64,000 nucleotides of DNA from positions 3,204,462-3,268,461 of the forward strand of contig OZ244986.1 of NCBI GenBank assembly GCA_965223075.1, in the 5' to 3' direction. Below the pieces are notes generated by a model. It saw nothing but the letters and a program-made list of their open reading frames with translations. It had not been told where the DNA came from and did no database searches. Shown here piece by piece: positions 1 to 64,000 of this stretch; within the stretch, counting starts at the first letter, position 1; each line of letters opens with the position of its first letter. The DNA is from Candidatus Marinacidobacterium sp. (GTDB lineage: Bacteria; Acidobacteriota; Vicinamibacteria; Marinacidobacterales; Marinacidobacteraceae). A program made the position numbers and the translations under genes.

Positions 1-66
1 GTTGAGGAAGTCATCGACCATGCTTGGTTCCGGCCTGATCTTCCAGTGTATGAGCACGACAACCAT
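1..66 (-). CDS. Partial CDS, 5' end only (continues beyond the window start); N-terminus MVVVLIHWKIRPEPSMVDDFLN resembles an ABM-type small monooxygenase
   Basis: ATG on the minus strand at 64-66 is preceded by GGAGG 7 nt upstream; only 22 codons are visible; not in the ORF track because it is too short. Confidence 0.25.
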   Translation of the reverse strand, partial: MVVVLIHWKIRPEPSMVDDFLN

Positions 67-310
67 TTGATGACCTCCATAGGTTACGGCGTGTTGTTGC
101 CTGTCTAGTCTGACCTAACTGGACAGTTCGTGCGGGGCTACGGGAGGGGCGCCGGCGGGCCGGGTCGGCGAACTTCTTCACAAGGAGGGCAAGATCGTTG
201 GCGCCGCGGAAACCAGATGTCCGATGCCGGTCGTGCCGTAGGATGTGGCGACAGTCACGACTGCACACACAAAGCCGGACGAAGAGCGGTGCCGAGTCAC
301 TAGTTTTGGT

Positions 311-437
311 TTCGCGCTCCTGCGCGATGCCGACCGGAGGTCGGCGTTCCAAGCCGTCCCCGCGCTTCTTCGCGGTTGGCGATGCACGATCTCGCTGCGC
401 ATCGCGCAGCGGTGCCGGTCTGAAGACCGGCGTTCCC
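311..437. repeat. REP-like intergenic repeat unit with hairpins GCCGACCGGAGGTCGGC and GCCGGTCTGAAGACCGGC
   Basis: Same ~70-120 bp motif (AAGCGCGGGGACGGCTTGGAACGCCGACCTCCGGTCGGC...) recurs at more than 10 intergenic loci in both orientations. Confidence 0.8.
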
Positions 438-502
438 TTCTGGGCGGCTCCATTCGGGTGGCTGGCATCGCCGAAGGGCCGCGCCTATGCGGAATGTCCC
501 CG

Positions 503-1795
503 CTACCCGTCGCGGGCGATCCGGATCCCCGTCGCCTGCCAGCGGGCGTCGGGTCGGAGGACGTGACGGTAGGTAGCGCGCATGTGGGAAGCCGGCGTGA
601 AGCAGGACCCGCCGCGGAGCACCATCCGGCCGGACATGGACCTGCCGCTGGATTGGCCGAAGACCCCGGACGGGCGGAACCCCGGGTAGGGGAGATAGGC
701 GCTCGCCGTCCACTCCCAGGCGTCCCCGAAGAGCTGGGTCGGGCCGGATCCCCCGGGATGTGTCTCTTTCGGCGCGGGTGACGGCCACAGGCCGCCGTCT
801 TCGAGGAAATTCCCCTTGACCGGCCGGTCCACCGCCGCCGACTCCCACTCGAACTCGGTGGGCAGCCGGGCTTCCCGCCAGCGCGCGAAGGCGTCGGCTT
901 CGAAGTAGCTGATGTGGATGACCGGGGCGTCGGGCGCCAGCGGCGCCAGCCCGCCCAGGGAAAACTCGGCAAGACCGTTGCCCTGCCGGACCCAGTGGAG
1001 CGGCGCTTCCCAGCCTCCGGCGACCCTGGCGTCCCACCCGTCCGAAAGCCACAGCGAGGACTCGCGGTATCCGCCCTCCTCGATGAACTCGAGGTACTCG
1101 CCGTTCGTGATCAACCGCGAGGCGAGCTGGAACGGCTCGACGAGCCGCTCATGACGGGGCCTCTCGTCGTCGAAGGCGAACCCCGCTCCCCGGTGGCCGA
1201 AGGGCAGCGTTCCTCCGGCGAAGGCGACGAAGCGGAGCGGCGGGGGAACTCCTCCCCCCGCCCCGGTGGGGGCGTCGCGGTAGGCGGGATAGAGCGGGTT
1301 CCTCGAGAACATGTGTTTCAGGTCGGCGAGCAGCCGCTCCTGGTGCTGCTGCTCGTGGTGCAGCCCGAGCACCACCACTTCCCGGACGTCCTCGGGAAGC
1401 TCCCCGACAAGGCGTTCCTCCATCGCCTCATCCACCCGGCGCCGGTAGTCGAAGACCTCGGCCACTGTCGGCCGCGACAAGACGCCCCGGTCGCGGCTGA
1501 CCTCGACGCCGGCGGCGGAGACGCCAAAGATCTCCTGATACTCGGGGCGGGCCGGGGAATGCCCGAGCCCGTCCCGTTCCAGCACGCCCTCCCGGGTGAG
1601 CACGCCCTCCCGCGCGAGCACGAAGGTCTCGAAGAACCACGAAGTGTGGCCAAGGTGCCACTTCGCCGGACGCGCGTCCGGCATGGACTGCACCACGTAG
1701 TCCTCGATGGCGAGTGGCGCCACGAGTTCCGTGGTCTGCCGCCGGACCCGACGGAACGCGTCCCCCAAGGCGGAAGGAGCCTCGGCTGCGGTCAT
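503..1795 (-). CDS. egtB: EgtB-like sulfoxide synthase (DinB_2 N-domain plus FGE-sulfatase/SUMF1 C-domain)
   Basis: HLGHTSWFFE DinB-type metal-binding motif near the N-terminus; C-terminal FGE-like RGGSCFT...R motif; ATG at 1793-1795; only 20 bp downstream of the HlyD gene stop. Confidence 0.75.
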   Translation of the reverse strand: MTAAEAPSALGDAFRRVRRQTTELVAPLAIEDYVVQSMPDARPAKWHLGHTSWFFETFVLAREGVLTREGVLERDGLGHSPARPEYQEIFGVSAAGVEVSRDRGVLSRPTVAEVFDYRRRVDEAMEERLVGELPEDVREVVVLGLHHEQQHQERLLADLKHMFSRNPLYPAYRDAPTGAGGGVPPPLRFVAFAGGTLPFGHRGAGFAFDDERPRHERLVEPFQLASRLITNGEYLEFIEEGGYRESSLWLSDGWDARVAGGWEAPLHWVRQGNGLAEFSLGGLAPLAPDAPVIHISYFEADAFARWREARLPTEFEWESAAVDRPVKGNFLEDGGLWPSPAPKETHPGGSGPTQLFGDAWEWTASAYLPYPGFRPSGVFGQSSGRSMSGRMVLRGGSCFTPASHMRATYRHVLRPDARWQATGIRIARDG

Positions 1796-1814
1796 GCCGC
1801 CTGCGGCACTCGCA

Positions 1815-3044
1815 TCAGCCGGACGCCGCGCTCGCCGCCGCCGGCGCCACCCGGACCCCGTCGTCCACGCTGTCCCCGGGGTACACGATCACCTGCTCGC
1901 CGACCTCCAGCCCACCGAGCACCTGCGCCTCCTGCCGGTTGCGCTCCCCGATCTCCACCGCCCGCTCGCTGGCCATTTCGTCTTGCACGACGAAGACGGC
2001 CCAGTTCTCCCCCCGGCGGAAGAGCGCCCCGACGGGCACCTTGACCTGCTCCTCCTGCTCCCAGACCACCACCCGGGTCTCGACCCGGTAGGCGTCGCCC
2101 AGGCTGGCCCGCGCCTGGTAAGGCTCTTCGAGCTCCATGACCACGTTGACGCGCTGCTCCTCGACCCCGAGAGCCGAGATCTTGGTGAACCCGGAAGGCT
2201 CCACCCGCAGGACGCGGCCTCGCAAGGGCCGGTCGCCGCCCCAGCGGTCGATGAGTGCGGACTGTCCGGCGCGCATCCGCACCGCGTCGTTCGAGAGGTA
2301 GTCGGTCACGACTTCGAGTTCGCGCGGGTCCCCGACTTCGAGCAGCGGCTCGCCGGCGGGCACTACCGCCTCGCTTTCCCGGAGCCGCCGCAGCACCACG
2401 CCGTCCACCGGCGAGAAGATCTGGATCGCTTCCGGATTTCCCGTGCCGGCGTCACCGGGGCGGAAACGGAAGCGCTGCACCCGGGCCCGGGCGACAGCGA
2501 GGTTGCCGCGCGCATCGCGGACCGCGAATTCGGCCGCCTCCAGCGCCTCCTGGCGGGTGTCGAGCTCGAGTTGGGCGATCTCGAGCTGTTCTTCCGAGGT
2601 GACGCCCTCTTCCTGGAGGCGGCGCAGGCGGTTCAGCGTGGATTCAGCGAACGCGCGCTCCTGCACGGCCTGCTCATGGAGCGCCTCGGCTTGGCCAACC
2701 ATGGCTTCCGCGGCTTCGACCGCGGCCTGGGCTTCCGCCCGCTGGCGGGGGTCGAGAGGCACCGGGGACGCCGGCAGGAACGAGGCGAGCACGCTCTCGG
2801 CGGCCAGCACCGGATCGCCGGGTTCGAGCTCGATGCGGAGAACCCGCCCGGCCACCGGCGCCGAAATCTCGAACCGGTCCCGGACCCGGGTTTCGCCCTC
2901 TTCGTCGAGCGTCACCGAAAGCGTCCCGCGCACCACCGAGGCCATGTCCACCGGCACCGGGCGGGGGCGGGAGGCGAGGGCGATCAGCGCCGCCACCGCC
3001 ACCAGGGCGATGCCCCAGAGGATGAGCCGGCGTCTCTTCTTCAT
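1815..3044 (-). CDS. HlyD/MacA-family periplasmic adaptor subunit of an ABC-type efflux pump
   Basis: N-terminal TM anchor, biotin-lipoyl-like and coiled-coil segments (ELDTRQEALEAAEFAVRDARGNLAVARARV); ATG at 3042-3044; directly downstream of the permease gene. Confidence 0.85.
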   Translation of the reverse strand: MKKRRRLILWGIALVAVAALIALASRPRPVPVDMASVVRGTLSVTLDEEGETRVRDRFEISAPVAGRVLRIELEPGDPVLAAESVLASFLPASPVPLDPRQRAEAQAAVEAAEAMVGQAEALHEQAVQERAFAESTLNRLRRLQEEGVTSEEQLEIAQLELDTRQEALEAAEFAVRDARGNLAVARARVQRFRFRPGDAGTGNPEAIQIFSPVDGVVLRRLRESEAVVPAGEPLLEVGDPRELEVVTDYLSNDAVRMRAGQSALIDRWGGDRPLRGRVLRVEPSGFTKISALGVEEQRVNVVMELEEPYQARASLGDAYRVETRVVVWEQEEQVKVPVGALFRRGENWAVFVVQDEMASERAVEIGERNRQEAQVLGGLEVGEQVIVYPGDSVDDGVRVAPAAASAASG

Positions 3045-3048
3045 GCGT

Positions 3049-5415
3049 TTACTCCCGGGTCTTCAGTACTTCCACCAGATCGAGGCGGTTCAATTTATGG
3101 CGAACCACGAGCGCGGAGAGCCCCATGGCGACGACCACCGCGCCGGACGCCAGCGCGAAGGTGCTCGCCTCGGCGACCATCGGGAGCCGGAACAGTTCCG
3201 TTTCGAAGGAGGCCAGCATCCCGGCGAGCATCGAGTAGCCGAGCCCCAACCCGACCGGGATCGCCACCAGCGTCAGGATCCCCAGTTCCCCGAACAGCAC
3301 GACGCCGATCTCCGCGCGGGTGAAACCCATCACCCGCATGCTGGCGAGTTCGCGGCTGCTCTCCGACAAGGAGATGCGCGCGGTGTTGTAGATCACGCCG
3401 AACGCGATGATGAGTGCGAACACGAGGTTGACCGCCATCGTGGAGTTCATGTTTTCGGCCACGAAGGTGTTGAAGCTCTCGAGCATCGCGTGCCGGAGCG
3501 CCACCCCGGCCACCACCGGCATCCCCTTGAGCGTCTCGTAAACCGACTCGCGTTCCAGCGGATCGATGCCGAGCGCGGCCCCGCCCAGATTCGCCGAGTC
3601 GCCGAGGAAGCGCTGGAGCGCCTCGGGCTCGAGGTAGGCGGACACGCCCATCAGGTCGTCCACCAACCCGCTCACCACCATGTCCCGCTCGGGGCGCGTT
3701 CCCTGGAGGGCTTCCACCCGGATCGTCTCTCCGGGGTCTACGTCGAGGGCCTTGGCGAGCACCCGCGACAGGATGAGTCCGGCCCGGTCGAGCTGCAGGG
3801 GTTGGTAGTCGGTGCCCACCACCCGCTGGAGACGGGCGTCGGCCTGCAACGCCTGGATCGAAACCTGGCGGTGCCGGGCCCCGTTTCGCAGGCGGACCGC
3901 CGCTCCGCGCATCGGTTCGACTTCGAGGACACCGGGAACCGCGGCGAGTTCGTAGAACGCGGCGCGTCCCTCCGGTTCGACGAAGGTCACCGTGACGTCC
4001 TGACGCTGGACGACGTTGAACTGGAGATCCATGAGCTCGGCGAACGAGTCCATGGAGGCGCTCGCCATCACCATGATGGCGGCCGAAAACGCGATCCCCA
4101 CGATCGACATCGCCGCCCGGAACGGCCGGCGCGACAGGTTACGCAGGACCATGCGGAGCGGTTGGGAGAGGAAGCGCCGGAGTCCCAGGCGCTCGAGCAG
4201 GGATACCCGGAACTTTTCGGGTGCGGCGGGACGCATCGCCTCCGCGGGCGGCAGGCGCACCACGCTCCGCACCGCCGAAGCCGCGCCTAGCACGGCTGCC
4301 GCCCCACAGGCGAAGAGCGCCGCCAGGATGTTCGACCAGTTCCAATGGGCCACGAGCGCCGGAAAGGTGTAGTACTCGAGATAGAGCGTCAGCATCGCGT
4401 CGCTCATGAGCGCCCCCAGCCCGATCCCGAGCGCTCCTCCGATGACCGACACAAGCACCGCCCACTGGACGAAGTGCAGCCCGAGGCGCAGGTTGGAGTA
4501 GCCGAGGGCCTTGAGCACGGCGATCTGTTCCCGCTGGACCGCGATCATCCGCCGGAGCACCACGTTCAGCAGGAAGGCGGCGATTCCCAGGAAGATCATG
4601 GGCAGCAGCAGCGCCATGCCGCGGAGTCCCATCATCTCGTTCTGGAGGTACCAGTGGGAGGTCTGCAGGGCGCGGGGGATCGCTCCCAGGCCGCCGTAGG
4701 TCTCGAGAAGGCGGTCCAGTTCGGCGATCGCGGGTTCGGCGGGCGCGCCCTCCGCGAGGGAAAGCGAGATGTCGTTGAAACCACCTTCCATGTCGAAGGC
4801 GGTGGCGAGGTGACGCCGCGTCAGCCAGAACAGCCCGAAGCGCTTCGGGTCCGGCAACAGGTCGCCGCCCGAAATGGCGTAGACGTACTCCGGCGACAAA
4901 ACGGTGCCCACGATCTCCAGCGTTTGACGGCGCCCGTTGATGACCGCGGCGACCTCGTCACCGAGTTGGAGGCCGTGCGCCCTGGCGAACCGCTCGTTCA
5001 CGAGCGCTTCCTCGGCGCGCCCCGGATCGGGCCAGCGGCCGCTCCGCACGACCACATCGTTCAGCACCGGGCGGCCGGTGTCCGGCACCGAGATCAGGCG
5101 GCCGTTCACCGGCTCGGTCATCCCCGGCACATCGAGCGTGACGCCTACCACCACGCGAATGGACACCTTCTCCACGCCCGGCAGCTCTTCGAAGCTCTCG
5201 GCGAGCCACCGGGGAGCCCGCTTGGTGCCCGCGAACACGTCGGCGAACTCCGTCTGGGCGTAATAGCGGTCGCGGGTGGATTCCAGCGAATCGAAGCAGG
5301 TGAGCGACGCCACCAGGAGCGCGATGCCCGCCGCCACGACGACCGAGATGGCGAGCGCCATCGAACGGACCCGCCACAGGTCGCGCAGCAGCTTGCGGTC
5401 GAGCGCGCGGATCAT
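3049..5415 (-). CDS. ABC transporter permease, FtsX/MacB-like with duplicated FtsX domains
   Basis: 788 aa; N-terminal [15 protein letters not shown]... is typical of MacB/DevC permeases; large periplasmic domains flank 4+4 TM helices; ATG at 5413-5415. Confidence 0.85.
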
Positions 5416-5436
5416 CGGATGTCCTTCAAATCGGCC

Positions 5437-6123
<687 letters not shown>

Positions 6124-6254
6124 GGAGACGGCCAGGGAGCCGTTCGACGCGGCGGCGGTTCCGTTGCTGCTTCCGTTCAATTCGGTGTCCCGTTCGTTCG
6201 CCTACCTATACGGCGCGCAGCCTACCCTGTTCCGACACTTCGGTACCAGGGACG

Positions 6255-6455
6255 GAACGCCGACCTACAAAAAGCGCGGGAACGGCTTGGAACGCCGACC
6301 GGGAAGAAGCGCGGGGACGGCTTGGAACGCCGACCTCCGGTCGGCACCGCGGCCGAAGGCCGCGAACGGCGTGCGGCCGATCGACAAGCACCGCGGGGAC
6401 GGCTTGGAACGGCGACTTCAGATCGGCACCGCGGCCGAAGGCCGGGCACGGCGCA
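6255..6455. repeat. Cluster of 3 REP-like repeat units
   Basis: Three tandem copies of ...AAGCGCGGGGACGGCTTGGAACGCCGACC(TCCGGTCGGC)ACCGCGGCCGAAGGCC... Confidence 0.8.
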
Positions 6456-6500
6456 CTGCCGGCCCGGCTGAAACGCGCGCCGGGTCTCGCTCGCGCTGAC

Positions 6501-6833
6501 TCAGGCGGAGACTTGAGCCTGTTCTCCGTCGGTGCCGTCGGGGCGGTCCACCAATTCGATCCGGAGATCCTTGTCGAGGACCGCCGCCGCGCGGCTCATG
6601 GAGAGGAGGGTGACCGAGCGGTTCTTCGGATTGAGGAGGCGGTCGAGGGCCGCCCGGCTGGTCCTCATTCGGGCTGCCATTTCGGAGTTGGTGAATCCCT
6701 TCTGCTCAATGGCCCGCCTCATCTGAAACGCCAGGACCCGCTTGACTGCGGTGGCCCGGGCTTCCGCGAGCGTGTCGTCTTCTTCGAGGAGCCCATCGAG
6801 TGAAGAGCCGATGTGGGGGTTGTTCTTGGACAT
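6501..6833 (-). CDS. XRE-family HTH antitoxin (HigA-like)
   Basis: 110 aa; HTH segment FTNSEMAARMRTSRAALDRLL; sits immediately downstream of the Gp49-like toxin gene; ATG at 6831-6833. Confidence 0.7.
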   Translation of the reverse strand: MSKNNPHIGSSLDGLLEEDDTLAEARATAVKRVLAFQMRRAIEQKGFTNSEMAARMRTSRAALDRLLNPKNRSVTLLSMSRAAAVLDKDLRIELVDRPDGTDGEQAQVSA

Positions 6834-6878
6834 TTGTAGAGGAGTATTAGGTTCAGTATCTTGAGAGCTGAGTAAACG

Positions 6879-7253
6879 TTACGCCATGTCAGCCCTCCGA
6901 GTCCGAGCGAGATCGAGATCGCGCTTGGGTATTTGATCGGCTTTCTTGAAGAAGCCATGCAGAAGGATCATTTGGGTCTCGTGAACGCAGAACAGGACTC
7001 GGGCGATCCGGTTTCGCAGGCTGCTTCGCGTTTCGAAGAGCCCGTCGCCGAGCGGTCTGCAGACGGGCATTCCGATTGGCCAGCCGTACTCCACGGTCTT
7101 GATGTCGGTGCCGATGACCACGCGATCGTGCTTGTCCAGCCCTCGCAGCCATTCCCGAACCGGTTCGATCCCGTTTGGGGACCGGTAGAACCGTGCCGGG
7201 ACTCGTTTCGAGGGACCATCGACCAACGACCGTATCATAAATGATACACTCAT
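6879..7253 (-). CDS. Gp49-like/RelE-ParE superfamily toxin (HigB-like; DUF891/PF05973-type)
   Basis: 124 aa; paired head-to-tail with the XRE antitoxin; HGFFKK motif typical of Gp49-like toxins; ATG at 7251-7253. Confidence 0.65.
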   Translation of the reverse strand: MSVSFMIRSLVDGPSKRVPARFYRSPNGIEPVREWLRGLDKHDRVVIGTDIKTVEYGWPIGMPVCRPLGDGLFETRSSLRNRIARVLFCVHETQMILLHGFFKKADQIPKRDLDLARTRRADMA

Positions 7254-7785
7254 CGCCCGCCGGCGGTGGGCGACACCGCGTGCGGCTGCTTGCTGGGATG
7301 GTGCGCCGGCACGGTACCGCCGACCTCCGGGTCAACGTCGGGCGGCTTGCGCGCGGCCTCTGCCTCGGTGTGGGCAGCGTGCGGCATGGGGAACTCCTCC
7401 GTGGAGATGTGGTCAGCGGAAGACCCGATGTCTTCCCCTATCCCCATAGACGAAATTCCGGCTCGTTTCTTCTCACCTGTCACGCGTGATGTGGAAAACT
7501 CGGCGTGAGACCGCCGCACGCCGGCGGGCGAGACGCACGGGCTCCATGCATCGAATAGCGCCCCGTCGGCACGGAGCGCCGGACCTAGGGTCGCCAGTCC
7601 GCGTCGGGAATAAACCGGGTCATGAAGTCCTCGAAGAGCGGGACGGTGAAGGCGGTGTCTCCGTGGCTGGGACTCCAGACCATTCCCTGCGCGATCAGCT
7701 TGCTTCGGGTCGGACCGAGGGCGGTGACCGGCCTGTCGAGGACTTGGGATGTCACCCGGCCGATGCGGCCGGGCGCCGAACTCAG

Positions 7786-7856
7786 TTATAACGATCTTAG
7801 AAGTTTTGTCAGATTTCGATAACCTCCAAATATCGCTATAAACCTCCACCGGGGTG
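7786..7856 (+). promoter_or_regulatory. AT-rich (~35% GC) segment about 210 bp upstream of the defence operon; putative promoter region
   Basis: The only strongly AT-rich stretch in the 7.2-8.1 kb non-coding gap: agttataacgatcttagaagttttgtcagatttcgataacctccaaatatcgctataaacc. Confidence 0.3.
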
Positions 7857-8064
7857 CGGCGCTGGCGCTTGTCGGAGTGGCCCGGCACCTCGGGCCGGAG
7901 GCAGGGAGTGACGGCATGCACACCGGCCTCGTAACGTGCGACCTGAGATGGCAAGGGACGCACGAGTAGCGGGTACCTAACCGTCGCAGATTGCCCGGCG
8001 CAAGCGACCGTGACCCCTTCGCGGTCCACTACGATCCCGTCCGCCTCGCGAGGCACTCATTCCA

Positions 8065-11000
8065 TTGAAATTCGAAGACCTTCACCTCGGCACGCGTTTG
8101 CGCGGAGTCACCCCCGGCGTGGTAACGGTCGTCCAGGCCGAGCTGCGTGGGGACACCGCTCTCAGCCTCACCTATAAGGACGAAGCCGGCGCCCTCCACG
8201 AGGTCCTGCTCTTCCGGGACGACGAATCACGCCTCGAACTCGCCGGTCCCTGCCCGATCCGTTCCTTCGCCGCCGACCCGAAACAGTTCCTCCTCGCGGC
8301 GGAGGCCGAGCGGATTCGCCTTGCCCATCTCTTCGATCCGTACCTCGCCGTCCACACCTCGAAGATCGAACCCCTGCCCCATCAGATCACTGCCGTCTAT
8401 GGCGCGATGCTCGACCGTCACCCTCTGCGCTTCCTCCTCGCTGACGACCCCGGCGCAGGAAAGACGATCATGGCCGGGCTTCTCATCAAGGAACTCGTGC
8501 TGCGGGGCGATCTGGAGCGCTGCCTGGTCGTCGCGCCGGGTTCGCTCGTCGAACAGTGGCAGGACGAACTCGGCGAGAAGTTCGATCTCGACTTTGCGAT
8601 CCTCAGTCGGGATCTGCTCGCCGCGTCTCGGAGCGGCGACCCCTTCTCCGAGCATCCCCGACTGATTGCCCGGCTCGACATGCTGAGCCGCGGCGAGGAT
8701 CTGCAGGACCTGATCCGAAGCGCCGAGGAATGGGACCTCGTGGTCTGCGACGAGGCGCACCGGATGTCGGCAAGTTTCTTCGGCGCCGAGGCGAAGTACA
8801 CGAAGCGGTACCAGCTCGGGCGTCTGCTCCGGGACCGGGCGCGCCACTTCCTGTTGATGACCGCAACGCCGCACAACGGCAAGGAAGAGGACTTCCAGCT
8901 TTTCCTCGCTCTCCTCGATCCGGATCGCTTCGAGGGCCGTTTCCGTCCCGGCGTGCACTCGAAGGATGCAAGCGACACGCTGCGTCGGCTGACCAAGGAA
9001 GAGCTCCGCCGCTTCGACGGGACCGCGCTCTTCCCCGAGCGCCGCGCCTACACCGCCCAGTACGAATTGAGTGAGCCGGAGACCACGCTCTACGAGGCGG
9101 TCACGCAGTACGTCCGTGAGGAGATGAACCGCGCCGAGCGGTTCGCCGCGACCGACGACCGCCGCCGGGTGAACGTGGGCTTCGCCCTGACGGTGCTGCA
9201 ACGCCGGCTCGCGTCTTCGCCGGCCGCGATCCACGAGAGCCTGAAGCGGCGGCTCGCGCGCATGGAGGATCGGTTGACGGCGATGCGGGAAGGTGTTCCG
9301 GCGCCGGCCCCCGCTCCCACTCTCGATCCGGATGACCTTGAGGAGGCGACAGAAGAGGAGATCGAGACAACCGAGGAGCGCGTGCTCGACCAGGCGACCG
9401 CCGCGGCCACCATGGAGGAGCTGGAGACGGAGATCGAGACGCTCCGGCGCCTGGAGAAACAGGCGCGGGCTCTGCGCCTCCGCAACACGGACACCAAGTG
9501 GCGCGAGTTGAACACCGTCCTCGACCACCCGCTGATGACCGCCGGGAACGGCCACCGGCGCAAGCTCATTGTCTTCACCGAACCCCGGGACACTCTCGAA
9601 TACCTCGCCGACCGGATTCGCACCCGGCTCGGAAGGCAGGATGCGGTGGTGGTGATCCACGGCGGCGTGTCGCGCGAGGCCCGGCGCGACGCGGTGGAAG
9701 CGTTCATGAACGACCCCGAGGTGGTCGTCATGGTGGCGAACGACGCGGCGGGCGAGGGCGTGAACCTGCAGCGCGCTCATCTGATGGTGAACTACGACTT
9801 GCCCTGGAACCCGAATCGGCTGGAACAGCGTTTCGGGCGCATCCACCGGATCGGCCAGACCGAGGTCTGTCACCTCTGGAATCTGGTGGCGAAGGACACT
9901 CGTGAAGGCGAGGTCTATGGGCGTCTGCTGGAGAAGCTCGATGTGGCGCGAAAGGCGCTCGGCGGCCGGGTGTATGACGTTCTCGGCCGCCTGTTCGAGG
10001 GCAAGGCCATGCGGGACCTGCTCCTCGACGCGATCCGCTACGGGGAGAGTCCGGAAGCCCGGAACCGTCTCTTCGAGAAGGTGGATCAGGCCGCCGCCAC
10101 GGAGCGGATCGGAGAGTTGCTCGCCGAACGCGCGCTGGTCCGCGAGCACCTGAGCCCGGCGACCGTCGCCGAGATCCGTGACCAGATGGCTCGGGCGAGT
10201 GCCCGGCGGCTGCAGCCGCACTTCATCCGCCGGTTCTTCCTGGAAGCCTTCCGGGCGCTTGGCGGCAGCGTCCATAGGCGCGAGAGCGGGCGGTTCGAGA
10301 TCGCGCGCGTCCCGACCGACATCCGCGACCGGCTGCCCAGGAACCTTCGTCCGGCGGTGCAGCCTCGTTACGAGCGGATCTGCTTCGAGCGGAAAGACGC
10401 GGCCGGTCCGCCGTTCGCGGCCTTCGTGTGCCCCGGCCATCCGCTGCTCGACCGGACGCTCGGTGCGATCCTCGACCGATCGAGGTCGGCCCTCGCCGAG
10501 GGCGCGGTGCTGGTGAACGAAACGGACGACCGTCCGGAGATACGCGCCGAATTTGCGGTGCGAACCGCCGTCACGGATGGCCGAAAGACGCGCTCGGGCT
10601 CGCGGCGCACCATCTCCGAGCGGCTCGCCTTCGTCGAACTGGACGCGAGTGGCCGGGTGGGGAACGGCGGCCCGGCGCCGCACCTCGATTGCCGGCCGAT
10701 CCGGGACGAGGAGCGGGCTCTCCTCGGAGACCGGTTGAGCGCGGAGTGGCTGGGCGGCGACGACGCGATCATGGACCATGCGGTCGGTGCGCTCGTGCCG
10801 GAACACCTCGGCGAAGTCCGGATGCGCCGGGTCGCCGAGATCGAAAAGACGCAACAACAGGTGTTCGAGCGTCTCTCCCGGGAACGGACCCACTGGGACA
10901 ACCGCGCCAACCAGCTCCGGGCGCGGGAGCGCGCGGGGAAGCAGGGCCGCATCGCAGCAGCGCAAGCAGCTCGACGCGCCGAGGAGCTCGACGCCCGCCT

Positions 11001-11532
11001 GGAGCGGAGGATGGCGGAACTGGACCGGGAGGGAGACATTGCAGCCGCGCCCCCGCAGGTCATCGGAGCCTCGCTCGTCGTCCCGGGTGGTCTGCTCCGC
11101 CGGCTCTCGGGTCCCGCGCCCTCCGAGGTCGCGAGCCCCGAGGGTCGGGCCGCCGTGGAGCAGATCGGGATGGCGGCTGTCATGGAGGCGGAACGCGGGC
11201 TCCGGCGGGAGCCGCGTGACGTGAGCGCCGAGAACCGGGGCTACGACATCGAGAGCCGCGACCCGGCGACCGGGCGGCTGCGCTTCATCGAGGTCAAGGG
11301 GAGGCGCGCCGACGCGACCACGGTCACGGTGACCCGCAACGAGACCGCTGTCGCCCTGAACTCACTCGACCAGTCCCACGACTACATCCTCGCCATTGTG
11401 CTCGTCGAGCAGGGGTACGCCCGGCGCACCGCCTACGTAACCGACCCGTTCCGCGCCGGCGTGGACGACACCACCGAAGCAGTCACCCACAACCTGAAGA
11501 GGCTGTTGGCGCGTTCGCAGCAACCGACCTGA
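8065..11532 (+). CDS. SNF2-family helicase with C-terminal DUF3883 (restriction-endonuclease-like) domain
   Basis: ATP-binding DDPGAGKT, DEAH box VVCDEAHRM, helicase-C motif RFGRIHRIGQ, C-terminal GYDIESRD...RFIEVKGR...HDYILAIVLV (DUF3883 pattern); TTG start at 8065 with no in-frame ATG upstream. Confidence 0.9.
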   Translation: MKFEDLHLGTRLRGVTPGVVTVVQAELRGDTALSLTYKDEAGALHEVLLFRDDESRLELAGPCPIRSFAADPKQFLLAAEAERIRLAHLFDPYLAVHTSKIEPLPHQITAVYGAMLDRHPLRFLLADDPGAGKTIMAGLLIKELVLRGDLERCLVVAPGSLVEQWQDELGEKFDLDFAILSRDLLAASRSGDPFSEHPRLIARLDMLSRGEDLQDLIRSAEEWDLVVCDEAHRMSASFFGAEAKYTKRYQLGRLLRDRARHFLLMTATPHNGKEEDFQLFLALLDPDRFEGRFRPGVHSKDASDTLRRLTKEELRRFDGTALFPERRAYTAQYELSEPETTLYEAVTQYVREEMNRAERFAATDDRRRVNVGFALTVLQRRLASSPAAIHESLKRRLARMEDRLTAMREGVPAPAPAPTLDPDDLEEATEEEIETTEERVLDQATAAATMEELETEIETLRRLEKQARALRLRNTDTKWRELNTVLDHPLMTAGNGHRRKLIVFTEPRDTLEYLADRIRTRLGRQDAVVVIHGGVSREARRDAVEAFMNDPEVVVMVANDAAGEGVNLQRAHLMVNYDLPWNPNRLEQRFGRIHRIGQTEVCHLWNLVAKDTREGEVYGRLLEKLDVARKALGGRVYDVLGRLFEGKAMRDLLLDAIRYGESPEARNRLFEKVDQAAATERIGELLAERALVREHLSPATVAEIRDQMARASARRLQPHFIRRFFLEAFRALGGSVHRRESGRFEIARVPTDIRDRLPRNLRPAVQPRYERICFERKDAAGPPFAAFVCPGHPLLDRTLGAILDRSRSALAEGAVLVNETDDRPEIRAEFAVRTAVTDGRKTRSGSRRTISERLAFVELDASGRVGNGGPAPHLDCRPIRDEERALLGDRLSAEWLGGDDAIMDHAVGALVPEHLGEVRMRRVAEIEKTQQQVFERLSRERTHWDNRANQLRARERAGKQGRIAAAQAARRAEELDARLERRMAELDREGDIAAAPPQVIGASLVVPGGLLRRLSGPAPSEVASPEGRAAVEQIGMAAVMEAERGLRREPRDVSAENRGYDIESRDPATGRLRFIEVKGRRADATTVTVTRNETAVALNSLDQSHDYILAIVLVEQGYARRTAYVTDPFRAGVDDTTEAVTHNLKRLLARSQQPT

Positions 11533-11666
11533 GTGACAGGCATCGAACGCCCGAACCTCCCAATCCACGCCCGAAAACCGCCCGGGAGCGCCTTTTGCCG
11601 GAGATATACTGCCGATCCGATGAGGACTTGGCCCTCCTGAGTTCAGCCCTGACGGAAGGGAGATCC

Positions 11667-12314
11667 ATGACGCGCGCCGAAATCGTCCTGGCGGCTATGG
11701 CTGCGGGGGGACGGGGCGTGTCCTATGACGGTCTCCGCATTCAGAAACTCCTGTTCCTGATTGATGTCGAGATATCGGACTTGTTGGAAGGACCGTATTT
11801 CGACTTCGCAGCCTACAACTATGGTCCGTTCGACAAGAGCCTCTACGAAGTACTTGGGGACCTGGAGCGTCGCGGAAACGTTGCGCAGGGACACGAGAAC
11901 GGTTATGCGGACTATTCCCTGACCTCGGAGGGCAGCGTGGAGGGCGGGCGCGTCCTGGGGACGCTTTCCCCAGAGGCGCGTCAGTTCATGGAGAGCGCGG
12001 CGAAGTGGCTCCGGCTGAGCACATTTCGTCGTATCCTGACCGTGATTTATCTCAAGTACCCCGAGATGGCCCGAAACAGCGTCGTGCCTGAACTCAAGGC
12101 TCCTTCGTTCCGGGCGGCGCACCGTTTCGTCCTCCCGTCATTCCTTTCAGGCGTCTCGCGCATCTTCGATTTCACCGGCAGCCTCGATCCACCCATCTAC
12201 CAGGAGCCGCCTGAGCAGGCGGATGCGATGGCCATTCGTCAGGATTGGGAGGCGGTCGGGGACGATCTCGAGCACGCGCTCGCGGCCTTCGGTCCGCCAG
12301 AGCCTGCACGGTGA
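11667..12314 (+). CDS. Panacea (DUF4065)-domain protein, putative antitoxin-type partner
   Basis: LRIQKLLFLIDVE...YNYGPFDKSLYEVL matches the Panacea KLQKLLYxAQ...YGPVxxxVY pattern; ATG at 11667 with AAGGGAG SD; GC ~58%, lower than flanks. Confidence 0.6.
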   Translation: MTRAEIVLAAMAAGGRGVSYDGLRIQKLLFLIDVEISDLLEGPYFDFAAYNYGPFDKSLYEVLGDLERRGNVAQGHENGYADYSLTSEGSVEGGRVLGTLSPEARQFMESAAKWLRLSTFRRILTVIYLKYPEMARNSVVPELKAPSFRAAHRFVLPSFLSGVSRIFDFTGSLDPPIYQEPPEQADAMAIRQDWEAVGDDLEHALAAFGPPEPAR

Positions 12315-12423
12315 CGAAGCGCCGGAACTCGCGCGCGAAGTCGCCTCCCGTCCGGAGATCGGTGGCGGCTGTTGTGGACCTGCCGCGTCCATCCAGCCAT
12401 CGGGCGAATGGAGAGATCGGAGC

Positions 12424-13272
12424 ATGAAGGCAAGTAACGGAATTGCCCGAAGTGCCCGAGCAGTATTCGTGGTTCACGGGCGCAATACCGAGGTGCGCGA
12501 CGCGATGTTCGAGTTTCTTCGCGCCGTTGATTTGCGTCCGATTGAGTGGTCAGAGGCGATCACGGGTACTGGCAGGCCGACCCCATCAATCCCTGAGATT
12601 CTGAGAGCCGCGTTTGCTCGGGCACGAGCCGTGGTCGTCCTGTTGACACCAGACGACAAGGCGGTGCTGAGAGAGCGATACTGGAAGGAAGGTGACCCGG
12701 ACGGCGAGCGCCGACCGTCAGGGCAAGCACGACCCAATGTGCTGTTCGAAGCCGGGATGGCCATGGCCTTCAAGCCAGAACGCACGATTCTCGTGCAGTT
12801 TGGAAGTTTGAGACCCTTTAGCGATATTGGCGGACTTCATGTCGTTCGCTTTCGTAATGACAGCCAGACGCGCCAGAACATCGCATCGAGGCTGGAGACG
12901 GCAGGTTGCCCGGTGAATCTGGCTGGTACGGATTGGCACACCGCGGGTGACTTCAATGATGCCGTGATGGACGACGACGAGGAGTCGTTCGACGAACAAG
13001 CGCCACAAGCCACTGGATGGCGGGAAGTTTCTGACTTCTCGGAACTCTCTGAGAACGCCAGGAGTGCGCTGCAGACAATGGCTGGTACGGATGCACCCTT
13101 AGTCAAATTCGCAAGTCTTGCTGATACTCGATTCCTCGTTGGCAGACGGTCCTTCTCCCCTCGAGTGTTTGAAGAGATGCTGGAAGCAAACTTGATTCGC
13201 GATGAGTCCGGAGAGGGAAAACGGTTCATATTGACCCACGCTGGATATCAGGCTGCCGATGGCCTCCAATAG
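12424..13272 (+). CDS. TIR-like domain protein (PF10137 'predicted nucleotide-binding protein containing TIR-like domain') with ~130-aa C-terminal extension
   Basis: AVFVVHGRN...AVVVLLTPDD...ARPNVLFEAGMAMA...RTILVQFG matches the PF10137 motif order (VFIVHGhD / LLTPDD / RPNVxFExGyf); ATG at 12424 with GGAGAG SD; GC ~55%. Confidence 0.6.
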   Translation: MKASNGIARSARAVFVVHGRNTEVRDAMFEFLRAVDLRPIEWSEAITGTGRPTPSIPEILRAAFARARAVVVLLTPDDKAVLRERYWKEGDPDGERRPSGQARPNVLFEAGMAMAFKPERTILVQFGSLRPFSDIGGLHVVRFRNDSQTRQNIASRLETAGCPVNLAGTDWHTAGDFNDAVMDDDEESFDEQAPQATGWREVSDFSELSENARSALQTMAGTDAPLVKFASLADTRFLVGRRSFSPRVFEEMLEANLIRDESGEGKRFILTHAGYQAADGLQ

Positions 13273-13292
13273 CTGTCAGGTGTGACGCGCTG

Positions 13293-16169
13293 GTGACAAC
13301 AGCCGAGCTCCGGACCGTCCCGAAGCTCATCGAGGTGGCGCTGCCGCTTGATGACATCAACCGGGCGGCGGCGCGGGAGAAGTCCATCCGACACGGCCAC
13401 CCGAGTACGCTGCATCTCTGGTGGGCGCGGCGTCCCCTGGCGGCGGCGCGAGCGGTGCTGTTCGCGCAACTGGTGGACGATCCGTCGGGGCGGCCGGAAC
13501 TCTTCCCGACCGAGGCGGAGCAGGACCGCGAGCGCGAGCGGCTATTCGGGATCCTGCGGAAGCTGGTGCTCTGGGAGAACACCACGAACGAGGAGGTCCT
13601 CGAAGCGGCGCGGGCGGAGATCCGGGAGTCGTGGCGCCGGACGTGCGCCGACAACGCGGACCACCCGCGGGCGGTGGAGCTCTTCGACCCGGAGAAGCTG
13701 CCGGCGTTCCATGACCCGTTTGCCGGGGGCGGCGCCATCCCGCTCGAGGCGCAGCGGCTCGGGCTGGAGGCGCACGCGAGCGACCTGAACCCGGTCGCGG
13801 TGCTCATCAACAAGGCGATGATCGAAATTCCGCCCCGGTTCGCGGGAAGGCCGCCGGTGAACCCGGAGGCGCGGGCGCGGAAGTCGGTGGCCGGACGGGA
13901 GTGGCGCGGGGCGGCGGGGCTCGCCGAGGACGTGCGCTACTACGGGAAGTGGATGCGGGACGAGGCGGAACGGCGGATCGGGCATCTCTACCCGAAGGCG
14001 CGCATCACGCCGGAGATGGTGGCGGACCGGCCGGACCTGGAGCGCTACAAGGGTCGGGACCTGACCGTGATCGCGTGGCTCTGGGCGCGGACGGTGCCGA
14101 GCCCCAACCCGGCGTTTTCGCACGTCCAGGTTCCGCTGGTTTCGACGTTCATGCTCTCGACGAAGAAGGGGAAGGAGGCGTACGTGGAGCCGGTGGTGGA
14201 GGGCGACTCTTTCCGGTTCGAGGTCCGGGTGGGAACGCCGCCGGATTTCGGAGCCTCGGAAAGAGGTACGAGCGCTGGAAAACGCAGTGGATTCCGATGT
14301 CTGATGTCCGGCTCGCCGATTACCTTCAATCACGTTCGCGTTGAGGGACGGGAGGGGCGGATCGGACAGCGACTCATGGCAGTCGTCGCGGCAGGCGATC
14401 GAAGTCGAATCTATCTGCCCCCCGCGGTGGTGCAACAAACGACGGTCAGCGAAACACCTTGGAATCCCGACGTTCGCTTGGAAGGCAAGTGTCGAGTCAA
14501 CGTCTCGAACTATGGCTTCGACGTTTACAGAGACCTCTTTACGTCGCGGCAGCTCGTCGCTCTGACGAATTTGTCTGACCTTGTCAGTGAGGCGGTGAAG
14601 CGAGCGCGTGCGGACGCGGCACAATCTTATCTGCCCGCCGACGACCGACCACTGGCCGAAGGCGGCACCGGCCCCTGCGCCTATGCCGAGGCGGTTGGGG
14701 TGTATCTCGGTTTGTCTGTCAGCCGGACGACCAACACCATCAATGCCCATACAGTTTGGTCTAAGGGTAGAGGACAGACCGTGAATCTGTTCAGCCGGCA
14801 GGCTATACCAATGACTTGGGATTTCCCCGAGGCGAGTCCCTTCTCGCGAGCGGCGGGTGACTTCGCCATGACTACGGATTCGGTAAGTAAAGTGCTCACT
14901 TACGTCTCAAGAGGCTTTGGAACTGCGGCGCAAGAAGACGCGCAGACACAAGTCAGATCGGTCTTGCGGATCGTCTCAACGGACCCGCCGTACTACGACA
15001 ACGTTGCCTATGCGGACCTGTCAGATTTCTTCTATGTGTGGCAACGGAGGACTCTTCGTCAGACTTACCCTGACATATTCGCCACGGTGTCAGTGCCCAA
15101 AGCCGACGAGCTAGTGGCGACCCCGTACCGTCACGCCAGCAAGCAAGCTGCAGAGACATTCTTCCTTAGGGGAATGACTCGGGCACTCCGGCGACTCTCA
15201 GAACAACCTCATGGTGCATTTCCGATCACCGTCTACTACGCGTTCAAACAGTCAGAAACGAAAACCGGAACCAGAACGGTGAGCACGGGTTGGGAGACGT
15301 TCTTGGACGCCGTTATCCGATCCGGATTCGCGATCTCCGGAACATGGCCAATGCGTACTGAAAGGCCGACGGGCGTAAAGGTTGCTTTCAACGCACTCGC
15401 GTCAAGCATCGTTCTCGCGTGTCGAAGACGACTCCCCAATGCGCCCTCGACTACCCGGCGCAGTTTCCTGGCTGCTCTCCACACGGAACTTCCAGAAGCC
15501 ATCACTCGCCTCCAGGACGAAAACATCGCGCCGGTAGATCTCGCGCAGGCCGCCATCGGCCCCGGCATGGCGATCTTCACCCGCTACTCGCGCGTCCTCG
15601 AAGCCGACGACTCCCCGATGACCGTTCGCATGGCCCTCGCCCTCATCAATGCGGAACTCGACCAGATCCTCTCCGCTCAGGACGCCGACTACGATCCCTG
15701 GACCCGCTTCGCGGTCACCTGGTTCGAGACGAAGGGCATGGACCCCGGCCCCTACGGTGACGCTGAGACCCTCGCCACCGCCCGCGGCGTGGCGGTCGAA
15801 GGCGTCGTCCACGCTGGCATCCTGAAGGCGACCGCCGGCCAGGCCCGCCTACTCCGCCGGGACGAACTCGATCCCGGCTGGTCCCCCGAAACCGACGACC
15901 GCCTCACTGTCTGGGAGTGCGCACAGCACGTCGCCCGCCGCCACGAAGACGGCGGCGAGATGTCCGCCGCCGCGCTGGTCGCCCGCCTCGGCGACCGCGC
16001 CGCCGCCGCCCACGCCCTCGCCTATCGCCTCTACGGCATCTGCGACCGGAAGAAACTCGCCGAAGAAGCCCTCGTCTGGAACGAACTCGTCCAACTCTGG
16101 CCCCGCCTCACTGAACTAGCCCCTACCGCCACCGCCCCGCGCCCCCAAGACCTTCTCAGCAGTAAATGA
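13293..16169 (+). CDS. DUF1156 (COG1743) Zn-ribbon-type adenine-specific DNA methyltransferase
   Basis: N-terminal LIEVALPLDDINRAAAREKSIRHGHPSTLHLWWARRP is the DUF1156 signature; DPPY catalytic motif (STDPPYYDNVAY); GTG start; the central ~1.2 kb has distinctly lower GC. Confidence 0.85.
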   Translation: MTTAELRTVPKLIEVALPLDDINRAAAREKSIRHGHPSTLHLWWARRPLAAARAVLFAQLVDDPSGRPELFPTEAEQDRERERLFGILRKLVLWENTTNEEVLEAARAEIRESWRRTCADNADHPRAVELFDPEKLPAFHDPFAGGGAIPLEAQRLGLEAHASDLNPVAVLINKAMIEIPPRFAGRPPVNPEARARKSVAGREWRGAAGLAEDVRYYGKWMRDEAERRIGHLYPKARITPEMVADRPDLERYKGRDLTVIAWLWARTVPSPNPAFSHVQVPLVSTFMLSTKKGKEAYVEPVVEGDSFRFEVRVGTPPDFGASERGTSAGKRSGFRCLMSGSPITFNHVRVEGREGRIGQRLMAVVAAGDRSRIYLPPAVVQQTTVSETPWNPDVRLEGKCRVNVSNYGFDVYRDLFTSRQLVALTNLSDLVSEAVKRARADAAQSYLPADDRPLAEGGTGPCAYAEAVGVYLGLSVSRTTNTINAHTVWSKGRGQTVNLFSRQAIPMTWDFPEASPFSRAAGDFAMTTDSVSKVLTYVSRGFGTAAQEDAQTQVRSVLRIVSTDPPYYDNVAYADLSDFFYVWQRRTLRQTYPDIFATVSVPKADELVATPYRHASKQAAETFFLRGMTRALRRLSEQPHGAFPITVYYAFKQSETKTGTRTVSTGWETFLDAVIRSGFAISGTWPMRTERPTGVKVAFNALASSIVLACRRRLPNAPSTTRRSFLAALHTELPEAITRLQDENIAPVDLAQAAIGPGMAIFTRYSRVLEADDSPMTVRMALALINAELDQILSAQDADYDPWTRFAVTWFETKGMDPGPYGDAETLATARGVAVEGVVHAGILKATAGQARLLRRDELDPGWSPETDDRLTVWECAQHVARRHEDGGEMSAAALVARLGDRAAAAHALAYRLYGICDRKKLAEEALVWNELVQLWPRLTELAPTATAPRPQDLLSSK

Positions 16170-16350
16170 GGATCCGGTTCTTGAACCCACCACCCGCTGA
16201 TCCGGCATTCTGGTGGGCCTCCGGACGCCGCGGCGCGGCGGAGTCCGTCCGGCCGAAGGGCGACTTGAGATCGCTTTTTTCGTCCATGGCTGCTGCGAGC
16301 GGTCGTTGAACGCCACGTCCTTAAATCATCAGACCATGGCCTAATGATCA

Positions 16351-17577
16351 ATGAGGGTCTCTCACGCAGTGAACACGACAGAAAAACGAGACGGTTTCTT
16401 CGCTCGCAGAGTCGCAGCGCTCTGTCAGGAAATAGAGAAGTGGGCACGCGCAAATGACCTATGGCATGACTGTGGGTTCTTCGACTATCTGGAGCGAGTA
16501 GATCCACTTCGGTGGGACGACACCGCGTACGCGGTGGTTTTGGCTGCAGAAGGCGACTTTGCCCGAGTGATCTTTGCCCGTGATTACTGGGCCGCAGATG
16601 GAGAGCGTGACTTACCGGAAGAGTTTGACCAAATCTTGCAAAGACACGGCTTTTGGTATGAACAATACGATCACACAGAAATGTGGATCTACCCTAACGG
16701 AAACTCGCTAGAGGCGGAATTCAGAGAGCACTTACGTTGGAAGTGGATATGCAATCTGATAAAACCCGACTTCGACTTGCTGAATGAGGAGCTATACGAT
16801 CACTTCGGAAAGACGCCTGATCGGCTACAGGCGTTGGACTGGCGAGACTTCGAGAAACTCGTTGCTGCCTTGTTGGAGTCTCAAGGGTACGAAGTGGAAC
16901 TTGGCCCAGGGAGCAACGATGGGGGCGTAGACATAAGGCTTCTTCAGAGGGATCCAGTTGGGGATATTCTGACTTTGGTTCAGGTCAAGCGGTACAGAAC
17001 TGATCGGCGAATACGGCTTGATGCTGTGCAGGCCCTACACGGAGCTATGACGGCGGAAGGTGCCCCCCGGAGCATGTTCGTTACAACATCCGAATATGCG
17101 GTGAGTGCACGAAAATTCGCGAATCGACACAATGTACCGATGACGTTCCATACGTCGGATGATGTTCAGCAGTGGTGCAGGGATGCCCATAACGGCATCG
17201 TGGAGGACAAGAGGACCCTCGTGTCCGAAAAAAATATCGCCAAGATTATCGAGAAAGCGCAGACAGACCACCGGCAAGTGCTTCACAGTCAAGGTGGCTA
17301 CAGTATGACAATGAACACGTTTGCCGTAGTACTAAAGGCGACGCGTACCTCCGCGCTGCTGTTGGAACTTCCGACACGGACGACCGAACATGACGGGTAC
17401 GGACAGCGAGGCCGCGAAGTGCCTGACTTGGGTCCAGCGCTGCCGCTTTCGCACCTTCGTGGAAACGAGATACGGAGGGCAAGAAGGACACCAGGCAGTG
17501 CTGGGACGTTCTGGGATGGTCATAGACGGTATGCGCCTTGGGGTGGCAAGCCCGTCCATTTCGACTACATGGATTGA
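16351..17577 (+). CDS. Mrr-like restriction endonuclease (Mrr_cat PD-(D/E)xK domain) with ~150-aa unknown N-domain
   Basis: FEKLVAALLESQGYEVELGPGSNDGGVDIRLL...LVQVKRY matches the Mrr catalytic core; GC ~52% versus ~70% flanks; AT-rich upstream (ttaaatcatcagacc); the 3' ~280 nt return to high GC and low-complexity translation, so the true stop is uncertain. Confidence 0.6.
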   Translation: MRVSHAVNTTEKRDGFFARRVAALCQEIEKWARANDLWHDCGFFDYLERVDPLRWDDTAYAVVLAAEGDFARVIFARDYWAADGERDLPEEFDQILQRHGFWYEQYDHTEMWIYPNGNSLEAEFREHLRWKWICNLIKPDFDLLNEELYDHFGKTPDRLQALDWRDFEKLVAALLESQGYEVELGPGSNDGGVDIRLLQRDPVGDILTLVQVKRYRTDRRIRLDAVQALHGAMTAEGAPRSMFVTTSEYAVSARKFANRHNVPMTFHTSDDVQQWCRDAHNGIVEDKRTLVSEKNIAKIIEKAQTDHRQVLHSQGGYSMTMNTFAVVLKATRTSALLLELPTRTTEHDGYGQRGREVPDLGPALPLSHLRGNEIRRARRTPGSAGTFWDGHRRYAPWGGKPVHFDYMD

Positions 17578-17750
17578 CTTGCGGATTCAGCGTCCGGACC
17601 TGGGCGCGGTTTTCGCCCTTTGCGATGCTGGCGATGCCGAGCTGGAGGTCGGCGGTCTCTTGGCTGTCCCGTCACCCTCGTTGACCGGCGTTCCCCCCTC
17701 GAGCATGCCCGGCTTGGCCGGGGTACCGGGAGCGGGTACGCTGGCGTGAA

Positions 17751-21032
<3,282 letters not shown>

Positions 21033-21045
21033 GGGAGGAAAACCG

Positions 21046-21321
21046 ATGCGCGGTGTGCTGATCGAGATTGGCCAGAGGGCCGCCGATTTCGTCCGGATGG
21101 CGCTGCGCCAGGTCCTCCTTCGGCGGCGGGAGCCGTCCGCGGTGCGGCTCCCGAATGCGGAAACCATTGCGGCGTTGAACGAGCCTACGCACAGCCTGAA
21201 GCGGTTCGATTCGGTGGAGGATCTGTTCGCGGACATCAAGGCCGGTACGTCCGGTTCGCGGGCCGGAGCGGGGAGAACTGCGCGAAACCCCCACGGGAAA
21301 AACATCTGTGGTGGGTGCTGA
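21046..21321 (+). CDS. DinJ/RelB-like antitoxin-fold small protein
   Basis: ADFVRMALRQVLL...PNAETIAALNE...DSVEDLFADI parallels E. coli DinJ (SDLVRITLTKV...PNQLTIQSIKN...DADDLFDKL); GGGAGG SD 8 nt upstream of the ATG; begins 14 nt after the DUF499 stop. Confidence 0.5.
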   Translation: MRGVLIEIGQRAADFVRMALRQVLLRRREPSAVRLPNAETIAALNEPTHSLKRFDSVEDLFADIKAGTSGSRAGAGRTARNPHGKNICGGC

Positions 21322-21787
21322 ACGGGCCAGCCTGATTCTGGTGGGATGCGTCAAACGCAAGCGCAGTCAGTCATGTGCCGCCCGGGACCTTTACGATGAG
21401 TCGCCGCTCTGGCGCGGCCGACGGGCATACGCCGAACGCTCCGGCGCGCCCTGGTACATCCTGAGCGCCAAACACGGTCTGTTGGCCCCGAACGCCTGGA
21501 TCGGACCGTATGACCTGGCGCTGAAGCACCTCAAGCGGGAAGAACGCCGAGACTGGTCGCGGAACGTGCTCGACGAACTCCGCGCCCGGTTCCCGACGCT
21601 CACTGGCAAGATGGTGGAGTGCCACGCAGGCAAGGACTATTTGGAAAACGGGCTGGAGGAGGGGCTGCGGAAAGCGGGCGCCGTCGTCCGCCGACCCCTG
21701 GCAGGTGTGGGAATCGGCGTCCAACTCCGTTGGTACCGCGTGCAGTCAGACGCATCCGGCGCCGGAGGGAGAAAGAGAGATGGCTGA
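21308..21787 (+). CDS. Small conserved protein, DUF6884-like (tentative)
   Basis: LILVGCVKRKR...ARDLY...WYILSAKHGLL...PYDL resembles the SCSxxK / ILSAKYGL pattern of DUF6884-type proteins; GTG start overlapping the DinJ-like stop by 14 nt. Confidence 0.45.
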   Translation: MVGAERASLILVGCVKRKRSQSCAARDLYDESPLWRGRRAYAERSGAPWYILSAKHGLLAPNAWIGPYDLALKHLKREERRDWSRNVLDELRARFPTLTGKMVECHAGKDYLENGLEEGLRKAGAVVRRPLAGVGIGVQLRWYRVQSDASGAGGRKRDG

Positions 21788-22682
21788 TGCGGCCCGGCTG
21801 GCGGAGTTGATCAGCGAGGACTTCTACGGAGGTAACCTGGACTTCAACACGAGGAAGCCCGGGAGCGATGACTGGTCGAACCTGCCGGAAGTCGAGGCGA
21901 CGGACAGGATGCCGCCGACGGACGCGGCAGTCGCCACCGATGGGCTCCGCGATGACCATGTGACCGGACGGACAGTGCGTTTGTTCCTGACCTTTGTCGC
22001 GGCGGTGGACAAGATGCGGGATGCGACGCAACTGTGGCGCGCGGCGGGCAATCTGTTCCGGACGAACCCGGAAGTCTTCGACCCTGCGGTCGTGTCCTCC
22101 ATGTCGTTGGAGACGCTGCGGAAACTGCTCTCCAACAGCCGCGTGACCCGGTACCCCGATCGGCAAGCCCGGGCTTGGCGGACGATTGCCGCGAGTCTCT
22201 CCGCACGGAACGGTCCGGTGTGCCGGGTGGTGGATTCGGGCTATGGAGATGCCGCGGAATTGCTCAAGGACGTCCGGAGCCGCGACCGACACGGCCAGAC
22301 GCGATTCCCGGAGCTTCGCGGCGACAAGATCAGACTGATGTGGATTCGGATGATGGCGGAGCCGGGCAAAGCGCGCATTCGCCGTCTGGACACCGTTCCG
22401 GTCGCGGTGGATGTGCAGGTTCGCCGCGTGACCGAGAACTTGGGCGTGACCGATACCCGCGGCCCGGCACTCAACAACAGGATCAAGAAGGAGATTCAGA
22501 ACGCTTGGTCTGCCGCCGTCGCCAATGCCCGGATCGGCGGTCCAGAACGCATCGCCGGGACCTGCTCGGCGCTCGATCCGGCGCTCTGGTTCTACGGCAA
22601 ACACGGCTGCAGCCACTGCGAAAGCGCGAAACGACAGGTCCGCTTTGGCCGGGCCTGCGACTCTTGCCGGTTTCAGATTTAG
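21780..22682 (+). CDS. HhH-GPD (endonuclease III-like) DNA glycosylase-like protein with C-terminal Cys4 cluster
   Basis: VAVDVQVRRVTENLG parallels EndoIII VDTHVFRV around the catalytic Asp; C-terminal C-x2-C-x12-C-x2-C; ATG at 21780 overlapping the upstream stop by 8 nt, with SD GGAGGGAG. Confidence 0.45.
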   Translation: MADAARLAELISEDFYGGNLDFNTRKPGSDDWSNLPEVEATDRMPPTDAAVATDGLRDDHVTGRTVRLFLTFVAAVDKMRDATQLWRAAGNLFRTNPEVFDPAVVSSMSLETLRKLLSNSRVTRYPDRQARAWRTIAASLSARNGPVCRVVDSGYGDAAELLKDVRSRDRHGQTRFPELRGDKIRLMWIRMMAEPGKARIRRLDTVPVAVDVQVRRVTENLGVTDTRGPALNNRIKKEIQNAWSAAVANARIGGPERIAGTCSALDPALWFYGKHGCSHCESAKRQVRFGRACDSCRFQI

Positions 22683-22740
22683 GTGCCATCGGGGTGGGCG
22701 CGATACGCCCCGATCCCGGCTGATGCGCCATCCATTCCAG

Positions 22741-22887
22741 TAGCGATTCGCGGTTTCGCCCGCCTTCGGCGCGCGATGCCGGCCGGAGGCCGGCGTTCCA
22801 AGCCGTCCCCGCGCTTCTTCACAATCGGGGGGACGCGGTTTCGCGGCCCTCCGGGCCGCGGTGCCGGTGTGAACACCGGCGTTCCCT
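22741..22887. repeat. REP-like repeat units in minus orientation
   Basis: GCCGGCCGGAGGCCGGCGTTCCAAGCCGTCCCCGCGCTTCTTC and GCCGGTGTGAACACCGGCGTTCCC hairpins. Confidence 0.8.
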
Positions 22888-22925
22888 GAACGGCGGCGCT
22901 GCCTTGCTGGGTCTCTTTCCCGGGG

Positions 22926-25900
22926 TCAGGGGACCGTCACTAGTTCGGTCGTGGGTGGCGCGGGCGCCGCCTCACCGCTCAGGCGCCAGACCCGGCGCGC
23001 CCGCACGGCGAGGTCGTCCAGCAGCGTGTAGAAGAAGGGGAGGATGACCAGGGTGAGGACGGTGGAGGCGGCGAGTCCGCCGATCACCGCCCGCGCCAGC
23101 GGGAAGTAGTAGAGGCCGTCGAGCCCGGTCCGCCCGATCGCCATCGGGAGGAGGGCGAGCATGGTGGCGCCCGCGGTCATCAGGATCGGCCGCAGCCGGT
23201 CGCGCCCGCCGACAAGCAGCGCCTCGGAGCGGTCCATCCCGCCCCGGCGCAATTTGTTCACGTGGTCGATCAGCACGATCCCGTTCTTGACCACGATCCC
23301 CATCAGGATGAGCATCCCGATCTGGGCCATCAGGTTGAAGGGGCTGTCCGTGAAGAGCAGCGTCCAGCTCGCACCCCAGAGCGCGTAGGGGATCGAGATC
23401 AGGATCGCGAGGGGGTGGATCAGCGATTCGAACTGGGCGGCCATCACGATGTAGATGAGGAGCAGCGCGAGCAGGTAGTTCACGGCCATGTTCTGGAGGT
23501 CGGTGTCCTGCCGGCTGATCCGGTCGCCGAACGACCACGAATAGCCCGCGGGGAGGGCCATGGCGTCGAGCTCCTCCTCGATCGCGGTGCGGGCGTCGTC
23601 CCACGCCTCGCCCTCGTAGGCGGCGCGAAGCGTCGCCACCGCCTTCCGGTCCACCCGCCGGATTGCTCGGCTCCTTTCGACGATCTCGAAGTCGGCGAGA
23701 TCGCCCAGCAGGATCGGGACGCCGCCGTCGGACATCAGGGTGAAGTTCTCGAGGTCTTCCACCCGGGAAACGTCCTTTTGGGACATGGTGAGGAGCACCT
23801 CGGCCTCGCGGTCCTCGGTCTGGAAGCGCCGGAGCGGGCGCCCCCCGAGCGTGAAGCCGAAGATCTCGGCGAGGTCCTGCGGGCTGATGCCGAGCCGGGC
23901 GGCCTCCTCGACCCGCGGCCGCACCACGACTTCCTTCCGCAGGGTGTCCTCGGTGCTCCGGATGTCCGCGACGCCCCCGACGCCCGCTATCCGCGTCTCG
24001 GCGCTCTTCGCGAACTCCGCGAGCCTTTCGGAGTCCTCCCCGTAGAACCGGACCCGGAAGAACATGCTGTCCCCGCCGGTTGCCTGATCGTCGTCGCCGA
24101 ACACGATCCGGGTGCCGGGAAGGATCGGGAGGGCCTCCTTGACCCGTTCCTTCATTTTCTTCCCTTCGGCGTCCGAGATGTGCTCCTTCCCGAACGAGAT
24201 CACGGTCTGCGCCTCGTTCTCCGCGAAGAAGCTGTACACCGATTCGATCCCGAGCTCCTCCCGGAGTCCGGCGAGTTCGCGTTCGACGGCCAGCACCGCG
24301 ATCCGGGCGTCCTCCTTGTAGTGGAAGTCCGAGAACTCGTAGGCGAGCCAGATCCGGTTGCGGTTGAGCCCGGAGAACATCGCGGTGGAGAGTCCGAGGA
24401 AGAACGGCAGGATCGCGGTGACCAGGAAGGCGGCCGCGATTCCCGCGGTGACCCAGCGGCGGCGCAGGGTGAACCGCAGGACGCCCTGGTAGAGATCGCC
24501 GAGGCGTTCCGTCCACTGCGGCGCCACCGACGGCTTTCTGGCGAGCAGTCGCGAGCTCACCAGCGGAATCAGGGTCAGCGAGATGAACAGCGAGCAGAAG
24601 ATGGTCAGCGAGATGGCGAGGCCGATCTCCCCGAGCCAGATGGACATCTCGTTCTTCGATCCCAGGACAGCCGGCAGGAACACCACCGCGGTGGTGACCG
24701 TGGAGGCGATCACGGCGCCGGAGACCGCCTGGGCGCCGGAGATGGCGGCAACCTTCGCCGGGATGCCGCGGCCGTGCTCCCGGACCACGGACTCGAGGAC
24801 CACGATGGCATCGTCCACGAGGAGCCCGATCCCGAGCATCATCCCCATCATCGAGAGCACGTTCAGCGACCGGCCGGCGAAGTAGAGGACGATCGCGGTT
24901 GCGATGATGGACATCGGGATCGTCAGGCTGACGATCGAGGTGGTGTCCACCCGCCGGAGGAACAAGAACAGGACCAAAACCGCGAGGAGCGCGCCCAGCA
25001 GTCCCTCGGTGCGGATGCCCGAGAGCCCCGAGGTGATCTCCTCCGCCTGGTCCTCCCAGACGAAGAGGTTGATGCCGCTGAGCGCCGGATCGGCGGCGAT
25101 CTCCGCCTCGATCAGCTCGGTGACCGCGGTGGCCACCTCGACCGTGTTGGCTTCCGCGCTCTTGTAGACGGTCAACCCGATGGCCGTTTCGTCGTCCAGA
25201 TGCCGTCCGAACGGAATCGGGGGCTCCTGGTAGGTCACCTCGGCGATGTCCGCGACAGTGAGCCCCCGGTCGTTCAGGGGAAGGCTGCCGATCTCGTCGA
25301 TCGCGGACAGCGCACCGAACCCGCGCACCGGCGTTACCACGCCATCCGTCCGGATGCGTCCGAGCGACACGTTGCGGTTCATGCCCGAAACACGCTCCGT
25401 GACCTCGCCGAGGTCCACCCGGTGGGCCGCGAGCCGGTCGAGGCGCAGGTTGATCCGCACCTCGCGCGGCTCGACGCCGTCGAGGTCCACGCGGGCGACC
25501 CCCGGAACCCGGCGGATCGGGTCGGCGATCCGCCGCTCCAAACGGTCGTAGTTCGCGGACAGATCCATCCCGGGGGCGGAAATCCGCGCCTCGACGATGG
25601 GGATCTGCGTCGTCGAGAAGGTGTTGACGTAGATCTCCTTCACGTCGGAAGGAAGATCCCGGCGGGCGTCCTCGACGGCCTCGAACACCTTCGCCCGCGC
25701 GACGTCCACCGTTTCGCCCCAGGTGAACTCGAGCTGGAGCTCGGCGCTGTCGGCGTTCGCGGTGGAGTGGATCCGGCGAGCGCCGGGAATGGTGGCGAGC
25801 GCCTCTTCGAGCGGTTGGACGATCTCCCGCTCGATCTGCCGGGGGCTCGCGTTCGGATAGGGAACGTTGACGAAGACTCCCGGGAAGTCCACGTCCGGCA

Positions 25901-26009
25901 GGTAGGCGAGGGGGATCCGGGTGAACGAGATGCCGCCGAGCACCAGCAGGCTCAGCAGCACCATCGCGGTGGTGACCGGCCTGTTTACCGCAAGGCGAGG
26001 AAGACTCAT
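22926..26009 (-). CDS. RND efflux permease (AcrB/CzcA/MdtC-like), second of a tandem pair
   Basis: About 1027 aa with 12 TM helices and two large periplasmic loops; start trimmed to ATG 26007-26009 (MSLPRLAVNRP...) because the 5' extension in the track overlaps a REP hairpin. Confidence 0.9.
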   Translation of the reverse strand: MSLPRLAVNRPVTTAMVLLSLLVLGGISFTRIPLAYLPDVDFPGVFVNVPYPNASPRQIEREIVQPLEEALATIPGARRIHSTANADSAELQLEFTWGETVDVARAKVFEAVEDARRDLPSDVKEIYVNTFSTTQIPIVEARISAPGMDLSANYDRLERRIADPIRRVPGVARVDLDGVEPREVRINLRLDRLAAHRVDLGEVTERVSGMNRNVSLGRIRTDGVVTPVRGFGALSAIDEIGSLPLNDRGLTVADIAEVTYQEPPIPFGRHLDDETAIGLTVYKSAEANTVEVATAVTELIEAEIAADPALSGINLFVWEDQAEEITSGLSGIRTEGLLGALLAVLVLFLFLRRVDTTSIVSLTIPMSIIATAIVLYFAGRSLNVLSMMGMMLGIGLLVDDAIVVLESVVREHGRGIPAKVAAISGAQAVSGAVIASTVTTAVVFLPAVLGSKNEMSIWLGEIGLAISLTIFCSLFISLTLIPLVSSRLLARKPSVAPQWTERLGDLYQGVLRFTLRRRWVTAGIAAAFLVTAILPFFLGLSTAMFSGLNRNRIWLAYEFSDFHYKEDARIAVLAVERELAGLREELGIESVYSFFAENEAQTVISFGKEHISDAEGKKMKERVKEALPILPGTRIVFGDDDQATGGDSMFFRVRFYGEDSERLAEFAKSAETRIAGVGGVADIRSTEDTLRKEVVVRPRVEEAARLGISPQDLAEIFGFTLGGRPLRRFQTEDREAEVLLTMSQKDVSRVEDLENFTLMSDGGVPILLGDLADFEIVERSRAIRRVDRKAVATLRAAYEGEAWDDARTAIEEELDAMALPAGYSWSFGDRISRQDTDLQNMAVNYLLALLLIYIVMAAQFESLIHPLAILISIPYALWGASWTLLFTDSPFNLMAQIGMLILMGIVVKNGIVLIDHVNKLRRGGMDRSEALLVGGRDRLRPILMTAGATMLALLPMAIGRTGLDGLYYFPLARAVIGGLAASTVLTLVILPFFYTLLDDLAVRARRVWRLSGEAAPAPPTTELVTVP

Positions 26010-26029
26010 GCTGCGCTCAAAGGAGCGCC

Positions 26030-26075
26030 GGTCTCCAGACCGGCATCGCCCGCCGGAGGCGGGTGAAACTCCCCG
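26030..26075. repeat. Type-B REP-like element (GGAGCGCCGGTCTCCAGACCGGCATCGCCCGCCGGAGGCGGGTGAAACTC)
   Basis: Near-identical copies lie directly after stop codons at 36365 and 41296, and partially at 61548. Confidence 0.7.
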
Positions 26076-26127
26076 ACCCCCGAAAGCTGCATGACCCATA
26101 TCACCCCGTGGTTCCTCCCTTCCCGCC

Positions 26128-29100
26128 TCACGCCGCAAACCTCTTTCGATCGAACACCGCGTACGCCGTCGGGATGACCACCAGCGTCAGCAGGGTCGAG
26201 ACCGCCAGTCCCCCGATGACCGTGATCGCCATCGGGCCCCGGATCTCGGCCCCCTCGCCGAGGCCGAGCGCCATCGGGGTCAGAGCGAGGATGGTCGTCA
26301 GGGTGGTCATCAGGATCGGCCGCAGCCGGATCTGCCCGGCGGCGACGATCGCCTCCGCCTTCGCCATGCCGTCGCGGCGCAGCCGGTTGATGCAGTCCAC
26401 CAGCACGATGGCGTTCTTGACCACGATCCCGGCCAGCATGACCACCCCGATGAGCACGATCACGCTGATCGTGGATCCCGAGAGCAGCAGCGCCCACACC
26501 ACCCCGATGGCCCCGAGCGGGATCGTGAACAGGATCAGGAAGGGGTGGAGCAGCGACTCGAACTGGCTCGCCATCACGAAATAGACGAGGAAGATGGCGA
26601 GGCCGATGGCGAGCGCCAGGCTCGCGAAGGAACGCTCCATCTCCTCGCGCTGTCCCCCGAAGCGGGTGGAGACGCCCGGCGCGAGTCCGAGCCCGGCGAT
26701 GCGGGTCCCGATGGCCTCGGTGGCTCCGGCCAGATCCACGCCGTCGAGGTTGCCCGAGACCACCACCGCCGGACGCTGGCCCACCCGGCGGAGTTCGGCC
26801 GGTCCCTCGCTGACCTCGGCGTTCCCGAGCGCCCGGAGCGGCACGGCGCGCGCCTCCTCGGAGTGCACGATCAGTTCCGGCACCGCGGCGGTGCGGGAGC
26901 GGAGGTTCTCGCTGCCCCGCACCACGATGTCGATCCGCCGGTCGCCCTCGTCGAGCCGGGTGGCGACCTCGCCGCGGAGCTTGGAGCGAAGCCCTTCGGA
27001 CGCCTGGTCCACGGTGAGGCCGAGGCTCGCCAGCCGGTCGGCGGCGAATCGGACCCGGATCTCCGGACTCCCCGCTTCGGCGGTCGAACGCACGTCGGCC
27101 AGCCCGGGAACCTCGGCGACGGCCGCCTGCACCCGGCGGGCGCTCGGCACCAGCAGCGAGCGGTCCTCGGAAAAGACCTCGACCTCGACGGGCTGGCGCA
27201 CGCTGAAGTAGGACGGCCGGCCGAACTCGTAGCGGATCCCCGGCCGCTCCGCGAGGCCGGCCCGGACCCTCTCGATCGCGGCCACCTCGGCCTCCTTGTC
27301 TCCGCGATCGGCCATCACCACCTGGACCCGGCCCTGGTGCTCGGCGCGGCCCGAGCCGCCCGCGAAGCCTCCCCCCGCGGCGGTGCCCGCTTCGGTGGTC
27401 ACCCGGAGCACCGCCGGATCGTCGAGCGCGGCAGTGCCCACACCGTCCACCACCGTGTCGGTCGCCGTCACCGCGGACCCCTCCGGGAGGTGGACGTCGA
27501 AGTGGAACTCGCCCTGGGAGAGCGCCGGGATGAGTTCGACGCCGATGGCGGCTCTGCCGACAGCAAGCGATCCGGCGAAGAGCCCGGCCGCCAGCGCGAA
27601 GACGATCACCGGGTGGCCGAGAGCGGCGCGCAGCACCGGCGGGTAGGCGTCCGCCACCGCGGTCTCGGCCGCGCGGAAAGCCCAGAACACCGGCCGCAGC
27701 GGAAAGATGAGCACGCGCCCGACCTTGCGCAAACCCGTGCGGACCGCACGGAGCACCCGGACCGTGATCGTCGGCTTCGCCTCCCCGGTGGAACCGGAAA
27801 CGGCCCCGCCCCGGCTGGCGAGAACCGGGATCAGCGCCAGCGAAAAGCCCAGCGAGGCAAGGATGGAGATGGAGACCGTGAGCGCCTGGTCGCGGAAGAG
27901 CTGTCCGGCGACTCCCTCCACGAAGACGATGGGCAGGAACACGGCGACGGTGGTCAGGGTCGAGGCGATCACCGGACCCGCGACCTCCACCGTTCCGGCG
28001 ACCGCCGCATCCCGCGCGGGCTCGCCCCCGTGGCGCCGGCGGTGGATCGCCTCCAGCACCACGATGGAGTCGTCGAGCAGCATGCCGACCCCGAGCGCGA
28101 GCCCGCCGATCGACATGATGTTCAAGGAAAGCCCCATCTGCTGCATCACGAAGAAGGTGGCGATCACCGAGACGGGAATGGCCATCGCGACCACCGCCGT
28201 CGCCCGCCGGTCGCGGAGAAACAGCGCGATCACCAGGATGGCGAGCAGGCCCCCCTCCCAGGCGTTCCGCACGACCTCCGAGATCGCGCCTTCGATGAAC
28301 TGCGACTGATCGAAGAGGACGGCCAGCGACACCCCGGCGGGAACCGAGTCCTCCACCGCTTCGAGCTGCGCCCGGATGCCTTCGGCCACCCGCACCGTGT
28401 TCGCGTCTCCCTCCTTGAAGATCCTCACCTCGACGCCCTCGGCGCCGCCCTGCCGCAGGATCACTTCCTGATCCTTGAACCCGGAGCGGACTTCCGCCAC
28501 GTCGCCGAGCCTCACGAGCCGCCCGCTGGCCTCCTTCACGATCACCGCACCGATGCGGTCCAGCGTGTCCAGCTCGTTCAGCGTCCGGACCAGATAGCGG
28601 GCCTCGTCCTCGTACACGCTGCCGCCGGCGAGGTTCACGTTGTTCTCCGCCAGCGCCGTCCGGACCTCCGCGACGGTGATGCCGTAGGCGGCCAGCCGCC
28701 CCTCGTCCACATCCACCTGGATCTCGCGGACCAGTCCGCCCTCGATCCGGACCGCGGCGACCCCGTCCACCGCGTCGAGGTCCTTCTTGAGGTCCTCTTC
28801 GGTCCATTGCCGGACGCCGGAGAGCGGGAGTTCCCCGGAGACGCCGATTCGGAAGATGGCGTCCGAAGCCGGGTCGAAGCGCAATAGCCGGGGCCGCTCC
28901 GCGTCTTCCGGAAGGAGGACGCCGTCGAGCTTTTCCCGTACGTCGAGCCCGGCGAAGTCCATGTTCGTGTCCCAGACAAACTCCAGGGTGACTTCGGACA
29001 CCCCGGCGCGGGAGCGGGAAGTGACCCGGCGGAGCCCGGGGACGACCGAGGCCGCCTCCTCGATGGGGCGGGTGACCAGCGTTTCGACCTCGATGGGCGC

Positions 29101-29265
29101 AGCGCCCGTCATCCGGGTCTCGACCGTCAGGGTGGGATAGGAGATCTCCGGCAGCAGATTGACCGGCAGCCGGCCGAGGGCCACGAATCCGAAGACGCAG
29201 GCGGCCACGGTGAACATGGCGACGCTCACCGGCCGCCGAATGCAGGCGGCGATCAGGGACTTCAC
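26128..29265 (-). CDS. RND efflux permease (AcrB/MdtB-like), first of a tandem pair
   Basis: 1045 aa; MKSLIAACIRRPVSVAMFTVAACVFG... is a typical RND TM1; conserved AcrB-family architecture. Confidence 0.9.
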   Translation of the reverse strand: MKSLIAACIRRPVSVAMFTVAACVFGFVALGRLPVNLLPEISYPTLTVETRMTGAAPIEVETLVTRPIEEAASVVPGLRRVTSRSRAGVSEVTLEFVWDTNMDFAGLDVREKLDGVLLPEDAERPRLLRFDPASDAIFRIGVSGELPLSGVRQWTEEDLKKDLDAVDGVAAVRIEGGLVREIQVDVDEGRLAAYGITVAEVRTALAENNVNLAGGSVYEDEARYLVRTLNELDTLDRIGAVIVKEASGRLVRLGDVAEVRSGFKDQEVILRQGGAEGVEVRIFKEGDANTVRVAEGIRAQLEAVEDSVPAGVSLAVLFDQSQFIEGAISEVVRNAWEGGLLAILVIALFLRDRRATAVVAMAIPVSVIATFFVMQQMGLSLNIMSIGGLALGVGMLLDDSIVVLEAIHRRRHGGEPARDAAVAGTVEVAGPVIASTLTTVAVFLPIVFVEGVAGQLFRDQALTVSISILASLGFSLALIPVLASRGGAVSGSTGEAKPTITVRVLRAVRTGLRKVGRVLIFPLRPVFWAFRAAETAVADAYPPVLRAALGHPVIVFALAAGLFAGSLAVGRAAIGVELIPALSQGEFHFDVHLPEGSAVTATDTVVDGVGTAALDDPAVLRVTTEAGTAAGGGFAGGSGRAEHQGRVQVVMADRGDKEAEVAAIERVRAGLAERPGIRYEFGRPSYFSVRQPVEVEVFSEDRSLLVPSARRVQAAVAEVPGLADVRSTAEAGSPEIRVRFAADRLASLGLTVDQASEGLRSKLRGEVATRLDEGDRRIDIVVRGSENLRSRTAAVPELIVHSEEARAVPLRALGNAEVSEGPAELRRVGQRPAVVVSGNLDGVDLAGATEAIGTRIAGLGLAPGVSTRFGGQREEMERSFASLALAIGLAIFLVYFVMASQFESLLHPFLILFTIPLGAIGVVWALLLSGSTISVIVLIGVVMLAGIVVKNAIVLVDCINRLRRDGMAKAEAIVAAGQIRLRPILMTTLTTILALTPMALGLGEGAEIRGPMAITVIGGLAVSTLLTLVVIPTAYAVFDRKRFAA

Positions 29266-29296
29266 GGGGCGGTTCGCAGTCCGGAATCCGGGTGGA

Positions 29297-30391
29297 TCAG
29301 TTGCCGTTCAGGATCTCGACCGGGTCGCCCGGGGTGAGCGCGCCGTGGCCGGCAACCACCACTCGCGCTCCCGGCTCGAGCCCGTCCGGCAGTTCGATGA
29401 GCGCCCCCTCGGGGCTCTCCATCTCCACCCCGACCGTCACCTCCCGACGTACCGCCTTGCCTTCCTCGACCACGAAGACGTGGGCGCCTCCGTCGCTCTG
29501 GATGATCGCCCGCTTCGGGACCAGCACCGCGTTCTCACGCCGGCCGGTCTCGATGACCACGCGGGCGAAGGAGCCGGGACGGACGACCGCCCCCGCCGGG
29601 CGCGGAAGCGCGACGGTCACCTTCACGGTGCCCGTCGTGCGATCCACCACCGGACTGACCTCCCGGATGCGTCCGGTGATTCCGCTCCCGCTCGCATCCG
29701 ACTCCGGGCGGACCACCGCCGGCAGACCCGGTGTGAGGCCGATCACGTCCCGCTCCGGGACATAGAGCCGCGCCACCAGCGTGTCGAAATCGGCGAGGGT
29801 AAGCAGGTGCTGCGCGGGCTCCAGCCGGCCGCCCTGGACCAGCATGACCTCGGTGACCTTGCCCGCGAAGGGAGCCCGGATCTCGGTCCGCTCCAGCTCC
29901 AGCCGGGCCGTTTCGAGTTCGGAGGCGGCGAGGTCCCGATCGAAGCGGGCTTTCTCGTAGTCCCACTCGGAAACCAGGTCTTGTTCGAACGCTCGCTGCT
30001 GCCGGGAGAGCTCCGCATCGGCCCGTGACAGCCGGAGTTCGGCCTGCTGGAAGGAAAGCCGGCGCTCGCGGGCGTCCACCCGGGCCAGCACGTCCCCGGC
30101 GGCGACGGAATGGCCCTCCCGGACCCGGATCTCGGTGAGGACGCCCGACGTTTCGGACAACACCTGCGCCGTGCGCTCGGCCTCCACCGCGGAGGTGGTG
30201 GTGAGGTGAAGAGCGACCGGCCCGAGCCGCGCTTCGGTGACGCTCACCGGCGTCGGGGCCGCTTCTTCAGCGCCCGCGTCGATCTCGCTCGCCTCACTCG
30301 TTTCGGTCCCGGACAGCAGTAGCGGGACGACGACGGCCGCGCTGCCCAGTACCGCGGCTGCCGCCAGCACGACAAATAGTGTTCGCTTCAT
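29297..30391 (-). CDS. RND efflux periplasmic adaptor (membrane fusion protein)
   Basis: Signal/anchor MKRTLFVVLAAAAVLG; biotin-lipoyl and coiled-coil segments (RAPFAGKVTEV). Confidence 0.85.
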   Translation of the reverse strand: MKRTLFVVLAAAAVLGSAAVVVPLLLSGTETSEASEIDAGAEEAAPTPVSVTEARLGPVALHLTTTSAVEAERTAQVLSETSGVLTEIRVREGHSVAAGDVLARVDARERRLSFQQAELRLSRADAELSRQQRAFEQDLVSEWDYEKARFDRDLAASELETARLELERTEIRAPFAGKVTEVMLVQGGRLEPAQHLLTLADFDTLVARLYVPERDVIGLTPGLPAVVRPESDASGSGITGRIREVSPVVDRTTGTVKVTVALPRPAGAVVRPGSFARVVIETGRRENAVLVPKRAIIQSDGGAHVFVVEEGKAVRREVTVGVEMESPEGALIELPDGLEPGARVVVAGHGALTPGDPVEILNGN

Positions 30392-30553
30392 GGCTTCTCC
30401 TAACGGATCACCCGGGCCTGTGGTTCCGGACTTCGGGCTCTCACAAGGGAATTACGCAGCCGCGCCCCAAACTCTTCATCGCCGAACCTGCCCGGAACCG
30501 GGGCCCGACCCGCATGGACCTCCATCCCCATTGCTGCGACAATGGGTCCGAAT

Positions 30554-30625
30554 GCGCGGTTAGCTCAGTGGGAGAGCGCCTGCCTTACACGCAGGTGGTC
30601 GCAGGTTCAAATCCTGCACCGCGCA
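30554..30625 (+). tRNA. tRNA-Val(UAC): tRNA-Val (anticodon TAC)
   Basis: Folded manually: acceptor stem GCGCGGT/ACCGCGC, D-stem GCTC/GAGC, anticodon stem CCTGC/GCAGG with loop CTTACAC, T-arm GCAGG-TTCAAAT-CCTGC, discriminator A; CCA not encoded. Confidence 0.85.
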
Positions 30626-30630
30626 CTGAG

Positions 30631-30710
30631 CGGTCCGGAAAGGGGGCGCGCAGATCGGGCCGGGTGGCGGGGTTACTACAGGCTCGATCGGAGCGCCCCC
30701 TTTCCGGACC
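30631..30710. other. Long hairpin directly after the tRNA (19-bp arms CGGTCCGGAAAGGGGGCGC / GCGCCCCCTTTCCGGACCG, 42-nt loop)
   Basis: Perfect inverted repeat read directly from the sequence. Confidence 0.6.
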
Positions 30711-30797
30711 GCCCGGCGCTTCGCGCCGGGCATCGAAACTCCCTTGCGCGCCGGAGGCGCGCTACGGCGAGTTCCGATGCATCAGTGCCTTCTTTTT

Positions 30798-30840
30798 GTG
30801 AAAGGGGGGGCTCGCCCCGGGGCGAGCCCCCCCTTTCACA
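30798..30840. other. Perfect 43-nt palindrome TGTGAAAGGGGGGGCTCGCCCCGGGGCGAGCCCCCCCTTTCACA, preceded by a T-run
   Basis: About 20-bp stem with no mismatches; could be a terminator or insulator but no U-tract follows on either strand. Confidence 0.5.
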
Positions 30841-30924
30841 CTTTCCCCCCGGTCAGGCGGGCGCCGAACCTCCGGTTCGCCGCCATTTGTTTTCTCGCGC
30901 TCGGCGGTACGCAGGCGGGCCTAA

Positions 30925-31165
30925 CGCACATCGCCGACCGAGAAGAAGCGCGGGAACGGCTTGGAACGCCGACTTCCGGTCGGCACCGCGGCCCGCAGGG
31001 CCGCGAACCGCACATCGCCGACCGAGAAAAAGCGCGGCCGGGCCAGGGAACGCCGACCTCCGGTCGGCACGCGCGCTGCCGATGGAGAAGGAGCGCGGCC
31101 GGGCACGGGAACGCCGGTCTTCAGACCGGCACCGCGGCCCGCAGGGCCGCGAACGGCGCGCTGCT
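30925..31165. repeat. Cluster of 3 REP-like units in plus orientation
   Basis: Three tandem copies of CATCGCCGACCGAGAAGAAGCGCGG...GGAACGCCGAC(C/T)TCCGGTCGGCAC... Confidence 0.8.
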
Positions 31166-31308
31166 GAACATCCTTCAAGGCGCGCAACACCGAAAAACCG
31201 GGCTGTCCAAACCCCATCCGCACCCCCGGAATGCGTTGGGAATGAGCGGAACCCTCCCGGTACACTGACCGTTGGTCTTCCTTTCTGAACACTAGGCCGC
31301 CGAGCGCC

Positions 31309-33729
31309 TTGCCTCGTCATCCCCTGACATCCCGCAAAGCGTTCCGGATGATCGCCCTGGTGGGGTTTGCCGTGCTGGTCGGTGTTTCCCTGGCCTCTGG
31401 CAGTCAGCCCCCCATCCACGACGGACCGGCCCCTCCTCTCGCGGATAGCCGGGCGCAGGACGATTCCGACGACCTCGGACTCGCGGACCGCGGGGCCGGC
31501 AGGCTCGCCGACAGCCAGCAAGACCTCAGTTCGGACATAAGGGGCCGGATCCTCGGGCCGCCCGCCCCCGCGGCCGGGGAGGCCGTCCGCCGCGACGCCG
31601 ACGGCCGGGTAACGCTCCGCGCCTTCCGGCTCGCCGAACCGATCACCGTGGACGGGGTTCTCGACGACCCGGTCTACGAACAGGTGCCGGCGGCCGAGGG
31701 GTTTGTCCAGCAGGAGCCCAGCGAAGGCGCGCCCGCCTCGGAGGGCACCCGTGTCTGGGTGCTCTACGACGCGGACAGCCTCTACATCAGCGCGGAACTC
31801 GAAGAAGAGCACCCGGAGCGCCTGATGGCCAACGAGATGCGCCGCGACCAGCGGAACATCGACTGGGGCGACAGCTTCTCGGTCATCATCGACACCTTCT
31901 ACGACCGCCGGAACGGCTTCTTGTTCCACACGAACGCGCTGGGCGCCCTGTTCGACGCGCAGGTGACCGACGAACGGAACACGAACAGCGACTGGAACAC
32001 GGTCTGGTGGGTGAAGAGCCATCTGCTCGAAGACAGGTACACCGTGGAGATCCGGATCCCGTTCCGCTCGCTCCGTTACACCGCCGGCGGACCCCAGATC
32101 TGGGGGATCAACTTCCGCCGCCGCATCAAACACCGAAACGAACAGGTGTTCTTCACCCCGACGCCCCAGTCGTACAGCCGCGACGGATTGACCCGTCTCT
32201 CCAACGCGGCGACGCTCGTCGGCGTCGAGGCGCCCCCCGGCTCGAGACGAATGGAACTGAAGCCCTACGCGATCGGTTCCCAGAGCCACGTTCCCCTGCG
32301 GGACATCAACAACGAGTGGGCCGGCGACGTGGGCGCGGACTTCAAGTTCGGCGTCACCGACGGGCTCACCGCCGACGTGACCTGGAACACCGATTTCGCG
32401 CAGGTGGAAGACGACGAGACCCAGGTCAACCTGAGCCGCTTCAGCCTGTTCTACCCGGAAAAGCGCGAGTTTTTCCTCGAGGGACAGGGGGTCTTCGACT
32501 TCGGCGGCCGGCAAACCCGCGTCCGCCCGTTCGGAGGCGACTCTTCCGACGCTCCGATCCCGTTCTTCAGCCGGTCCATCGGCATTGCGGGCGGCAGCGT
32601 GGTACCGATCCTGGGTGGTGCGCGGCTCCACGGCCGCGCCGGCGCCTACCAGATGGGCCTCATGAACATCCAGACCGGCGCGGTGGGGGGGCTCGACGTG
32701 GAGAGCACGAACTTCAGCGCTTTCCGGATCAAGCGCGACATCTTTTCCCGGTCGAATATCGGAGTCATCGTCACCCATCGGAATGTGAGCGCCGACGGCT
32801 CCGGGGCGAATTCGCTCTACGGAATGGACGGGAACTTCGCCCCGACCGACAACGTCCGCATCAACACCTTCTACATGGCAACGAGCGAGCCCGGAGTCGA
32901 GACCGGGCACCAGGCCGCCACTTACATGGGCCAGTTCCGCTACGAGACCGACCTGATCGATGTCACCGCCGAGCGGCTCTATCTCGGTGAGGACTTCAAC
33001 CCCGGGATGGGTTTCGTCCGCCGCCGGGATTTCACCAAGAACGGCGGAAGCCTCCAGTTCTCGCCGCGCCCCCGCGGCATCAAAGCGATCCGCCAGTTCG
33101 AGTTCAAGGTGGACGCGAACAACTACGACCGTCCCGACGGCGAGATGGAGACCCGGGAATACAAGTTCGAGGCGCGGGCCATCCTGGAGAGCAGCGACCG
33201 CATCTTCCTCGATCACACCGTGACCGAGGAGCGTCTGCTCGAGGGGTTCGACCTTTCAGGCGAGGTCGGGGTGCCCGCCGGCAACTACCGTTTTGCCCGC
33301 ACCGGGGTGCGGTTGCGGATGGGATCCCACCGCCGGCTCTCGGGCTTCCTGCGCTACGAGTTCGGCGATTTCTTCGAGGGCACCCGGCAGGAAGTGAGTT
33401 ACATGGGACGCGCCGAGGTCAGCCAGCGCTTTTCCCTCGAGCCGAACATCAGCTTCAACTGGATCGAGGTGCCGGAGGGCGAGGTACGGGCGCAGGTCAG
33501 CCGGCTCCGCGCCACCTACACCGTCTCGCCCCGCAGCTTCCTGGGCGCGCTCGTCCAGTACAACTCGGCGGCGCAACTGATGTCCGCGAACATTCGCTTC
33601 CGCTGGGAGTACTCGCCGGGCAGCGACCTGTTCGTGGTCTTCAGCACGAACCGCGACGGGGACGACGGGCTCTCCGGGCTCAGCGACCGGACACTCGTCA
33701 TCAAGTTCACCCGCCTGTTCCGGTTCTAG
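31309..33729 (+). CDS. CBM9-like/DUF5916 family outer-membrane beta-barrel protein, paralogue 1 (subfamily A)
   Basis: Signal peptide; ~800 aa; C-terminal ...VKFTRLFRF with terminal Phe (OMP beta-signal); TTG start as in the paralogues; ECF-type promoter GGAAC-N17-CGTT about 35 nt upstream. Confidence 0.8.
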   Translation: MPRHPLTSRKAFRMIALVGFAVLVGVSLASGSQPPIHDGPAPPLADSRAQDDSDDLGLADRGAGRLADSQQDLSSDIRGRILGPPAPAAGEAVRRDADGRVTLRAFRLAEPITVDGVLDDPVYEQVPAAEGFVQQEPSEGAPASEGTRVWVLYDADSLYISAELEEEHPERLMANEMRRDQRNIDWGDSFSVIIDTFYDRRNGFLFHTNALGALFDAQVTDERNTNSDWNTVWWVKSHLLEDRYTVEIRIPFRSLRYTAGGPQIWGINFRRRIKHRNEQVFFTPTPQSYSRDGLTRLSNAATLVGVEAPPGSRRMELKPYAIGSQSHVPLRDINNEWAGDVGADFKFGVTDGLTADVTWNTDFAQVEDDETQVNLSRFSLFYPEKREFFLEGQGVFDFGGRQTRVRPFGGDSSDAPIPFFSRSIGIAGGSVVPILGGARLHGRAGAYQMGLMNIQTGAVGGLDVESTNFSAFRIKRDIFSRSNIGVIVTHRNVSADGSGANSLYGMDGNFAPTDNVRINTFYMATSEPGVETGHQAATYMGQFRYETDLIDVTAERLYLGEDFNPGMGFVRRRDFTKNGGSLQFSPRPRGIKAIRQFEFKVDANNYDRPDGEMETREYKFEARAILESSDRIFLDHTVTEERLLEGFDLSGEVGVPAGNYRFARTGVRLRMGSHRRLSGFLRYEFGDFFEGTRQEVSYMGRAEVSQRFSLEPNISFNWIEVPEGEVRAQVSRLRATYTVSPRSFLGALVQYNSAAQLMSANIRFRWEYSPGSDLFVVFSTNRDGDDGLSGLSDRTLVIKFTRLFRF

Positions 33730-33933
33730 CAGCCCTCCGACGAGCTCCCGGATTCCGCCGACCCCGCGTCTCTCGCCGGGTTCCGCGGCGCGCTTCGTTC
33801 ATGCGAAGGACCCGTTTTGCGGCAACCGCGAGACCTCCGCCCAGCCCCCGGAAGACGCTCGAAAGGGACGGAACCTTTCCGGTAATCTGTTCGTTGGTTT
33901 TTTGAATTCCCATCGGTCTGATCGCCGGCTCCC

Positions 33934-36363
33934 GTGATTCGCTTTTCCCCGAGTTCCCGCAGGGCGTGGCGAGGTTCCGCCGCAGGGTTTTTCTTCCTGC
34001 TGGCCGGCGGTTCGCTCGTTGCCGCGGCCGCTGAACGCATACCGGCGGAACCCGCCCCGCCCTCCTCGGACCGGCGGGTTCAGGACACTCAGGACGATCA
34101 GGATGACCTCGCCCTAACGTCCCGCGGCGCGGGCCGGCTAGCCGTTGACCAGCAAGCGCCGGTCAACTCGGGGATGGCCGGCCGCATCCTCGGGCCGCCT
34201 GCGCCCGCGGCTGGGGAAGCCGTCAGCCGCGACGCCGAAGGCGGGGTGACCCTCCGCGCCTTCCGGCTGGCCGAACCGCTCACTGTGGACGGCGTGCTCG
34301 ATGACCCGGTCTACGACCAGGTGCCGGCGGCGGAAGGATTCCTGCAGCAGGAGCCCGACGAGGGCGCCCCGGTGTCGGAGTCCACGCGCGTCTGGGTGCT
34401 CTACGACGCGGACAGCCTCTACGTCGCCGCCGAGCTGGAAGAGGACCACCCGGAGCGGCTGACGGCCGGCGAGATGCGCCGGGACCACCGGAACGTCGGC
34501 TGGAACGACAGCTTCTCGGTCATCCTCGACACCTTCTACGACCGCCGGAACGGCTTCTTGTTCCACACGAACTCCCTCGGCGCCCTGTTCGACGGCCAGG
34601 TGACCGACGAGCGGAACACGAACAGCGACTGGAACACCGTGTGGTGGGTGAAGACTCGTCAACTGGAGGATGGGTGGACGGTGGAGATCCGGATCCCGTT
34701 CCGCTCGCTCCGCTACGCGGCCGGCGGACCCCAGCTCTGGGGGATCAACTTCCGCCGCCTCATCAAGCACAAGAACGAACGGGTGTTCTTCAGCCCGACG
34801 CCCCAGTCTTACAGCCATAACGGGCTGCTGCGGCTCTCCAACGCCGCGACGCTCGTCGGTCTCGAGGCGCCCGCCGGATCGAGGCGGATGGAACTGAAGC
34901 CGTACGCGATCGGCTCGCAGAGCCACGTCCCCCTGAACGACATCCACAACGAGTGGTCGGGCGACGTCGGCGGCGACTTCAAGTTCGGCGTCACCGACGG
35001 GCTCACCGCGGACGTGACCTGGAACACCGACTTCGCGCAGGTCGAAGACGACGAGACCCAGGTCAACCTGAGCCGCTTCAGCCTGTTCTACCCGGAAAAG
35101 CGCGAGTTCTTCCTCGAGGGGCAGGGAGTTTTCGACTTCGGTGGCCGGCAGACCCGCGCCTTCGGAGGAGGCGGCTCCTCCGACGCTCCCATCCCGTTCT
35201 TCAGCCGGTCCATCGGCATTGCGGGACGCAGCGCGGTGCCGATCCTGGGTGGGGCGCGTCTCCACGGCCGCGCTGGCGCTTACACGATGGGGCTCATGAA
35301 CATCCAGACCGGCGAGGTGGCGGGCCTCGACGTGGACAGCACGAACTTCAGCGCCTTCCGGATGAAGCGCGACATCTTCGCGCGCTCCAACATCGGGGTC
35401 ATCGCCACCCACCGGAATCTGAGCGCCGACGGCTCCGGGGCGAATTCGCTCTACGGCGTGGACGGGAACTTCGCCCCGACCGACAACATCCGCATCAACA
35501 CGTTCTACATGGCGACGGCCGAGCCCGGAGTCGAGAGCGGGCACCAGGCCGCCACCTACATGGGCCAGTTCCGCTACAACACCGATCTGATCGATGTCAC
35601 CGCCGAACGCCTCTATCTCGGCGAGGACTTCAACCCGGGGATGGGCTTCGTCCGCCGCCGGGATTTCACCAAGAACGCCGGAAGCCTCCAGTTCTCGCCG
35701 CGCCCCCGCGGCATCGAGGCGATCCGCCAGTTCGAGTTCAAGGTGCAAGCGAAGAACTACGACCGTCCCGACGGCGAGATGGAGACCCGCGAATACCAGT
35801 TCGACGCGCGAGCCATCTTCGAGAGCAGCGATCGCCTCATGTTCGATCACAGCGTGACCGAAGAGCGTCTCCTCGAGGGTTTCAACCTCTCGAGTGATGT
35901 CGGGATCCCCGCCGGCAACTATCGGTTCTCCCGGACCGGGGTAAGGGTGCGGATGGGATCCCATCGCTCCTTCTCGGGCATGTTCCGCTACGAGTTCGGT
36001 GACTTCTTCGGGGGCACCCGGCAACAGGTCAGTTATTGGGGACGCGCCGAGATGAACCAGCGCTTTTCCATCGAGCCGAACATCAGCCTCAACTGGATCG
36101 AGGTGCCCGAGGGTGAGGTGCGGGCGCAGGTCAGCCGGCTGCGCGCCACCTACACCGTCTCCCCGCGGAGCTTTCTTGGCGCGCTCGTCCAGTACAACTC
36201 GGCGGCGCAACTGTTTTCCGCGAACGTGCGTTTCCGCTGGGAGTACTCACCGGGCAGCGATCTCTTCGTCGTCTTCAGCACGAACCGCGACGGGGATGAC
36301 GGGCTCTCCGGGCTCAGCGACCGGGCGCTCGTCGTCAAGTTCACGCGCCTGTTCCGGTTCTAA
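33934..36363 (+). CDS. DUF5916 family OM protein, paralogue 2 (subfamily A)
   Basis: Near-identical to paralogue 1 over long stretches (RILGPPAPAAGEAV..RDA.G.VTLRAFRLAEP); GTG start; GGAAC-N17-CGTT upstream. Confidence 0.8.
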   Translation: MIRFSPSSRRAWRGSAAGFFFLLAGGSLVAAAAERIPAEPAPPSSDRRVQDTQDDQDDLALTSRGAGRLAVDQQAPVNSGMAGRILGPPAPAAGEAVSRDAEGGVTLRAFRLAEPLTVDGVLDDPVYDQVPAAEGFLQQEPDEGAPVSESTRVWVLYDADSLYVAAELEEDHPERLTAGEMRRDHRNVGWNDSFSVILDTFYDRRNGFLFHTNSLGALFDGQVTDERNTNSDWNTVWWVKTRQLEDGWTVEIRIPFRSLRYAAGGPQLWGINFRRLIKHKNERVFFSPTPQSYSHNGLLRLSNAATLVGLEAPAGSRRMELKPYAIGSQSHVPLNDIHNEWSGDVGGDFKFGVTDGLTADVTWNTDFAQVEDDETQVNLSRFSLFYPEKREFFLEGQGVFDFGGRQTRAFGGGGSSDAPIPFFSRSIGIAGRSAVPILGGARLHGRAGAYTMGLMNIQTGEVAGLDVDSTNFSAFRMKRDIFARSNIGVIATHRNLSADGSGANSLYGVDGNFAPTDNIRINTFYMATAEPGVESGHQAATYMGQFRYNTDLIDVTAERLYLGEDFNPGMGFVRRRDFTKNAGSLQFSPRPRGIEAIRQFEFKVQAKNYDRPDGEMETREYQFDARAIFESSDRLMFDHSVTEERLLEGFNLSSDVGIPAGNYRFSRTGVRVRMGSHRSFSGMFRYEFGDFFGGTRQQVSYWGRAEMNQRFSIEPNISLNWIEVPEGEVRAQVSRLRATYTVSPRSFLGALVQYNSAAQLFSANVRFRWEYSPGSDLFVVFSTNRDGDDGLSGLSDRALVVKFTRLFRF

Positions 36364-36364
36364 C

Positions 36365-36415
36365 GGGAGCGCCGGACTTCAGGCCGGCATCGACCGCCGG
36401 AGGCGGGCGAAACTC
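36365..36415. repeat. Type-B REP-like element
   Basis: GGGAGCGCCGGACTTCAGGCCGGCATCGACCGCCGGAGGCGGGCGAAACTC directly after the stop codon. Confidence 0.7.
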
Positions 36416-36569
36416 ACGCCGCTATCCAGCCCTGAAAGCGGAACGAGGCAGTTTCGGACCCCCGGCGTCCGCCGTTCCGGCGCCCCCCGAAACGCGTTGG
36501 GAAGGGGGGCAAAATTCCGGTAAACTGGCCGTTGGTCTTCGAGTCTCCTCGCGCCGAGCGCCGGCTGCC

Positions 36570-38981
36570 GTGTATCGCCTTTTCCCGACTTCCCGCAGCG
36601 TTTGGGGAGTTTCCGCCCTCGGGTTTTCCATCCTGCTGGCCGGCGCCGCTCCCGGCGCCACGGGGCCGCCCGGCCTCGACGGACCCGGCCCCCCGCCGCC
36701 CGACCGGCGAGTCCAGGACGATCAGGACGGCTTCGCGATACCGGGCCGGGGCGCGGGCCGGCTTGCCGCCGGCCAGCAGGCGTCCGTCAGCTCGGCGATG
36801 GCCAGCCGCATCCTCGGCCCGCCGGCCCCGGAGGCCGGGGAAGCTGTCAGCCGCGACGCTGACGGCCGGGTAACGCTTCGGGCCTTCCGGCTCTCGGAAC
36901 CCATCACCGTGGACGGAGTGCTCGACGACCCGGTGTACGAACAGGTGCCGGCGGCGGACGGGTTCCTCCAGCAGGAGCCCGACGAGGGCGCTCCGGCCTC
37001 GGAGTCAACCCGCGTCTGGGTGTTTTACGACGCGGACAGCCTCTACATCGCCGCCGACCTGGAAGAAGAGCACCCGGAGCGGCTGATGGCCAGCGAGATG
37101 CGCCGCGACCACCGGAGCATCGGCTGGAACGACAGCTTCCAGTTCGTCCTCGACACCTTCTACGACCGCCGGAACGGCTTCTTGTTCCACACGAATGCGC
37201 TGGGCGCCCTCTTCGACGCCCAGGTGACCGACGAGCGCAACACGAACAGCGACTGGAACACCGTCTGGTGGGTGAAGACCCGAATTGTGGAAGACGGGTG
37301 GACGATGGAGATCCGGATTCCGTTCCGCTCCCTGCGTTACGCGGCCGGCGGAGCTCAGCTCTGGGGAATCAACTTCCAGCGCAACATCAAACACAAGAAC
37401 GAGAAAGTGTTCTTCACCGCCACGCCCCAGGCGTACAACCGGGAGGCGCTCATCCGCTTGTCCAACGCGGCGACGCTCGTGGGTCTCGAAGCGCCACCCG
37501 GGTCGCGGCGGATGGAGTTGAAGCCGTATGCGATCGGCTCGCAGTACCACGCTCCTCTACGCGACACCCTGAACGAATGGTCCGGCGACGTCGGGGCTGA
37601 CTTCAAGTTCGGCGTCACCGACGGGCTCACCGCCGACGTCACCTGGAACACCGACTTCGCACAGGTGGAAGACGACGAGACCCAGATCAACCTGAGCCGC
37701 TTCAGCCTCTTCTTCCCGGAAAAGCGCGAGTTCTTCCTCGAAGGGCAGGGGGTCTTCGACTTCGGCGGCCGCCAGACCCACCTGTTTCGGGGTCCGACCG
37801 ATGTTCCCATCCCGTTCTTCAGCCGGTCCATCGGCATCTCCGGCGGCAGCGCGGTACCGATCCTCGGGGGCGCCCGCCTCCACGGGCGAAGCGGCGCTTA
37901 CACGATGGGGCTCATGAACATCCAGACCGGGGACGTGCCGGGCATCGACGCGCAGAGCACGAATTTCAGCGCCTTCCGGCTGAAGCGCGACATCTTCTCG
38001 CGGTCCAACATCGGGGTCATCGCCACCCACCGGAACCTGAACGCCGACGGCTCCGGGGCCAACTCCCTCTACGGCGTGGACGGGAACTTCAACCCGACGG
38101 AACACCTCCGCATCAACACCTTCTACATGGCTACGACCGAGCCTGGGGTTGACACCGGACACCAGGCCGCCAGCTACATGGGCCAGTTCCGCTACGACAC
38201 CGACCTGTTCGACGTCTCCGCCGAGCGCCTCTATCTGGGCGAGGATTTCAACCCGGGGATGGGATTCGTCCGCCGCCGGGATTTCACGAAGGACGGTGCC
38301 TCCGTCCAGTTCTCACCACGCCCTCGCGGCATCAAGGCGATCCGGCAGTTCGAGTTCAAGGCGCAGGTGGACAACTACGATCGTCTCGACGGAGAGATGG
38401 AGACTCGCGAGTACCGGTTCGAAGGCAGGGCCATCCTCGAGAGCAGCGACCGTCTGGTCATGGACTACTCCAGGACCGAGGAGCGCCTGCTCGACGGGTT
38501 CAACCTCTCCAGCGAGGTCACGGTTCCGGCTGGCGATTACCGCTTCTCCCGTACCGGCGTCCGTTTCTGGCTGGGAACCCACCGCGCGGTTTCGGGATAT
38601 TTGCGCTACGAGTTCGGCGACTTCTTCGGAGGCAGCCGGCGGGAAGTGAGTTACTGGGGCCGCGCCGAGGTCAACCAGCGTTTCTCCATGGAGCCGAACA
38701 TCAGCCTCAACTGGATCACGGTTCCCCAGGGCGAGGTGCGGGCGCAGGTCAGCCGCCTGCGGGCGACCTACACCGTCTCCCCGCGCAGCTTCGTGGGCGC
38801 CCTCGTCCAGTACAACTCGGCGGCGCAGCTCGTTTCCGCGAACGTGCGGTTCCGCTGGGAATATTCGCCGGGCAGCGACGTGTTCGTCGTCTTCAGCACG
38901 AACCGTGACGGGGACGACGGGCTCAGCGGGCTGACCGATCGGGCGCTGGTCGTCAAGTTCACCCGCCTGTTCCGATTCTGA
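36570..38981 (+). CDS. DUF5916 family OM protein, paralogue 3 (subfamily A)
   Basis: GTG start; same domain order and C-terminal FRF; upstream CGTT -10 element conserved but -35 degenerate. Confidence 0.8.
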   Translation: MYRLFPTSRSVWGVSALGFSILLAGAAPGATGPPGLDGPGPPPPDRRVQDDQDGFAIPGRGAGRLAAGQQASVSSAMASRILGPPAPEAGEAVSRDADGRVTLRAFRLSEPITVDGVLDDPVYEQVPAADGFLQQEPDEGAPASESTRVWVFYDADSLYIAADLEEEHPERLMASEMRRDHRSIGWNDSFQFVLDTFYDRRNGFLFHTNALGALFDAQVTDERNTNSDWNTVWWVKTRIVEDGWTMEIRIPFRSLRYAAGGAQLWGINFQRNIKHKNEKVFFTATPQAYNREALIRLSNAATLVGLEAPPGSRRMELKPYAIGSQYHAPLRDTLNEWSGDVGADFKFGVTDGLTADVTWNTDFAQVEDDETQINLSRFSLFFPEKREFFLEGQGVFDFGGRQTHLFRGPTDVPIPFFSRSIGISGGSAVPILGGARLHGRSGAYTMGLMNIQTGDVPGIDAQSTNFSAFRLKRDIFSRSNIGVIATHRNLNADGSGANSLYGVDGNFNPTEHLRINTFYMATTEPGVDTGHQAASYMGQFRYDTDLFDVSAERLYLGEDFNPGMGFVRRRDFTKDGASVQFSPRPRGIKAIRQFEFKAQVDNYDRLDGEMETREYRFEGRAILESSDRLVMDYSRTEERLLDGFNLSSEVTVPAGDYRFSRTGVRFWLGTHRAVSGYLRYEFGDFFGGSRREVSYWGRAEVNQRFSMEPNISLNWITVPQGEVRAQVSRLRATYTVSPRSFVGALVQYNSAAQLVSANVRFRWEYSPGSDVFVVFSTNRDGDDGLSGLTDRALVVKFTRLFRF

Positions 38982-39058
38982 CGCGGAGCTCCGCACCGCC
39001 GTACGGGTGGTGTTTCGGCGCGCTCGCCGCCTGTCTGATCTGGGTCCCGGCCGCCGCT

Positions 39059-41287
39059 ATGCCGGCGCCGGGGCAGCCCCCGCCGGCCCCCGTGATCCAC
39101 GGTCCCGCGCCGCCGGATCCCCCGGCGATGATCCGGCGGGACGACCAGGGTGGCGCCACCATTCGGGCCGTCCGCCTCCAAGAGCCGCTCGACTTCGACG
39201 GCCGCCTCGATGAAGCCATCTACGAGCAGGTTCCCGGAATCAGCGATTTCATCCAGACCGAGCCGCTCGAAGGAGCACCGGCCACCGAAAAGACCGAGGT
39301 CTGGGTCTTTTTCGACGACGAGGCGATCTACATCGCCGGACGCTGCTGGGACACCCAGCCCCACCGGATCGTGGCCACCGAACTCCGGCGCGACCACGGG
39401 AGCATCTGGCTCAACCAGCACCTGGCCGTCACCTTCGACACCTTCTACGACCGCCGGAACGCCTTCATCTTTTACCTGAACCCCCTGGGCGGGTTCTTCG
39501 ACGGCCTCATCACGGACGAACGGAACTTCAACCGCGACTGGACCGCGGTATGGGATTCCCGGACCGCGCGTTTCGAGGGCGGCTGGACGACCGAACTGCG
39601 GTTTCCGTTCAAGACCCTCCGCTACCCCGCCGCGGGCCCACAGGTCTGGGGCATCAACTTCCGCCGGGTCGTCCGCTGGAAGAACGAAATCTCCTACCTG
39701 ACCCGGCTCCCGGCCGCCCTCGGGATCTGGTCGATCACCAAGGTGAGTTCCTATGCGACCCTGGTCGGCCTCGAGGCGCCGCCCAGCTCCCGGACCATAG
39801 AGGTGAAGCCGTACCTCACGGGTGACGCCGCCGGGGCCCAGGTCGAGAGCGGCGCCCTCGACCGGGACTTCGGGGGCGATTTCGGGGTGGACGCCAAGGT
39901 CGGGATCACCAGTGGGCTGACTGCCGATCTGACCTGGAACACCGACTTCGCGCAGGTCGAGGCGGACGCCCAACAGATCAACCTGACCCGTTTCAGCCTG
40001 TTCTTCCCCGAAAAGCGCGAGTTCTTTCTCGAAGGGCAGGGGCTCTTCGCCTTCGGGACCTCGGAGCGCACCCCGCGCGCCTCGAGCCGCAGGTTCGGGG
40101 CGCCGAGCAGCGTCCCGCTCCTCTTCTTCAGCCGCCGGATCGGAATCGCCGGAAACCAGGTGGCGCCGATCCGTGGCGGCGCCCGGGTGACGGGAAAACT
40201 CGGCGACTTCGGCGTCGGTGCGCTCGCGGTCCGTAGCGGCGAGAGCGTCGCCGCGGGCGCCCCGGAAACCGACTTCTCGGTATTCCGGCTGAAGCGGGAC
40301 ATCCTGGGCCGCAGCACCGTCGGGGTGATGGGCACCTACCGCTCGGGCACCGGAGACGGCCGGGGGAGCAACGCCGCCTACGGGATGGACGCGCGTTTCG
40401 GGTTCTACGAGAACCTCGACATCCGCAGCTACGCGGCCTGGACGCAGAACGAACACGACGACCGGACCGGCATGAGCTACCGGGGCCAGCTCGACTACCA
40501 GGCCGACCGTTACGGACTCCAATTCGAGCGGCTGGTGGTCGGCGAGGGCTTCGATCCCGGGCTCGGCTTCCTGCGCCGCCGGGACTTCCAGCGCAACTAC
40601 GCGGAGGCGCGCTTCAGTCCCCGGCCGCGCTCGATCTCCTGGCTGCGGAAGATCGGTGGGACCGGCAGTCTCGACTACACCACGGACAACGACGGGAATC
40701 TGGAAACCCGGATCTTCGCGCTCCGGTCCGACGTCGAGTTGGAGAACGGGGACAGCGCCCAGTTCCAGTTGGCCCGGAACCGGGAGGTGCTTCACGAGGA
40801 ATTCGGGCTGGCCGGCGACCTTGCGGTGGCCGCCGGCGCCCACGACTTCGACTACGCCCGCCTCAGCTACCGGGCCGGGCCCCAGCGGCCGATCTCGGGG
40901 ACCTTCGCCTATCAGCAGGGCGGGTTCTTCTCGGGGACCCGGCGCGAACTCGCCTGGCGCGGCCGGCTCGAGGTCGTTCCCCACCTCATCGTCGAGCCCA
41001 TCATCTCTCTGAACTGGATCGCCCTTCCGGACGGCGAGTACGACACCCGGCTGGTCGCTTCGAGAATCAACTACAACCTGTCTCCCCGCAGCTTTCTTGC
41101 CGCGTTCCTCCAGTACAACAGCGCCGCGAACAGCCTTTCGACGAATATCAGGTTCCGCTGGGAGTATCAGCCGGGCAGCGACATCTATCTCGTCTACAAC
41201 TCGGTCCGCGACACCCTGATGCCCGGCTATCCCGAACTCGACACGCAGGCGTTCATCGTCAAGTTCACGCGTCTCTTCCGCTTCTGA
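39059..41287 (+). CDS. DUF5916 family OM protein, paralogue 4 (divergent subfamily B); 5' end uncertain, possible start-codon loss
   Basis: The in-frame upstream codons encode a signal-like segment (WCFGALAACLIWVPAAA) but contain no ATG/GTG/TTG; the position equivalent to the TTG start of paralogues 5-7 reads TTC; the first ATG (39059) lies after the signal region. Confidence 0.6.
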   Translation: MPAPGQPPPAPVIHGPAPPDPPAMIRRDDQGGATIRAVRLQEPLDFDGRLDEAIYEQVPGISDFIQTEPLEGAPATEKTEVWVFFDDEAIYIAGRCWDTQPHRIVATELRRDHGSIWLNQHLAVTFDTFYDRRNAFIFYLNPLGGFFDGLITDERNFNRDWTAVWDSRTARFEGGWTTELRFPFKTLRYPAAGPQVWGINFRRVVRWKNEISYLTRLPAALGIWSITKVSSYATLVGLEAPPSSRTIEVKPYLTGDAAGAQVESGALDRDFGGDFGVDAKVGITSGLTADLTWNTDFAQVEADAQQINLTRFSLFFPEKREFFLEGQGLFAFGTSERTPRASSRRFGAPSSVPLLFFSRRIGIAGNQVAPIRGGARVTGKLGDFGVGALAVRSGESVAAGAPETDFSVFRLKRDILGRSTVGVMGTYRSGTGDGRGSNAAYGMDARFGFYENLDIRSYAAWTQNEHDDRTGMSYRGQLDYQADRYGLQFERLVVGEGFDPGLGFLRRRDFQRNYAEARFSPRPRSISWLRKIGGTGSLDYTTDNDGNLETRIFALRSDVELENGDSAQFQLARNREVLHEEFGLAGDLAVAAGAHDFDYARLSYRAGPQRPISGTFAYQQGGFFSGTRRELAWRGRLEVVPHLIVEPIISLNWIALPDGEYDTRLVASRINYNLSPRSFLAAFLQYNSAANSLSTNIRFRWEYQPGSDIYLVYNSVRDTLMPGYPELDTQAFIVKFTRLFRF

Positions 41288-41295
41288 CCCGCTTG

Positions 41296-41420
41296 GGAGC
41301 GCCGGCCAGTCCTCCTGATGGGAACCTCAGGCCGCGAAACCCGCGCGTAGCCGATCTGCGTAGAGCGCGCGGATGCCCGGGAACGCCGGTGTTTACACCG
41401 GCACGCGGCCCGCAGGGCCG
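41296..41420. repeat. REP-like elements (type B start plus GCCGGTGTTTACACCGGC hairpin)
   Basis: GGGAGCGCCGGCC... and GGGAACGCCGGTGTTTACACCGGCACGCGGCCCGCAGGGCCGC. Confidence 0.7.
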
Positions 41421-41745
41421 CAGAGCGCGTAGACCTGCCCAGCCGCTTGGCGTGGATGCCGGGAACGTCGCACTGACCTGCCAAGGACGGAGCCCGATCC
41501 GCGATGGCTTCGTCACGTTCGGTTCGCGGCGGTGGCGCGTCCGGCTGGCTGGACCAAAGCGATGCAAGTTGCGAAACTTGACTGGTCGGCGTTGCGCCGG
41601 AGGAGGAAGACGAGGACTTCGACTTCAAGCAGACAATGCGGGCCATCCACTCGGAGCTCGACGAACTCAACGCCGAGTCCGTCCGGCTCGCGGCGACCAT
41701 CAAGCGGAACTTCGAGGCTCTGGAACTGTGACTGAACGAAAGTCC

Positions 41746-42825
41746 ATGGGACGCCGCCGCGCGGACGCTTCGATCCCTACGCCGCCGGGCAGGGGATCCT
41801 TGCCTGCGGACTACGCCGCCCTGCTCGGTGAACTCAAGGAGCGCATCCGCGCGGAACGTGTGCGCGTCGTGCTGGCCGCCAACGAGGCGATGGTGCTGCT
41901 CTACTGGGATATCGGCAGGGCGATCCTCGCGCGCCAGAAGCGGGAAGGCTGGGGCGCCGGGATCATCGACCGCCTTTCGCACGATCTCCGCGAGGAGTTT
42001 CCGGACATGCTGGGATTCTCGCCCCGTAACCTGAGGTACATGCGCGCCTTCGCCGCTGCCTGGCCCGAACGTGAAATCGTGCAACGCACCGTTGCACAAA
42101 TCCCCTGGCGCAGCAATCTGGCGCTGCTGCACAAACTGGACGCCCCGGAGACGCGCATCTGGTACGCGCGCAAGGCCATTGAGCAGGGCTGGAGCCGGGA
42201 GCTACTCGAGTTGCAGATCGGCGCGCAACTGCACGAGCGTCAGGGCAGCGCCGTCACCAACTTCCCCCGGACGCTGCCGCCTGACGAGTCCGATCTGGCC
42301 ACGCAGGCGTTCAAGGACCCGTACCTGTTCGACTTCCTCGGAACCGCGAAGCCGCGCACGGAACGGGAGCTCGAGCAGGGTCTCGTGGACCATATCCAGC
42401 GCTTCCTGCTGGAAATGGGGGCCGGATTCGCCTTTGTGGGCCGTCAGGTGCTTCTGGAGGTCGGCGACAGCGACTTTCGCGTGGACCTGCTCTTCTACCA
42501 CCTGCAACTGCGCCGGTACGTCGTGATCGAGCTCAAGGCAGCCCCGTTCAGCCCCGCCTTCGTTGGCCAGATGAACCTGTACCTCTCCGCTGTCGACGAC
42601 CTGATGCGCCACCCGGACGACGCGCCCACCATTGGCCTGCTGCTCTGCAAGGGCAAGGACCGGTTGGTCGTGGAGTACGCCCTGCGCGATCTCGCCAAAC
42701 CTCTTGGCGTCGCGGATTGGGAGACCCGCCTGGTCAAGATCCTTCCGGACGATCTGAAGGGAAGTCTGCCGACCATTGATGAAATCGAGGCGGAACTCAA
42801 AGAGTCGGATGGAGAAGATCGATGA
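41746..42825 (+). CDS. DUF1016/YhcG-family PD-(D/E)xK nuclease
   Basis: YhcG N-domain (ERVRVVLAANEAMVLLYWDIGRAI...GFSPRNLRYMRAF...IPWRSNLALL) plus C-terminal PDDEXK core (DLLFYH...YVVIELK); start trimmed to ATG 41746 because the upstream track extension is Arg-rich and overlaps REP DNA. Confidence 0.8.
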   Translation: MGRRRADASIPTPPGRGSLPADYAALLGELKERIRAERVRVVLAANEAMVLLYWDIGRAILARQKREGWGAGIIDRLSHDLREEFPDMLGFSPRNLRYMRAFAAAWPEREIVQRTVAQIPWRSNLALLHKLDAPETRIWYARKAIEQGWSRELLELQIGAQLHERQGSAVTNFPRTLPPDESDLATQAFKDPYLFDFLGTAKPRTERELEQGLVDHIQRFLLEMGAGFAFVGRQVLLEVGDSDFRVDLLFYHLQLRRYVVIELKAAPFSPAFVGQMNLYLSAVDDLMRHPDDAPTIGLLLCKGKDRLVVEYALRDLAKPLGVADWETRLVKILPDDLKGSLPTIDEIEAELKESDGEDR

Positions 42826-42868
42826 GACCAATGTGGTCGAGCTAGTTCCGGCATCCCGGTTTCGCGCC

Positions 42869-45202
42869 TTGTCCCGCCCTGCGCATCGTGCCGTTTTCGC
42901 CGGCGCCGCCCTGATCGTTCCGGCCTTGCTGTGGGGGCAATCCGGAGACCCCGGGGAGCGCCAGGACGGGCAGGGCTCGGCGCCGGCGCCCACCTTCGCG
43001 GTGCGCGGACCCGCTCCCCCCGACCTCCCCGAGATGGTCCGCCGCGACGAGGCCGGCGGGGCCACCATGCGCGCCACCCGTCTCACCGAGCCGTTCGAAC
43101 TGGACGGCCGCCTTGACGACGCCATCTACGACCGGGTGCCCGGGGTGGGCGGTTTCATCCAGGCGCTGCCCCTCGAAGGCGAACCGGCCACCGAGCCGAC
43201 CGACGTCTGGGTCTTCTACGACGACGAAGCGGTGTACATCGCCGGCAGGTGCTGGGACAGCCAGCCCCACCGCATGGTGGCGAGCGAGATGCGGCGGGAC
43301 AACTTCGGCATCTTCAACAACGAGAACCTCGCGGTCATCCTGGACACCTTCTACGACCGCCGGAACGCCTTCTTCTTCTACATGAACCCGATCGGCGGGT
43401 TCTTCGACGGCCTCATCGCGGACGAGAACCCCCCCAACCGCGACTGGACCGCGGTCTGGGACTCCCGGGCGGCCCGGTTCGAAGACGGCTGGACCATGGA
43501 GATGCGGATCCCGTTCAAGACGCTGCGCTACGCGAGCGGAGGCCCCCAGGTCTGGGGGATCAACTTCCGCCGCATCGTGCGCTGGAAGAACGAGCTGTCC
43601 TTCCTCACCCGGGTCCCCGCGGCCCTCGGACCCCGCGCCATCACCAAGATCAGTTCGGCAGGAACGCTCGTGGGCCTGGAGGCGCCCACCAGTTCCCGGA
43701 CCGTCGAGGTGAAGCCCTACCTCATCGGGGACGCCGCCGGAATCCGCACGGGCGCCGGCGGGCTGGAACGGGACTACGGCGGCGACTTCGGGGTGGACGC
43801 CAAGGTCGGGATCACCAGCGGCCTCATCGCCGACCTCACCTGGAATACCGACTTCGCCCAGGTGGAGGCCGACGCCCAACAGATCAACCTCACCCGCTTC
43901 AGCCTCTTCTTTCCCGAGAAGCGGGAGTTCTTCCTCGAAGGGCAGGGGACCTTCAGCTTCGGCACTTCGAGCCGCAGCCCTCCGGCGGGATCGACGCGTA
44001 GCTTCGGCCCGCCCAGCAGCACCCCGGTGCTCTTCTTCAGCCGCCAGATCGGGATCGCCGACGGCCAGATCGTGCCGATCCTCGGCGGCGGACGGGTGAC
44101 CGGCAAGCTCGGCGACTTCGGGGTCGGGGCGCTTGCCATCCGCACCGGAGGGAACAACGCTGCGGGCGCCCCGGAGACCGACTTCTTGGTCCTGCGGCTG
44201 AAGCGGGACATCCTGAACCGCAGCACCGTGGGCGTCATGGGCACCTACCGCTCCCACACCGCCAGCGGGCGGGGACACAACTTCGCCTATGGGATGGACG
44301 CCCGCTTCGGGTTCTTCGAAAACCTCACCATCCAGTCCTACGCCGCCTGGACCCGGAACGAACTCGAGGACGGGACCGGGATGAGCTACCTGGGCCAGCT
44401 CGAATACAACGGCGACCGGTACGGGCTGAAGACGGAACGGCTCGTGGTCGGAGACGGCTTCGATCCCGGCATCGGGTTCCTGCGCCGCCGGGATTTCCAG
44501 CGCAACTACGCCGAGGCGCGCTTCAGCCCCCGGCCGCATTCGATCTCCTGGCTGCGCCAGATCGGCTGGACCGGCAGCATCGACCACACCACCGACAACG
44601 AGGCGGTCCTCGAGACCCGGATCCTCCAACTGCGGACGGAGGTCGAACTCGAAAACGGGGACCGGCTGAACGTGGACGCCGCCCGGAACCACGAGGTTCT
44701 CAGCGAAGAGTTCGTCCTGGACGCTGACGAAGGGATCGGCGTGGGGGTGGGTCCTTACGACTTCGACCACCTCAGGGTCGCCTACCAGGCGGGGCCGCAG
44801 CGTCCCATCTCGGGAAACTTCGCCTTCCAGCAGGGGGGCTTCTTCTCCGGGACGCGCCGCGAGGCAGTGTGGCGCGGACGGGTCGAGGTGACGACGCGCT
44901 TCTCCCTCGAGCCCACCCTCTCGATGAACTGGATCGACCTCCCGACCGGCGAGTACGACACCAACCTGATCGCGTCCCGGGTCAACTACACGCTCTCGCC
45001 GCGCAGCTTTCTCGCAGCGTTCCTCCAGTACAACACCTCCGCGAACAACCTCTCGACGAACGTCCGCTTCCGTTGGGAGTACGAACCGGGCAGCGACCTC
45101 TACGTCGTCTACAACTCGCTGCGGGACACCCTGGCGCCGGGCTACCCCGAACTGAACACCCAGTCGTTCATCGTCAAGTTCACGCGTCTCTTCCGGTTCT
45201 GA
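42869..45202 (+). CDS. DUF5916 family OM protein, paralogue 5 (subfamily B)
   Basis: Start reassigned to in-frame TTG 42869 (MSRPAHRAVFAGAALIVPALLWGQS), matching the TTG-MSRS... starts of paralogues 6 and 7 and removing the overlap with the YhcG gene; the track ORF begins at 42776. Confidence 0.75.
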   Translation: MSRPAHRAVFAGAALIVPALLWGQSGDPGERQDGQGSAPAPTFAVRGPAPPDLPEMVRRDEAGGATMRATRLTEPFELDGRLDDAIYDRVPGVGGFIQALPLEGEPATEPTDVWVFYDDEAVYIAGRCWDSQPHRMVASEMRRDNFGIFNNENLAVILDTFYDRRNAFFFYMNPIGGFFDGLIADENPPNRDWTAVWDSRAARFEDGWTMEMRIPFKTLRYASGGPQVWGINFRRIVRWKNELSFLTRVPAALGPRAITKISSAGTLVGLEAPTSSRTVEVKPYLIGDAAGIRTGAGGLERDYGGDFGVDAKVGITSGLIADLTWNTDFAQVEADAQQINLTRFSLFFPEKREFFLEGQGTFSFGTSSRSPPAGSTRSFGPPSSTPVLFFSRQIGIADGQIVPILGGGRVTGKLGDFGVGALAIRTGGNNAAGAPETDFLVLRLKRDILNRSTVGVMGTYRSHTASGRGHNFAYGMDARFGFFENLTIQSYAAWTRNELEDGTGMSYLGQLEYNGDRYGLKTERLVVGDGFDPGIGFLRRRDFQRNYAEARFSPRPHSISWLRQIGWTGSIDHTTDNEAVLETRILQLRTEVELENGDRLNVDAARNHEVLSEEFVLDADEGIGVGVGPYDFDHLRVAYQAGPQRPISGNFAFQQGGFFSGTRREAVWRGRVEVTTRFSLEPTLSMNWIDLPTGEYDTNLIASRVNYTLSPRSFLAAFLQYNTSANNLSTNVRFRWEYEPGSDLYVVYNSLRDTLAPGYPELNTQSFIVKFTRLFRF

Positions 45203-45214
45203 CGGCGCCGCGAA

Positions 45215-45300
45215 ACCGCGTATCGCCGACAGAGAAGAAGCGCGGGGACCGCCGGGAACGCCAGTCTTCAGACTGGCACAGCGGGCCGTAGGCCCGCGGC
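45215..45300. repeat. REP-like unit
   Basis: GAGAAGAAGCGCGGGGACCGCCGGGAACGCCAGTCTTCAGACTGGCAC... Confidence 0.75.
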
Positions 45301-45389
45301 GGCGAAGAAGCCAACCGTCGAAGTGGTTCTGAAGCCGCTTCTGACCCGGGCTCCGGCGTAGAGTTCCGGCGACCCCAGAGCCCTCTCCG

Positions 45390-47717
45390 TTGTCCCGTTC
45401 CGCGTTCCCGTTCGCACTCCTGGCGCTGATCGTTCCGGCCGCCGGGTGGGGTCAGCCCGGAGAGCTCGGCGAACGGCAGGACGGCCAGGGGGCGGCGCCC
45501 GAACCGGCATTCGTGGTGCGCGGCCCCGCGCCGCCCGAACTGCCCGAGATGGTGCGCCGGGACGATCTCGGCGGGGCCACGATGCGCGCCACCCGCATCG
45601 ACGAGCCGTTCGAACTCGACGGCCGTCTCGACGACGCGATCTACGACCGCGTGCCCGGGGTGGGCGGGTTCATCCAGGCGCTGCCGCTCGAGGGCGAACC
45701 CGCCACCGAGCCGACTGAGGTCTGGGTCTTCTACGACGACGACACCCTCTACGTCGCCGGCCGCTGCTGGGACAGCCAGCCCGACCGGATGCTGGCTACG
45801 GAAATGCGGCGCGACCACTTCGGCATCCACAACAACGAGAACCTGGCCGTCATCCTGGACACCTTCTACGACCGCCGAAACGCCTTCTTCTTCTACCTGA
45901 ACCCGATCGGCGGGTTCTTCGATGGCCTCATCGTGGACGAGCGGAACGTGAACCGCGACTGGACCGCGGTCTGGGACTCGCGGGCGGCCCGTTTCGAAAA
46001 CGGCTGGACCATGGAGATGGCGATCCCGTTCAAGACACTGCGCTACGCCGGCGGTGGTCCCCAGGTCTGGGGGATCAACTTCCGCCGCATCGTGCGCTGG
46101 AAGAACGAATATTCCTATCTGACCCGGCTTCCCGCCGCCCTGGGGCCGCGCGCGATCACCAAGATCAGCTCGGCGGGCACCCTGGTGGGCCTCGAGGCGC
46201 CGGCCAGCTCCCGCACCGTCGAGGTGAAGCCGTACCTCATCGGCGACGCCGCCGGGATCCGCTCGGCCGCCGGCACGCTGGAGCGGGACTACGGCAATGA
46301 TTTCGGGGTGGACGCCAAGGTCGGGATCACCAACGCACTCACCGCCGACCTCACCTGGAACACCGACTTCGCCCAGGTGGAGGCGGACGCCCAGCAGATC
46401 AACCTCACCCGGTTCAGCCTCTTCTTTCCCGAAAAGCGGGAGTTCTTTCTGGAAGGGCAGGGGATCTTCAGCTTCGGCACGGCGTCGCGGGCGCCTCCGT
46501 CCGGGTCCACGCGCAGCTTTGGCCAGCCGAGCAGCACTCCGGTGCTCTTCTTCAGCCGCCAGATCGGGATCGCCGGCGGTCAGGTTGTGCCGATCCTCGG
46601 CGGGGGACGGGTGACCGGGAAGCTCGGTGACTTTGGCGTCGGGGCGCTCGCGATCCGCAGCGGCGCGAACAGCGCCGCGGGCGCTCCGGAGACCGACTTC
46701 TCGGCCCTGCGGCTGAAGCGCGACATTCTGAACCGCAGCACGGTGGGCGCCATGGGCACCTATCGCTCCCACACCACTAGCGGGCTGGGGCGGAACTTTG
46801 CCTGGGGGATCGACGCCCGGTTCGGGTTTTTCGAGCATCTCGACATCCAGACCTACGCTGCCTGGACGCAGAACGAACTCGAAGACGAGACCGGAATGAG
46901 CTATCTGGGCCAGCTCGATTACAACGGCGACCGCTACGGGCTCAAGACCGAACGGCTGGTCGTCGGGGACGGATTCGATCCGGGAATCGGGTTCCTGCGC
47001 CGCCGGGACTTTCAGCGGAACTACGCCGAGGCGCGCTTCAGCCCCCGGCCGCACTCGATCTCCTGGCTCCGCAAGATCGGCTGGACCGGCAGTCTCGACT
47101 ACACCACCGATAACGAATCGGTCCTGGAAACCCGGATCTTCTCGCTGCGCACCGAGGTCGAACTCGAGAACGGGGACCGGCTGAACCTGAACGCCGCCCG
47201 GAACCACGAAGTACTGAGCGAAGCGTTCACGCTGGATGCGGACGAAGGAATCGGCGTGGGGGTGGGTCCGTACGACTTCGACCACGTCCGAGTCAGCTAC
47301 CAGGGCGGGCCGCAGCGTCCGGTCTCGGGTAACTTCGCCTACCAGCAGGGAGGATTCTTCTCCGGGACCCGTCGCGAGTTCGCTTGGCGCGGACGCGTGG
47401 AGATGACGACGCGTTTCTCCCTCGAGCCCATCCTCTCGCTGAACCGGATCGCGCTTCCGACGGGCGACTACGACACCAGCCTGCTCGCGTCCCGGATCAC
47501 CTACACGCTCTCGCCCCGCAGCTTCCTTGCAGCCTTTCTCCAGTACAACACCACCGCAAACAGCCTTTCGACGAACGTCCGTTTCCGCTGGGAGTACGAA
47601 CCGGGAAGCGATTTCTACATGGTCTACAACTCGCTGCGCGACACGTTGATGCCCGGCTATCCCGAGTTGAACACCCAATCCTTCATCGTCAAGTTCACTC
47701 GCCTCTTCCGCTTCTAA
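45390..47717 (+). CDS. DUF5916 family OM protein, paralogue 6 (subfamily B)
   Basis: TTG start; signal MSRSAFPFALLALIVPAAGWGQP; ends ...VKFTRLFRF; conserved upstream GGCGTAGAGTTCCGG motif. Confidence 0.8.
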   Translation: MSRSAFPFALLALIVPAAGWGQPGELGERQDGQGAAPEPAFVVRGPAPPELPEMVRRDDLGGATMRATRIDEPFELDGRLDDAIYDRVPGVGGFIQALPLEGEPATEPTEVWVFYDDDTLYVAGRCWDSQPDRMLATEMRRDHFGIHNNENLAVILDTFYDRRNAFFFYLNPIGGFFDGLIVDERNVNRDWTAVWDSRAARFENGWTMEMAIPFKTLRYAGGGPQVWGINFRRIVRWKNEYSYLTRLPAALGPRAITKISSAGTLVGLEAPASSRTVEVKPYLIGDAAGIRSAAGTLERDYGNDFGVDAKVGITNALTADLTWNTDFAQVEADAQQINLTRFSLFFPEKREFFLEGQGIFSFGTASRAPPSGSTRSFGQPSSTPVLFFSRQIGIAGGQVVPILGGGRVTGKLGDFGVGALAIRSGANSAAGAPETDFSALRLKRDILNRSTVGAMGTYRSHTTSGLGRNFAWGIDARFGFFEHLDIQTYAAWTQNELEDETGMSYLGQLDYNGDRYGLKTERLVVGDGFDPGIGFLRRRDFQRNYAEARFSPRPHSISWLRKIGWTGSLDYTTDNESVLETRIFSLRTEVELENGDRLNLNAARNHEVLSEAFTLDADEGIGVGVGPYDFDHVRVSYQGGPQRPVSGNFAYQQGGFFSGTRREFAWRGRVEMTTRFSLEPILSLNRIALPTGDYDTSLLASRITYTLSPRSFLAAFLQYNTTANSLSTNVRFRWEYEPGSDFYMVYNSLRDTLMPGYPELNTQSFIVKFTRLFRF

Positions 47718-47842
47718 CCCGCATTCTTCGGCCGGCCCGGTCGCGCGTCCGACAGCCATGGCCGACATCGTCCCCCGAGGGCGGACGATCCGGTTCGCCC
47801 ACTCCGCCCGTGCGTTGCGCATCCGGCGAATCGGGTCGCCAC

Positions 47843-47871
47843 TTGTCGCCTGACAGGCGACGGCCTACAAT
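47843..47871 (+). promoter_or_regulatory. Putative higBA promoter/operator: TTGTCG-N17-TACAAT with embedded perfect palindrome GTCGCCTG-A-CAGGCGAC
   Basis: Sigma70-like spacing; 8-bp inverted repeat overlapping the spacer, typical of autoregulated TA operators; immediately upstream of the higB start. Confidence 0.4.
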
Positions 47872-47877
47872 CAGCCG

Positions 47878-48156
47878 TTGATCGCATCGTTCCGCCACCG
47901 CGGCCTGCAGGCGCTCTACGAGGGCAGGACCGCGCGGCGGGTCGGACCGGAGCATGTGCGCAAACTACGGGACATCCTGGCGGCGCTCGATCGTAGTCGC
48001 GGGCTGGAGAGCATGAATCTGCCCGGGTTCCGGTTGCACGCGCTCAAGGGACCCCTGAAAGGACACCACGCGGTGTCGGTGTCCGGCAACTGGCGGGTGA
48101 CCTTCCGATTCGAGGACGGCGCGGCGGTCGATGTGGACTACGTGGACTATCACTGA
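47878..48156 (+). CDS. higB: HigB toxin (RelE/ParE superfamily, 'killer protein')
   Basis: MIASFRHRGLQALYEG...LHALKGPLKGHHAVSVSGNWRVTFRFEDGAAVDVDYVDYH aligns with the canonical HigB (MIKSFKHKGLE...LKGDRAGQHSIRIN.QWRICF...VDYH) pattern; TTG start. Confidence 0.8.
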   Translation: MIASFRHRGLQALYEGRTARRVGPEHVRKLRDILAALDRSRGLESMNLPGFRLHALKGPLKGHHAVSVSGNWRVTFRFEDGAAVDVDYVDYH

Positions 48157-48169
48157 GGAGAAGACGATC

Positions 48170-48457
48170 ATGGCCATGCACAATCCGCCGCATCCGGGCG
48201 GCATCGTGAAGAGGCAGTGTCTCGAACCCTTGGGTCTGACCGTGACCCGCGCCGCCGAGGGTCTGGGCGTCACCCGGCAGGCGCTCTCGGAGTTGCTGAA
48301 CGGGCGAACGGGAATCTCGGTGGAGATGGCGATCCGCCTTTCGAAAGCCTTTGGTTCGACACCCGAGACCTGGCTGGGGATGCAGATGGCCTACGATCTG
48401 TGGCAGGCCCGGGGCCGCGCCGGAGAGATCGCGGTCGAGCGCTTCGTGGCAGCCTGA
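48170..48457 (+). CDS. higA: HigA antitoxin (XRE-family HTH)
   Basis: MAMHNPPHPGGIVKRQCLEPLGLTVTRAAEGLGVTRQALSELLNGR; GAGGAG SD upstream of ATG 48170; follows higB directly. Confidence 0.8.
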   Translation: MAMHNPPHPGGIVKRQCLEPLGLTVTRAAEGLGVTRQALSELLNGRTGISVEMAIRLSKAFGSTPETWLGMQMAYDLWQARGRAGEIAVERFVAA

Positions 48458-48578
48458 TCCGACCGGCACGCGGCCCGCAGGACCGCTGCGGTGACATCGT
48501 AAGTCATTGAATGTTTTGATTGTTGTACGCGATCTACAACAGTGGACAGCACATGCCGAAGCGCGCGGAACGGCACAC

Positions 48579-48830
48579 CTAACGTCGCCAGCGCTTTAGG
48601 CGTTCCGGCTTCACCTCAACGTAGTCAGCCAGATTCTGACCGTCGTTGATCCCCCCGCTCCAGTTCTCGTTCCCCGCCTCCTTTGCGATCTGGGGTGGGG
48701 TGGTCCCGCTTTTTCGGATGTCCTCGACAAAAATGATCCCGAACAGGTGAGTCATAGCCGAAACGCGGTCGTCAGGCTCCCCCGCTCGCCTCATCTCCAG
48801 CAGTTTGTCAACAAGATGACGCTTCTCCAT
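48579..48830 (-). CDS. Small hypothetical protein (83 aa), possibly DNA-binding
   Basis: Perfect AGGAGG SD 6 nt upstream of ATG (plus-strand 48828-48830); locally lower GC; the track embeds it as the C-terminus of an implausible Gly/Arg-rich 313-aa ORF. Confidence 0.45.
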   Translation of the reverse strand: MEKRHLVDKLLEMRRAGEPDDRVSAMTHLFGIIFVEDIRKSGTTPPQIAKEAGNENWSGGINDGQNLADYVEVKPERLKRWRR

Positions 48831-49012
48831 GGCTGCTCCTCCTTTGCCTTGCTTCGCATGTTCCTCACTGTCACGATCCATCCTTGGCTTCACCAAGGCG
48901 ACGCGCAGAATATTCAGGTTCGACTCAAGCCATGCGGCTAGCGTTGTTCGCGAGGATTTGACATCGGCGGCCAGTGGCCGGCGAAACACACTTCGCAATC
49001 TCCTGCGTGCGC

Positions 49013-49783
49013 TCATTCCACCGCTCGGCGCGCCGGGTCCCACGCCGCGAATTCCACGGGTGCCGCCGCCTGTAGCCTTTCCAGCGCCCGCTTCCGCGCC
49101 TCCCAGAGCGTGTCCCGCTTCGCACGCGCCTCCCCAACCGTGTCCCGCTCCGCCCCCGTCGTCCTCAACGCTGCCCCAATCGCCACCCGCACCATTTCCC
49201 CGGCGGCCTCCAGCGCCGCGTCTAGCCCCTCCAGAGCTGCGAATTCCGCTGGAGCCGACGCGCGAAGTGCCTCCACAGTAGCGCGGAGTGCTGCTGCGCG
49301 CATCTCTGCATCGGCCGCTTGGAACGCCGCAAACTCGACGGGAGCCGACTCCTGGAGCCACTCCTCGGCCGCCTCCAACGCCGCATCCGTGATCTTGATT
49401 CGTTCGGCCGCTTTCTCCCACGCCCGGCGTCCCACCGCGTCCTCGGGGTCCGCCCATCCCGCGTCCGCCACCCCCAACTCCACGTTCGCCGAAACGGCCT
49501 CCCCTTCCGCCGCTCGCCACGCCGCGAACTCTGCCGGTACCGCGGCGCGAAGCCGGTCCCTCGCCGCCTTATGCGCCGCGATGGCCGCCTCCCACGCCTC
49601 GAATTCCTCGGGGGCCGCCGTCCGAATTCGATCTTCTGCAGTCGGTGCTGCCTCGAATCCCCTCGGGGCCTTCGTCGGATGCCCATCTTCCGCGGCTGGC
49701 GGGACACAAGAAACCAGCGAACCCGCCAGCAGGAGAACGAGCACCGCACCCAGAACTCCGGCCGGAAGTATGGGGCCGCTCAT
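49013..49783 (-). CDS. Repeat-containing lipoprotein (5 copies of an ~40-aa AP.EFAAW... repeat)
   Basis: Signal peptide plus lipobox LVSC; repeats APEEFEAWEAA / VPAEFAAWRAA / APVEFAAFQAA / APAEFAALEGL / APVEFAAWDPA; start taken at the internal Met (MSGPILPAG...). Confidence 0.5.
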   Translation of the reverse strand: MSGPILPAGVLGAVLVLLLAGSLVSCVPPAAEDGHPTKAPRGFEAAPTAEDRIRTAAPEEFEAWEAAIAAHKAARDRLRAAVPAEFAAWRAAEGEAVSANVELGVADAGWADPEDAVGRRAWEKAAERIKITDAALEAAEEWLQESAPVEFAAFQAADAEMRAAALRATVEALRASAPAEFAALEGLDAALEAAGEMVRVAIGAALRTTGAERDTVGEARAKRDTLWEARKRALERLQAAAPVEFAAWDPARRAVE

Positions 49784-50121
49784 TTGCCTTTCTGCGGGAG
49801 CAAGCGAAGGCAGGCCAAGAGTGAAGACAGTCCGTTTTCCGGTCATGGACAACTTCCCTCGGTGCGGGATAAATCGGTGACACGGAGCCTGCCACCAGCC
49901 GCCAACAACTCCAGAAGCCGGAGACGCGTGGCCGGAGATGGACTCTCTCGCTTCGGTGAGCGTATCAAGGTCCGCCCGCGCGAACGGCGTGCATGGTCTT
50001 CACGGAATATGGCGTGATCGACGGTGCGGTGCCCCAAAACCCCGTCCAGCAGCGAGCCCGAGGGCTCCCGGACCGGCCGCGGCTCTCGGCGTAGAGTTCC
50101 GCCGCCGCCCGAGTTCCGCTC

Positions 50122-52449
50122 TTGTCCCGCTCCGCGTATCGCTTCGTTCTCGTCGGCATTGCCCTGATCGTTCCGGGCTTGCTGTGGGGACAGTCCGCAG
50201 AACTCGCCGACCGGCAGGACGGCCAGGGCTCGGCGCCGGAGCCGGCATTCGTGGTGCGGGGTCCCGCGCCTCCCGAGCTGCCCGAGATGGTGCGCCGCGA
50301 TGATCTCGGCGGGGCCACCATGCGCGCCACCCGGCTCACCGAACCGATCGAACTCGACGGCCGACTCGACGACGGAATCTACGACCGCGTTCCGGGAGTC
50401 GGCGGCTTCATCCAGGCGCTCCCGCTGGAAGGAGAACCGGCCACCGAAGACACCGAGGTCTGGGTCTTCTTCGACGACGACGCGGTGTACATCGCCGGGA
50501 GGTCCTGGGACTCGCAGCCGGACCGGATCGTGGCCACCGAAATGCGGCGGGACCACTTCGGCATCTTCAACAACGCGAACCTCGCGGTCATCCTGGACAC
50601 CTTCTACGACCGGCGGAACGCCTTCTTCTTCTACCTGAACCCGATCGGCGGTTTCTTCGACGGGCTCATCGTGGACGAGCGGAGCGTGAACCGCGACTGG
50701 ACGGCGGTCTGGGATTCGCGGGCGGCGCGGTTCGAGAACGGTTGGACCATGGAGATGCGCATCCCGTTCAAGACCCTTCGCTACGACCGGGGAGGCCCGC
50801 AGGTCTGGGGCATCAACTTCCGACGGGTGGTTCGCTGGAAGAACGAGATGTCGTACCTGACGCAGGTGCCGGCGGCGCTCGGGCCGCGGGCGATCACCAA
50901 GATCAGCTCGGCGGGCACCCTGGTGGGACTCGAAGCGCCGGCGAGTTCCCGGACCGTCGAGGTGAAGCCGTACCTGATCGGGGACGCCGCCGGCGCCCGG
51001 ATCGAGAGCGGGTCGCTCGAGCGCGATTTCGGCGGGGACTTCGGGGTGGACGCCAAGGTAGGGATCACCAGCGGGCTCACCGCCGACCTCACCTACAACA
51101 CCGACTTCGCCCAGGTCGAGGCCGACGCGCAACAGGTCAACCTCACCAGGTTCAGCCTCTTCTTCCCGGAAAAGCGCGAGTTCTTCCTGGAGGGGCAGGG
51201 GATCTTCGACTTCGGCAGTTCGAGCCGCGGTGCGCCTCCGGGGTCCACGCGCAGCTTCGGCCCACCGAGCAGCACGCCGGTGCTCTTCTTCAGCCGCCGC
51301 GTTGGCATCGAAAACGGCAGCGCGGTCCCCATTCGGGGCGGCGCCCGGGTCACGGGGAGGCTCGGAGACTACAACGTGGGCGCGATCGCCATGCGCAGCG
51401 GGGAGAGCACGGCCGCCGGCTCCCCGGAGACGGACTTCTCGGTATTCCGGCTGAAGCGCGACATCCTGAACCGCAGCACCGTCGGGGTGATGGGGACGTA
51501 CCGCTCCCACACCGCAAACGGCCTGGGGCGGAACTTCGCCTACGGGATGGACGCCCGGTTCGGCTTCTTCGAAAACCTGGACATCCGCAGCTACGCGGCC
51601 TGGACCCAGAACGAACTCGAGGACGAGACCGGGCTGAGCTATCTCGGCCAGCTCGACTACAACGGCGACCGCTACGGGCTGCAGGCGGAACGGCTGGTGG
51701 TCGGGGACGAATTCGACCCGGGGATCGGGTTCCTGCACCGCCTGGACTTCCAGCGGAACTACGCGGAGGCCCGGTTCAGTCCCCGGCCGCATTCGATCTC
51801 CTGGCTTCGCAAGGTGGGCTGGACCGGCAGTGTGGACTACACGACGGACAACGAGGGGGAGCTCGAGACCCGCATCTTCGGTTTCCGCTACGACATGGAG
51901 TTCGAGAACGGGGATCAGTTCAACCTGAACGCGACCCGGAACCGCGAGGTGCTGGGCGAATCGTTTTCCCTGAGCGACGACCTCGGCGTGGAGCCCGGCA
52001 GCTACGACTTCGACTACGTGCGGTTCAGCTACCAGGCGGGTCCCCAGCGTCCGGTGTCGGGCGGCTTCGCCTACCAGCAGGGCGGATTCTTTTCCGGGAC
52101 TCGCCGGGAGGCTGCCTGGCGCGGCCGGGTCGAAGTCATGCCCCGCCTGACGTTCGAGCCCTTGGTTTCCCTGAACTGGATCTCACTTCCCGAGGGCGAC
52201 TACGACACCAACCTGCTCGCGTCCCGGATCAACTACACGCTCTCGCCCCGCAGCTTCCTCGCGGCGTTCCTCCAGTACAACACCGCCGCGAACAGCCTTT
52301 CGACGAACGTCCGCTTCCGCTGGGAGTACGAGCCGGGCAGCGACCTCTACATCGTCTACAACTCGCTCCGCGACACCCTGGTCCCCGACTATCCCGAACT
52401 GAACGCCCAGTCGTTCATCGTCAAGTTCACCCGGCTCTTCCGGTTCTGA
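50122..52449 (+). CDS. DUF5916 family OM protein, paralogue 7 (subfamily B)
   Basis: TTG start; MSRSAYRFVLVGIALIVPGLLWGQS; very close to paralogue 6; ends ...VKFTRLFRF. Confidence 0.8.
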   Translation: MSRSAYRFVLVGIALIVPGLLWGQSAELADRQDGQGSAPEPAFVVRGPAPPELPEMVRRDDLGGATMRATRLTEPIELDGRLDDGIYDRVPGVGGFIQALPLEGEPATEDTEVWVFFDDDAVYIAGRSWDSQPDRIVATEMRRDHFGIFNNANLAVILDTFYDRRNAFFFYLNPIGGFFDGLIVDERSVNRDWTAVWDSRAARFENGWTMEMRIPFKTLRYDRGGPQVWGINFRRVVRWKNEMSYLTQVPAALGPRAITKISSAGTLVGLEAPASSRTVEVKPYLIGDAAGARIESGSLERDFGGDFGVDAKVGITSGLTADLTYNTDFAQVEADAQQVNLTRFSLFFPEKREFFLEGQGIFDFGSSSRGAPPGSTRSFGPPSSTPVLFFSRRVGIENGSAVPIRGGARVTGRLGDYNVGAIAMRSGESTAAGSPETDFSVFRLKRDILNRSTVGVMGTYRSHTANGLGRNFAYGMDARFGFFENLDIRSYAAWTQNELEDETGLSYLGQLDYNGDRYGLQAERLVVGDEFDPGIGFLHRLDFQRNYAEARFSPRPHSISWLRKVGWTGSVDYTTDNEGELETRIFGFRYDMEFENGDQFNLNATRNREVLGESFSLSDDLGVEPGSYDFDYVRFSYQAGPQRPVSGGFAYQQGGFFSGTRREAAWRGRVEVMPRLTFEPLVSLNWISLPEGDYDTNLLASRINYTLSPRSFLAAFLQYNTAANSLSTNVRFRWEYEPGSDLYIVYNSLRDTLVPDYPELNAQSFIVKFTRLFRF

Positions 52450-52464
52450 CGCGGCCGGCGCGGA

Positions 52465-52525
52465 TCAGGCGCCCGCGAACGGATTGACCACCCGGACGCC
52501 CGACGCAGTCCTGATCCCGCGTTCT
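52465..52525 (-). pseudogene. Remnant of a vapC-like 3' end (encodes ...GVRVVNPFAGA*)
   Basis: About 55 bp that align (imperfectly) with the 3' end of the intact vapC at 56408-56470, in the same orientation. Confidence 0.4.
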
Positions 52526-52532
52526 CGGATCA

Positions 52533-55500
52533 TCACAGATCTTCGCCACAACGCTTGAGATACTCCCTCAGCTTCAGGAATTCCCGATCGTCGCCGAGAG
52601 CCGGTTCGGCGGTGCGAATGCCACGTAGGCACTCTCGAAGTTCGTCGGATGGCCAAGGGTCTTCTTCGCCGATAACGCGAACCAGGAGTTCTAGCGCTTC
52701 ACGCGGAAACTTCTTACACAGGCCAGCCTCATGGAGTGAATGCACGAGTCGATCAGCGTAACTTACCGGTTGTAGCCAGGGCCGGAGTGTTTTCAGTGCC
52801 TCCGGGAATGCGTCTCCCGCAGCGATGCAGACGCGGGCGAAGGACTCCGCGATCGACGAAGAGGCCTTATCCCGTGTTCTCGGCCAAATCTTGCGTACGT
52901 ACGGCTCAACCCTATTCGTCCAATAGGGGACGCGCTGATCGCCCGCGCCGTCGATGGCGCGGACCAATGCGTCTGCAGCTTCCTCAAGCCCGTCCTGTGG
53001 CAGTGCGCGAGTGGCTGCCGCCAACTCCGCGTTCGTAAAGACATCGCTAGGGTCAAGCGCAGCGAATGTCAGGAGTGAAGCATATTGGCCCTTGAACTGT
53101 CCGAGCGCTTCATAGTGAGACGCCGTATCCAGGAATTCCGGTTTGACCTCCTCAACCAGCGGTCGATACAACTGCGGCGACCACAGAAACCCTCCCCACA
53201 CGGAGCGTGCCTCGCACTCGGAGCGCGACCAGTCAAATAGCGGCAGAAGATGTTCAGCTGTCCATTTCCGGTCAACTCGGAACAACGCGATGACGTGAGC
53301 AGCGAGAAGCACGCGTCCGTGGCCAAAACTAGGGACCCCTGTCTTGCAGAGCAGGGAAAAGCGTTCCCGTAGCCCGTCATGCAACCCCTGTTCATCTTCC
53401 AAAGACCCGCGATACCAGTATTCAAGTAGTGCCTCGGTCACTTTGCCCACTGGATGATTGATTGCACGACCGACCACATCCTCCGCGTCGCCGCCGTCCT
53501 CGTAGTCCAGCGCCAGAACACGGTCACATAGCTCGAAAAATGTCGACTCGTGCCCCTCAAAGGTCTTAGCAGTCTTTTCTAGCCACCAACTAATGTCGTG
53601 CGCGAGGTTCTTGAGGGGCGTTTCCGGCGCACTCACCAAGACAGGCATCACAAGGCGCCAAGACGGCCGTATTAGTGTGTCCTCCGACCACACATGCAAC
53701 GCTTTACCCCATCGGCTGGTGGGCCATATGTTCTCCTTCGCCAGTGCAGATAATGCGGACGCGGCAACGGAAAGATCTTCTCGGCAACGAACAGCCCAGT
53801 CGTCCTCGTGCCAAGGATCAGTCCCTTGATTCTCCCTGAGCCAGTTCGTGAGTTCGGGAAGATCGCGTGGTGTCGTGACGGACTCTCGCCAGTCACCAGA
53901 ATCGCTCATCCAAGTGGAGAACTCGTCGCGTTCATTCTCGGCAGGTTTCCAGTCGGGGTGGTGGGCCGAAAGCTCCGTCAGTCTCTGCCGCGTGGTCTTG
54001 CTCAACTTCGCGCCGGACGAGACGACTTTGCTCAGGCGCAGCCAAATGTCTCTCTCCTGGATCCGAGTCCATCGTTCGGGCTCTATTTCGGGCCTGAACA
54101 TTTCACGGGGCGGTCCGGCCTCAATGGCCTGCTCGAGTTGAGCCAACTGTGTATCATCGAGCCGTGGCGCTAGGGAAACTAGTAGCCGTATGCTCTCGCG
54201 CGAGGTTTCCGAGGACCAAAGCCACCAACAGCCATCAGCAAGCAACCACTCAAGCCCGCGGTTAGGGGGAATGATCCCGCTCTGAGTGGCGGCGAACAAC
54301 GCCAAACGACGGAACAGGGGATAGGGAGTTTGCCACCAAATCTCCGCAACGATCCTTGCCCTGTCGGGCGAACTCATGCATGTGGCAAGCCACGCGTCGC
54401 GCGTCCATTCGATCAGCGCGGTCCAGTCATGAAAGCCTCTGTTTTGCGGGTGATCGCTGATGGATGGTTGATGTACGTAGGAAAGATCACTCTTATCGGT
54501 GGCGCCACCGAGCTCGCGCATTAGGTCGAGAGCGTCGTGTAGGAGTCCGTTGAAATCCTGCAACAGCTCTGGAAGCACTGCCGTCCAGCGATCGTCGGTT
54601 GTTAGCTTGCCCAGGCGTGCACGGACCATGTCCGTCGACAGCACAACCTTCCATTCGACCAAGTCTCGGATGCGGTCTGATTCTTCGCTCTCGCGCTCTT
54701 CGGAAGGCAACCGGAATGGCTCGCTCAATGACACGCGAGGAGTAAGCAGTTCGCGCAGTTCCAGACGTAGGCTGGCGGTTATACCATCGCGCTCAAATCG
54801 GTTCGTCCAGGCGTGCAGACGGCGGTCGGGATCCTCACCTCTCACACGGTCTGTCAGCAACAAACGCCAGAGCGTCCGCATTGACGCACGAGGAATTGCG
54901 TTTCGCGCGTTCGCTCGAATGCGGTCCAGTTCTGCACTGTTGCCATTGCGCTCCAGCGTTGTGATTTGGCGGATACGGTTCTCGATCATCCATGCCAGCT
55001 TTTCGTGCACTCGTCCACCGAGCTTGGTGAGCCGCAACAACAATGCGGGGTCGTCGAGATGACGAGTCAACCATCGCCCCAGCTGCCACATTACTTCGTC
55101 CCAGCGCGCGGCCCGCAGATCGGTGTCCGCAAGTGTCATCCACGGAGCGAGTGTGTACGGTGGCGGTCTGTACGTCAGACTGAATGCGAGGTCGGAATCT
55201 GGCGCTGCGTTGGGCGTCACGCTAAAACGGTCCAGGTCGCTATGCCCGAACCGCGCTTCGCTCAACGGCTCATACCAATCGAGAGGAGGTACCGGGTCGA
55301 GTTCTGCAAAGCGCTTCGCTGGCAATCCACTGGGATCTGACAATGCCCACAACATGCGAGTGGCGAAATCGTCCTGTTTCGTGCTCGTTGGCGGGTGCCC
55401 AATGGCACAGTCAACGACGATTCTCTCTTTTCCACGTGCCCCGTCGCGGTAGGTGTCGGCCCACACGCGAAACGTCTCATGCAAGTACGTGTGCTGTGGG

Positions 55501-56318
55501 TCTTCCGCATAGAGGATAGGTGTGACGTTCTTGGCCTTCCACTCTCCTTCTCGTTCGGCCTCCTTGCCCTTGGAGAATGCTCCGAAAACGAACATCTCTG
55601 GCGCCGACTCTCCGAACCGACGGTCTGCAGCGAGAGCATCGGCCATATAGCGCAGAACTGGGTCGGTGAGGCTATAGCCGACGAAGCACACGGTATAGGT
55701 GCGAAACAGCTCGCTAACAAATCGCGCTGCCCAGCGCTCCGTAAGATAGGCGAGGCCAAAGTCGCCGCTAGTCAGGACAAGTCGTTCGAGATCGTTTAGC
55801 GAGGGTTTTTCGGTCAGCAAGCCGTGGAGATAGACCAAGCCGTTCCAGCGACGCTTGGGAATCGGGAGGAGGGGGGCTCGGAAACAGTCCACTGAGGATC
55901 CCGTGCTAGCAATGACTTCATGAAAGAGTCGGTCGAAATTGGTGGTAATAAGTCGAGTGCGGCCATCGCGGGTCTCGCCTAATGTCAACAGGGCGTGATG
56001 GGTAGCCGTTGCACTTGGTGCCGTCAGGTCAGGAGTCAGGATGTTGACCAGTACGTCACCCACAGCCTGACGGCCACCGAGCAGTTTCTCCTCAAGCAGC
56101 CCGATTGCTGTGTCGTACCGGCCCTCCCCTATGGCGGCCGCCTGCTCAGGAGTTGGATCAGTATGCAGATCCTCGTAGAGTCTCTCTACAAGGCCTTTGA
56201 ATCCTGGCAAGCGCGCCGGGTAAGAAATACCCGCGCCGCAGAAGAACACAACGCGCCCGTCTTCGTGCGCCTGCAAGAGCCGTTCAGGGACGTCTGGACC
56301 GCCCGTGGTGAACTGCAT
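52533..56318 (-). CDS. Large SIR2-like (PF13289-type, DHS-like NAD-binding) domain protein, 1261 aa; defence-associated-sirtuin (DSR)-like candidate
   Basis: N-terminal VVFFCGAGISYPARLPGFKGL matches the SIR2_2 signature; long alpha-helical C-terminal region without NTPase motifs; GC ~56% versus ~70% genome; ATG at 56316-56318. Confidence 0.8.
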   Translation of the reverse strand: MQFTTGGPDVPERLLQAHEDGRVVFFCGAGISYPARLPGFKGLVERLYEDLHTDPTPEQAAAIGEGRYDTAIGLLEEKLLGGRQAVGDVLVNILTPDLTAPSATATHHALLTLGETRDGRTRLITTNFDRLFHEVIASTGSSVDCFRAPLLPIPKRRWNGLVYLHGLLTEKPSLNDLERLVLTSGDFGLAYLTERWAARFVSELFRTYTVCFVGYSLTDPVLRYMADALAADRRFGESAPEMFVFGAFSKGKEAEREGEWKAKNVTPILYAEDPQHTYLHETFRVWADTYRDGARGKERIVVDCAIGHPPTSTKQDDFATRMLWALSDPSGLPAKRFAELDPVPPLDWYEPLSEARFGHSDLDRFSVTPNAAPDSDLAFSLTYRPPPYTLAPWMTLADTDLRAARWDEVMWQLGRWLTRHLDDPALLLRLTKLGGRVHEKLAWMIENRIRQITTLERNGNSAELDRIRANARNAIPRASMRTLWRLLLTDRVRGEDPDRRLHAWTNRFERDGITASLRLELRELLTPRVSLSEPFRLPSEERESEESDRIRDLVEWKVVLSTDMVRARLGKLTTDDRWTAVLPELLQDFNGLLHDALDLMRELGGATDKSDLSYVHQPSISDHPQNRGFHDWTALIEWTRDAWLATCMSSPDRARIVAEIWWQTPYPLFRRLALFAATQSGIIPPNRGLEWLLADGCWWLWSSETSRESIRLLVSLAPRLDDTQLAQLEQAIEAGPPREMFRPEIEPERWTRIQERDIWLRLSKVVSSGAKLSKTTRQRLTELSAHHPDWKPAENERDEFSTWMSDSGDWRESVTTPRDLPELTNWLRENQGTDPWHEDDWAVRCREDLSVAASALSALAKENIWPTSRWGKALHVWSEDTLIRPSWRLVMPVLVSAPETPLKNLAHDISWWLEKTAKTFEGHESTFFELCDRVLALDYEDGGDAEDVVGRAINHPVGKVTEALLEYWYRGSLEDEQGLHDGLRERFSLLCKTGVPSFGHGRVLLAAHVIALFRVDRKWTAEHLLPLFDWSRSECEARSVWGGFLWSPQLYRPLVEEVKPEFLDTASHYEALGQFKGQYASLLTFAALDPSDVFTNAELAAATRALPQDGLEEAADALVRAIDGAGDQRVPYWTNRVEPYVRKIWPRTRDKASSSIAESFARVCIAAGDAFPEALKTLRPWLQPVSYADRLVHSLHEAGLCKKFPREALELLVRVIGEEDPWPSDELRECLRGIRTAEPALGDDREFLKLREYLKRCGEDL

Positions 56319-56406
56319 GTGACCTTACGCCCGGTGCACGGTGATCACCGGTTCTTTGACATCCGAATCGGGCTCAACCTGGTTTAAGGAGGCCCGCCTG
56401 GTTGCC

Positions 56407-56826
56407 TCAGACGGTGGCGCCCGCGAACGGGTTGACCACCCGGACGCCGTCGTAGTCCTGGTCGGGGTTCAGGTCCTCGGTGTAAACCGTCCGGCACCCG
56501 GCAGCGCGCGCCGCTGCGAGGATGGCGGCATCCCAGTAGGCAACGCGAAACCGTTCCGTGAGATCGAGGGCGTCATGGATCACTCCCAGGGTGAGCGGCT
56601 GCACCGGGAAACGTTCGAGGCTTCGGACGAAGGCCACGGCTTCCTGGTGGCTGAGGCTCCACGGCCTCGTCGGGCGCGTTGCCTGCCAGTAGAACTCCTG
56701 AAACACCTGGACCGACAAGGCGAGATCGGTTGCATCGAGAAGCTCCAGCGCGCGCCTTTTCTTTCCCGTTTCTTCAGCGACGGGGCTGATCGCGTAGAGC
56801 AGAACGTTCGTGTCAACGAAGCGCAT
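56407..56826 (-). CDS. vapC: VapC PIN-domain toxin
   Basis: MRFVDTNVLLYA...; PIN acidic residues (D5, E41-like, D-T region); overlaps vapB by 14 nt. Confidence 0.85.
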   Translation of the reverse strand: MRFVDTNVLLYAISPVAEETGKKRRALELLDATDLALSVQVFQEFYWQATRPTRPWSLSHQEAVAFVRSLERFPVQPLTLGVIHDALDLTERFRVAYWDAAILAAARAAGCRTVYTEDLNPDQDYDGVRVVNPFAGATV

Positions 56827-57115
56827 CGCGCCTCAGGTGTTCTTCGTGTTCCCGACGAAGGGCATCCCGGTCGTAGAGGGCTTCCCGAGGGAGCCTGTCG
56901 GCGGGCTTCAGCCCGCCACCGCGCGCGCGGATGGCCTCCAGCACTTCGTCCTGAAGCCGCCGCAAACGCTGGAAGCGCTCCTCGGAAGTCCGTGATTGGG
57001 CAATGATCTTCAAACACTCCCGCGTCAGAGCGGAGACCGAGGTTCCCGCCTCTGCCGCCAGGATGCGCGCCGCGCGGTGCGTCTCTTCGTCCACGGATAC
57101 GGTGATGTTCCTCAT
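56813..57115 (-). CDS. vapB: VapB-type (ribbon-helix-helix) antitoxin
   Basis: MRNITVSVDEETHRAARILAAEAGTSVSAL is an RHH fold signature; start taken at ATG 57113-57115. Confidence 0.7.
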   Translation of the reverse strand: MRNITVSVDEETHRAARILAAEAGTSVSALTRECLKIIAQSRTSEERFQRLRRLQDEVLEAIRARGGGLKPADRLPREALYDRDALRREHEEHLRRDALR

Positions 57116-57120
57116 GGACA

Positions 57121-57152
57121 CAGTCTAACAGTCTCACAGTTTCACAGTCTCC
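57121..57152. promoter_or_regulatory. 4 tandem 8-bp repeats CAGTCTNA upstream of vapB; putative antitoxin operator
   Basis: cagtctaa cagtctca cagtttca cagtctcc immediately 5' of the vapB start on the minus strand. Confidence 0.35.
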
Positions 57153-57194
57153 ATCAGGACACTGTGCGGGAGGGCACGCGGCCGCGGCGGTGGT

Positions 57195-57758
57195 TTACCA
57201 GACGGTGACGTCCACCCTGGAGTTGCCGTCCCGGACTTCGATTTCGGTACCGCGCAGCACCGGGATAAGCGAGCGCGCCATCCGGCCGGGGCTGCAACGG
57301 AACGAGGTCTCCCGTTCCTCGCAGGCGTCCTGAACCGCCTCGGAAAGCGCGCGGAGCGGCGTCCTGACGAAGACGCGGGCGCCCTCGGTCCCTGCTTCCC
57401 GCACCCGGATCACGAGGTCTCCGCCCTCCTTGGCGATGATCACCTCGTTGTCCGGCTCGGTGACTCTCACGAGTACGGCGTCTTCGGCTTCCTCCAGGGC
57501 TCCAAGGAACCCACCGAGACCCACGAGCGCCGGACCGCCGAACTCGTCCATTTCTTCGTGCATCGCATCGTCCATCAGGTGGTCGGGAACGAAATGGAGC
57601 GCGGCGAGAGGGAGCATCAGTGGTATCGGGGCCACGAAGTTCGGTCCTTCCTCGGCGACCACCGAGACCACGGCGACGCCGCAGGCCGAGACGCAGGCCC
57701 CGAAGAGGAGCGCGGAGATGAGCGCCGCCGCCAGCAGGATTCCAAGCAGTCGGAACAT
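57195..57758 (-). CDS. Hypothetical secreted/membrane-anchored protein
   Basis: N-terminal hydrophobic MFRLLGILLAAALISALLFGACVSAC; no recognisable domain. Confidence 0.4.
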   Translation of the reverse strand: MFRLLGILLAAALISALLFGACVSACGVAVVSVVAEEGPNFVAPIPLMLPLAALHFVPDHLMDDAMHEEMDEFGGPALVGLGGFLGALEEAEDAVLVRVTEPDNEVIIAKEGGDLVIRVREAGTEGARVFVRTPLRALSEAVQDACEERETSFRCSPGRMARSLIPVLRGTEIEVRDGNSRVDVTVW

Positions 57759-57764
57759 GGCCGA

Positions 57765-58337
57765 TTACCGGGGTTCGATCCAGACGCGGACGCGGCCGTC
57801 GTTCCCGTCCAGCGAGATCAGAACGTCTTCGTGATTCGCGAGGCTCCGGATCGCCGCCCCGAGATCGGGGTCTTCGCCGGCCTCACCGAAGAGCGCATCT
57901 CCGAAAGCCACCGGGAAACGGATGTTCAGGGAGCCGTCGTCGCCGCCTCCCTCGATCCGGATCTCGTCGCCGTCCATCCGCGCACGGAGGTTGCCTCCGT
58001 CCTCTTCGTCAATCTGGACCCACGCGCCCGGGTTCTCCCGGAGCGCACGCCACAAGGCGCGCAGGTCTTCAGAGTCCATGTCGACGTCGGAGTCGTGTTC
58101 CCACTCTTCGGCCATCTCGTTGAAGATGTGTTCCCCGAGCGATCCGCCGAGAGCCTCCACGGCCGCGAGCGGCAGGTTCATCTCGACCTTGGTGTTGTCG
58201 TCGTCGCCCTGGACCTCGAGGTGGAGCCAGGGTTTTTGCTGCGTGAATGCCGGCGTCGCGGCAAACGCGAAGATCAGCGCCAGCGGGATCACCGCGGTAA
58301 CACGGGACAGGAAGGGAATGTGTGAAAGCCTCATCAT
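57765..58337 (-). CDS. Hypothetical secreted acidic protein
   Basis: Signal-like MMRLSHIPFLSRVTAVIPLALIFAFAATPAFTQQ; start trimmed to ATG 58335-58337 because the 5' extension is REP-derived. Confidence 0.4.
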   Translation of the reverse strand: MMRLSHIPFLSRVTAVIPLALIFAFAATPAFTQQKPWLHLEVQGDDDNTKVEMNLPLAAVEALGGSLGEHIFNEMAEEWEHDSDVDMDSEDLRALWRALRENPGAWVQIDEEDGGNLRARMDGDEIRIEGGGDDGSLNIRFPVAFGDALFGEAGEDPDLGAAIRSLANHEDVLISLDGNDGRVRVWIEPR

Positions 58338-58382
58338 GTCCACCCAAACGAAAGGGGCGTCCCCACGGTTCCCGCTCAGGAG

Positions 58383-58500
58383 CTCCGGTCGGCACCCGCG
58401 GCCTGCAGGGCCGCGGAACCGCGCCTCGCTGACCGAGCAGAAGCGCGGGGACGGCTTGGAACGCCGACCTCCGGTCGGCACAGCCCGCCGCAGGCGGGCG
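58383..58500. repeat. REP-like units
   Basis: ...AAGCGCGGGGACGGCTTGGAACGCCGACCTCCGGTCGGCAC... Confidence 0.8.
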
Positions 58501-58681
58501 GACGGTGTAACGCTCGTCATTGGAATGGCTCCGCCGGGAAGGGAACGCCGCCAGTGCTCCCGGTGGGGCCTGGCAGCGCGGCGCGACAGCGCACCGACCC
58601 CCCCCTCGCCACTCCCTGCATGACCCGGAAGGGGGAAGCAACCCGGCCACCCACCACGTCAGGAATGGAATACTCGACCGC

Positions 58682-59515
58682 GTGAACCCCCGGCCCCGGC
58701 GCCCCCGCCGCTCGCTCCTCTACGTCCCCGCATCCAGCGAGCGGATGGTCGCCAAAGCCGCCACCCGCGGCGCCGACGTCCTGATTCTGGACCTCGAAGA
58801 CGGCGTTCACCCCTCCCAAAAGGACGCGGCCCGCGAGCGGCTCCGGAAATCCCGGGCCGCGGCGGCCGCCGCCCGGGCGCTGGTCGCTCTACGGATCAAC
58901 CCCCCAGCCGGCGCCATCGGACGCGCTGATCTCGAAGCCGCCGCGGACGCCGGCTTCGACGCCGTGCTCCTCCCCAAAGCGGAGACGGCGGAAGCCGCCT
59001 CCGAAGCGCGCCGAGCCCTCGGAGAAGCAACGCCGCTCTGGTTGATGATCGAGACCGCGCGCGGCGCGGCGAACGGCTTCGAACTCGCCCGTCAGCCGGG
59101 CGTGGAGGGATTGGTCTTCGGATCCGCCGACTACCGGCTCAGCATGGGCGCCCGGATGCGGCAGGACGAGTCCGAACTCGATTTCGCACGCCAGCGGATC
59201 CTGCTTGCCGCCCGCGCCGCCGGAATCCACTGTTGGGATGCGCCGTGGTTCGCCTTCCGGGACCTCGACGGTTTGTACCGGAGCTCCCGGCGCGCTGCCC
59301 AATCGGGTTTCGACGGCAAATCCGCCGTCCACCCGCTCCAGATCCCCGTCATCCACCAAGCCTTCGAGCCCACCCCGGCGGAGCGCGCTTGGGCGGAAAA
59401 GGTGGTTCACGCGATGGAGGACGCCGAAACCCGCGGCGTCGCGGTCGTCGAACTCGATGGCGAACTCCTCGAGGAACTCCACCTCCGCCAGGCGAGGCGG
59501 TTGCTCGCCAGGTAG
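58682..59515 (+). CDS. HpcH/HpaI aldolase/citrate lyase beta-subunit (CitE)-like protein
   Basis: RRSLLYVPASSERMVAKAATRGADVLILDLEDGV is the CitE N-terminal signature; start uncertain (GTG 58682 proposed; the track ORF starts at 58520 within REP-derived sequence). Confidence 0.7.
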   Translation: MNPRPRRPRRSLLYVPASSERMVAKAATRGADVLILDLEDGVHPSQKDAARERLRKSRAAAAAARALVALRINPPAGAIGRADLEAAADAGFDAVLLPKAETAEAASEARRALGEATPLWLMIETARGAANGFELARQPGVEGLVFGSADYRLSMGARMRQDESELDFARQRILLAARAAGIHCWDAPWFAFRDLDGLYRSSRRAAQSGFDGKSAVHPLQIPVIHQAFEPTPAERAWAEKVVHAMEDAETRGVAVVELDGELLEELHLRQARRLLAR

Positions 59516-59654
59516 CGCAGGCTGCCTGGGCCAAGTGACGTGAGCGCCGAGGCACCCACCGGGAGGAACCCTCGCGATCGGGTCCTCTTGCGCAGCTTCA
59601 CCCGTCGCGAAAGGAATGGCGCTGCACGCACGTTGGCGTAGCGCAGCGTCATCG

Positions 59655-60050
59655 GCGCTGGTTTCGCGCTCCCGCGCGATGCCGGTCTGAAGGCCCCCAC
59701 CGGGAGAAACCTTCATGATCGGTCCGCCTGCACACCCCGCCGGGCATGAAAAGGCGCGGACGCGGAACGCCGAAGGTGCAAGGTGGTGACGGCCGCACGG
59801 GAACGCCGGCCTCCGGCCGGCACAGCCCGCCGAAGGCGGGCGGCGGGAAGGATCCCCAGTTCCGAGGTGGTCCCTTCTCGGCGGGAATCCCAGCGTTCGG
59901 CGTAATCCGTACATGGGAGGGGCAGACACCGTTCGCAGCGCTGCGGGTCCCATGTCTGCGCCCCGTCAAGGCGGACGGCCAGGAACCGCCCGCGGCCCTG
60001 CGGGCCGCTGTGCCGGCCGGAGGCCGGCGTTCCAAGCCGTCCCCGCCAAT
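59655..60050. repeat. Cluster of REP-like units in both orientations
   Basis: GGGAACGCCGGCCTCCGGCCGGCAC... and the reverse-orientation GCCGGCCGGAGGCCGGCGTTCCAAGCCGTCCCCGCC... Confidence 0.75.
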
Positions 60051-60191
60051 TGCGCCGTCGGCTATTCGCGCTCTCAGGCCCATCCGCACTGTCGGCTTCC
60101 GGTCGCGGCTGCATTTTCACAGCAACTGGCGGCGTTCCCTGACCCGGCCGCCCTTCACGCACGACGGATGAACACGATTTCGCCCACTTGG

Positions 60192-61442
60192 TCAGCCCGT
60201 CGCCGCCGGCGTTCCGGAGCCGGATGACTGCGGCATCGGTTTCCGAGTCGCAAACGTGCTCCCTTCCCACCGCGCCACGACGGCCGGCGCGGCGCAGTGG
60301 CTCGCGACGTTCACGCTCGTCCGGATCGGATCAATCAGCGCGTCGATGCCGAGCAGGATGCCGAGTCCCTCCATTGGCAGGCCATGCCCCTGGAAGATGG
60401 CCGCGAGGATCACGAAGTTGGCGCGCGGAACGCCGGCCACACCCTTGCTCGTCACCTTCAGCGTCAGCAGGATGACCGCCTGCTGCTCCCACGAGAGCTC
60501 GATCCCGGCCGCCTGCGCGATGAACAGAGTCGCCATCCCCAGGTGAATCGTGCTGCCGTTCAGATTCAGGCTCAGGCTCAGCGGCGTAACCACTCCGAGG
60601 ATGCGTCGCGGCACCCCGAATCGCTGCAGGTTCTCGAGGGTCTGGGGTAAGGCGGCGGCGCTCGATGTGGTCGCGAAGCCCACAAGGAACGGCTCGCGCG
60701 CGAAATGCGCGAACCGCCGCAGCGGAATGCCGCACAAGAACAGCCCTCCCGCCAGCACTGCCCCGAGGAAGAGCCCCTGCGCAAGCCAGGCGACGGCCGC
60801 GAACTCGGCCAGGCCCTCCAGGCCGGCGGAACCGCCTCCCGCGACCGCATTGGCGGCCGCTGCAAACACTGCCAGGGGCGCCAGGTACATGACGTAGTCG
60901 GTGTAGCGGAACGCGACTTCCGCGAGCGCATCGGCGAAATCCACCACCGGCCGGGCTCTGCTGCCCACCGAGAGGCAGGCAATCCCGAACACGAAACAGA
61001 ACACGACGATCTGCAGCACGTCGCCCCTTGCCAGGGCGTCCACGATGCTCGTCGGAACGGCGTTTTGGAGGGCTTCGATGAAACCGGCCGCTTCCGGGAG
61101 TTCCATGCCGGGGGCCGCATCCAGCGACAGGCCGTCGCCCGGCCTGGTCAGCATCACGCTGAACCAGCCGAGCAGCAGAGCGATCGTCGTGGCGATTTCG
61201 AAGCAGACCACCGACTTCCAGCCCAACCGCCCCAGCGCGCCCATGGACCCGGCGCCGGCGATCGCCCGGATCAACACGCCCACCAGCACCGGGGCGATGA
61301 TCGACCGGATCAGCCGCAGGAACAGGTCGCTCAGGAACTCGATCCGCTCCGCCAAGTGCGGCGCCCAGAGGCCGAGGCACACGCCCGCGGCCATCCCGAT
61401 GAGGATCCACCAGGCAAGCGAGACTCTGGGGAGGCGGGGCAC
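60192..61442 (-). CDS. Dicarboxylate/amino-acid:cation symporter (DAACS, GltP/DctA-like)
   Basis: 416 aa polytopic; typical DAACS TM1 (VSLAWWILIGMAAGVCLG) and conserved C-terminal half; GTG start. Confidence 0.8.
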   Translation of the reverse strand: MPRLPRVSLAWWILIGMAAGVCLGLWAPHLAERIEFLSDLFLRLIRSIIAPVLVGVLIRAIAGAGSMGALGRLGWKSVVCFEIATTIALLLGWFSVMLTRPGDGLSLDAAPGMELPEAAGFIEALQNAVPTSIVDALARGDVLQIVVFCFVFGIACLSVGSRARPVVDFADALAEVAFRYTDYVMYLAPLAVFAAAANAVAGGGSAGLEGLAEFAAVAWLAQGLFLGAVLAGGLFLCGIPLRRFAHFAREPFLVGFATTSSAAALPQTLENLQRFGVPRRILGVVTPLSLSLNLNGSTIHLGMATLFIAQAAGIELSWEQQAVILLTLKVTSKGVAGVPRANFVILAAIFQGHGLPMEGLGILLGIDALIDPIRTSVNVASHCAAPAVVARWEGSTFATRKPMPQSSGSGTPAATG

Positions 61443-61549
61443 CGGGCGGGTCCGGCGCCCCAGCGTACCAGCGGTGACTCCCCGCCGACCCGCTCCCTGG
61501 GGCTCCGAGCATCGCGTAGCGGAAAGCTGTTGGGTTCGATGGCGCTGCC

Positions 61550-61695
61550 GGGAAGGGAGCGCCGGTCTTCAGACCGGCATAGCCCCGCATAGCGGGGCGG
61601 ATCACGTACCGCCGACCGCGAAAAAGCGCGGGGACGGCTTGGAACGCCGACCTCCGGTCGGCACCGCGGCCCGACAGGGCCGCGACGGGCGCCTT
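61550..61695. repeat. REP-like units (type B start plus type A unit)
   Basis: GGGAGCGCCGGTCTTCAGACCGGCAT... then AAAAAGCGCGGGGACGGCTTGGAACGCCGACCTCCGGTCGGCACCGCGGCC. Confidence 0.8.
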
Positions 61696-61838
61696 GTGCG
61701 CTGCAAGGATGGCGCTACCCCTTTGCGCCGCTCATCGTTGCGGTTCGGTCGAAATACACCGGGTATTCCTCCCTCGCGCGTCTTGTCAGCCGGGCGCCTC
61801 TCCGCTCTCGGCGCGCACGCCACTTTATCCACCGGCTG

Positions 61839-63044
61839 CTAGCGAAGCGCTGCCACCACCTGTCCGAGCGCCGTCAACGACAGCTCCGAGAGGTTCAACC
61901 CGTCACCCCCCACGTTCCGTAGCAGGACCACCGCGGCGTCGGTCTCCGGTTCGATCCAGGCGGCGGCCCGGTAGCCGGCCACGCTTCCCCCGTGGCCATA
62001 GGCGGTGAACGAATTGCCGTCCGCGTCGTCAAGGCGACGGGCCATGAACCCGAAGCCGTAACCGCTTGCCAGATCCCCGGTGGCGAACGCCTTCGTCAGG
62101 TTTTCCTGACGGACGGACGACGGAATCACGTCGTCGAACGGTTCCCCCTCGACCCCGGTCAGAAACCGCAGGAACACTCCCAGGTCTTCGACCGTCGAGT
62201 AGAGCGCGCCGTTCGGCACCTTGTAGCCGCGCCCCGCGTGTTCCCGCGCCGGCGTTTCCGCATCGAGGCTGCCGTCGTCTTCCACCGTGAGTCCTTCCGC
62301 GATGCGGTCCTCAAGCTCCGGCGTCGGGAAGAAGGCGCTCGAGTCCATCCCGAGCGGGGCGAGGAGGTTCTCCGCGACGTGCGCCATGAAGGGCTCACCG
62401 GCAGCCCGCTCCACGGCGGCCCCGAGCATTGCGTAGCCGATGTTCGAGTACTGGTAGCGGGTTCCGGGTTCGTACTCGAACGAGGTTGCTTCGAGAGCAC
62501 GGAGCGCCGTGTCGAGCCAGTCCTCCGGAGCCCCCACCAGGTAGCGCGGGAGGTCCTCCGGTTCGCGGGCGAGCCCGGCGGTCATGGTCGCGAGTTGGAA
62601 GATGCTCGGGCCGGGGGTCCAGGAAAAGGGATTCTGGACCTGCTCCAGCTCCGGCACGAACGTGGTCACCGGATCCCCGAACCGGGCCTTCCCGAGGTGG
62701 ACGAGCTGCAGCATCGCCATGGCGGTCACCGGTTTCGTGATCGACCCGATCCGGAACAGATGATCGGCCCGGGCGGGGACCTGACCCTCGGTGTCCGCGA
62801 ACCCGAACCCCTCCGCCACCAGCACGTCTCCGCCCACCACGATCCCGAACGCCGCCCCGCCGCGTCCGTCCTCCTCGATGATCCGGCGAACCTCTTCGGC
62901 GGCTGCAGCCGCCGCCTCCGGCGCGGAAGGCGGTTGCTCCGGCGCGGACTCGGGTCCGCAGGCTGCGATCGCCGCCCCGAACAGCACGAGAACCACCGCC
63001 CGCCGGCGGCTGGCCCGAAAGACGAAACGCGAGAGGAAGGACAT
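61839..63044 (-). CDS. Beta-lactamase-family serine hydrolase (class C/PBP-like) lipoprotein
   Basis: SxxK motif SITK, YSN motif, lipoprotein signal ...AAIAACG; start trimmed to ATG 63042-63044. Confidence 0.8.
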   Translation of the reverse strand: MSFLSRFVFRASRRRAVVLVLFGAAIAACGPESAPEQPPSAPEAAAAAAEEVRRIIEEDGRGGAAFGIVVGGDVLVAEGFGFADTEGQVPARADHLFRIGSITKPVTAMAMLQLVHLGKARFGDPVTTFVPELEQVQNPFSWTPGPSIFQLATMTAGLAREPEDLPRYLVGAPEDWLDTALRALEATSFEYEPGTRYQYSNIGYAMLGAAVERAAGEPFMAHVAENLLAPLGMDSSAFFPTPELEDRIAEGLTVEDDGSLDAETPAREHAGRGYKVPNGALYSTVEDLGVFLRFLTGVEGEPFDDVIPSSVRQENLTKAFATGDLASGYGFGFMARRLDDADGNSFTAYGHGGSVAGYRAAAWIEPETDAAVVLLRNVGGDGLNLSELSLTALGQVVAALR

Positions 63045-63082
63045 GCCGCTGGGAACGATACCCGGGGAGGTCGCGCCGCCTG

Positions 63083-63320
63083 TCAGTAATTCCAGTTTTC
63101 GTGGGCCAGCGGGGCGCGGTCGAGTTCCGCTCGCCGGATGCGCCACTGTGGCAGGTGGCGGTCCATCAGGGCGTGAAACCGCTCGTTGTGGTGGCTCTCG
63201 ACAAGATGCGCCATCTCGTGCACGAGGATGTATTCCAGGCAGGACGGCGGTTTCTTCGCCAGTTCGAGGTTCAGCCAGATCCGGCGCGCCCTCGGATTGC
63301 ACGAGCCCCAGCAGGTCTTC
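63083..63320 (-). pseudogene. C-terminal fragment of a YgjP/DUF45 (SprT-like, HExxH) metallo-hydrolase
   Basis: ...WGSCNPRARRIWLNLELAKKPPSCLEYILVHEMAHLVESHHNERFHALMDRHLPQWR parallels the YgjP C-terminus including HEMAH; no matching N-terminal half in frame. Confidence 0.5.
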
Positions 63321-63543
63321 ATCCGCCCTGATTCGCACCTCGGCGACCTTCGCTCAGAGCCTTGGCGAAGACCGCACTGTCGTTCTCCCGGCGTTCCAGC
63401 CAGCCGCGGAGCAGGTCCGCTCCGACATTCCGGTTGTTCGGGCGGCTGGTCCAGTCGCCGAGGTAGCGGTACCCGAGCGCGTCCCGGAAGAACGCGATGA
63501 CCCGCTCCTGGGTCCGCTTCTCCCGCTCGCCGACGGCGCTCAC
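63319..63543 (-). pseudogene. N-terminal fragment resembling a type I restriction enzyme HsdR N-terminus, fused or abutting the ygjP fragment
   Basis: EREKRTQERVIAFFRDALGYRYLGDW...NNRNVGADLLRGWL resembles the HsdR_N pattern (SE..E..I..L..LGY.Y...); ORF is only 74 aa and terminates where the ygjP fragment begins. Confidence 0.35.
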
Positions 63544-63962
63544 GCGGGCATCGCGGCGGGCTCGCCCCCATCCGGTGGCCGATACTCCACGAGCGCCGAC
63601 CGGCCCTGGATGTCGACGATGCGGATCACCCGTTCTTGCCCCTCCGCGTCCGTCAAGCGCAATTCGTCACCCGGATTGAATGGGACCGGTTGAGGCTTCC
63701 CACCGTCCACGGCGATGTTGAAGGTGTACAGATACGTGCGGTCCAGCGGGTCCCGGATGGGATTGATCCACCCGGTAAGCCCCGGAACGGGGCCCGTAGC
63801 GTCGAAGAAAATCACCGATCCCCCGCCGGGGAGGGCTTCCAACGCCAAATAGAGGGATCCGTCGTCGGGAATCCAGCCCTCCTGCATGCAGGCGCGGAAC
63901 CCGTCCCGCGCCGCGAACACCGTCATGGGAAGGTGTGTCGAGTGCAGTTCGATGCTCGCCAT
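63540..63962 (-). CDS. Hypothetical protein (140 aa)
   Basis: Clean ORF without recognisable motifs; stop overlaps the hsdR-like fragment start. Confidence 0.35.
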   Translation of the reverse strand: MASIELHSTHLPMTVFAARDGFRACMQEGWIPDDGSLYLALEALPGGGSVIFFDATGPVPGLTGWINPIRDPLDRTYLYTFNIAVDGGKPQPVPFNPGDELRLTDAEGQERVIRIVDIQGRSALVEYRPPDGGEPAAMPA

Positions 63963-64000
63963 GCCGTCTTCATCCGTGATCGCGCGCTTCCAGGTTTTGT

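Follow-up and report, generated by a model that had tools for sequence, protein, structure and literature searches.

A REP-like mosaic repeat of intergenic DNA in Candidatus Marinacidobacterium and related Vicinamibacteria

Identification of the repeat family

The 64,000-nt stretch of Candidatus Marinacidobacterium DNA analyzed here (the window) contains a real family of hairpin-forming repeats: a covariance model (CM) identifies 18 strong and 3 weaker cores at 11 intergenic blocks, where chance would predict none. The family is ordinary in kind and new in detail. With moderate confidence, we regard it as a lineage-restricted, recently expanding REP-like mosaic repeat that is probably carried in 3' untranslated regions. 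The 26-mer GCGCGGGGACGGCTTGGAACGCCGAC has nine matches with up to 3 mismatches in the window and none in 100 shuffles, and the hairpin GCCGGTCTTCAGACCGGC has 11 window matches versus 0.02 expected. The repeat blocks total 2526 nt, or 35% of the 7178 intergenic nt in the window, and overlap genes by 6 of these 2526 nt. All 21 cores are intergenic, and the family consists of short, imperfect, extragenic, multicopy palindromes, as do REP, BIME and REPIN elements.

A first-pass annotation of this DNA had listed copies at ~311, 6255, 22741, 26030, 30925, 36365, 41330, 45215, 58383, 59655-60050, 61548 and 61600, and all were found with nhmmer and the covariance model. Its description of an intergenic family occurring as single or 2-3 tandem units in either orientation was borne out in the window (11 of 11 blocks fall within the intergenic 11%), the recurring spurious peptide that it reported, (V/M)P(T/A)GGRRSKPSP(R/P)F, was found at 6 sites, and the label REP/BIME-like is appropriate in the broad sense of a high-copy, extragenic, hairpin-forming mosaic repeat.

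Several blocks lie downstream of a gene in the sense orientation. On the minus strand, block 304..457 (307-457 in the block listing) contains two linker-joined cores (304-350 and 384-436; CM 61.7 and 56.2 bits) and begins 46 nt downstream of the stop codon (503) of an FGE-sulfatase/DinB gene identified by Pfam, while block 22736..22903, also with two cores (22748-22799 and 22833-22885; CM 67.5 and 66.6 bits), is 23 nt downstream of the stop codon (22926) of a gene that is AcrB-type by Pfam. On the plus strand, a single linkerless core at 36365..36424 (CM 55.9 bits) begins 2 nt past the stop codon (36363) of a DUF5916 gene. Block 41296..41435 (+), beginning 9 nt past a stop codon (41287), consists of a degenerate core recognized from the sequence (41296-41350, with a loop insert of ~20 nt in the first hairpin), a linker and a core at 41380-41431 (CM 53.6 bits), and block 45205..45329 (+), beginning 3 nt past a stop codon (45202), consists of a linker and a core at 45255-45307 (CM 57.9 bits).

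Three of the 11 blocks are antisense, each on the plus strand. These are a three-unit array at 6250..6466 (a truncated unit at 6254-6300 detected by nhmmer and cores at 6324-6373 and 6406-6455; CM 64.9 and 42.3 bits) that is flanked by two minus-strand genes, a single linkerless core at 26018..26079 (CM 62.1 bits; the first-pass "type B") in the spacer between two minus-strand AcrB-type genes (the start of the downstream gene, near 26010, is inferred from the Pfam offset), and two linker-joined cores (61556-61608 and 61641-61692; CM 56.3 and 62.9 bits) in block 61538..61715, between the SDF start and the beta-lactamase stop.

The three-unit head-to-tail array at 30932..31167 (+; cores 30963-31014, 31047-31106 and 31108-31160; CM 70.8, 42.1 and 68.3 bits) is flanked by a 280-nt Y element and tRNA-Val on one side and the first DUF5916 gene on the other. 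Block 58379..58610 (+), with a partial core (58379-58424), a linker and core (58458-58509) and a variant core carrying a loop insert (58542-58604; CM 27.2, 67 and 15.1 bits, respectively), lies between divergent genes. Between the convergent HpcH and SDF genes is a mosaic block of mixed orientation (59551..60075) with cores at 59656-59698 (-), 59800-59851 (+) and 59983-60033 (-, with linker; CM 18.9, 58.4 and 61.1 bits, respectively) and, according to alignment, an X module of ~130 nt at 59852-59982. Two weaker matches were also detected: a diverged core-like sequence of uncertain membership in the Mrr-like/HmaC spacer (17605..17658, -; CM 24.2 bits, E=3e-6) and a second-hairpin remnant directly after an antitoxin stop codon at 48457 (48458..48486, +; nhmmer E=0.09).

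Unit structure and covariation

Each core is ~50 nt in length and has two GC-rich hairpins in the arrangement GGRRCGCC-(7-bp hairpin)-GGCAYCGC-(5-8-bp hairpin)-GAAAC, with the consensus flanks GGAAC/GCCG...CGGC/AYCGC and then .../GAAAC. A conserved linker of ~35 nt (..ATCGCCGACCGAGAAGAAGCGCGGGGACGGCTT) chains cores head-to-tail with a core-plus-linker period of ~86 nt (~80-84 nt in other arrays) to form arrays ranging from a single unit to at least 17. As the related loci (at least 47) were picked by a 22-mer inside the linker, its conservation is partly a selection effect. Cores without a linker also stand alone, and the "type B" sequences, previously taken for a distinct element, are cores without the upstream linker: they score 56-62 bits on the two-hairpin model that also fits the type-A cores (58-71 bits). 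Their reported position right after stop codons holds at 36365 and 41296, while the copies at 26030 and 61548 occupy spacers that separate minus-strand genes and run antisense to them.

Compensatory base changes have preserved the pairing of both hairpins. In a hand-curated alignment, 95.1% of cells are paired, 9 of 15 pairs are changed on both sides, and there are 92 double-change cells versus 32 in shuffles; slid controls pair in just 25-35% of cells. Among 120 distinct model-aligned copies, 96.7% of cells are paired, with 270 double-change cells versus 100 in shuffles. More than the two hairpin variants initially described exist, and they are set apart by such changes. One unit folds at -44.5 kcal/mol (z=-3.05). 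The minimum-energy fold pairs GCCGACC of the linker with the 3' arm of the first hairpin, but this pairing was rejected because the linker stays constant when the hairpin changes. In the stems, G·U (13) is not in excess over A·C (19), which would have been the signal of strand-specific selection on RNA, and an RNA-level effect of the repeat therefore remains an inference.

Distribution and recent spread

The family was described as genome-specific, which is incorrect, as it occurs in at least 47 blocks from at least four Vicinamibacteria/Ca. Marinacidobacterium MAGs (204 cores in 482 kb of related DNA). A scan of JGI metagenomes returned only two matches, both due to chance and inside coding sequence. 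The family is best read as restricted to a lineage of the Acidobacteriota class Vicinamibacteria, namely Ca. Marinacidobacterium and relatives. At the gathering score of Rfam 15, tRNA-Val alone was detected in the window and no family in 8 related loci; at E≤1, nothing was found over 58300-61900, and hits elsewhere in the window and the 8 loci were generic long-hairpin microRNA noise.

Comparison with two related loci shows that whole blocks have been gained between very close strains and that the family has spread recently. L052 is from a syntenic sister strain with an SDF gene 98.4% identical in DNA, and L053 is from a 90% relative. The gap between the beta-lactamase and SDF genes is 396 nt in the window, 41 nt in L052 and 25 nt in L053, while that between SDF and HpcH is 676 nt, 57 nt and 23 nt, respectively. 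A 355-nt insertion holding block 61538..61715 and the entire block 59551..60075 (an insertion of about 620-650 nt) are missing from both L052 and L053. The block upstream of HpcH (58379..58610) shows a nested distribution, being found in the window and L052 and not in L053, and block 45205..45329 has an identical copy at the equivalent site of L052 in the alignment. Core density falls with distance, from 21 in 64 kb (window) to 3 in 21 kb (L052), 2 in 21 kb (L053) and 0 in 21 kb (L055).

The two pairs of filled and empty sites show no clear target-site duplication, with diverged junctions and mosaic inserts; the inserted blocks also hold other repeat modules, and a defined insertion unit is not readable from the empty sites. 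Arrays, in turn, grow through recent tandem duplication: the L045 array has 10 units that are 98% identical over the whole 86-nt period, and copy number differs by whole 86-nt units. The suggestion that the repeats mark recombination hotspots around accessory genes is weak, as no REP borders the SIR2/Dsr1 and type I restriction-modification indels that distinguish the window from L052; of about four junctions where gene content differs between the window and the sister strain, a REP is present at only one.

Position relative to genes

Copies are mostly located 0-100 nt past a stop codon in the sense orientation, and many cores begin 1-8 nt past it. Where a cluster abuts a single gene 3' end, 29 are sense and 4 antisense (p=1.1e-5), a count based on crude GC3-based gene calls in which 42 of 80 clusters have no called 3' end within 150 nt. 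Given this co-orientation with the upstream gene, the repeat is probably part of its 3' untranslated region. No terminator-like site in the window coincides with a core. The second hairpin is followed by GAAAC rather than a U-tract, and the cores were rejected as intrinsic terminators for this reason. Terminator-like sites occur in the window at chance level only, and with so few canonical terminators a hairpin-only 3' structure is plausible. The earlier proposal that the repeats influence transcription termination and mRNA stability is upheld in part: the post-stop sense position fits an effect on mRNA 3' ends, while the terminator-like features are lacking.

Alternative explanations

In a canonical REP/BIME (REPIN) system, single hairpins are recognized and moved by a cognate RAYT (a Y1 HUH transposase) whose single gene lies elsewhere in the genome. 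The extragenic, high-copy hairpins, the sub-families with complementary stem changes known also from REPs (PMC3733652) and the clear presence/absence variation among close strains are all consistent with such a system. Furthermore, Y1 transposases with atypical hairpins or TIRs on their flanks are known from Acidobacteria (PMC3733652, PMC6006769), and the GGGGWSAS motif common to some of these TIRs is one mismatch from the linker sequence GGGGACGG. However, REPs are defined by an unpaired GTAG (or CGTC) tetranucleotide at the hairpin foot (PMC3733652), and neither tag is found there on either strand. Multi-unit clusters have their units in the same orientation, head-to-tail, an arrangement "absent or under-represented" in REP families (PMC3733652), and inverted pairs are rare (59800/59983 in the window; L017). 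No cognate RAYT or IS200-like transposase came to light in 544 kb of repeat-enriched DNA: regular expressions for the HUH...Y(x)NP and class-3 signatures had no match in the six-frame translation, nor did phmmer with IS200 TnpA and the E. coli RAYT, a weak test because the query sequences were approximate. In L023 and L039, the ORFs that separate inverted cores belong to a DUF1801-like pseudogene and a GGCT-like gene rather than to transposases. While the REP/BIME identity first assigned to these repeats agrees with their extragenic, multicopy hairpins, the tag, the inverted pairs and (in 544 kb) the RAYT are all missing, and we consider a canonical REP system unlikely. A selected cis-acting RNA element that is not mobile DNA, such as a U-tract-independent terminator or 3'-end stabilizer needed by the host, would account for the sense bias (29 versus 4), the short distance to stop codons, the covariation of both hairpins and the scarcity of canonical terminators. 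It is nevertheless very doubtful, as blocks are missing from a sister strain with a 98% identical flanking gene, and are therefore dispensable at those genes. Moreover, 10-17 near-identical units per array make no sense as terminators, the antisense blocks and the one between divergent genes are not expected, and there is no G·U excess, U-tract or Rfam family.

The remaining candidates were rejected on their defining features. A MITE (a miniature transposon that carries terminal inverted repeats and depends on a DDE transposase for movement) is suggested by the insertion of blocks relative to sister strains and by the two inverted cores around the 130-nt module at 59800-60033. A genuine MITE-like family is also present in these genomes (M; ~195 nt; inverted ends CAGCCTGTGG...CCACAGGCTG, YTAR flanks), and an ISL3 transposase is present in L055. 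The units and arrays are direct repeats, however, without terminal inverted repeats; they vary in number by whole periods, and the two pairs of filled and empty sites, whose junctions are diverged and inserts mosaic, display no clear target-site duplication, making a MITE highly improbable. Integron attC sites or a CRISPR-like array can practically be discounted, even though the elements form hairpins after ORFs in sense, are regularly spaced in arrays and have toxin-antitoxin and defense genes nearby. The consensus lacks RYYYAAC/GTTRRRY ends, Pfam scans of the window genes detect neither an integrase nor a cas gene, the arrays are without ORFs, and the elements sit among housekeeping operons. 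In addition, the whole 86-nt period is conserved (98% identical between copies) in place of unique spacers.

Proposed mode of spread

The best explanation is that the family works like REP/BIME elements but is not demonstrably one of the RAYT-associated GTAG/CGTC REP families. The elements would be selfish REP-like DNA, seeded at new intergenic sites by a process acting on DNA (recombination between copies or a single-strand enzyme of the HUH/Y1 type supplied in trans) and then expanded locally by slippage or unequal exchange. Cores are probably transcribed as the 3' untranslated region of the upstream gene, where, by analogy with E. coli REPs, the two stable hairpins would hinder 3'-to-5' exonucleases or pause polymerase.

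A further reading is prompted by a 17-23-nt hairpin, (GGC)CAGTTCTCCCGGTGGGG(GCC), with 56 exact copies in 26 related loci. It is found within the first hairpin of cores and, in either orientation, at no fewer than five positions of the unrelated M element. Cores and this hairpin may form a layered hairpin-DNA system in which both move as single strands with no element-encoded gene; the cores may be seeded at gene ends in the direction of transcription, and the hairpin may insert into loops of other repeats. We consider this quite unlikely. If true, (GGC)CAGTTCTCCCGGTGGGG(GCC) would rank among the smallest known mobile DNA units and would target extruded hairpin loops, while the cores would represent a RAYT-independent or new-enzyme class of REP.

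Relationship to known repeats and significance

As a REP-like mosaic, the acidobacterial repeat shares with the REP/BIME/REPIN elements of Proteobacteria (E. coli PU/BIME, Pseudomonas REPINs; GTAG and CGTC families, Di Nocera et al. 2013, PMC3733652) short GC-rich imperfect palindromes that are extragenic and multicopy, sub-families with complementary stems, a location just downstream of ORFs, strain variation and a mosaic association with conserved linker motifs. It differs in that its core has two different hairpins in series and no GTAG/CGTC tag, and in that its units are head-to-tail in arrays of up to at least 17 rather than in inverted pairs. CGTC families are similar to it in that no dedicated transposase is known for them, and a RAYT was likewise not seen here (544 kb, approximate queries).

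Comparable arrays are formed by mycobacterial interspersed repetitive units (MIRU) and the pneumococcal BOX elements, the latter having a modular BOX A-Bn-C structure. Both share with the acidobacterial repeat units of 40-100 nt, head-to-tail intergenic arrays of variable number and co-orientation with flanking genes; MIRU also share a GC-rich genome, and BOX the modular start/repeat/end architecture. Unlike MIRU, whose unit length suits short ORFs that overlap the stop and start codons of adjacent genes, the repeat has an 86-nt period that is not a multiple of 3 and no small ORF bridging neighboring genes, and unlike either family each of its units is defined by two covarying hairpins; a sequence relationship is not expected. 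Hairpin-only "I-shaped" intrinsic (Rho-independent) terminators have been proposed for GC-rich Actinobacteria. The repeat resembles intrinsic and I-shaped terminators in its stable GC-rich hairpins right past stop codons in sense, in a host seemingly poor in canonical terminators, but it is a repeated sequence family without a U-tract, with some copies antisense or between divergent genes, and is dispensable in sister strains. Like MITEs, it is small, non-coding, structured and variably present among strains, but terminal inverted repeats are absent and target duplication is not visible (two site pairs with diverged junctions).

The repeats have practical consequences for these genomes. They account for roughly one third of the intergenic sequence in the window and give rise to long spurious ORFs (GGRRSKPSP peptide) and false N-terminal extensions, such as a 229-aa call in L052 versus 182 aa in L053. 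Short-read assemblies break at them too, and contig L001 ends within a repeat. As presence/absence and copy number differ between near-identical strains, the repeats could serve as metagenome markers for strain typing. More broadly, with this family the range of REP-like elements comes to include an uncultured lineage of acidobacteria. Because two hairpins in series, head-to-tail arrays and a strong sense bias do not fit the RAYT/REPIN model, this lineage can serve as a test case for the spread of such repeats when no transposase is obvious.

Detection and anatomy of the repeat units

Using an nhmmer profile and a covariance model of the approximately 50-nt core (R1), we recovered every repeat locus proposed for the window in the first-pass annotation. 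R1 detects 18 cores that exceed 40 bits, plus three with lower scores; a conserved 26-mer has nine matches in the window (none in shuffled sequence) and the alternative hairpin has 11 (0.02 expected). When grouped, these cores form 11 repeat blocks at 307-457, 6250-6466, 22736-22903, 26018-26079, 30932-31167, 36365-36424, 41296-41435, 45205-45329, 58380-58610, 59551-60075 and 61538-61715. It had been considered that copies might lie within real genes; on a gene map made from GC3 and Pfam (with some starts corrected using orthologues), only 6 of the 2526 nt in these blocks are genic. Intergenic DNA makes up 11.2% of the window on this map, and approximately 35% of it is occupied by the repeat blocks. 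The predicted spurious peptide (..GGRRSKPSP..) is present at six sites in the window. Two artefacts caused by the repeats were also seen: a short-read contig corresponding to window 51159-58462 (L001) breaks off within a REP at 58462, and in a sister strain contig (L052, 12303-12992) a 182-aa protein was lengthened by the gene caller to 229 aa through a REP.

Read from the copies, the core has the order GGRRCGCC, hairpin 1, GGCAYCGC, hairpin 2 and GAAAC. Hairpin 1 has a 7 bp stem (for example, GCCGACC-TCC-GGTCGGC, GCCGGTC-TTCA-GACCGGC and GCCGGCC-TCC-GGCCGGC), while hairpin 2 has 5-8 bp and is very variable in sequence. Successive cores follow one another head-to-tail, with a conserved linker (..ATCGCCGACCGAGAAGAAGCGCGGGGACGGCTT) between them. 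The "type A" unit distinguished previously is a linker plus a core, and "type B" a core that lacks a preceding linker, mostly the first or sole unit; type B is not a distinct element, as the same model scores it at 56-62 bits and type A at 58-71 bits.

Covariation supports both hairpins. A hand-curated alignment of 42 copies has 95.1% of its cells paired, with changes on both sides in 9 of 15 pairs and 92 double-change cells compared to 32 in shuffles; when partners are slid by 1-3 columns, just 25-35% pair. The corresponding values for 120 distinct model-aligned copies are 96.7% paired and 270 double-change cells compared to 100, although these figures lean towards structure because the alignment was fitted to the model. 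The folding energy of a single 86-nt unit is -44.5 kcal/mol (z=-3.05). In the minimum-energy fold, the 3' arm of hairpin 1 is paired to the linker; we rejected this pairing because the two show no covariation. G·U pairs in the stems number 13 and A·C mismatches 19, so selection at the RNA level is not supported.

Distribution and tandem amplification

The family was described initially as genome-specific, which proved to be wrong. When the linker 22-mer was scanned against one genome per species, at least 47 blocks of 8 kb were retrieved, and those among the matches listed are all from four MAGs: Vicinamibacteria bacterium CAXXLQ01, Ca. Marinacidobacterium sp. CBDHFO01, Ca. Marinacidobacterium sp. 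OZ252286 and Acidobacteria bacterium JAJDVI01. Among these matches, the family is thus lineage-restricted and is carried by at least four MAGs. A JGI metagenome scan gave two matches only, both chance matches within coding sequence; the family has no match in Rfam, and a literature search found no paper on repeats of this lineage.

R1 identifies 204 cores in 482 kb of related loci, where arrays are likewise organized head-to-tail. Most clusters contain one core (52 clusters) or two (22 clusters), followed by clusters of 4, 6, 7, 7, 9 and 17. One related locus (L045) carries ten 86-nt units that are 98% identical, indicating recent tandem amplification. Core density drops with distance from the window strain, from 21 in 64 kb in the window to three in 21 kb in L052, two in 21 kb in a 90% relative (L053) and none in 21 kb in a further contig (L055).

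Gain relative to sister strains

The ENA contig L052, whose SDF transporter protein is 99% identical to that of the window, is syntenic with window 44-64 kb, as is L053. The gap between the beta-lactamase and SDF genes is 396 nt in the window, 41 nt in L052 (with only approximately 5 nt unaligned) and 25 nt in L053, and that between the SDF and HpcH genes is 676 nt, 57 nt and 23 nt, respectively. The extra window DNA (355 nt in the first gap and approximately 620-650 nt in the second) consists of mosaic blocks that include cores. A block upstream of HpcH is present in the window and in L052 and is absent from L053. This nested pattern, together with the empty outgroup, indicates that the elements were gained in the window lineage. 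No clear target duplication is legible at the insertion junctions of these empty-site comparisons. In L052, an approximately 32-nt sequence (CTCGSGGAGGTRGTGGCGGCGCTSCGCTGAGC) that corresponds to the beta-lactamase gene's 3' end occurs in two near-identical copies, one on either side of the SDF gene (9930-9965 and 11270-11305).

Position and orientation relative to genes

Based on crude GC3 gene calls in the window and the related loci, 2 of 80 clusters lie inside a called gene. Among clusters with exactly one gene 3' end within 150 nt, 29 are in the sense orientation and four are antisense (binomial p=1.1e-5), and in many cases the core starts 1-8 nt past the stop codon. Both core orientations are found within a few kb of each other in the window, tracking the neighbouring gene, which would argue against a purely replication-strand effect. 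Of the 34 stop codons that immediately precede sense cores, 18 are TAG, compared to 47 of 170 elsewhere in the window and loci (Fisher p=0.008). As a lead only, this enrichment could reflect either a target preference or a stop codon supplied by the elements.

Neighbouring genes and repeat elements

Seven tandem paralogues encoding DUF5916/CBM9-like proteins of approximately 780 aa occupy window 31309-52449 (+ strand); they share 60-93% DNA identity, and REP cores follow several of them. Three features break up the series: a YhcG/PDC-S02 nuclease gene at 41800-42825, the HigB/HTH toxin-antitoxin pair at 47854-48457 and 1.4 kb of sequence in which the sister strain differs. A defence island at 8065-21032 (+ strand; GC lower, 0.59-0.64 at 12-18 kb) encodes an Hma system made up of the SNF2 helicase HmaA, the DUF1156 methylase HmaB and the HEPN-DUF499 ATPase HmaC, with a TIR-domain gene (PDC-S35) and an Mrr-like nuclease also embedded within the island. 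The REP arrays at 6250-6466 and at 22736-22903, which have opposite orientations, bracket this island. A Dsr1 (SIR2) defence gene at 52533-56318 (- strand; GC approximately 0.59) is missing from L052, where the flanking genes abut; neither Dsr1 junction has a REP in this comparison. The proposal that the repeats mark recombination hotspots is weakened accordingly, as both the Dsr1 and the type I restriction-modification indels relative to L052 lack REPs at their edges, the exception being a replaced segment (48641-50087) with a REP at its edge.

The most unusual features seen beside the REP family were other structured repeat families (Y, M and X) and a 17-mer that appears to be inserted in other repeats. 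Y (approximately 280 nt; window 30629-30905, + strand) is immediately preceded by tRNA-Val and immediately followed by a three-unit REP array. Six copies are found across related genomes (loci including L011, L012, L017, L029 and L032), each followed by a REP core within about 20-60 nt. The Y consensus folds into several hairpins with 80 pairs in total, 17 of which show compensatory changes, and a terminator-like hairpin plus T-run forms its end. Y has no match in Rfam and may be a small RNA or a structured mobile module.

M is a MITE-like element of approximately 195 nt with covarying inverted ends (CAGCCTGTGG...CCACAGGCTG) and YTAR flanks (CTAG/TTAG), and it too has no match in Rfam. It occurs in 25 of 47 related blocks among the matches listed, frequently several times per block, with full copies in, for example, L031 (6112-6236, + strand), L046, L009 and L024. 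The window's one copy is truncated (61717-61844, - strand); its CTAG end provides the TAG stop of the beta-lactamase gene, where the sister strain has TGA. X (approximately 130 nt, structured; window 59852-59982) lies between two inverted REP cores and shares 90% identity with L026 7176-7528 and with L009 6600-6766, both of which have different flanks; partial copies are found in L021 and L032. The 17-mer CAGTTCTCCCGGTGGGG has 56 exact copies in 26 loci (L005-L051), flanked by GGC/GCC or GGG/CCC, and degenerate copies in the window at 58552-58568, 59695-59711 and 41306-41325. Many REP cores contain it within hairpin 1, and M elements carry it in both orientations, at five or more different positions; it looks like a tiny hairpin inserted in the hairpin loops of unrelated repeats.

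Nature and proposed origin of the family

The first-pass annotation considered these elements to be REP/BIME-like, and in kind they are. Canonical REP/BIME elements are distinguished by a GTAG/CGTC tag, which is absent here, and by an inverted organization, while the present cores are head-to-tail; dimers of the latter type are described as lacking or under-represented among REP families (PMC3733652). A Y1/HUH gene was not found in the 544 kb searched, a weak test covering parts of genomes only. MITEs, attC sites and CRISPRs were rejected on their defining features. A role as intrinsic terminators, as the position of hairpins just past stop codons might suggest, is contradicted by the lack of a U-tract, and cores never overlap terminator-like sites. 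Such sites (a hairpin plus T-run) occur at chance level in window 22000-64000 (10 compared to 11.0, and 19 compared to 14.9, in shuffles), and few canonical intrinsic terminators seem to be used by this organism.

The explanation that we favour, and consider somewhat probable, is a selfish REP-like mosaic repeat. Such a repeat would be seeded at intergenic sites by a putative DNA-level process, would then be amplified locally via slippage or unequal exchange, and would be tolerated or favoured in the sense orientation just past genes. There, the core is probably transcribed, placing two stable hairpins within the 3' untranslated region that may have an effect on the mRNA. The data show how the units are built, how they covary and where they occur, as well as their recent gain, tandem growth and biased orientation, whereas the mobilizing mechanism and any mRNA effect are inferred. 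The family is similar to REP/BIME elements in kind and to MIRU/BOX elements in its tandem behaviour. This kind of repeat is known; what is new is the family itself, the two-hairpin construction of its unit, its arrangement in head-to-tail arrays and the lineage that hosts it.

Follow-up and report, generated by a model that had tools for sequence, protein, structure and literature searches.

Nine genes run in the same direction at 8065-22682 on the plus strand of the window, the 64,000-nucleotide stretch of Candidatus Marinacidobacterium sp. contig OZ244986.1 analysed here. The question this locus raises is whether the run encodes one composite immune machine or a known defence system that carries unrelated passengers. 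All nine ORFs were confirmed in place; no gap between them exceeds 181 nt, and none contains a consensus terminator-like site. Likely true starts were assigned at ATG 11667, 12424, 21046 and 21780, where in each case a GGAG-type ribosome-binding site lies upstream; for the first of these genes the mechanical ORF begins at TTG 11595. The locus is very likely an intact Hma system at a chromosomal defence hot spot, whose two inter-gene slots, like the stretch behind its last gene, are occupied by independently mobile defence cassettes. The features are collected in Table 1.

Table 1. Annotated features of the Hma locus and its left edge, in window coordinates.
Feature	Position	Strand	Description
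REP-like repeat	6259..6457	+	~82 nt, three tandem copies; island left edge
HigB/HigA-like toxin-antitoxin pair	6501..7253	-	Gp49 gene 6879-7253, HTH_37 gene 6501-6833
AAA_16/AAA_22 ATPase gene remnant	7588..7773	-	last 62 codons only
hmaA	8065..11532	+	Swi2/Snf2 helicase with C-terminal NOV_C (DUF3883) PD-(D/E)XK nuclease; 1155 aa
Slot 1 gene 1	11667..12314	+	antitoxin-like, DarG C-terminal-domain-like / distant Panacea-like, winged helix; 215 aa
Slot 1 gene 2	12424..13272	+	CAP12/Pycsar-type TIR-domain protein; 282 aa
hmaB	13293..16169	+	DUF1156 N6-adenine-type DNA methyltransferase; 958 aa
hmaB hypervariable target-recognition region (predicted)	14103..14972	+	aa 271-560
Slot 2 gene	16351..17577	+	Mrr-like PD-(D/E)XK restriction endonuclease; 408 aa
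hmaC	17751..21032	+	N-terminal Swt1-type HEPN (nt 17781-18119) fused to DUF499 AAA+ ATPase; 1093 aa
t1	21046..21321	+	small protein faintly resembling RelB/DinJ; 91 aa (start ATG 21046)
t2	21308..21787	+	DUF6884 protein, YaaA-like 'cantaloupe' fold; 159 aa
t3	21780..22682	+	putative HhH-GPD DNA-glycosylase-fold protein, C-terminal four-Cys site; 300 aa

The sequence-only reading had proposed a defence operon built on an SNF2-DUF3883 helicase, a DUF1156 methylase and a HEPN-DUF499 ATPase. Pfam and PADLOC searches found all of these domains and motifs, and the PADLOC models for HmaA, HmaB and HmaC all matched, with 1462, 1402 and 1010 bits, respectively. The HmaA match spans the full length of the protein; Pfam detects SNF2-rel_dom (1.1e-14), Helicase_C (1.3e-20) and NOV_C, formerly DUF3883 (2e-19 at aa 1031-1115), and the motifs are GAGKT at 130, DEAH at 229 and E1076-x-K1078. 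HmaB has the DUF1156 domain (3.6e-31), FAGGG at 143 and DPPY at 564. In HmaC, HEPN_Swt1 lies at aa 11-123 (1e-33) together with DUF499 (7.4e-22), RNAFAH at 94-99 and GGGKT at 247; the PADLOC match covers aa 165-1091. These catalytic motifs are invariant across 50-82 related loci from many phyla: K133, DEAH229-232, E1076, K1078 and E1093 of HmaA in 50-64 loci, FAGGG143 and DPPY564 of HmaB in 82, and R94 and H99 of HmaC in 64 of 64, with GGGKT in 62 of 62. The copy in the window is well preserved.

The triad is the already catalogued Hma system, named by Payne et al. 2021 (PMC8565338; PADLOC), and equally the HEPN-fused variant of the Type-1 DUF499-centred BREX-related (BR) class of Rakesh and Krishnan 2026 (PMC12839542), whose published description its Pfam domains follow domain for domain. 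The HEPN domain is fused in 1370 of 2446 taxa, and helicase and nuclease are fused in 79%. DUF3780, which was among the families earlier listed for checking, was absent by Pfam profile search; it marks the Type-2 sister system. Nor is the triad uncharacterised and without mechanistic work, as had been supposed: in addition to its naming, there is a study of the nickase activity and T4 defence of a Halomonas HmaA (PMC11232893), and the mechanism of the sister system MANTIS has been reconstituted.

The predicted mosaic of lower-GC pieces was borne out. GC3 is 0.85-0.88 in hmaA and hmaC vs 0.73 in the Panacea-like gene, 0.62 in the TIR gene and 0.58 in the Mrr gene. The interior of hmaB, at about 14.1-15.6 kb, has an overall GC of 0.54-0.64. 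By sequence comparison, this low-GC middle is the predicted hypervariable target-recognition region of HmaB, which it encloses: aa 271-560 are 41-65% identical to homologues, whereas aa 1-270 are 85-95% identical to the 11 closest ones and aa 771-958 are 71-96% identical. The blastn match to the related locus L002 is interrupted at 14246-14531. A fast-evolving region between highly conserved ends is a signature of sequence-specific self-marking.

The first gene of slot 1 encodes an antitoxin-like protein whose score against Pfam SocA_Panacea (E=0.052, 14.9 bits) is below the 25.7 cut-off; in its family, 6 of 45 members match PF13274, the best at 2.8e-5. PADLOC matches it to DarG (7.4e-6) and weakly to PDC-M19A (7.2e-8), and the top PDB match of its AF2 model is 7yk3_B, the DarG chain of the M. 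tuberculosis DarTG complex (E=5e-5), a modest match with a TM of about 0.45. The partner gene of this antitoxin-like gene differs between loci. Panacea systems have been described as combining a hyper-promiscuous antitoxin with swapped toxins; a TIR partner is not known to have been reported for them. The adjoining TIR protein matches PF10137 (2.1e-26, 92.7 bits) and PDC-S35 (2.2e-17), has a putative catalytic Glu109 within an LFEAG motif, and shares its TIR core with 4265 cluster representatives; its C-terminal domain had no family match. The antitoxin-like protein probably restrains the TIR NADase, the two forming a toxin-antitoxin-like abortive-infection pair. The Mrr-like protein in slot 2 has Mrr_cat at aa 159-276 (3e-29, Pfam), with D193 in GGVDI at 191 and Q211-x-K213 in VQVKR at 210, and matches PDC-S02 (5.7e-15) and the type IV mREase model (1.6e-9) in PADLOC. 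Phage DNA whose modification lets it evade a methylation-based system is its probable target.

The three-gene tail that had been noted is real, its genes overlapping by 14 and 8 nt. For t1, the profile matches are RelB_DinJ (0.0034) and RelB (0.034), and the related locus L003 has a counterpart, an 81-aa gene after hmaC whose product is 54% identical. The t2 protein matches PF21818 (1.7e-42, Pfam) and PDC-M57A (6e-28, PADLOC), and its CVKRK at 14 and LSAKHG at 52 fit the family motifs CxxxK and LSAxxG; DNA binding and base flipping have been proposed for DUF6884 proteins. No Pfam family or PADLOC model matched t3. Judged by its AF2 model (pLDDT 86), t3 is a new HhH-GPD glycosylase-like protein; K183, D211, C277 and C280 are invariant among homologues, and C293 and C296 are kept in 49 of 50. 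Many t3 homologues are single-chain fusions with DUF6884, so that t2 and t3 would constitute a separate module. This module is found among housekeeping genes too, and thus a role in repair rather than defence is possible.

In close relatives, the island site lies between MacAB-like and RND efflux operons and holds other cassettes, swapped at gene boundaries. L001 has the same flanks (81-86% nucleotide identity) and the same hmaB-Mrr-hmaC block (89.5%), with the Mrr protein 88% identical; its slot 1 holds four other genes, and the tail is missing through a clean 1723-bp indel corresponding to 21033-22755. L002 shares hmaA and the antitoxin-like gene up to nt 12403, after which DUF2335 and a 108-aa gene replace TIR; two other genes replace Mrr. 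The same efflux flanks recur in L083 and L089, where no intact Hma lies between them. L083 retains the antitoxin-like gene (93% aa identity) and a 281-bp hmaA remnant, and L089 retains t3 (89%).

These comparisons bear on the sequence-only reading that the locus is a hybrid, in which HmaABC has recruited the TIR, Mrr and tail proteins as effector or sensor subunits of a single machine. This reading comes near Rakesh and Krishnan's notion of an 'auxiliary and backup effector', and nucleases in BR loci have been proposed as back-up effectors; it agrees with the co-directional, closely spaced layout without terminator-like sites, with the published finding that 96.7% of embedded genes match the orientation of the host system, and with the retention of Mrr beside hmaB and hmaC in L001. 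We nevertheless consider it unlikely. The cassettes differ between relatives whose hmaA, hmaB and hmaC are 84-93% alike, and at this chromosomal site the antitoxin-like gene and t3 are retained even where Hma is not intact; this swapping and persistence argue that the inserts are independent passengers, not parts of a hybrid machine. When the insert proteins were compared with 79 more distant Hma loci (tblastn, E<=1e-5), no significant match was found except one weak 44-bit TIR match, in L047. TIR, Mrr, DUF6884 and, weakly, the antitoxin-like protein match PDC families, which are by definition stand-alone candidate systems discovered through embedding. The locus is also not the departure from a textbook arrangement that had been suggested, because embedded cassettes are the usual state for Hma: they occur in 62.7% and 66.5% of Hma loci in published surveys, and in our 79-locus survey 45 of 53 hmaA-hmaB gaps exceed 400 bp. 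With the inserts taken as passengers, their co-orientation and short gaps are compatible with co-regulation or functional cross-talk with Hma, which may occur.

The HigB/HigA-like pair (Gp49 4.3e-18, HTH_37 4.2e-6) is outside the operon and within the same variable island; it is shared with L083 and missing from L001. The AAA remnant corresponds to residues 336-396 of a 396-aa L089 protein (88.7% identity, tblastn). A 268-aa ORF at 7250-8056 that overlaps the remnant had no family match; its translation is Arg/Pro/Ser-rich and does not resemble a real protein. Of the REP-like repeat (repeats D1, D2 and I1-I3), about 1.5 inverted copies lie at 22749-22873, the right edge of the island. The element is dispersed, with 9 copies in the window vs 0 expected.

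With regard to mechanism, HmaB would mark host DNA as self by methylating adenine within a short motif that its central hypervariable region recognises. By analogy with MANTIS (MtsA and MtsC), HmaC, an AAA+ ATPase of the ORC/Cdc6 type, probably serves to load HmaB onto DNA or activate it there, and to detect unmodified sites. This would in turn license the Snf2 translocase HmaA to use its C-terminal PD-(D/E)XK domain for nicking or cutting foreign DNA that is unmodified, and the HEPN domain of HmaC is a probable back-up RNase. No test of the full three-protein Type-1 mechanism was found in the searchable literature. The NOV_C nickase of Halomonas HmaA confers protection against T4, and HmaA by itself lowered T4 propagation (PMC11232893); T4 raised in a host that overexpressed HmaB was restricted in the same way as wild-type T4. 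Among hmaA loci, 14.7% are without hmaB and 19.3% without hmaC. Protection by HmaA alone, the lack of shielding by HmaB and the incomplete loci weaken a simple restriction-modification model, and all three fit an abortive or dormancy defence centred on HmaA, in which the helicase-nickase suffices and HmaB and HmaC are dispensable regulators. We regard such a defence as very improbable here, since the motifs of HmaB and HmaC do not vary across 62-82 loci, the HmaB target-recognition region evolves fast between conserved ends, and the Type-2 system requires its DUF499 ATPase for methylation and methylation for self/non-self discrimination. T4 is moreover a poor test of protection by adenine methylation because its DNA is glucosyl-hydroxymethylated.

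Among known systems, MANTIS (Gao_RL), the Type-2 BR sister, is probably the best mechanistic template by analogy. It likewise combines a DUF499 AAA+ ATPase, a DUF1156-type N6-adenine methyltransferase and an SF2 helicase-nuclease; the ATPase-loaded enzyme hemimethylates asymmetric sites, and the helicase-nuclease restricts unmodified DNA (bioRxiv 10.64898/2026.09.23.753747). However, MANTIS has an HKD/PLD nuclease and a small DUF3780/MtsB protein, whereas the locus has PD-(D/E)XK, no DUF3780 and an extra HEPN; NCBIfam Type-2 models scored far below cut-off (162 vs 1200, 95 vs 1000 and 184 vs 1100). Type-3 BREX (BrxC, PglXI, BrxHII) has a homologous ATPase, methylase and helicase (PADLOC BrxHII 2e-98), and its architecture and that of Type-1 BR have been described as parallel, but the locus is without PglZ, BrxA, BrxB and BrxF, its methylase has a DUF1156 N-terminus, and its helicase carries a nuclease predicted from sequence to be active. 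For the inserts, BrxU/GmrSD in the pEFER BREX, a modification-dependent nuclease nested in a methylation-based system, is a precedent for the Mrr-like gene; like the Hma-embedded candidates (HEC/PDC, Payne et al. 2024), it is a stand-alone defence gene nested in the same orientation, although the Mrr-like enzyme is of the PD-(D/E)XK type, not GmrSD. The TIR domain is N-terminal here, yet aligns to the C-terminal part of PDC-S35 profiles. The slot 1 pair resembles PanAT and DarTG in having a small protein like a toxin-binding antitoxin immediately ahead of a partner that varies (TIR here; DUF2335 and others elsewhere), but has no macrodomain or DarT, and its Panacea score is below the Pfam threshold. 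With Hma itself the agreement is closest: the three proteins are identical in kind, order and orientation and match the HmaA, HmaB and HmaC models over their full length; they are Snf2 with a C-terminal PD-(D/E)XK, a DUF1156 N6-methyltransferase with an internal target-recognition region, and HEPN-DUF499. Both slots hold embedded genes, as is the case for the majority of Hma loci. The locus differs from Hma only in its passenger set and chromosomal setting.

Nine consecutive ORFs, all on the + strand, occupy positions 8065-22682, and profile searches bore out every domain assignment that had been made by eye (SNF2/DUF3883, DUF1156, HEPN-DUF499, TIR and Mrr). The lower-GC pieces and the three-gene tail described by the sequence-only reading are also real: GC3 is 0.85-0.88 in hmaA and hmaC and 0.73, 0.62 and 0.58 in the genes of the two slots between the core genes, and the methylase gene has a central stretch where overall GC drops to 0.54-0.64. 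The sole adjustment concerned four start codons, which were re-placed at the ATGs at 11667, 12424, 21046 and 21780, each preceded by a GGAG-type ribosome-binding site.

Features of the locus and its borders (L001, L083, L084 and L089 are related loci used for comparison; t1 to t3 are the tail proteins in gene order)
Feature	Position	Strand	Content
HigB/HigA-like toxin-antitoxin pair	6501-7253	-	Gp49 family and HTH_37; just upstream of hmaA; in L083, absent from L001
AAA_16/AAA_22 ATPase remnant, last 62 codons	7588-7773	-	88.7% aa identity; gene intact at the site in L089, L083 and L084
hmaA ORF (helicase)	8065-11532	+	SNF2-related, Helicase_C, NOV_C (formerly DUF3883, 2e-19); GAGKT 130, DEAH 229, E1076-x-K1078
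Slot 1	11667-12314 and 12424-13272, between helicase and methylase	+	215-aa protein; 282-aa CAP12/Pycsar-type TIR protein, PF10137 2.1e-26
hmaB ORF (methylase)	13293-16169	+	DUF1156 3.6e-31; FAGGG 143 (motif I), DPPY 564
Slot 2	16351-17577, between methylase and ATPase	+	408-aa Mrr_cat protein, 3e-29
hmaC ORF (ATPase)	17751-21032	+	HEPN_Swt1 1e-33 (RNAFAH 94-99) fused to DUF499; GGGKT 247
Tail	21046-21321, 21308-21787 and 21780-22682, 3' of the ATPase	+	91-aa protein (t1); DUF6884 protein, 1.7e-42 (t2); 300-aa protein without family (t3)
~82-nt repeat, island left edge	6259-6457		three tandem copies
~82-nt repeat, island right edge	22749-22873		~1.5 copies, inverted
~82-nt repeat, other copies	near 340, 30948, 58443, 60023 and 61626		

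The core genes belong to Hma ('helicase, methylase, ATPase'), a system that received its name in 2021, based on 1,638 three-gene operons in 26 phyla (PMC8565338), and re-described in 2026 as the Type-1 DUF499-centred BREX-related system (Type-1 BR), with earlier sightings traced to 2013 and 2020 (PMC12839542). The PADLOC models for HmaA, HmaB and HmaC matched at 1462, 1402 and 1010 bits, near full-length. The PADLOC rule for Hma specifies a match of each of the three proteins to its HMM, a single strand, no more than three genes embedded between neighbours, and absence of pseudogenes; here all genes are on the + strand, slot 1 holds two genes and slot 2 a single one, and the ORFs and motifs are intact. 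In Type-1 BR systems the ATPase is HEPN-fused in 1370 of 2446 taxa, the helicase is fused to PD-(D/E)XK in 79%, and the DUF1156 N6-methyltransferase carries an internal target-recognition insert (PMC12839542). Judged by their predicted domains, the window proteins match this published description domain for domain. The helicase is of the Swi2/Snf2 type with a C-terminal PD-(D/E)XK domain, whose E1076, K1078 and E1093 are invariant; the methylase has a DUF1156 N-terminus and a variable region (residues 271-560) between motif I and DPPY; and the ATPase carries both HEPN_Swt1 and DUF499. In the profile searches no ORF of the locus matched DUF3780 or a PLD domain; DUF3780 had been among the families listed for checking, and the other listed domains were present. 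With the HmaA, HmaB and HmaC matches and the inserted slot genes, the view of the locus as a mosaic defence operon holds.

The statement that the system had no mechanistic characterisation is outdated for the family, given the work on Halomonas HmaA and on the Type-2 system MANTIS, and is still partly true for this exact type. Halomonas HmaA alone lowered T4 propagation, an effect that needed D1084, E1104, K1106 and E1121 of its NOV_C domain, and the isolated domain nicked supercoiled DNA (PMC11232893). Three of the residues mutated there, E1104, K1106 and E1121, correspond to E1076, K1078 and E1093 of the window HmaA. A literature search found no test of the complete Type-1 trio.

The embedded genes were considered against published surveys and our own. 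In the survey by Payne et al., 931 of 1,485 Hma systems (62.7%) contained embedded genes, and 96.7% of embedded genes shared the orientation of their host system. Embedding was then used to predict defence candidates; seven of nine tested Hma-embedded candidates were active, and 145 more (the PDCs, candidate defence models in PADLOC) were left untested. Liu et al. reported insertions in 66.5% and termed the operon a defence-gene insertion hot spot. Three inserts of the window match candidates from the embedding study: the TIR protein (PDC-S35), the Mrr-like protein (PDC-S02) and the DUF6884 protein (PDC-M57A). For our survey, 79 loci were retrieved with the methylase alignment. Of the 52 loci in which all three genes were seen, 44 had them in the order hmaA-hmaB-hmaC on a single strand; gaps of more than 400 bp separated hmaA from hmaB in 45 of 53 and hmaB from hmaC in 23 of 53, and every hmaC of the sample had the HEPN domain. 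Invariant in this sample were K133, DEAH and the three C-terminal residues of HmaA, FxGxG and DPPY of HmaB, R94 and H99 of the HEPN domain, and GGGKT of HmaC. The few organism-named relatives (methylase and t3 homologues, 64-75% identity) were labelled as Acidobacteria or Gemmatimonadetes MAGs. The sequence-only reading had set the arrangement apart from a textbook locus; at the published frequencies such embedding is typical. Thus the embellishments are the normal state of Hma loci, and the locus is a named, catalogued system with typical mosaicism.

The methylase is itself unevenly conserved when segments of 14 homologues are compared with the window HmaB. Identity over residues 1-270 is 76-95% (85-95% in the 11 closest), and over residues 771-958 it is 71-96% in the 11 closest and about 48% in the three most distant. 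It is 52-65% over residues 271-400 in all except the nearest relative, and 41-58% over residues 401-560, except for the three closest relatives at 75-91%. In the related locus L002, the second half of the variable region is 86% identical and the first half 62%, and the blastn match is interrupted at 14246-14531. The variable region occupies the published position of the target-recognition insert (PMC12839542). A putative recombining specificity module is the best reading of this low-GC central part of the methylase gene. The region is not a recent acquisition, since it is common to L001 at 91-94% nt identity.

The first gene of slot 1 had been called Panacea, a label that fits loosely: PF13274 scores 14.9 bits against a cut-off of 25.7 (E=0.052) on the 215-aa protein and matches 6 of its 45 relatives, the best at 2.8e-5. 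Three approaches, namely the PADLOC DarG model, profile searching of the PDB and Foldseek with the AF2 model, all lead to the DarG chain of the M. tuberculosis DarTG complex, which is the closest fold (7yk3_B, E=5e-5 in Foldseek). Downstream of this gene lies TIR in the window and DUF2335 in L002, L086 and L088; L083 and L085 have yet other partners. The most economical reading is that the antitoxin-like protein would restrain a variable toxin. In the TIR protein, the conserved Glu of this very large family (4265 cluster representatives) is E109 in LFEAG. No cyclase (CD-NTase or pyrimidine) was matched in the nine-gene locus or its immediate flanks, and PADLOC PycTIR reached just 1.6e-5; because no cyclase gene lies nearby, the TIR protein is not part of CBASS or Pycsar. 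A protein of the DarG-C-terminal/Panacea kind may restrain a CAP12-type TIR NADase; in sister loci DUF2335 or other proteins take the place of this partner, the swap falling at a fixed junction (nt 12403). If true, the pair would extend the promiscuous-antitoxin idea to TIR effectors. A search for a structured recombination site at the cassette junction (12315-12403) found none (fold z-score 0.76). Many longer relatives of the TIR protein (P0365-P0395 and similar, ~400-415 aa) have the TIR and C-terminal domains in common with it, and an extra N-terminal domain of ~125 aa, without Pfam match, that it lacks. Homology of this extra domain to the antitoxin-like protein was rejected (hhalign probability 3%).

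The slot 2 protein is predicted from its catalytic core to be a restriction endonuclease of the Mrr type (type IV), with an Mrr_cat PD-(D/E)XK domain at 101.9 bits against a cut-off of 21. In the tail, the DUF6884 protein carries CxxxK and LSAxxG motifs and bears a faint resemblance to DpdC, a component of the Dpd system for modifying DNA with 7-deazaguanine derivatives. Its neighbour t3, for which there is no PADLOC model, has an HhH-GPD fold in which the conserved catalytic Asp follows the helix-hairpin-helix; K183, D211, C277 and C280 do not vary, and 49 of 50 sequences also have C293 and C296. Among its closest folds is the queuosine-nucleotide glycosylase QNG1, and many of its homologues are DUF6884-t3 fusion proteins. 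The DUF6884 protein and the four-Cys HhH-GPD enzyme may form a base-flipping and base-excision pair recognising modified bases in foreign DNA. From the QNG1 fold and the DpdC likeness, a restriction glycosylase acting against 7-deazaguanine-type or other hypermodified phage DNA is conceivable. The pair is also found among housekeeping genes in L093-L095, and in L092 it adjoins an N6_N4 methylase and a ResIII protein. In the latter (8001-15490), a 461-aa DUF6884-t3 fusion lies directly upstream of the methyltransferase (913 aa) and the ResIII-type protein (1045 aa), making this the second restriction-modification-like pair with which the module is associated. In L089 (7144-7998) a 284-aa protein with a faint DUF429 match precedes t3, replacing DUF6884, and t3-like domains among the homologues are also fused to PF24718, PF21748 and PF01817 N-terminal domains. 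Thus the glycosylase-like domain has variable partners.

The island is flanked by a MacAB-type ABC efflux operon and an RND efflux operon, and close relatives fill this site differently. L001 has the same flanks (81-86% nt identity), an hmaA at 85% and a methylase 95% identical; its slot 1 holds four unrelated genes, and the tail is absent as a clean 1723-bp indel at 21033-22755. The hmaB-Mrr-hmaC block (window 13313-21032) is 89.5% identical in nucleotides, higher than the surrounding efflux genes, which hints that the block was exchanged more recently between the two lineages. L002 has hmaA and the 215-aa gene in common with the window (7981-12403, 89%); DUF2335 and a 108-aa gene replace TIR, two other genes replace Mrr, and the tail is missing. 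In L003, slot 1 is filled by an AAA_21 cassette and slot 2 by a DUF1828 cassette; its hmaC and tail match the window at 87.6% up to its contig end. L083 and L084 have the ABC-efflux flank but lack an intact Hma: 281 bp of the hmaA 3' end and the 215-aa gene (93% aa) are left, amid AAA ATPase genes and a Vsr/Dcm pair. The remnant in L083 (4049-4329, 83.7% nt identity, annotated as a 69-aa gene) is evidence that Hma was lost or replaced at the hot spot. In L089 both efflux flanks are present, together with an AAA_16 ATPase gene, the different 284-aa partner and t3 at 89% aa, and its homology to the window begins exactly at the t3 start codon. From these differing fillings, the locus is one state of a rapidly turning-over defence island, and its inserts behave as independent modules. 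To the sequence-only reading the arrangement had looked like a hybrid or evolving immune system; cassettes that differ among close relatives at one site favour independent passengers.

At the borders of the island, a 268-aa ORF (7250-8056, - strand) is unlikely to be a gene: no family matches it, its translation is rich in Arg, Pro and Ser, and it overlaps the AAA_16 remnant. A REP-like intergenic repeat of ~82 nt is present in nine copies in the 64-kb window against none expected, and also in L001 and L089. Inverted copies as island-specific ends were rejected, the repeat being a dispersed genome-wide element. An Rfam scan of 5.5-23.5 kb gave no match.

The locus does not change the overall picture, because the core system and its embedding have already been described. 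Its value rests on the natural series of different fillings that one hot spot shows, and on two little-understood passenger modules. Four or five close relatives with Hma and other cassettes, Hma without the tail, or Hma remnants only amount to a natural experiment, with ready-made 'with and without' constructs for testing the independence of the embedded genes from Hma. The locus could also help to settle the Type-1 mechanism, namely the methylation motif and the roles of the DUF499 ATPase and the HEPN domain. It is rather unlikely, in our estimate, that both pairs are undescribed two-part modules, one an antitoxin-like protein checking a TIR NADase and the other a DUF6884 and four-Cys HhH-GPD base-excision pair. 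These two poorly understood pairs are reasonable candidates for functional testing.

Membership in other known systems was also considered. DISARM (DrmA, DrmB and DrmC with DrmD or DrmMI/II) gave sub-threshold matches on hmaA alone (DrmD 388 bits against a cut-off of 610); its PADLOC models for DrmD and DrmA scored far below the HmaA model, and the other components are absent. MADS was not equated with the triad, because papers list Hma and MADS as separate systems. Type-2 BR (MANTIS) is marked by DUF3780 (MtsB) and an HKD/PLD helicase-nuclease, whereas the window locus lacks DUF3780; with the Type-2 NCBIfam equivalog models, whose cut-offs are 1200, 1000 and 1100 bits, its proteins scored 162, 95 and 184 bits, and membership was rejected. 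MANTIS is a reconstituted Type-2 system: once the DUF499 ATPase and a small co-factor have loaded it, the methyltransferase hemimethylates asymmetric 6-bp sites, and DNA left unmodified is restricted by the helicase-nuclease (bioRxiv 10.64898/2026.09.23.753747). BREX itself (the alkaline-phosphatase-like PglZ with BrxC and PglX) was set aside, no PglZ being found in the nine ORFs or the flanking genes. The position of the Mrr-like protein parallels that of BrxU in BREX, a modification-dependent nuclease within a methylation-based system.

What the first reader, a model, noticed from the sequence alone, without database searches (positions are those of the whole stretch)
11595..13272. Low-GC Panacea (DUF4065) + TIR-like (PF10137) gene pair inserted inside the defence operon
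GC drops to ~55-58% exactly over these two genes. The Panacea domain is a promiscuous antitoxin module, and PF10137 TIR-like domains act as NAD+-depleting or nucleotide-signalling effectors in CBASS/Pycsar contexts. A Panacea-neutralised TIR-like toxin embedded between the helicase and the methylase suggests a toxin-antitoxin or abortive-infection add-on, possibly guarding the R-M-like core. To my knowledge this pairing is not a described PanAT combination.
Basis: partly seen in the sequence, partly recalled or inferred. Interest (0 to 1): 0.75.

Follow-up and report, generated by a model that had tools for sequence, protein, structure and literature searches.

The report
Swapped TIR effector beside orphaned antitoxin
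Inside a known phage-defence operon (Hma), a low-GC gene for a TIR-type NAD-degrading enzyme has replaced the membrane-toxin partner of an antitoxin-like gene, so the two genes are neighbours by cassette exchange and are not shown to be a matched toxin-antitoxin pair.

Summary

The GC claim holds in part: ORF B 57.0%, ORF A 61.4%, and equal dips occur in mid-hmaB and the Mrr gene.

The two genes did not arrive together. ORF A's usual partner is a DUF2335 membrane protein, seen in 26+ loci. These include Hma operons whose ORF A is 88-91% identical and sits in the same slot. In the window a ~0.9-kb cassette (12404-13312) carrying ORF B replaced that gene. Its first 38 codons survive (12311-12427) and bridge the ORF A stop and the ORF B start.

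ORF A occurs without ORF B, and ORF B occurs with ORF A deleted. TIR-linked ORF A alleles share no specific residues.

Best reading: an orphaned PanA-like antitoxin next to a self-contained TIR-like effector. A new PanA-TIR toxin-antitoxin pair is possible but disfavoured. Gene embedding in Hma is already published.

The parts
8065..11532 (+). hmaA: SNF2 helicase with a C-terminal NOV_C nuclease-like domain. It forms the left flank of the cassette slot.
   Evidence: PADLOC HmaA 1462 bits over the full length; Pfam SNF2-rel_dom, Helicase_C, NOV_C.
11576..11666 (+). Conserved upstream leader of ORF A. It travels with ORF A in every island variant.
   Evidence: DNA homology to L144, L055, L051, L057 and L052 starts here. 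No Rfam hit and no above-background fold.
11667..12314 (+). ORF A, 215 aa, a PanA-like antitoxin homologue. Residues 1-145 (11667-12101) form a Panacea/DarG-C-like winged-helix domain with the QKLLFL...YGPF motif (GPF at 11823-11831). Residues 146-215 form a conserved tail: a disordered stretch followed by helix 182-208.
12311..12427 (+). Fossil 5' end (38 codons) of the displaced DUF2335 toxin gene. Its GTGA overlaps the ORF A stop and its ATGA overlaps the ORF B start.
   Evidence: The peptide VTKRRNSRAKS... matches the first 11 residues of the intact 168-aa DUF2335 protein of L146 exactly. DNA homology to L146, L148, L055 and L147 ends at 12403.
12404..13312 (.). Swapped-in low-GC cassette of about 0.9 kb. 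It is absent from sister Hma operons, which carry the DUF2335 gene plus a 108-117-aa gene here.
   Evidence: blastn breakpoints at 12403 and 13309-13322 against L146, L147, L148, L140, L058 and L002; ORF B GC 57.0%.
12424..13272 (+). ORF B, 282 aa. The TIR-like PF10137 domain covers residues 9-175 (12448-12948), with R103/N105/E109 (the E109 codon GAA is at 12748-12750). Residues 184-203 form a disordered linker. Residues 205-282 (13036-13269) form a winged-helix-like domain. ORF B lacks the ~120-aa N-terminal domain that most relatives carry.
13293..16169 (+). hmaB: DUF1156 methyltransferase, the right flank of the slot. The segment 14246-14970 is a low-GC variable part with no homology to sister loci.
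   Evidence: PADLOC HmaB 1402 bits; breakpoints; GC.
16351..17577 (+). Mrr_cat restriction-endonuclease gene embedded in the second slot, between hmaB and hmaC. GC is 53.7%.
   Evidence: Pfam Mrr_cat 3e-29. L051 has a UvrD-like helicase here and L146 has two small genes.
17751..21032 (+). hmaC: a DUF499 ATPase with an N-terminal HEPN_Swt1 domain.
   Evidence: PADLOC HmaC 1010 bits; Pfam HEPN_Swt1 1e-33.

Best explanation
The hmaA-hmaB gap of this Hma operon is a cassette slot. Its resident was a two-gene toxin-antitoxin-like module: a PanA-like antitoxin (ORF A) translationally coupled to a DUF2335 two-transmembrane-helix protein, the presumed membrane toxin.

In the lineage of the window, recombination replaced the body of the DUF2335 gene, and the small gene after it, with a ~0.9-kb low-GC cassette. 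The left crossover lies about 90 bp into the DUF2335 gene and the right crossover about 20 bp into hmaB. The cassette encodes ORF B, a TIR-like enzyme with a C-terminal winged helix. ORF B derives from stand-alone PDC-S35-type proteins but has lost their N-terminal domain.

ORF A is therefore an orphaned antitoxin. It may be kept as protection against incoming DUF2335 toxins or for a role tied to hmaB. ORF B is most likely a self-contained abortive-infection effector. It is co-transcribed with Hma, and the fossil leader probably couples its translation to ORF A. On a trigger sensed through its winged-helix domain, it would oligomerise and hydrolyse NAD+ through R103/N105/E109.

Shown: domain identities, the swap, the fossil, the independence of the two genes across loci, and purifying selection on both. 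Inferred: DUF2335 toxicity, NADase activity, the trigger and oligomerisation, and the present role of ORF A.
For: Ancestral layout. L146 carries HmaA, ORF A (91% identical), DUF2335 (168 aa), a 108-aa gene, HmaB and HmaC. L148 has the same order (88% identical). DUF2335 follows ORF A homologues, usually with a 4-bp overlap, in 26+ loci (PF10097 E 1.7e-14).

The swap. Homology with L146, L148, L055 and L147 stops at 12403 and resumes at 13309-13322. The 38-codon fossil is described.

The slot is a swap hotspot. L147 has a 233-aa TM-rich protein there, L057 has three opposite-strand genes, and in L140/L142/L001 ORF A overlaps hmaB directly.

Addiction-like persistence. L144/L145 lie at the same chromosomal site (flanks 95-97% identical). 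They have lost Hma but keep ORF A, DUF2335 and the last 250 nt of hmaC.

Independence of the two genes. None of 50 ORF A loci has a TIR gene, and none of 80 TIR loci has an ORF A-like gene. L052 lacks ORF A codons 1-181 but keeps an intact ORF B. In the ORF A tree the window groups with DUF2335-linked L055/L146 and L051 groups with L148, and no residue is specific to the TIR-linked alleles.

ORF B is probably active. R103, N105 and E109 are invariant in 46 sequences and match SfSTING R78/N80/E84 (PMC9402430). The fold is TIR. dN/dS is 0.25-0.28.

No terminator-like site lies between the genes. Gene embedding in Hma is a documented phenomenon.
Against: ORF A, the fossil and ORF B form an unbroken chain of 4-bp overlaps in the window, which is what a functional bicistronic toxin-antitoxin unit looks like. 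The arrangement is kept in a second diverged locus (L051).

ORF B lacks the N-terminal domain of its relatives, so it may need a regulator acting in trans.

ORF A stays intact under purifying selection in several lineages without DUF2335. 'Orphan' therefore does not explain its function.

The key ORF-B-without-ORF-A case (L052) is a single rearranged 4-kb metagenome contig, and a second ORF A copy elsewhere in that genome cannot be excluded.

No activity or interaction was measured.
Confidence: 0.55

Rival explanations
1. New PanA-TIR toxin-antitoxin or abortive-infection module. After the swap, ORF A binds and silences ORF B. ORF B lacks its own N-terminal regulatory domain, and phage infection or loss of ORF A releases the NADase.
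For: The order is antitoxin first, on the same strand, with a chain of 4-bp overlaps. The pair is kept in the window and L051 under purifying selection. The Panacea domain is documented to pair with dozens of unrelated toxins and may act as a sensor (PMC8832971, PMC10440598). The ORF A fold resembles the DarG domain that binds and inhibits DarT. A relative of ORF B (P0216) carries an N-terminal HicB-like antitoxin domain in place of the usual N-domain, which shows this TIR clade under antitoxin-type control. ORF B lacks the N-domain.
Against: ORF A alleles 88-93% identical to the window's are paired with DUF2335. No residues are specific to the TIR-linked alleles, and those alleles are not sisters. 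ORF B is intact where ORF A is deleted (L052). ORF A sits in the same slot without a TIR gene in at least four lineages. Co-occurrence is 0/50 and 0/80 in the two family surveys.
Confidence: 0.25
2. ORF A is mainly a winged-helix DNA-binding regulator. Together with its leader it forms a regulated expression platform, and whatever cassette lands downstream (DUF2335, TIR, the 233-aa protein, hmaB) comes under its control.
Against: The longest structural match (135 residues) is the DarG toxin-binding domain, not a regulator. The signature GP[VF] motif and the tight 4-bp coupling to a small membrane protein are typical of toxin-antitoxin pairs. No operator-like repeat was looked for or found. The NetFlax authors argue that Panacea itself is not the transcriptional autoregulator.
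Confidence: 0.1
3. ORF B is not an autonomous effector. It is either an accessory subunit of Hma (for example a nucleotide- or DNA-sensing module working with HmaB/HmaC) or a decaying, N-terminally truncated remnant with no activity.
Against: The catalytic-type R/N/E motif is invariant and dN/dS is 0.25-0.28. Relatives are stand-alone genes in many unrelated contexts, including type I R-M operons. Most Hma systems lack any such gene.
Confidence: 0.1

Closest known systems
PanA-PanT (Panacea/DUF4065) type II toxin-antitoxin systems (Kurata et al. 2022, PMC8832971; Ernits et al. 2023, PMC10440598)
   Same: ORF A has a Panacea-like core with the QKLL(F/Y)...GP(F/V) signature. It sits first in a two-gene, overlapping module. 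Its usual partner is a small transmembrane protein, a class of PanT shown to depolarise membranes. Partner swapping is the hallmark of the family.
   Different: ORF A is below the Pfam threshold and has GPF rather than GPV, plus a ~70-aa conserved C-terminal tail. Neither DUF2335 nor PF10137 appears as a partner in those papers or their held supplements. In the window the cognate toxin is gone and the neighbour is a swapped-in gene with no evidence of co-adaptation.
DarG C-terminal domain of the DarTG toxin-antitoxin system (PDB 7yk3)
   Different: ORF A has no macrodomain, no DarT-like gene is nearby, and the sequence match is marginal (E 0.025).
PDC-S35 (PADLOC phage defence candidate, untested; from the 'embedded genes' study, bioRxiv 10.1101/2024.01.29.577857)
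   Same: ORF B matches all five PDC-S35 models (best 2e-17). Its 417-aa relative P0124 matches one over the full length. Both are found embedded in R-M-like operons.
   Different: ORF B matches only the TIR half. It lacks the PDC-S35 N-terminal domain and adds a C-terminal winged helix.
CAP12 TIR-STING and PycTIR effectors (PF10137; CBASS and Pycsar)
   Different: ORF B has no STING, SAVED or cyclic-nucleotide-binding domain, and no CD-NTase or Pycsar cyclase is in the operon. The partner domain is a winged helix, so the trigger cannot be assumed to be a cyclic nucleotide.
Hma systems with embedded defence cassettes (Payne et al. 2024 preprint; Liu et al. 2024, PMC11232893)
   Same: HmaA, HmaB and HmaC are all present. 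Co-oriented extra genes lie between hmaA and hmaB and between hmaB and hmaC, as in 62-66% of Hma systems.
   Different: The cassettes reported there are Septu, PARIS, Ppl, ABC-ATPase pairs and GmrSD-like genes. A PanA-like/DUF2335 module and a TIR-like replacement are not described.

Membership tests
Panacea / SocA_Panacea (PF13274, DUF4065) | Match to the Pfam model at or above the gathering score (25.7 bits) | tested here: not met
   ORF A scores 14.9 bits, E 0.05, over model positions 1-92 of 113. Nine of 45 relatives have E<0.1, best 2.8e-5. Two short relatives have precomputed hits.
Panacea / SocA_Panacea (PF13274, DUF4065) | Conserved GPV signature motif, reported as critical for neutralisation (PMC8832971) | tested here: inconclusive
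   ORF A has Y52-G53-P54-F55. G53 and P54 are invariant in 45 sequences, but the third residue is F, not V.
Panacea / SocA_Panacea (PF13274, DUF4065) | Panacea fold | tested here: inconclusive
Panacea / SocA_Panacea (PF13274, DUF4065) | Encoded next to a toxin gene in a conserved two-gene module | tested here: met
   This is met for the family with DUF2335 (26+ loci, mostly 4-bp overlaps). It is not met for ORF A with ORF B.
Type II toxin-antitoxin pair (ORF A with ORF B) | The two genes co-occur and co-evolve across genomes | tested here: not met
   The pair occurs in only two distinct loci (window = L053/L054, and L051). L052 keeps ORF B but has lost most of ORF A. Each gene is found without the other. 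The two family surveys gave 0/50 and 0/80. No shared allele-specific residues were found.
Type II toxin-antitoxin pair (ORF A with ORF B) | The toxin arrests growth and the antitoxin neutralises it by binding | not testable with these tools
   This needs expression assays or complex prediction.
CAP12/PycTIR TIR domain (PF10137) | Pfam model above the gathering score, and TIR fold | tested here: met
CAP12/PycTIR TIR domain (PF10137) | Active-site residues equivalent to SfSTING R78, N80 and E84 | tested here: met
   R103, N105 and E109 have the same spacing, are invariant in 46 sequences and sit at the start of the predicted helix 104-116. The equivalence rests on motif spacing, not on a residue-level superposition.
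CBASS / Pycsar effector | A cyclic-nucleotide sensor domain on the effector and a cyclase gene in the operon | tested here: not met
   The only other domain is a winged helix. No CD-NTase or cyclase model hit any neighbouring gene tested.
PDC-S35 (PADLOC candidate) | Full-length match to the model (N-terminal domain plus TIR-like domain) | tested here: not met
   ORF B covers only model positions 117-259 of 264. P0124 covers 22-273 of 278. The N-domain HMM finds nothing in the window.
Hma defence system | HmaA, HmaB and HmaC homologues on one strand | tested here: met
   PADLOC scores are 1462, 1402 and 1010 bits.

The most novel reading that the evidence does not exclude
The locus captures Panacea 'hyperpromiscuity' in the act. 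Antitoxin alleles 85-93% identical to one another sit upstream of a DUF2335 membrane toxin, a TIR-like NADase or a 233-aa membrane protein. They are joined through the same fossil leader of the old toxin gene. If the window's ORF A really neutralises or gates ORF B, one nearly unchanged PanA can control structurally unrelated toxins. That would point to a generic mechanism (sensor or platform), and PanA-TIR would be a new toxin-antitoxin/abortive-infection class embedded in Hma.
Probability: 0.22. Interest if true: 0.75.

Novelty: new variant of a known kind. Interest (0 to 1): 0.42.

Why it matters
Partner swapping in toxin-antitoxin systems is usually inferred from distant comparisons. Here a set of closely related loci shows the breakpoints, a fossil of the displaced toxin, and several alternative cassettes behind one antitoxin. 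This gives a natural experiment with ready-made constructs. One can ask whether a PanA-like protein that evolved with a membrane toxin also controls a TIR NADase. One can also ask whether an N-terminally truncated PDC-S35-type TIR protein is active on its own. The locus adds a PanA-like/DUF2335 module and a TIR-winged-helix gene to the catalogue of Hma-embedded cassettes. If the two genes are independent, the finding is an ordinary instance of the already published 'embedded defence gene' pattern.

Tried and rejected
- Rfam scan of 11400-13400 (E<=1) found only a chance HIV_FS2 hit. Folding of the ORF A leader gave z +1.5, so there is no RNA element.
- The promoter/terminator scan found no terminator between the genes and one weak promoter-like site inside ORF B, which is not informative.
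- I tested whether the strongly conserved 3' end of ORF A hides a nucleic-acid element. Codon identity among identical residues is flat (0.53-0.66) along the gene, so this was rejected.
- NCBIfam and PHROGs gave nothing useful for either ORF beyond unnamed phrogs.
- The ORF B family profile against PDB sequences gave no TIR hit by sequence, only a weak HxlR winged-helix match for the C-terminal domain.
- The afdb50 fold library was unavailable. BFVD gave only weak Panacea support.
- I searched for DUF2335 remnants beyond the leader in the window, L001, L051, L052, L057 and L058 and found none at E<0.1.
- The long ORF 12223-13272 (349 aa) was rejected as the ORF B start. Its upstream part has no counterpart in homologues, and ATG 12424 has a ribosome-binding site and aligns with the starts of P0122 and L051.
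- The idea that the pair is one horizontally acquired unit was rejected on the breakpoints and on the different divergences (window-L051 dS is 0.37 for ORF A and 0.54 for ORF B).
Full report
1. WHAT IS THERE

The + strand of window 8-21 kb carries a complete Hma defence operon. HmaA is an SNF2 helicase with a NOV_C domain (8065-11532, PADLOC 1462 bits). HmaB is a DUF1156 methyltransferase (13293-16169, 1402 bits). HmaC is a DUF499 ATPase (17751-21032, 1010 bits) that here has an N-terminal HEPN_Swt1 domain.

Three extra co-oriented genes are embedded in it. ORF A (11667-12314, 215 aa) and ORF B (12424-13272, 282 aa) lie between hmaA and hmaB. An Mrr_cat endonuclease gene (16351-17577) lies between hmaB and hmaC. 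No terminator-like site separates the genes.

Related proteins come from sponge- and coral-type metagenomes and Acidobacteriota MAGs. The exact ORF B sequence sits on a 4.2-Mb NCBI genome.

2. CHECKING THE OBSERVATION

ORF B is a clear PF10137 (CAP12/PycTIR TIR) protein: E 2.1e-26, residues 14-144.

ORF A is only sub-threshold for Panacea: PF13274 at 14.9 bits against a cut-off of 25.7, E 0.05. The assignment is nevertheless reasonable at the superfamily level, for these reasons:
- Nine of 45 family members hit PF13274, best E 2.8e-5.
- Short 142-aa relatives carry precomputed PF13274 hits.
- The family conserves IQKLLFL...YGPF, close to the Panacea GPV signature.
- PADLOC DarG, PDC-M19A and a type I S-subunit C-terminal model all hit the same region.
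- A Panacea-annotated phage protein appears in BFVD at probability 0.98.

The core is a winged helix with extra helices. Residues 147-181 are predicted disordered, and a conserved helix spans 182-208.

On GC, the window mean is 66.5%. ORF B is 57.0% (GC3 59%; 1.6th percentile of 850-bp windows). ORF A is 61.4% (10.6th percentile). The spacer is 68.8%. Similar dips occur in mid-hmaB (57.9%) and the Mrr gene (53.7%).

3. WHAT THE TWO GENES ARE ELSEWHERE

ORF A family. In 50 loci from representative genomes, none has an ORF-B-like TIR gene within 10 kb. Instead the full-length (~215 aa) proteins are followed by a 165-200-aa protein, usually with a 4-bp overlap. That protein has a basic N-terminus, a DUF2335 core (PF10097, E 1.7e-14) and two transmembrane helices. 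This is the classic layout of a PanA with a membrane PanT. Neither DUF2335 nor TIR/PF10137 appears in the two PanAT papers or their held supplements, and DUF2335 is barely mentioned anywhere in the searchable literature.

ORF B family. There are about 5,000 homologues. Most close ones are ~400 aa, with an extra ~120-aa N-terminal domain, then the TIR-like domain, then the same C-terminal domain as ORF B. The 417-aa relative P0124 matches PADLOC's untested candidate PDC-S35 over its full length, whereas ORF B matches only the TIR half.

In 80 metagenome loci with ORF-B-like TIR domains, none has an ORF A-like neighbour. Other recurrent neighbours are a PDC-M14A zinc-ribbon protein and small HTH proteins. 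Some of these genes sit in type I R-M operons.

4. HOW THE NEIGHBOURHOOD AROSE

Sister loci give a step-by-step picture.

L146 and L148 are Hma operons whose backbone is 83-90% identical to the window. They read HmaA, ORF A (91% and 88% identical), DUF2335 (168-170 aa), a 108-117-aa gene, then HmaB. DNA homology between the window and L146, L148, L055 and L147 runs through hmaA, the ORF A leader and ORF A. It stops at 12403, 21 nt before the ORF B start, and resumes at 13309-13322, about 20 nt into hmaB. The ~0.9-kb segment 12404-13312 is therefore a replacement cassette.

What remains of the DUF2335 gene is a 38-codon ORF (12311-12427). Its first 11 residues (VTKRRNSRAKS) are identical to the L146 protein. 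Its GTG overlaps the ORF A stop (GTGA) and its stop overlaps the ORF B ATG (ATGA). L051 and L052 share the same fossil and junction, which fits a single origin of the TIR cassette.

Other lineages filled or emptied the same slot differently:
- L147 has a 233-aa TM-rich protein, with a longer fossil.
- L057 has three opposite-strand genes.
- In L140/L142/L001 (64% identical) ORF A overlaps hmaB directly.
- L058 is a rearranged locus.

L144/L145 occupy the same chromosomal site as the window, with flanks 95-97% identical. They have lost Hma but keep ORF A, DUF2335 and the last 250 nt of hmaC. L055 is another variant of the site, with ORF A (93% identical), DUF2335 and hmaA fragments. Survival of the ORF A-DUF2335 pair through deletion of the surrounding system is what an addictive toxin-antitoxin module would do.

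5. ARE ORF A AND ORF B A FUNCTIONAL PAIR?

Arguments for:
- The order is right and the overlaps form an unbroken chain.
- The arrangement is retained in the window and L051.
- Both genes are under purifying selection (dN/dS 0.11-0.23 for ORF A, 0.25-0.28 for ORF B).
- ORF B lacks the N-terminal domain.
- The ORF A fold is DarG-like.
- One relative of ORF B (P0216) has a HicB-like antitoxin domain fused in place of the N-domain.

Arguments against:
- ORF A alleles 88-93% identical to the window's are partnered with DUF2335.
- In an ORF A tree the two TIR-linked alleles are not sisters. The window groups with L055/L146 and L051 groups with L148. No residue is shared by them to the exclusion of the DUF2335-linked alleles.
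- Divergences differ: window-L051 dS is 0.37 for ORF A and 0.54 for ORF B.
- In L052, window positions 11658-12208 (ORF A codons 1-181) are deleted and no ORF A signal remains in six frames, yet ORF B is intact at 283 aa.
- ORF A persists in the slot without any TIR gene in at least four lineages.

I therefore favour a chimera (0.55): an orphaned PanA-like antitoxin next to an autonomous TIR-like effector that took the toxin's expression slot. The new toxin-antitoxin reading keeps about 0.25, because the first step of any partner swap must look exactly like this and because L052 is a single short, rearranged contig. Two minor alternatives are that ORF A acts as a winged-helix regulator or expression platform (0.1), and that ORF B is an Hma accessory or an inactive remnant (0.1).

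6. LIKELY MECHANISM (INFERRED)

The operon transcript carries hmaA, ORF A, the fossil ORF, ORF B and hmaB. Termination and reinitiation across the two 4-bp overlaps would tie ORF B translation to ORF A.

By analogy with PF10137 effectors, whose active site is completed only in oligomers (PMC9402430), ORF B would stay inactive until its winged-helix domain binds a trigger and drives assembly. It would then deplete NAD+ through R103/N105/E109. The nature of the trigger is unknown and was not examined here. This would add an abortive-infection layer to Hma.

The present role of ORF A is unknown. Its tail (residues 146-215) is as conserved in the DUF2335-less lineages as elsewhere, so it is doing something. 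Candidates are immunity against incoming DUF2335 toxins, a link to hmaB (with which it overlaps in L140/L142/L001), or control of whatever sits downstream.

7. COMPARISON WITH KNOWN SYSTEMS, AND NOVELTY

Embedding of defence genes in Hma is published: 62.7% of 1,485 systems and 66.5% in a second study. PDC-S35 is a listed but untested candidate. Membrane PanTs and Panacea partner swapping are established.

What is new here:
- a divergent PanA-like/DUF2335 module as a resident of the hmaA-hmaB slot;
- an N-terminally truncated TIR-winged-helix variant replacing the toxin;
- a closely spaced series of loci with breakpoints and a fossil that document the swap.

That makes it a new variant of known kinds, of moderate interest (0.42). 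If ORF A does control ORF B, it would be a new PanAT class and an unusually clean test of how Panacea tolerates unrelated toxins (probability about 0.22, interest about 0.75).

Noticed in passing
L035, L037, L039-L047 (e.g. L040:1433-2601): Short 142-aa Panacea-like proteins without the C-terminal tail are followed, mostly with a 4-bp overlap, by a ~247-aa proteasome-subunit-like protein (PF00227, E 2.5e-7). One Vicinamibacterales MAG has five copies, each next to a transposase-like gene. This may be another undescribed Panacea partner.
   Followed up: partly
window 14246-14970 (inside hmaB): This low-GC segment (~58%) has no DNA homology to sister Hma loci, although both flanks of hmaB are 79-90% identical. 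It looks like a swapped variable (target-recognition-like) region of the methyltransferase.
   Followed up: partly
window 16351-17577: A second cassette slot lies between hmaB and hmaC. The window has an Mrr_cat endonuclease here (GC 53.7%), L051 has a UvrD-like helicase, and L146 has two small genes of 161 and 224 aa.
   Followed up: partly
window 17751-18150: HmaC carries an N-terminal Swt1-like HEPN domain (E 1e-33) fused to the DUF499 ATPase. The same architecture is seen in L051, L058 and L146.
   Followed up: no
window 6501-7253 (- strand): A Gp49-like toxin gene (PF05973, 6879-7253) and a 110-aa ORF next to it (6501-6833) sit at the left edge of the island. In the sister locus L144 the corresponding 110-aa product has a weak HTH_37 hit. 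They are conserved at 95% identity in strains whose island content differs (L144, L055).
   Followed up: no
L144:7910-9597 and L145: This is the same chromosomal site as the window (flanks 95-97% identical). The Hma system is deleted, but ORF A, DUF2335 and the last 250 nt of hmaC are retained, which is consistent with addiction-type persistence of the module.
   Followed up: yes
L091, L099, L100, L106, L109, L117, L124, L125, L128, L131, L133, L137, L138: ORF-B-like proteins with an N-terminal TIR domain and a ~125-aa C-extension are followed by a ~155-aa zinc-ribbon protein that matches PADLOC PDC-M14A (E 1.8e-18). This is a different recurrent two-gene module for the same TIR clade.
   Followed up: partly
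L147:8645-9621: In this Hma locus the DUF2335 body is replaced by a 233-aa protein with a hydrophobic N-terminal region. About 45 codons of the old toxin leader are left, so the slot has seen a third kind of replacement.
   Followed up: partly
window 52501-56451: This is another extended low-GC stretch (<60% in 850-bp windows), far from the finding. It was not examined.
   Followed up: no
L146:5101-5427 and L148:4589-4942: A 108-117-aa gene of unknown function sits between the DUF2335 gene and hmaB in the ancestral-type loci. It was lost together with the DUF2335 body in the window and could be a third component of that module.
   Followed up: no
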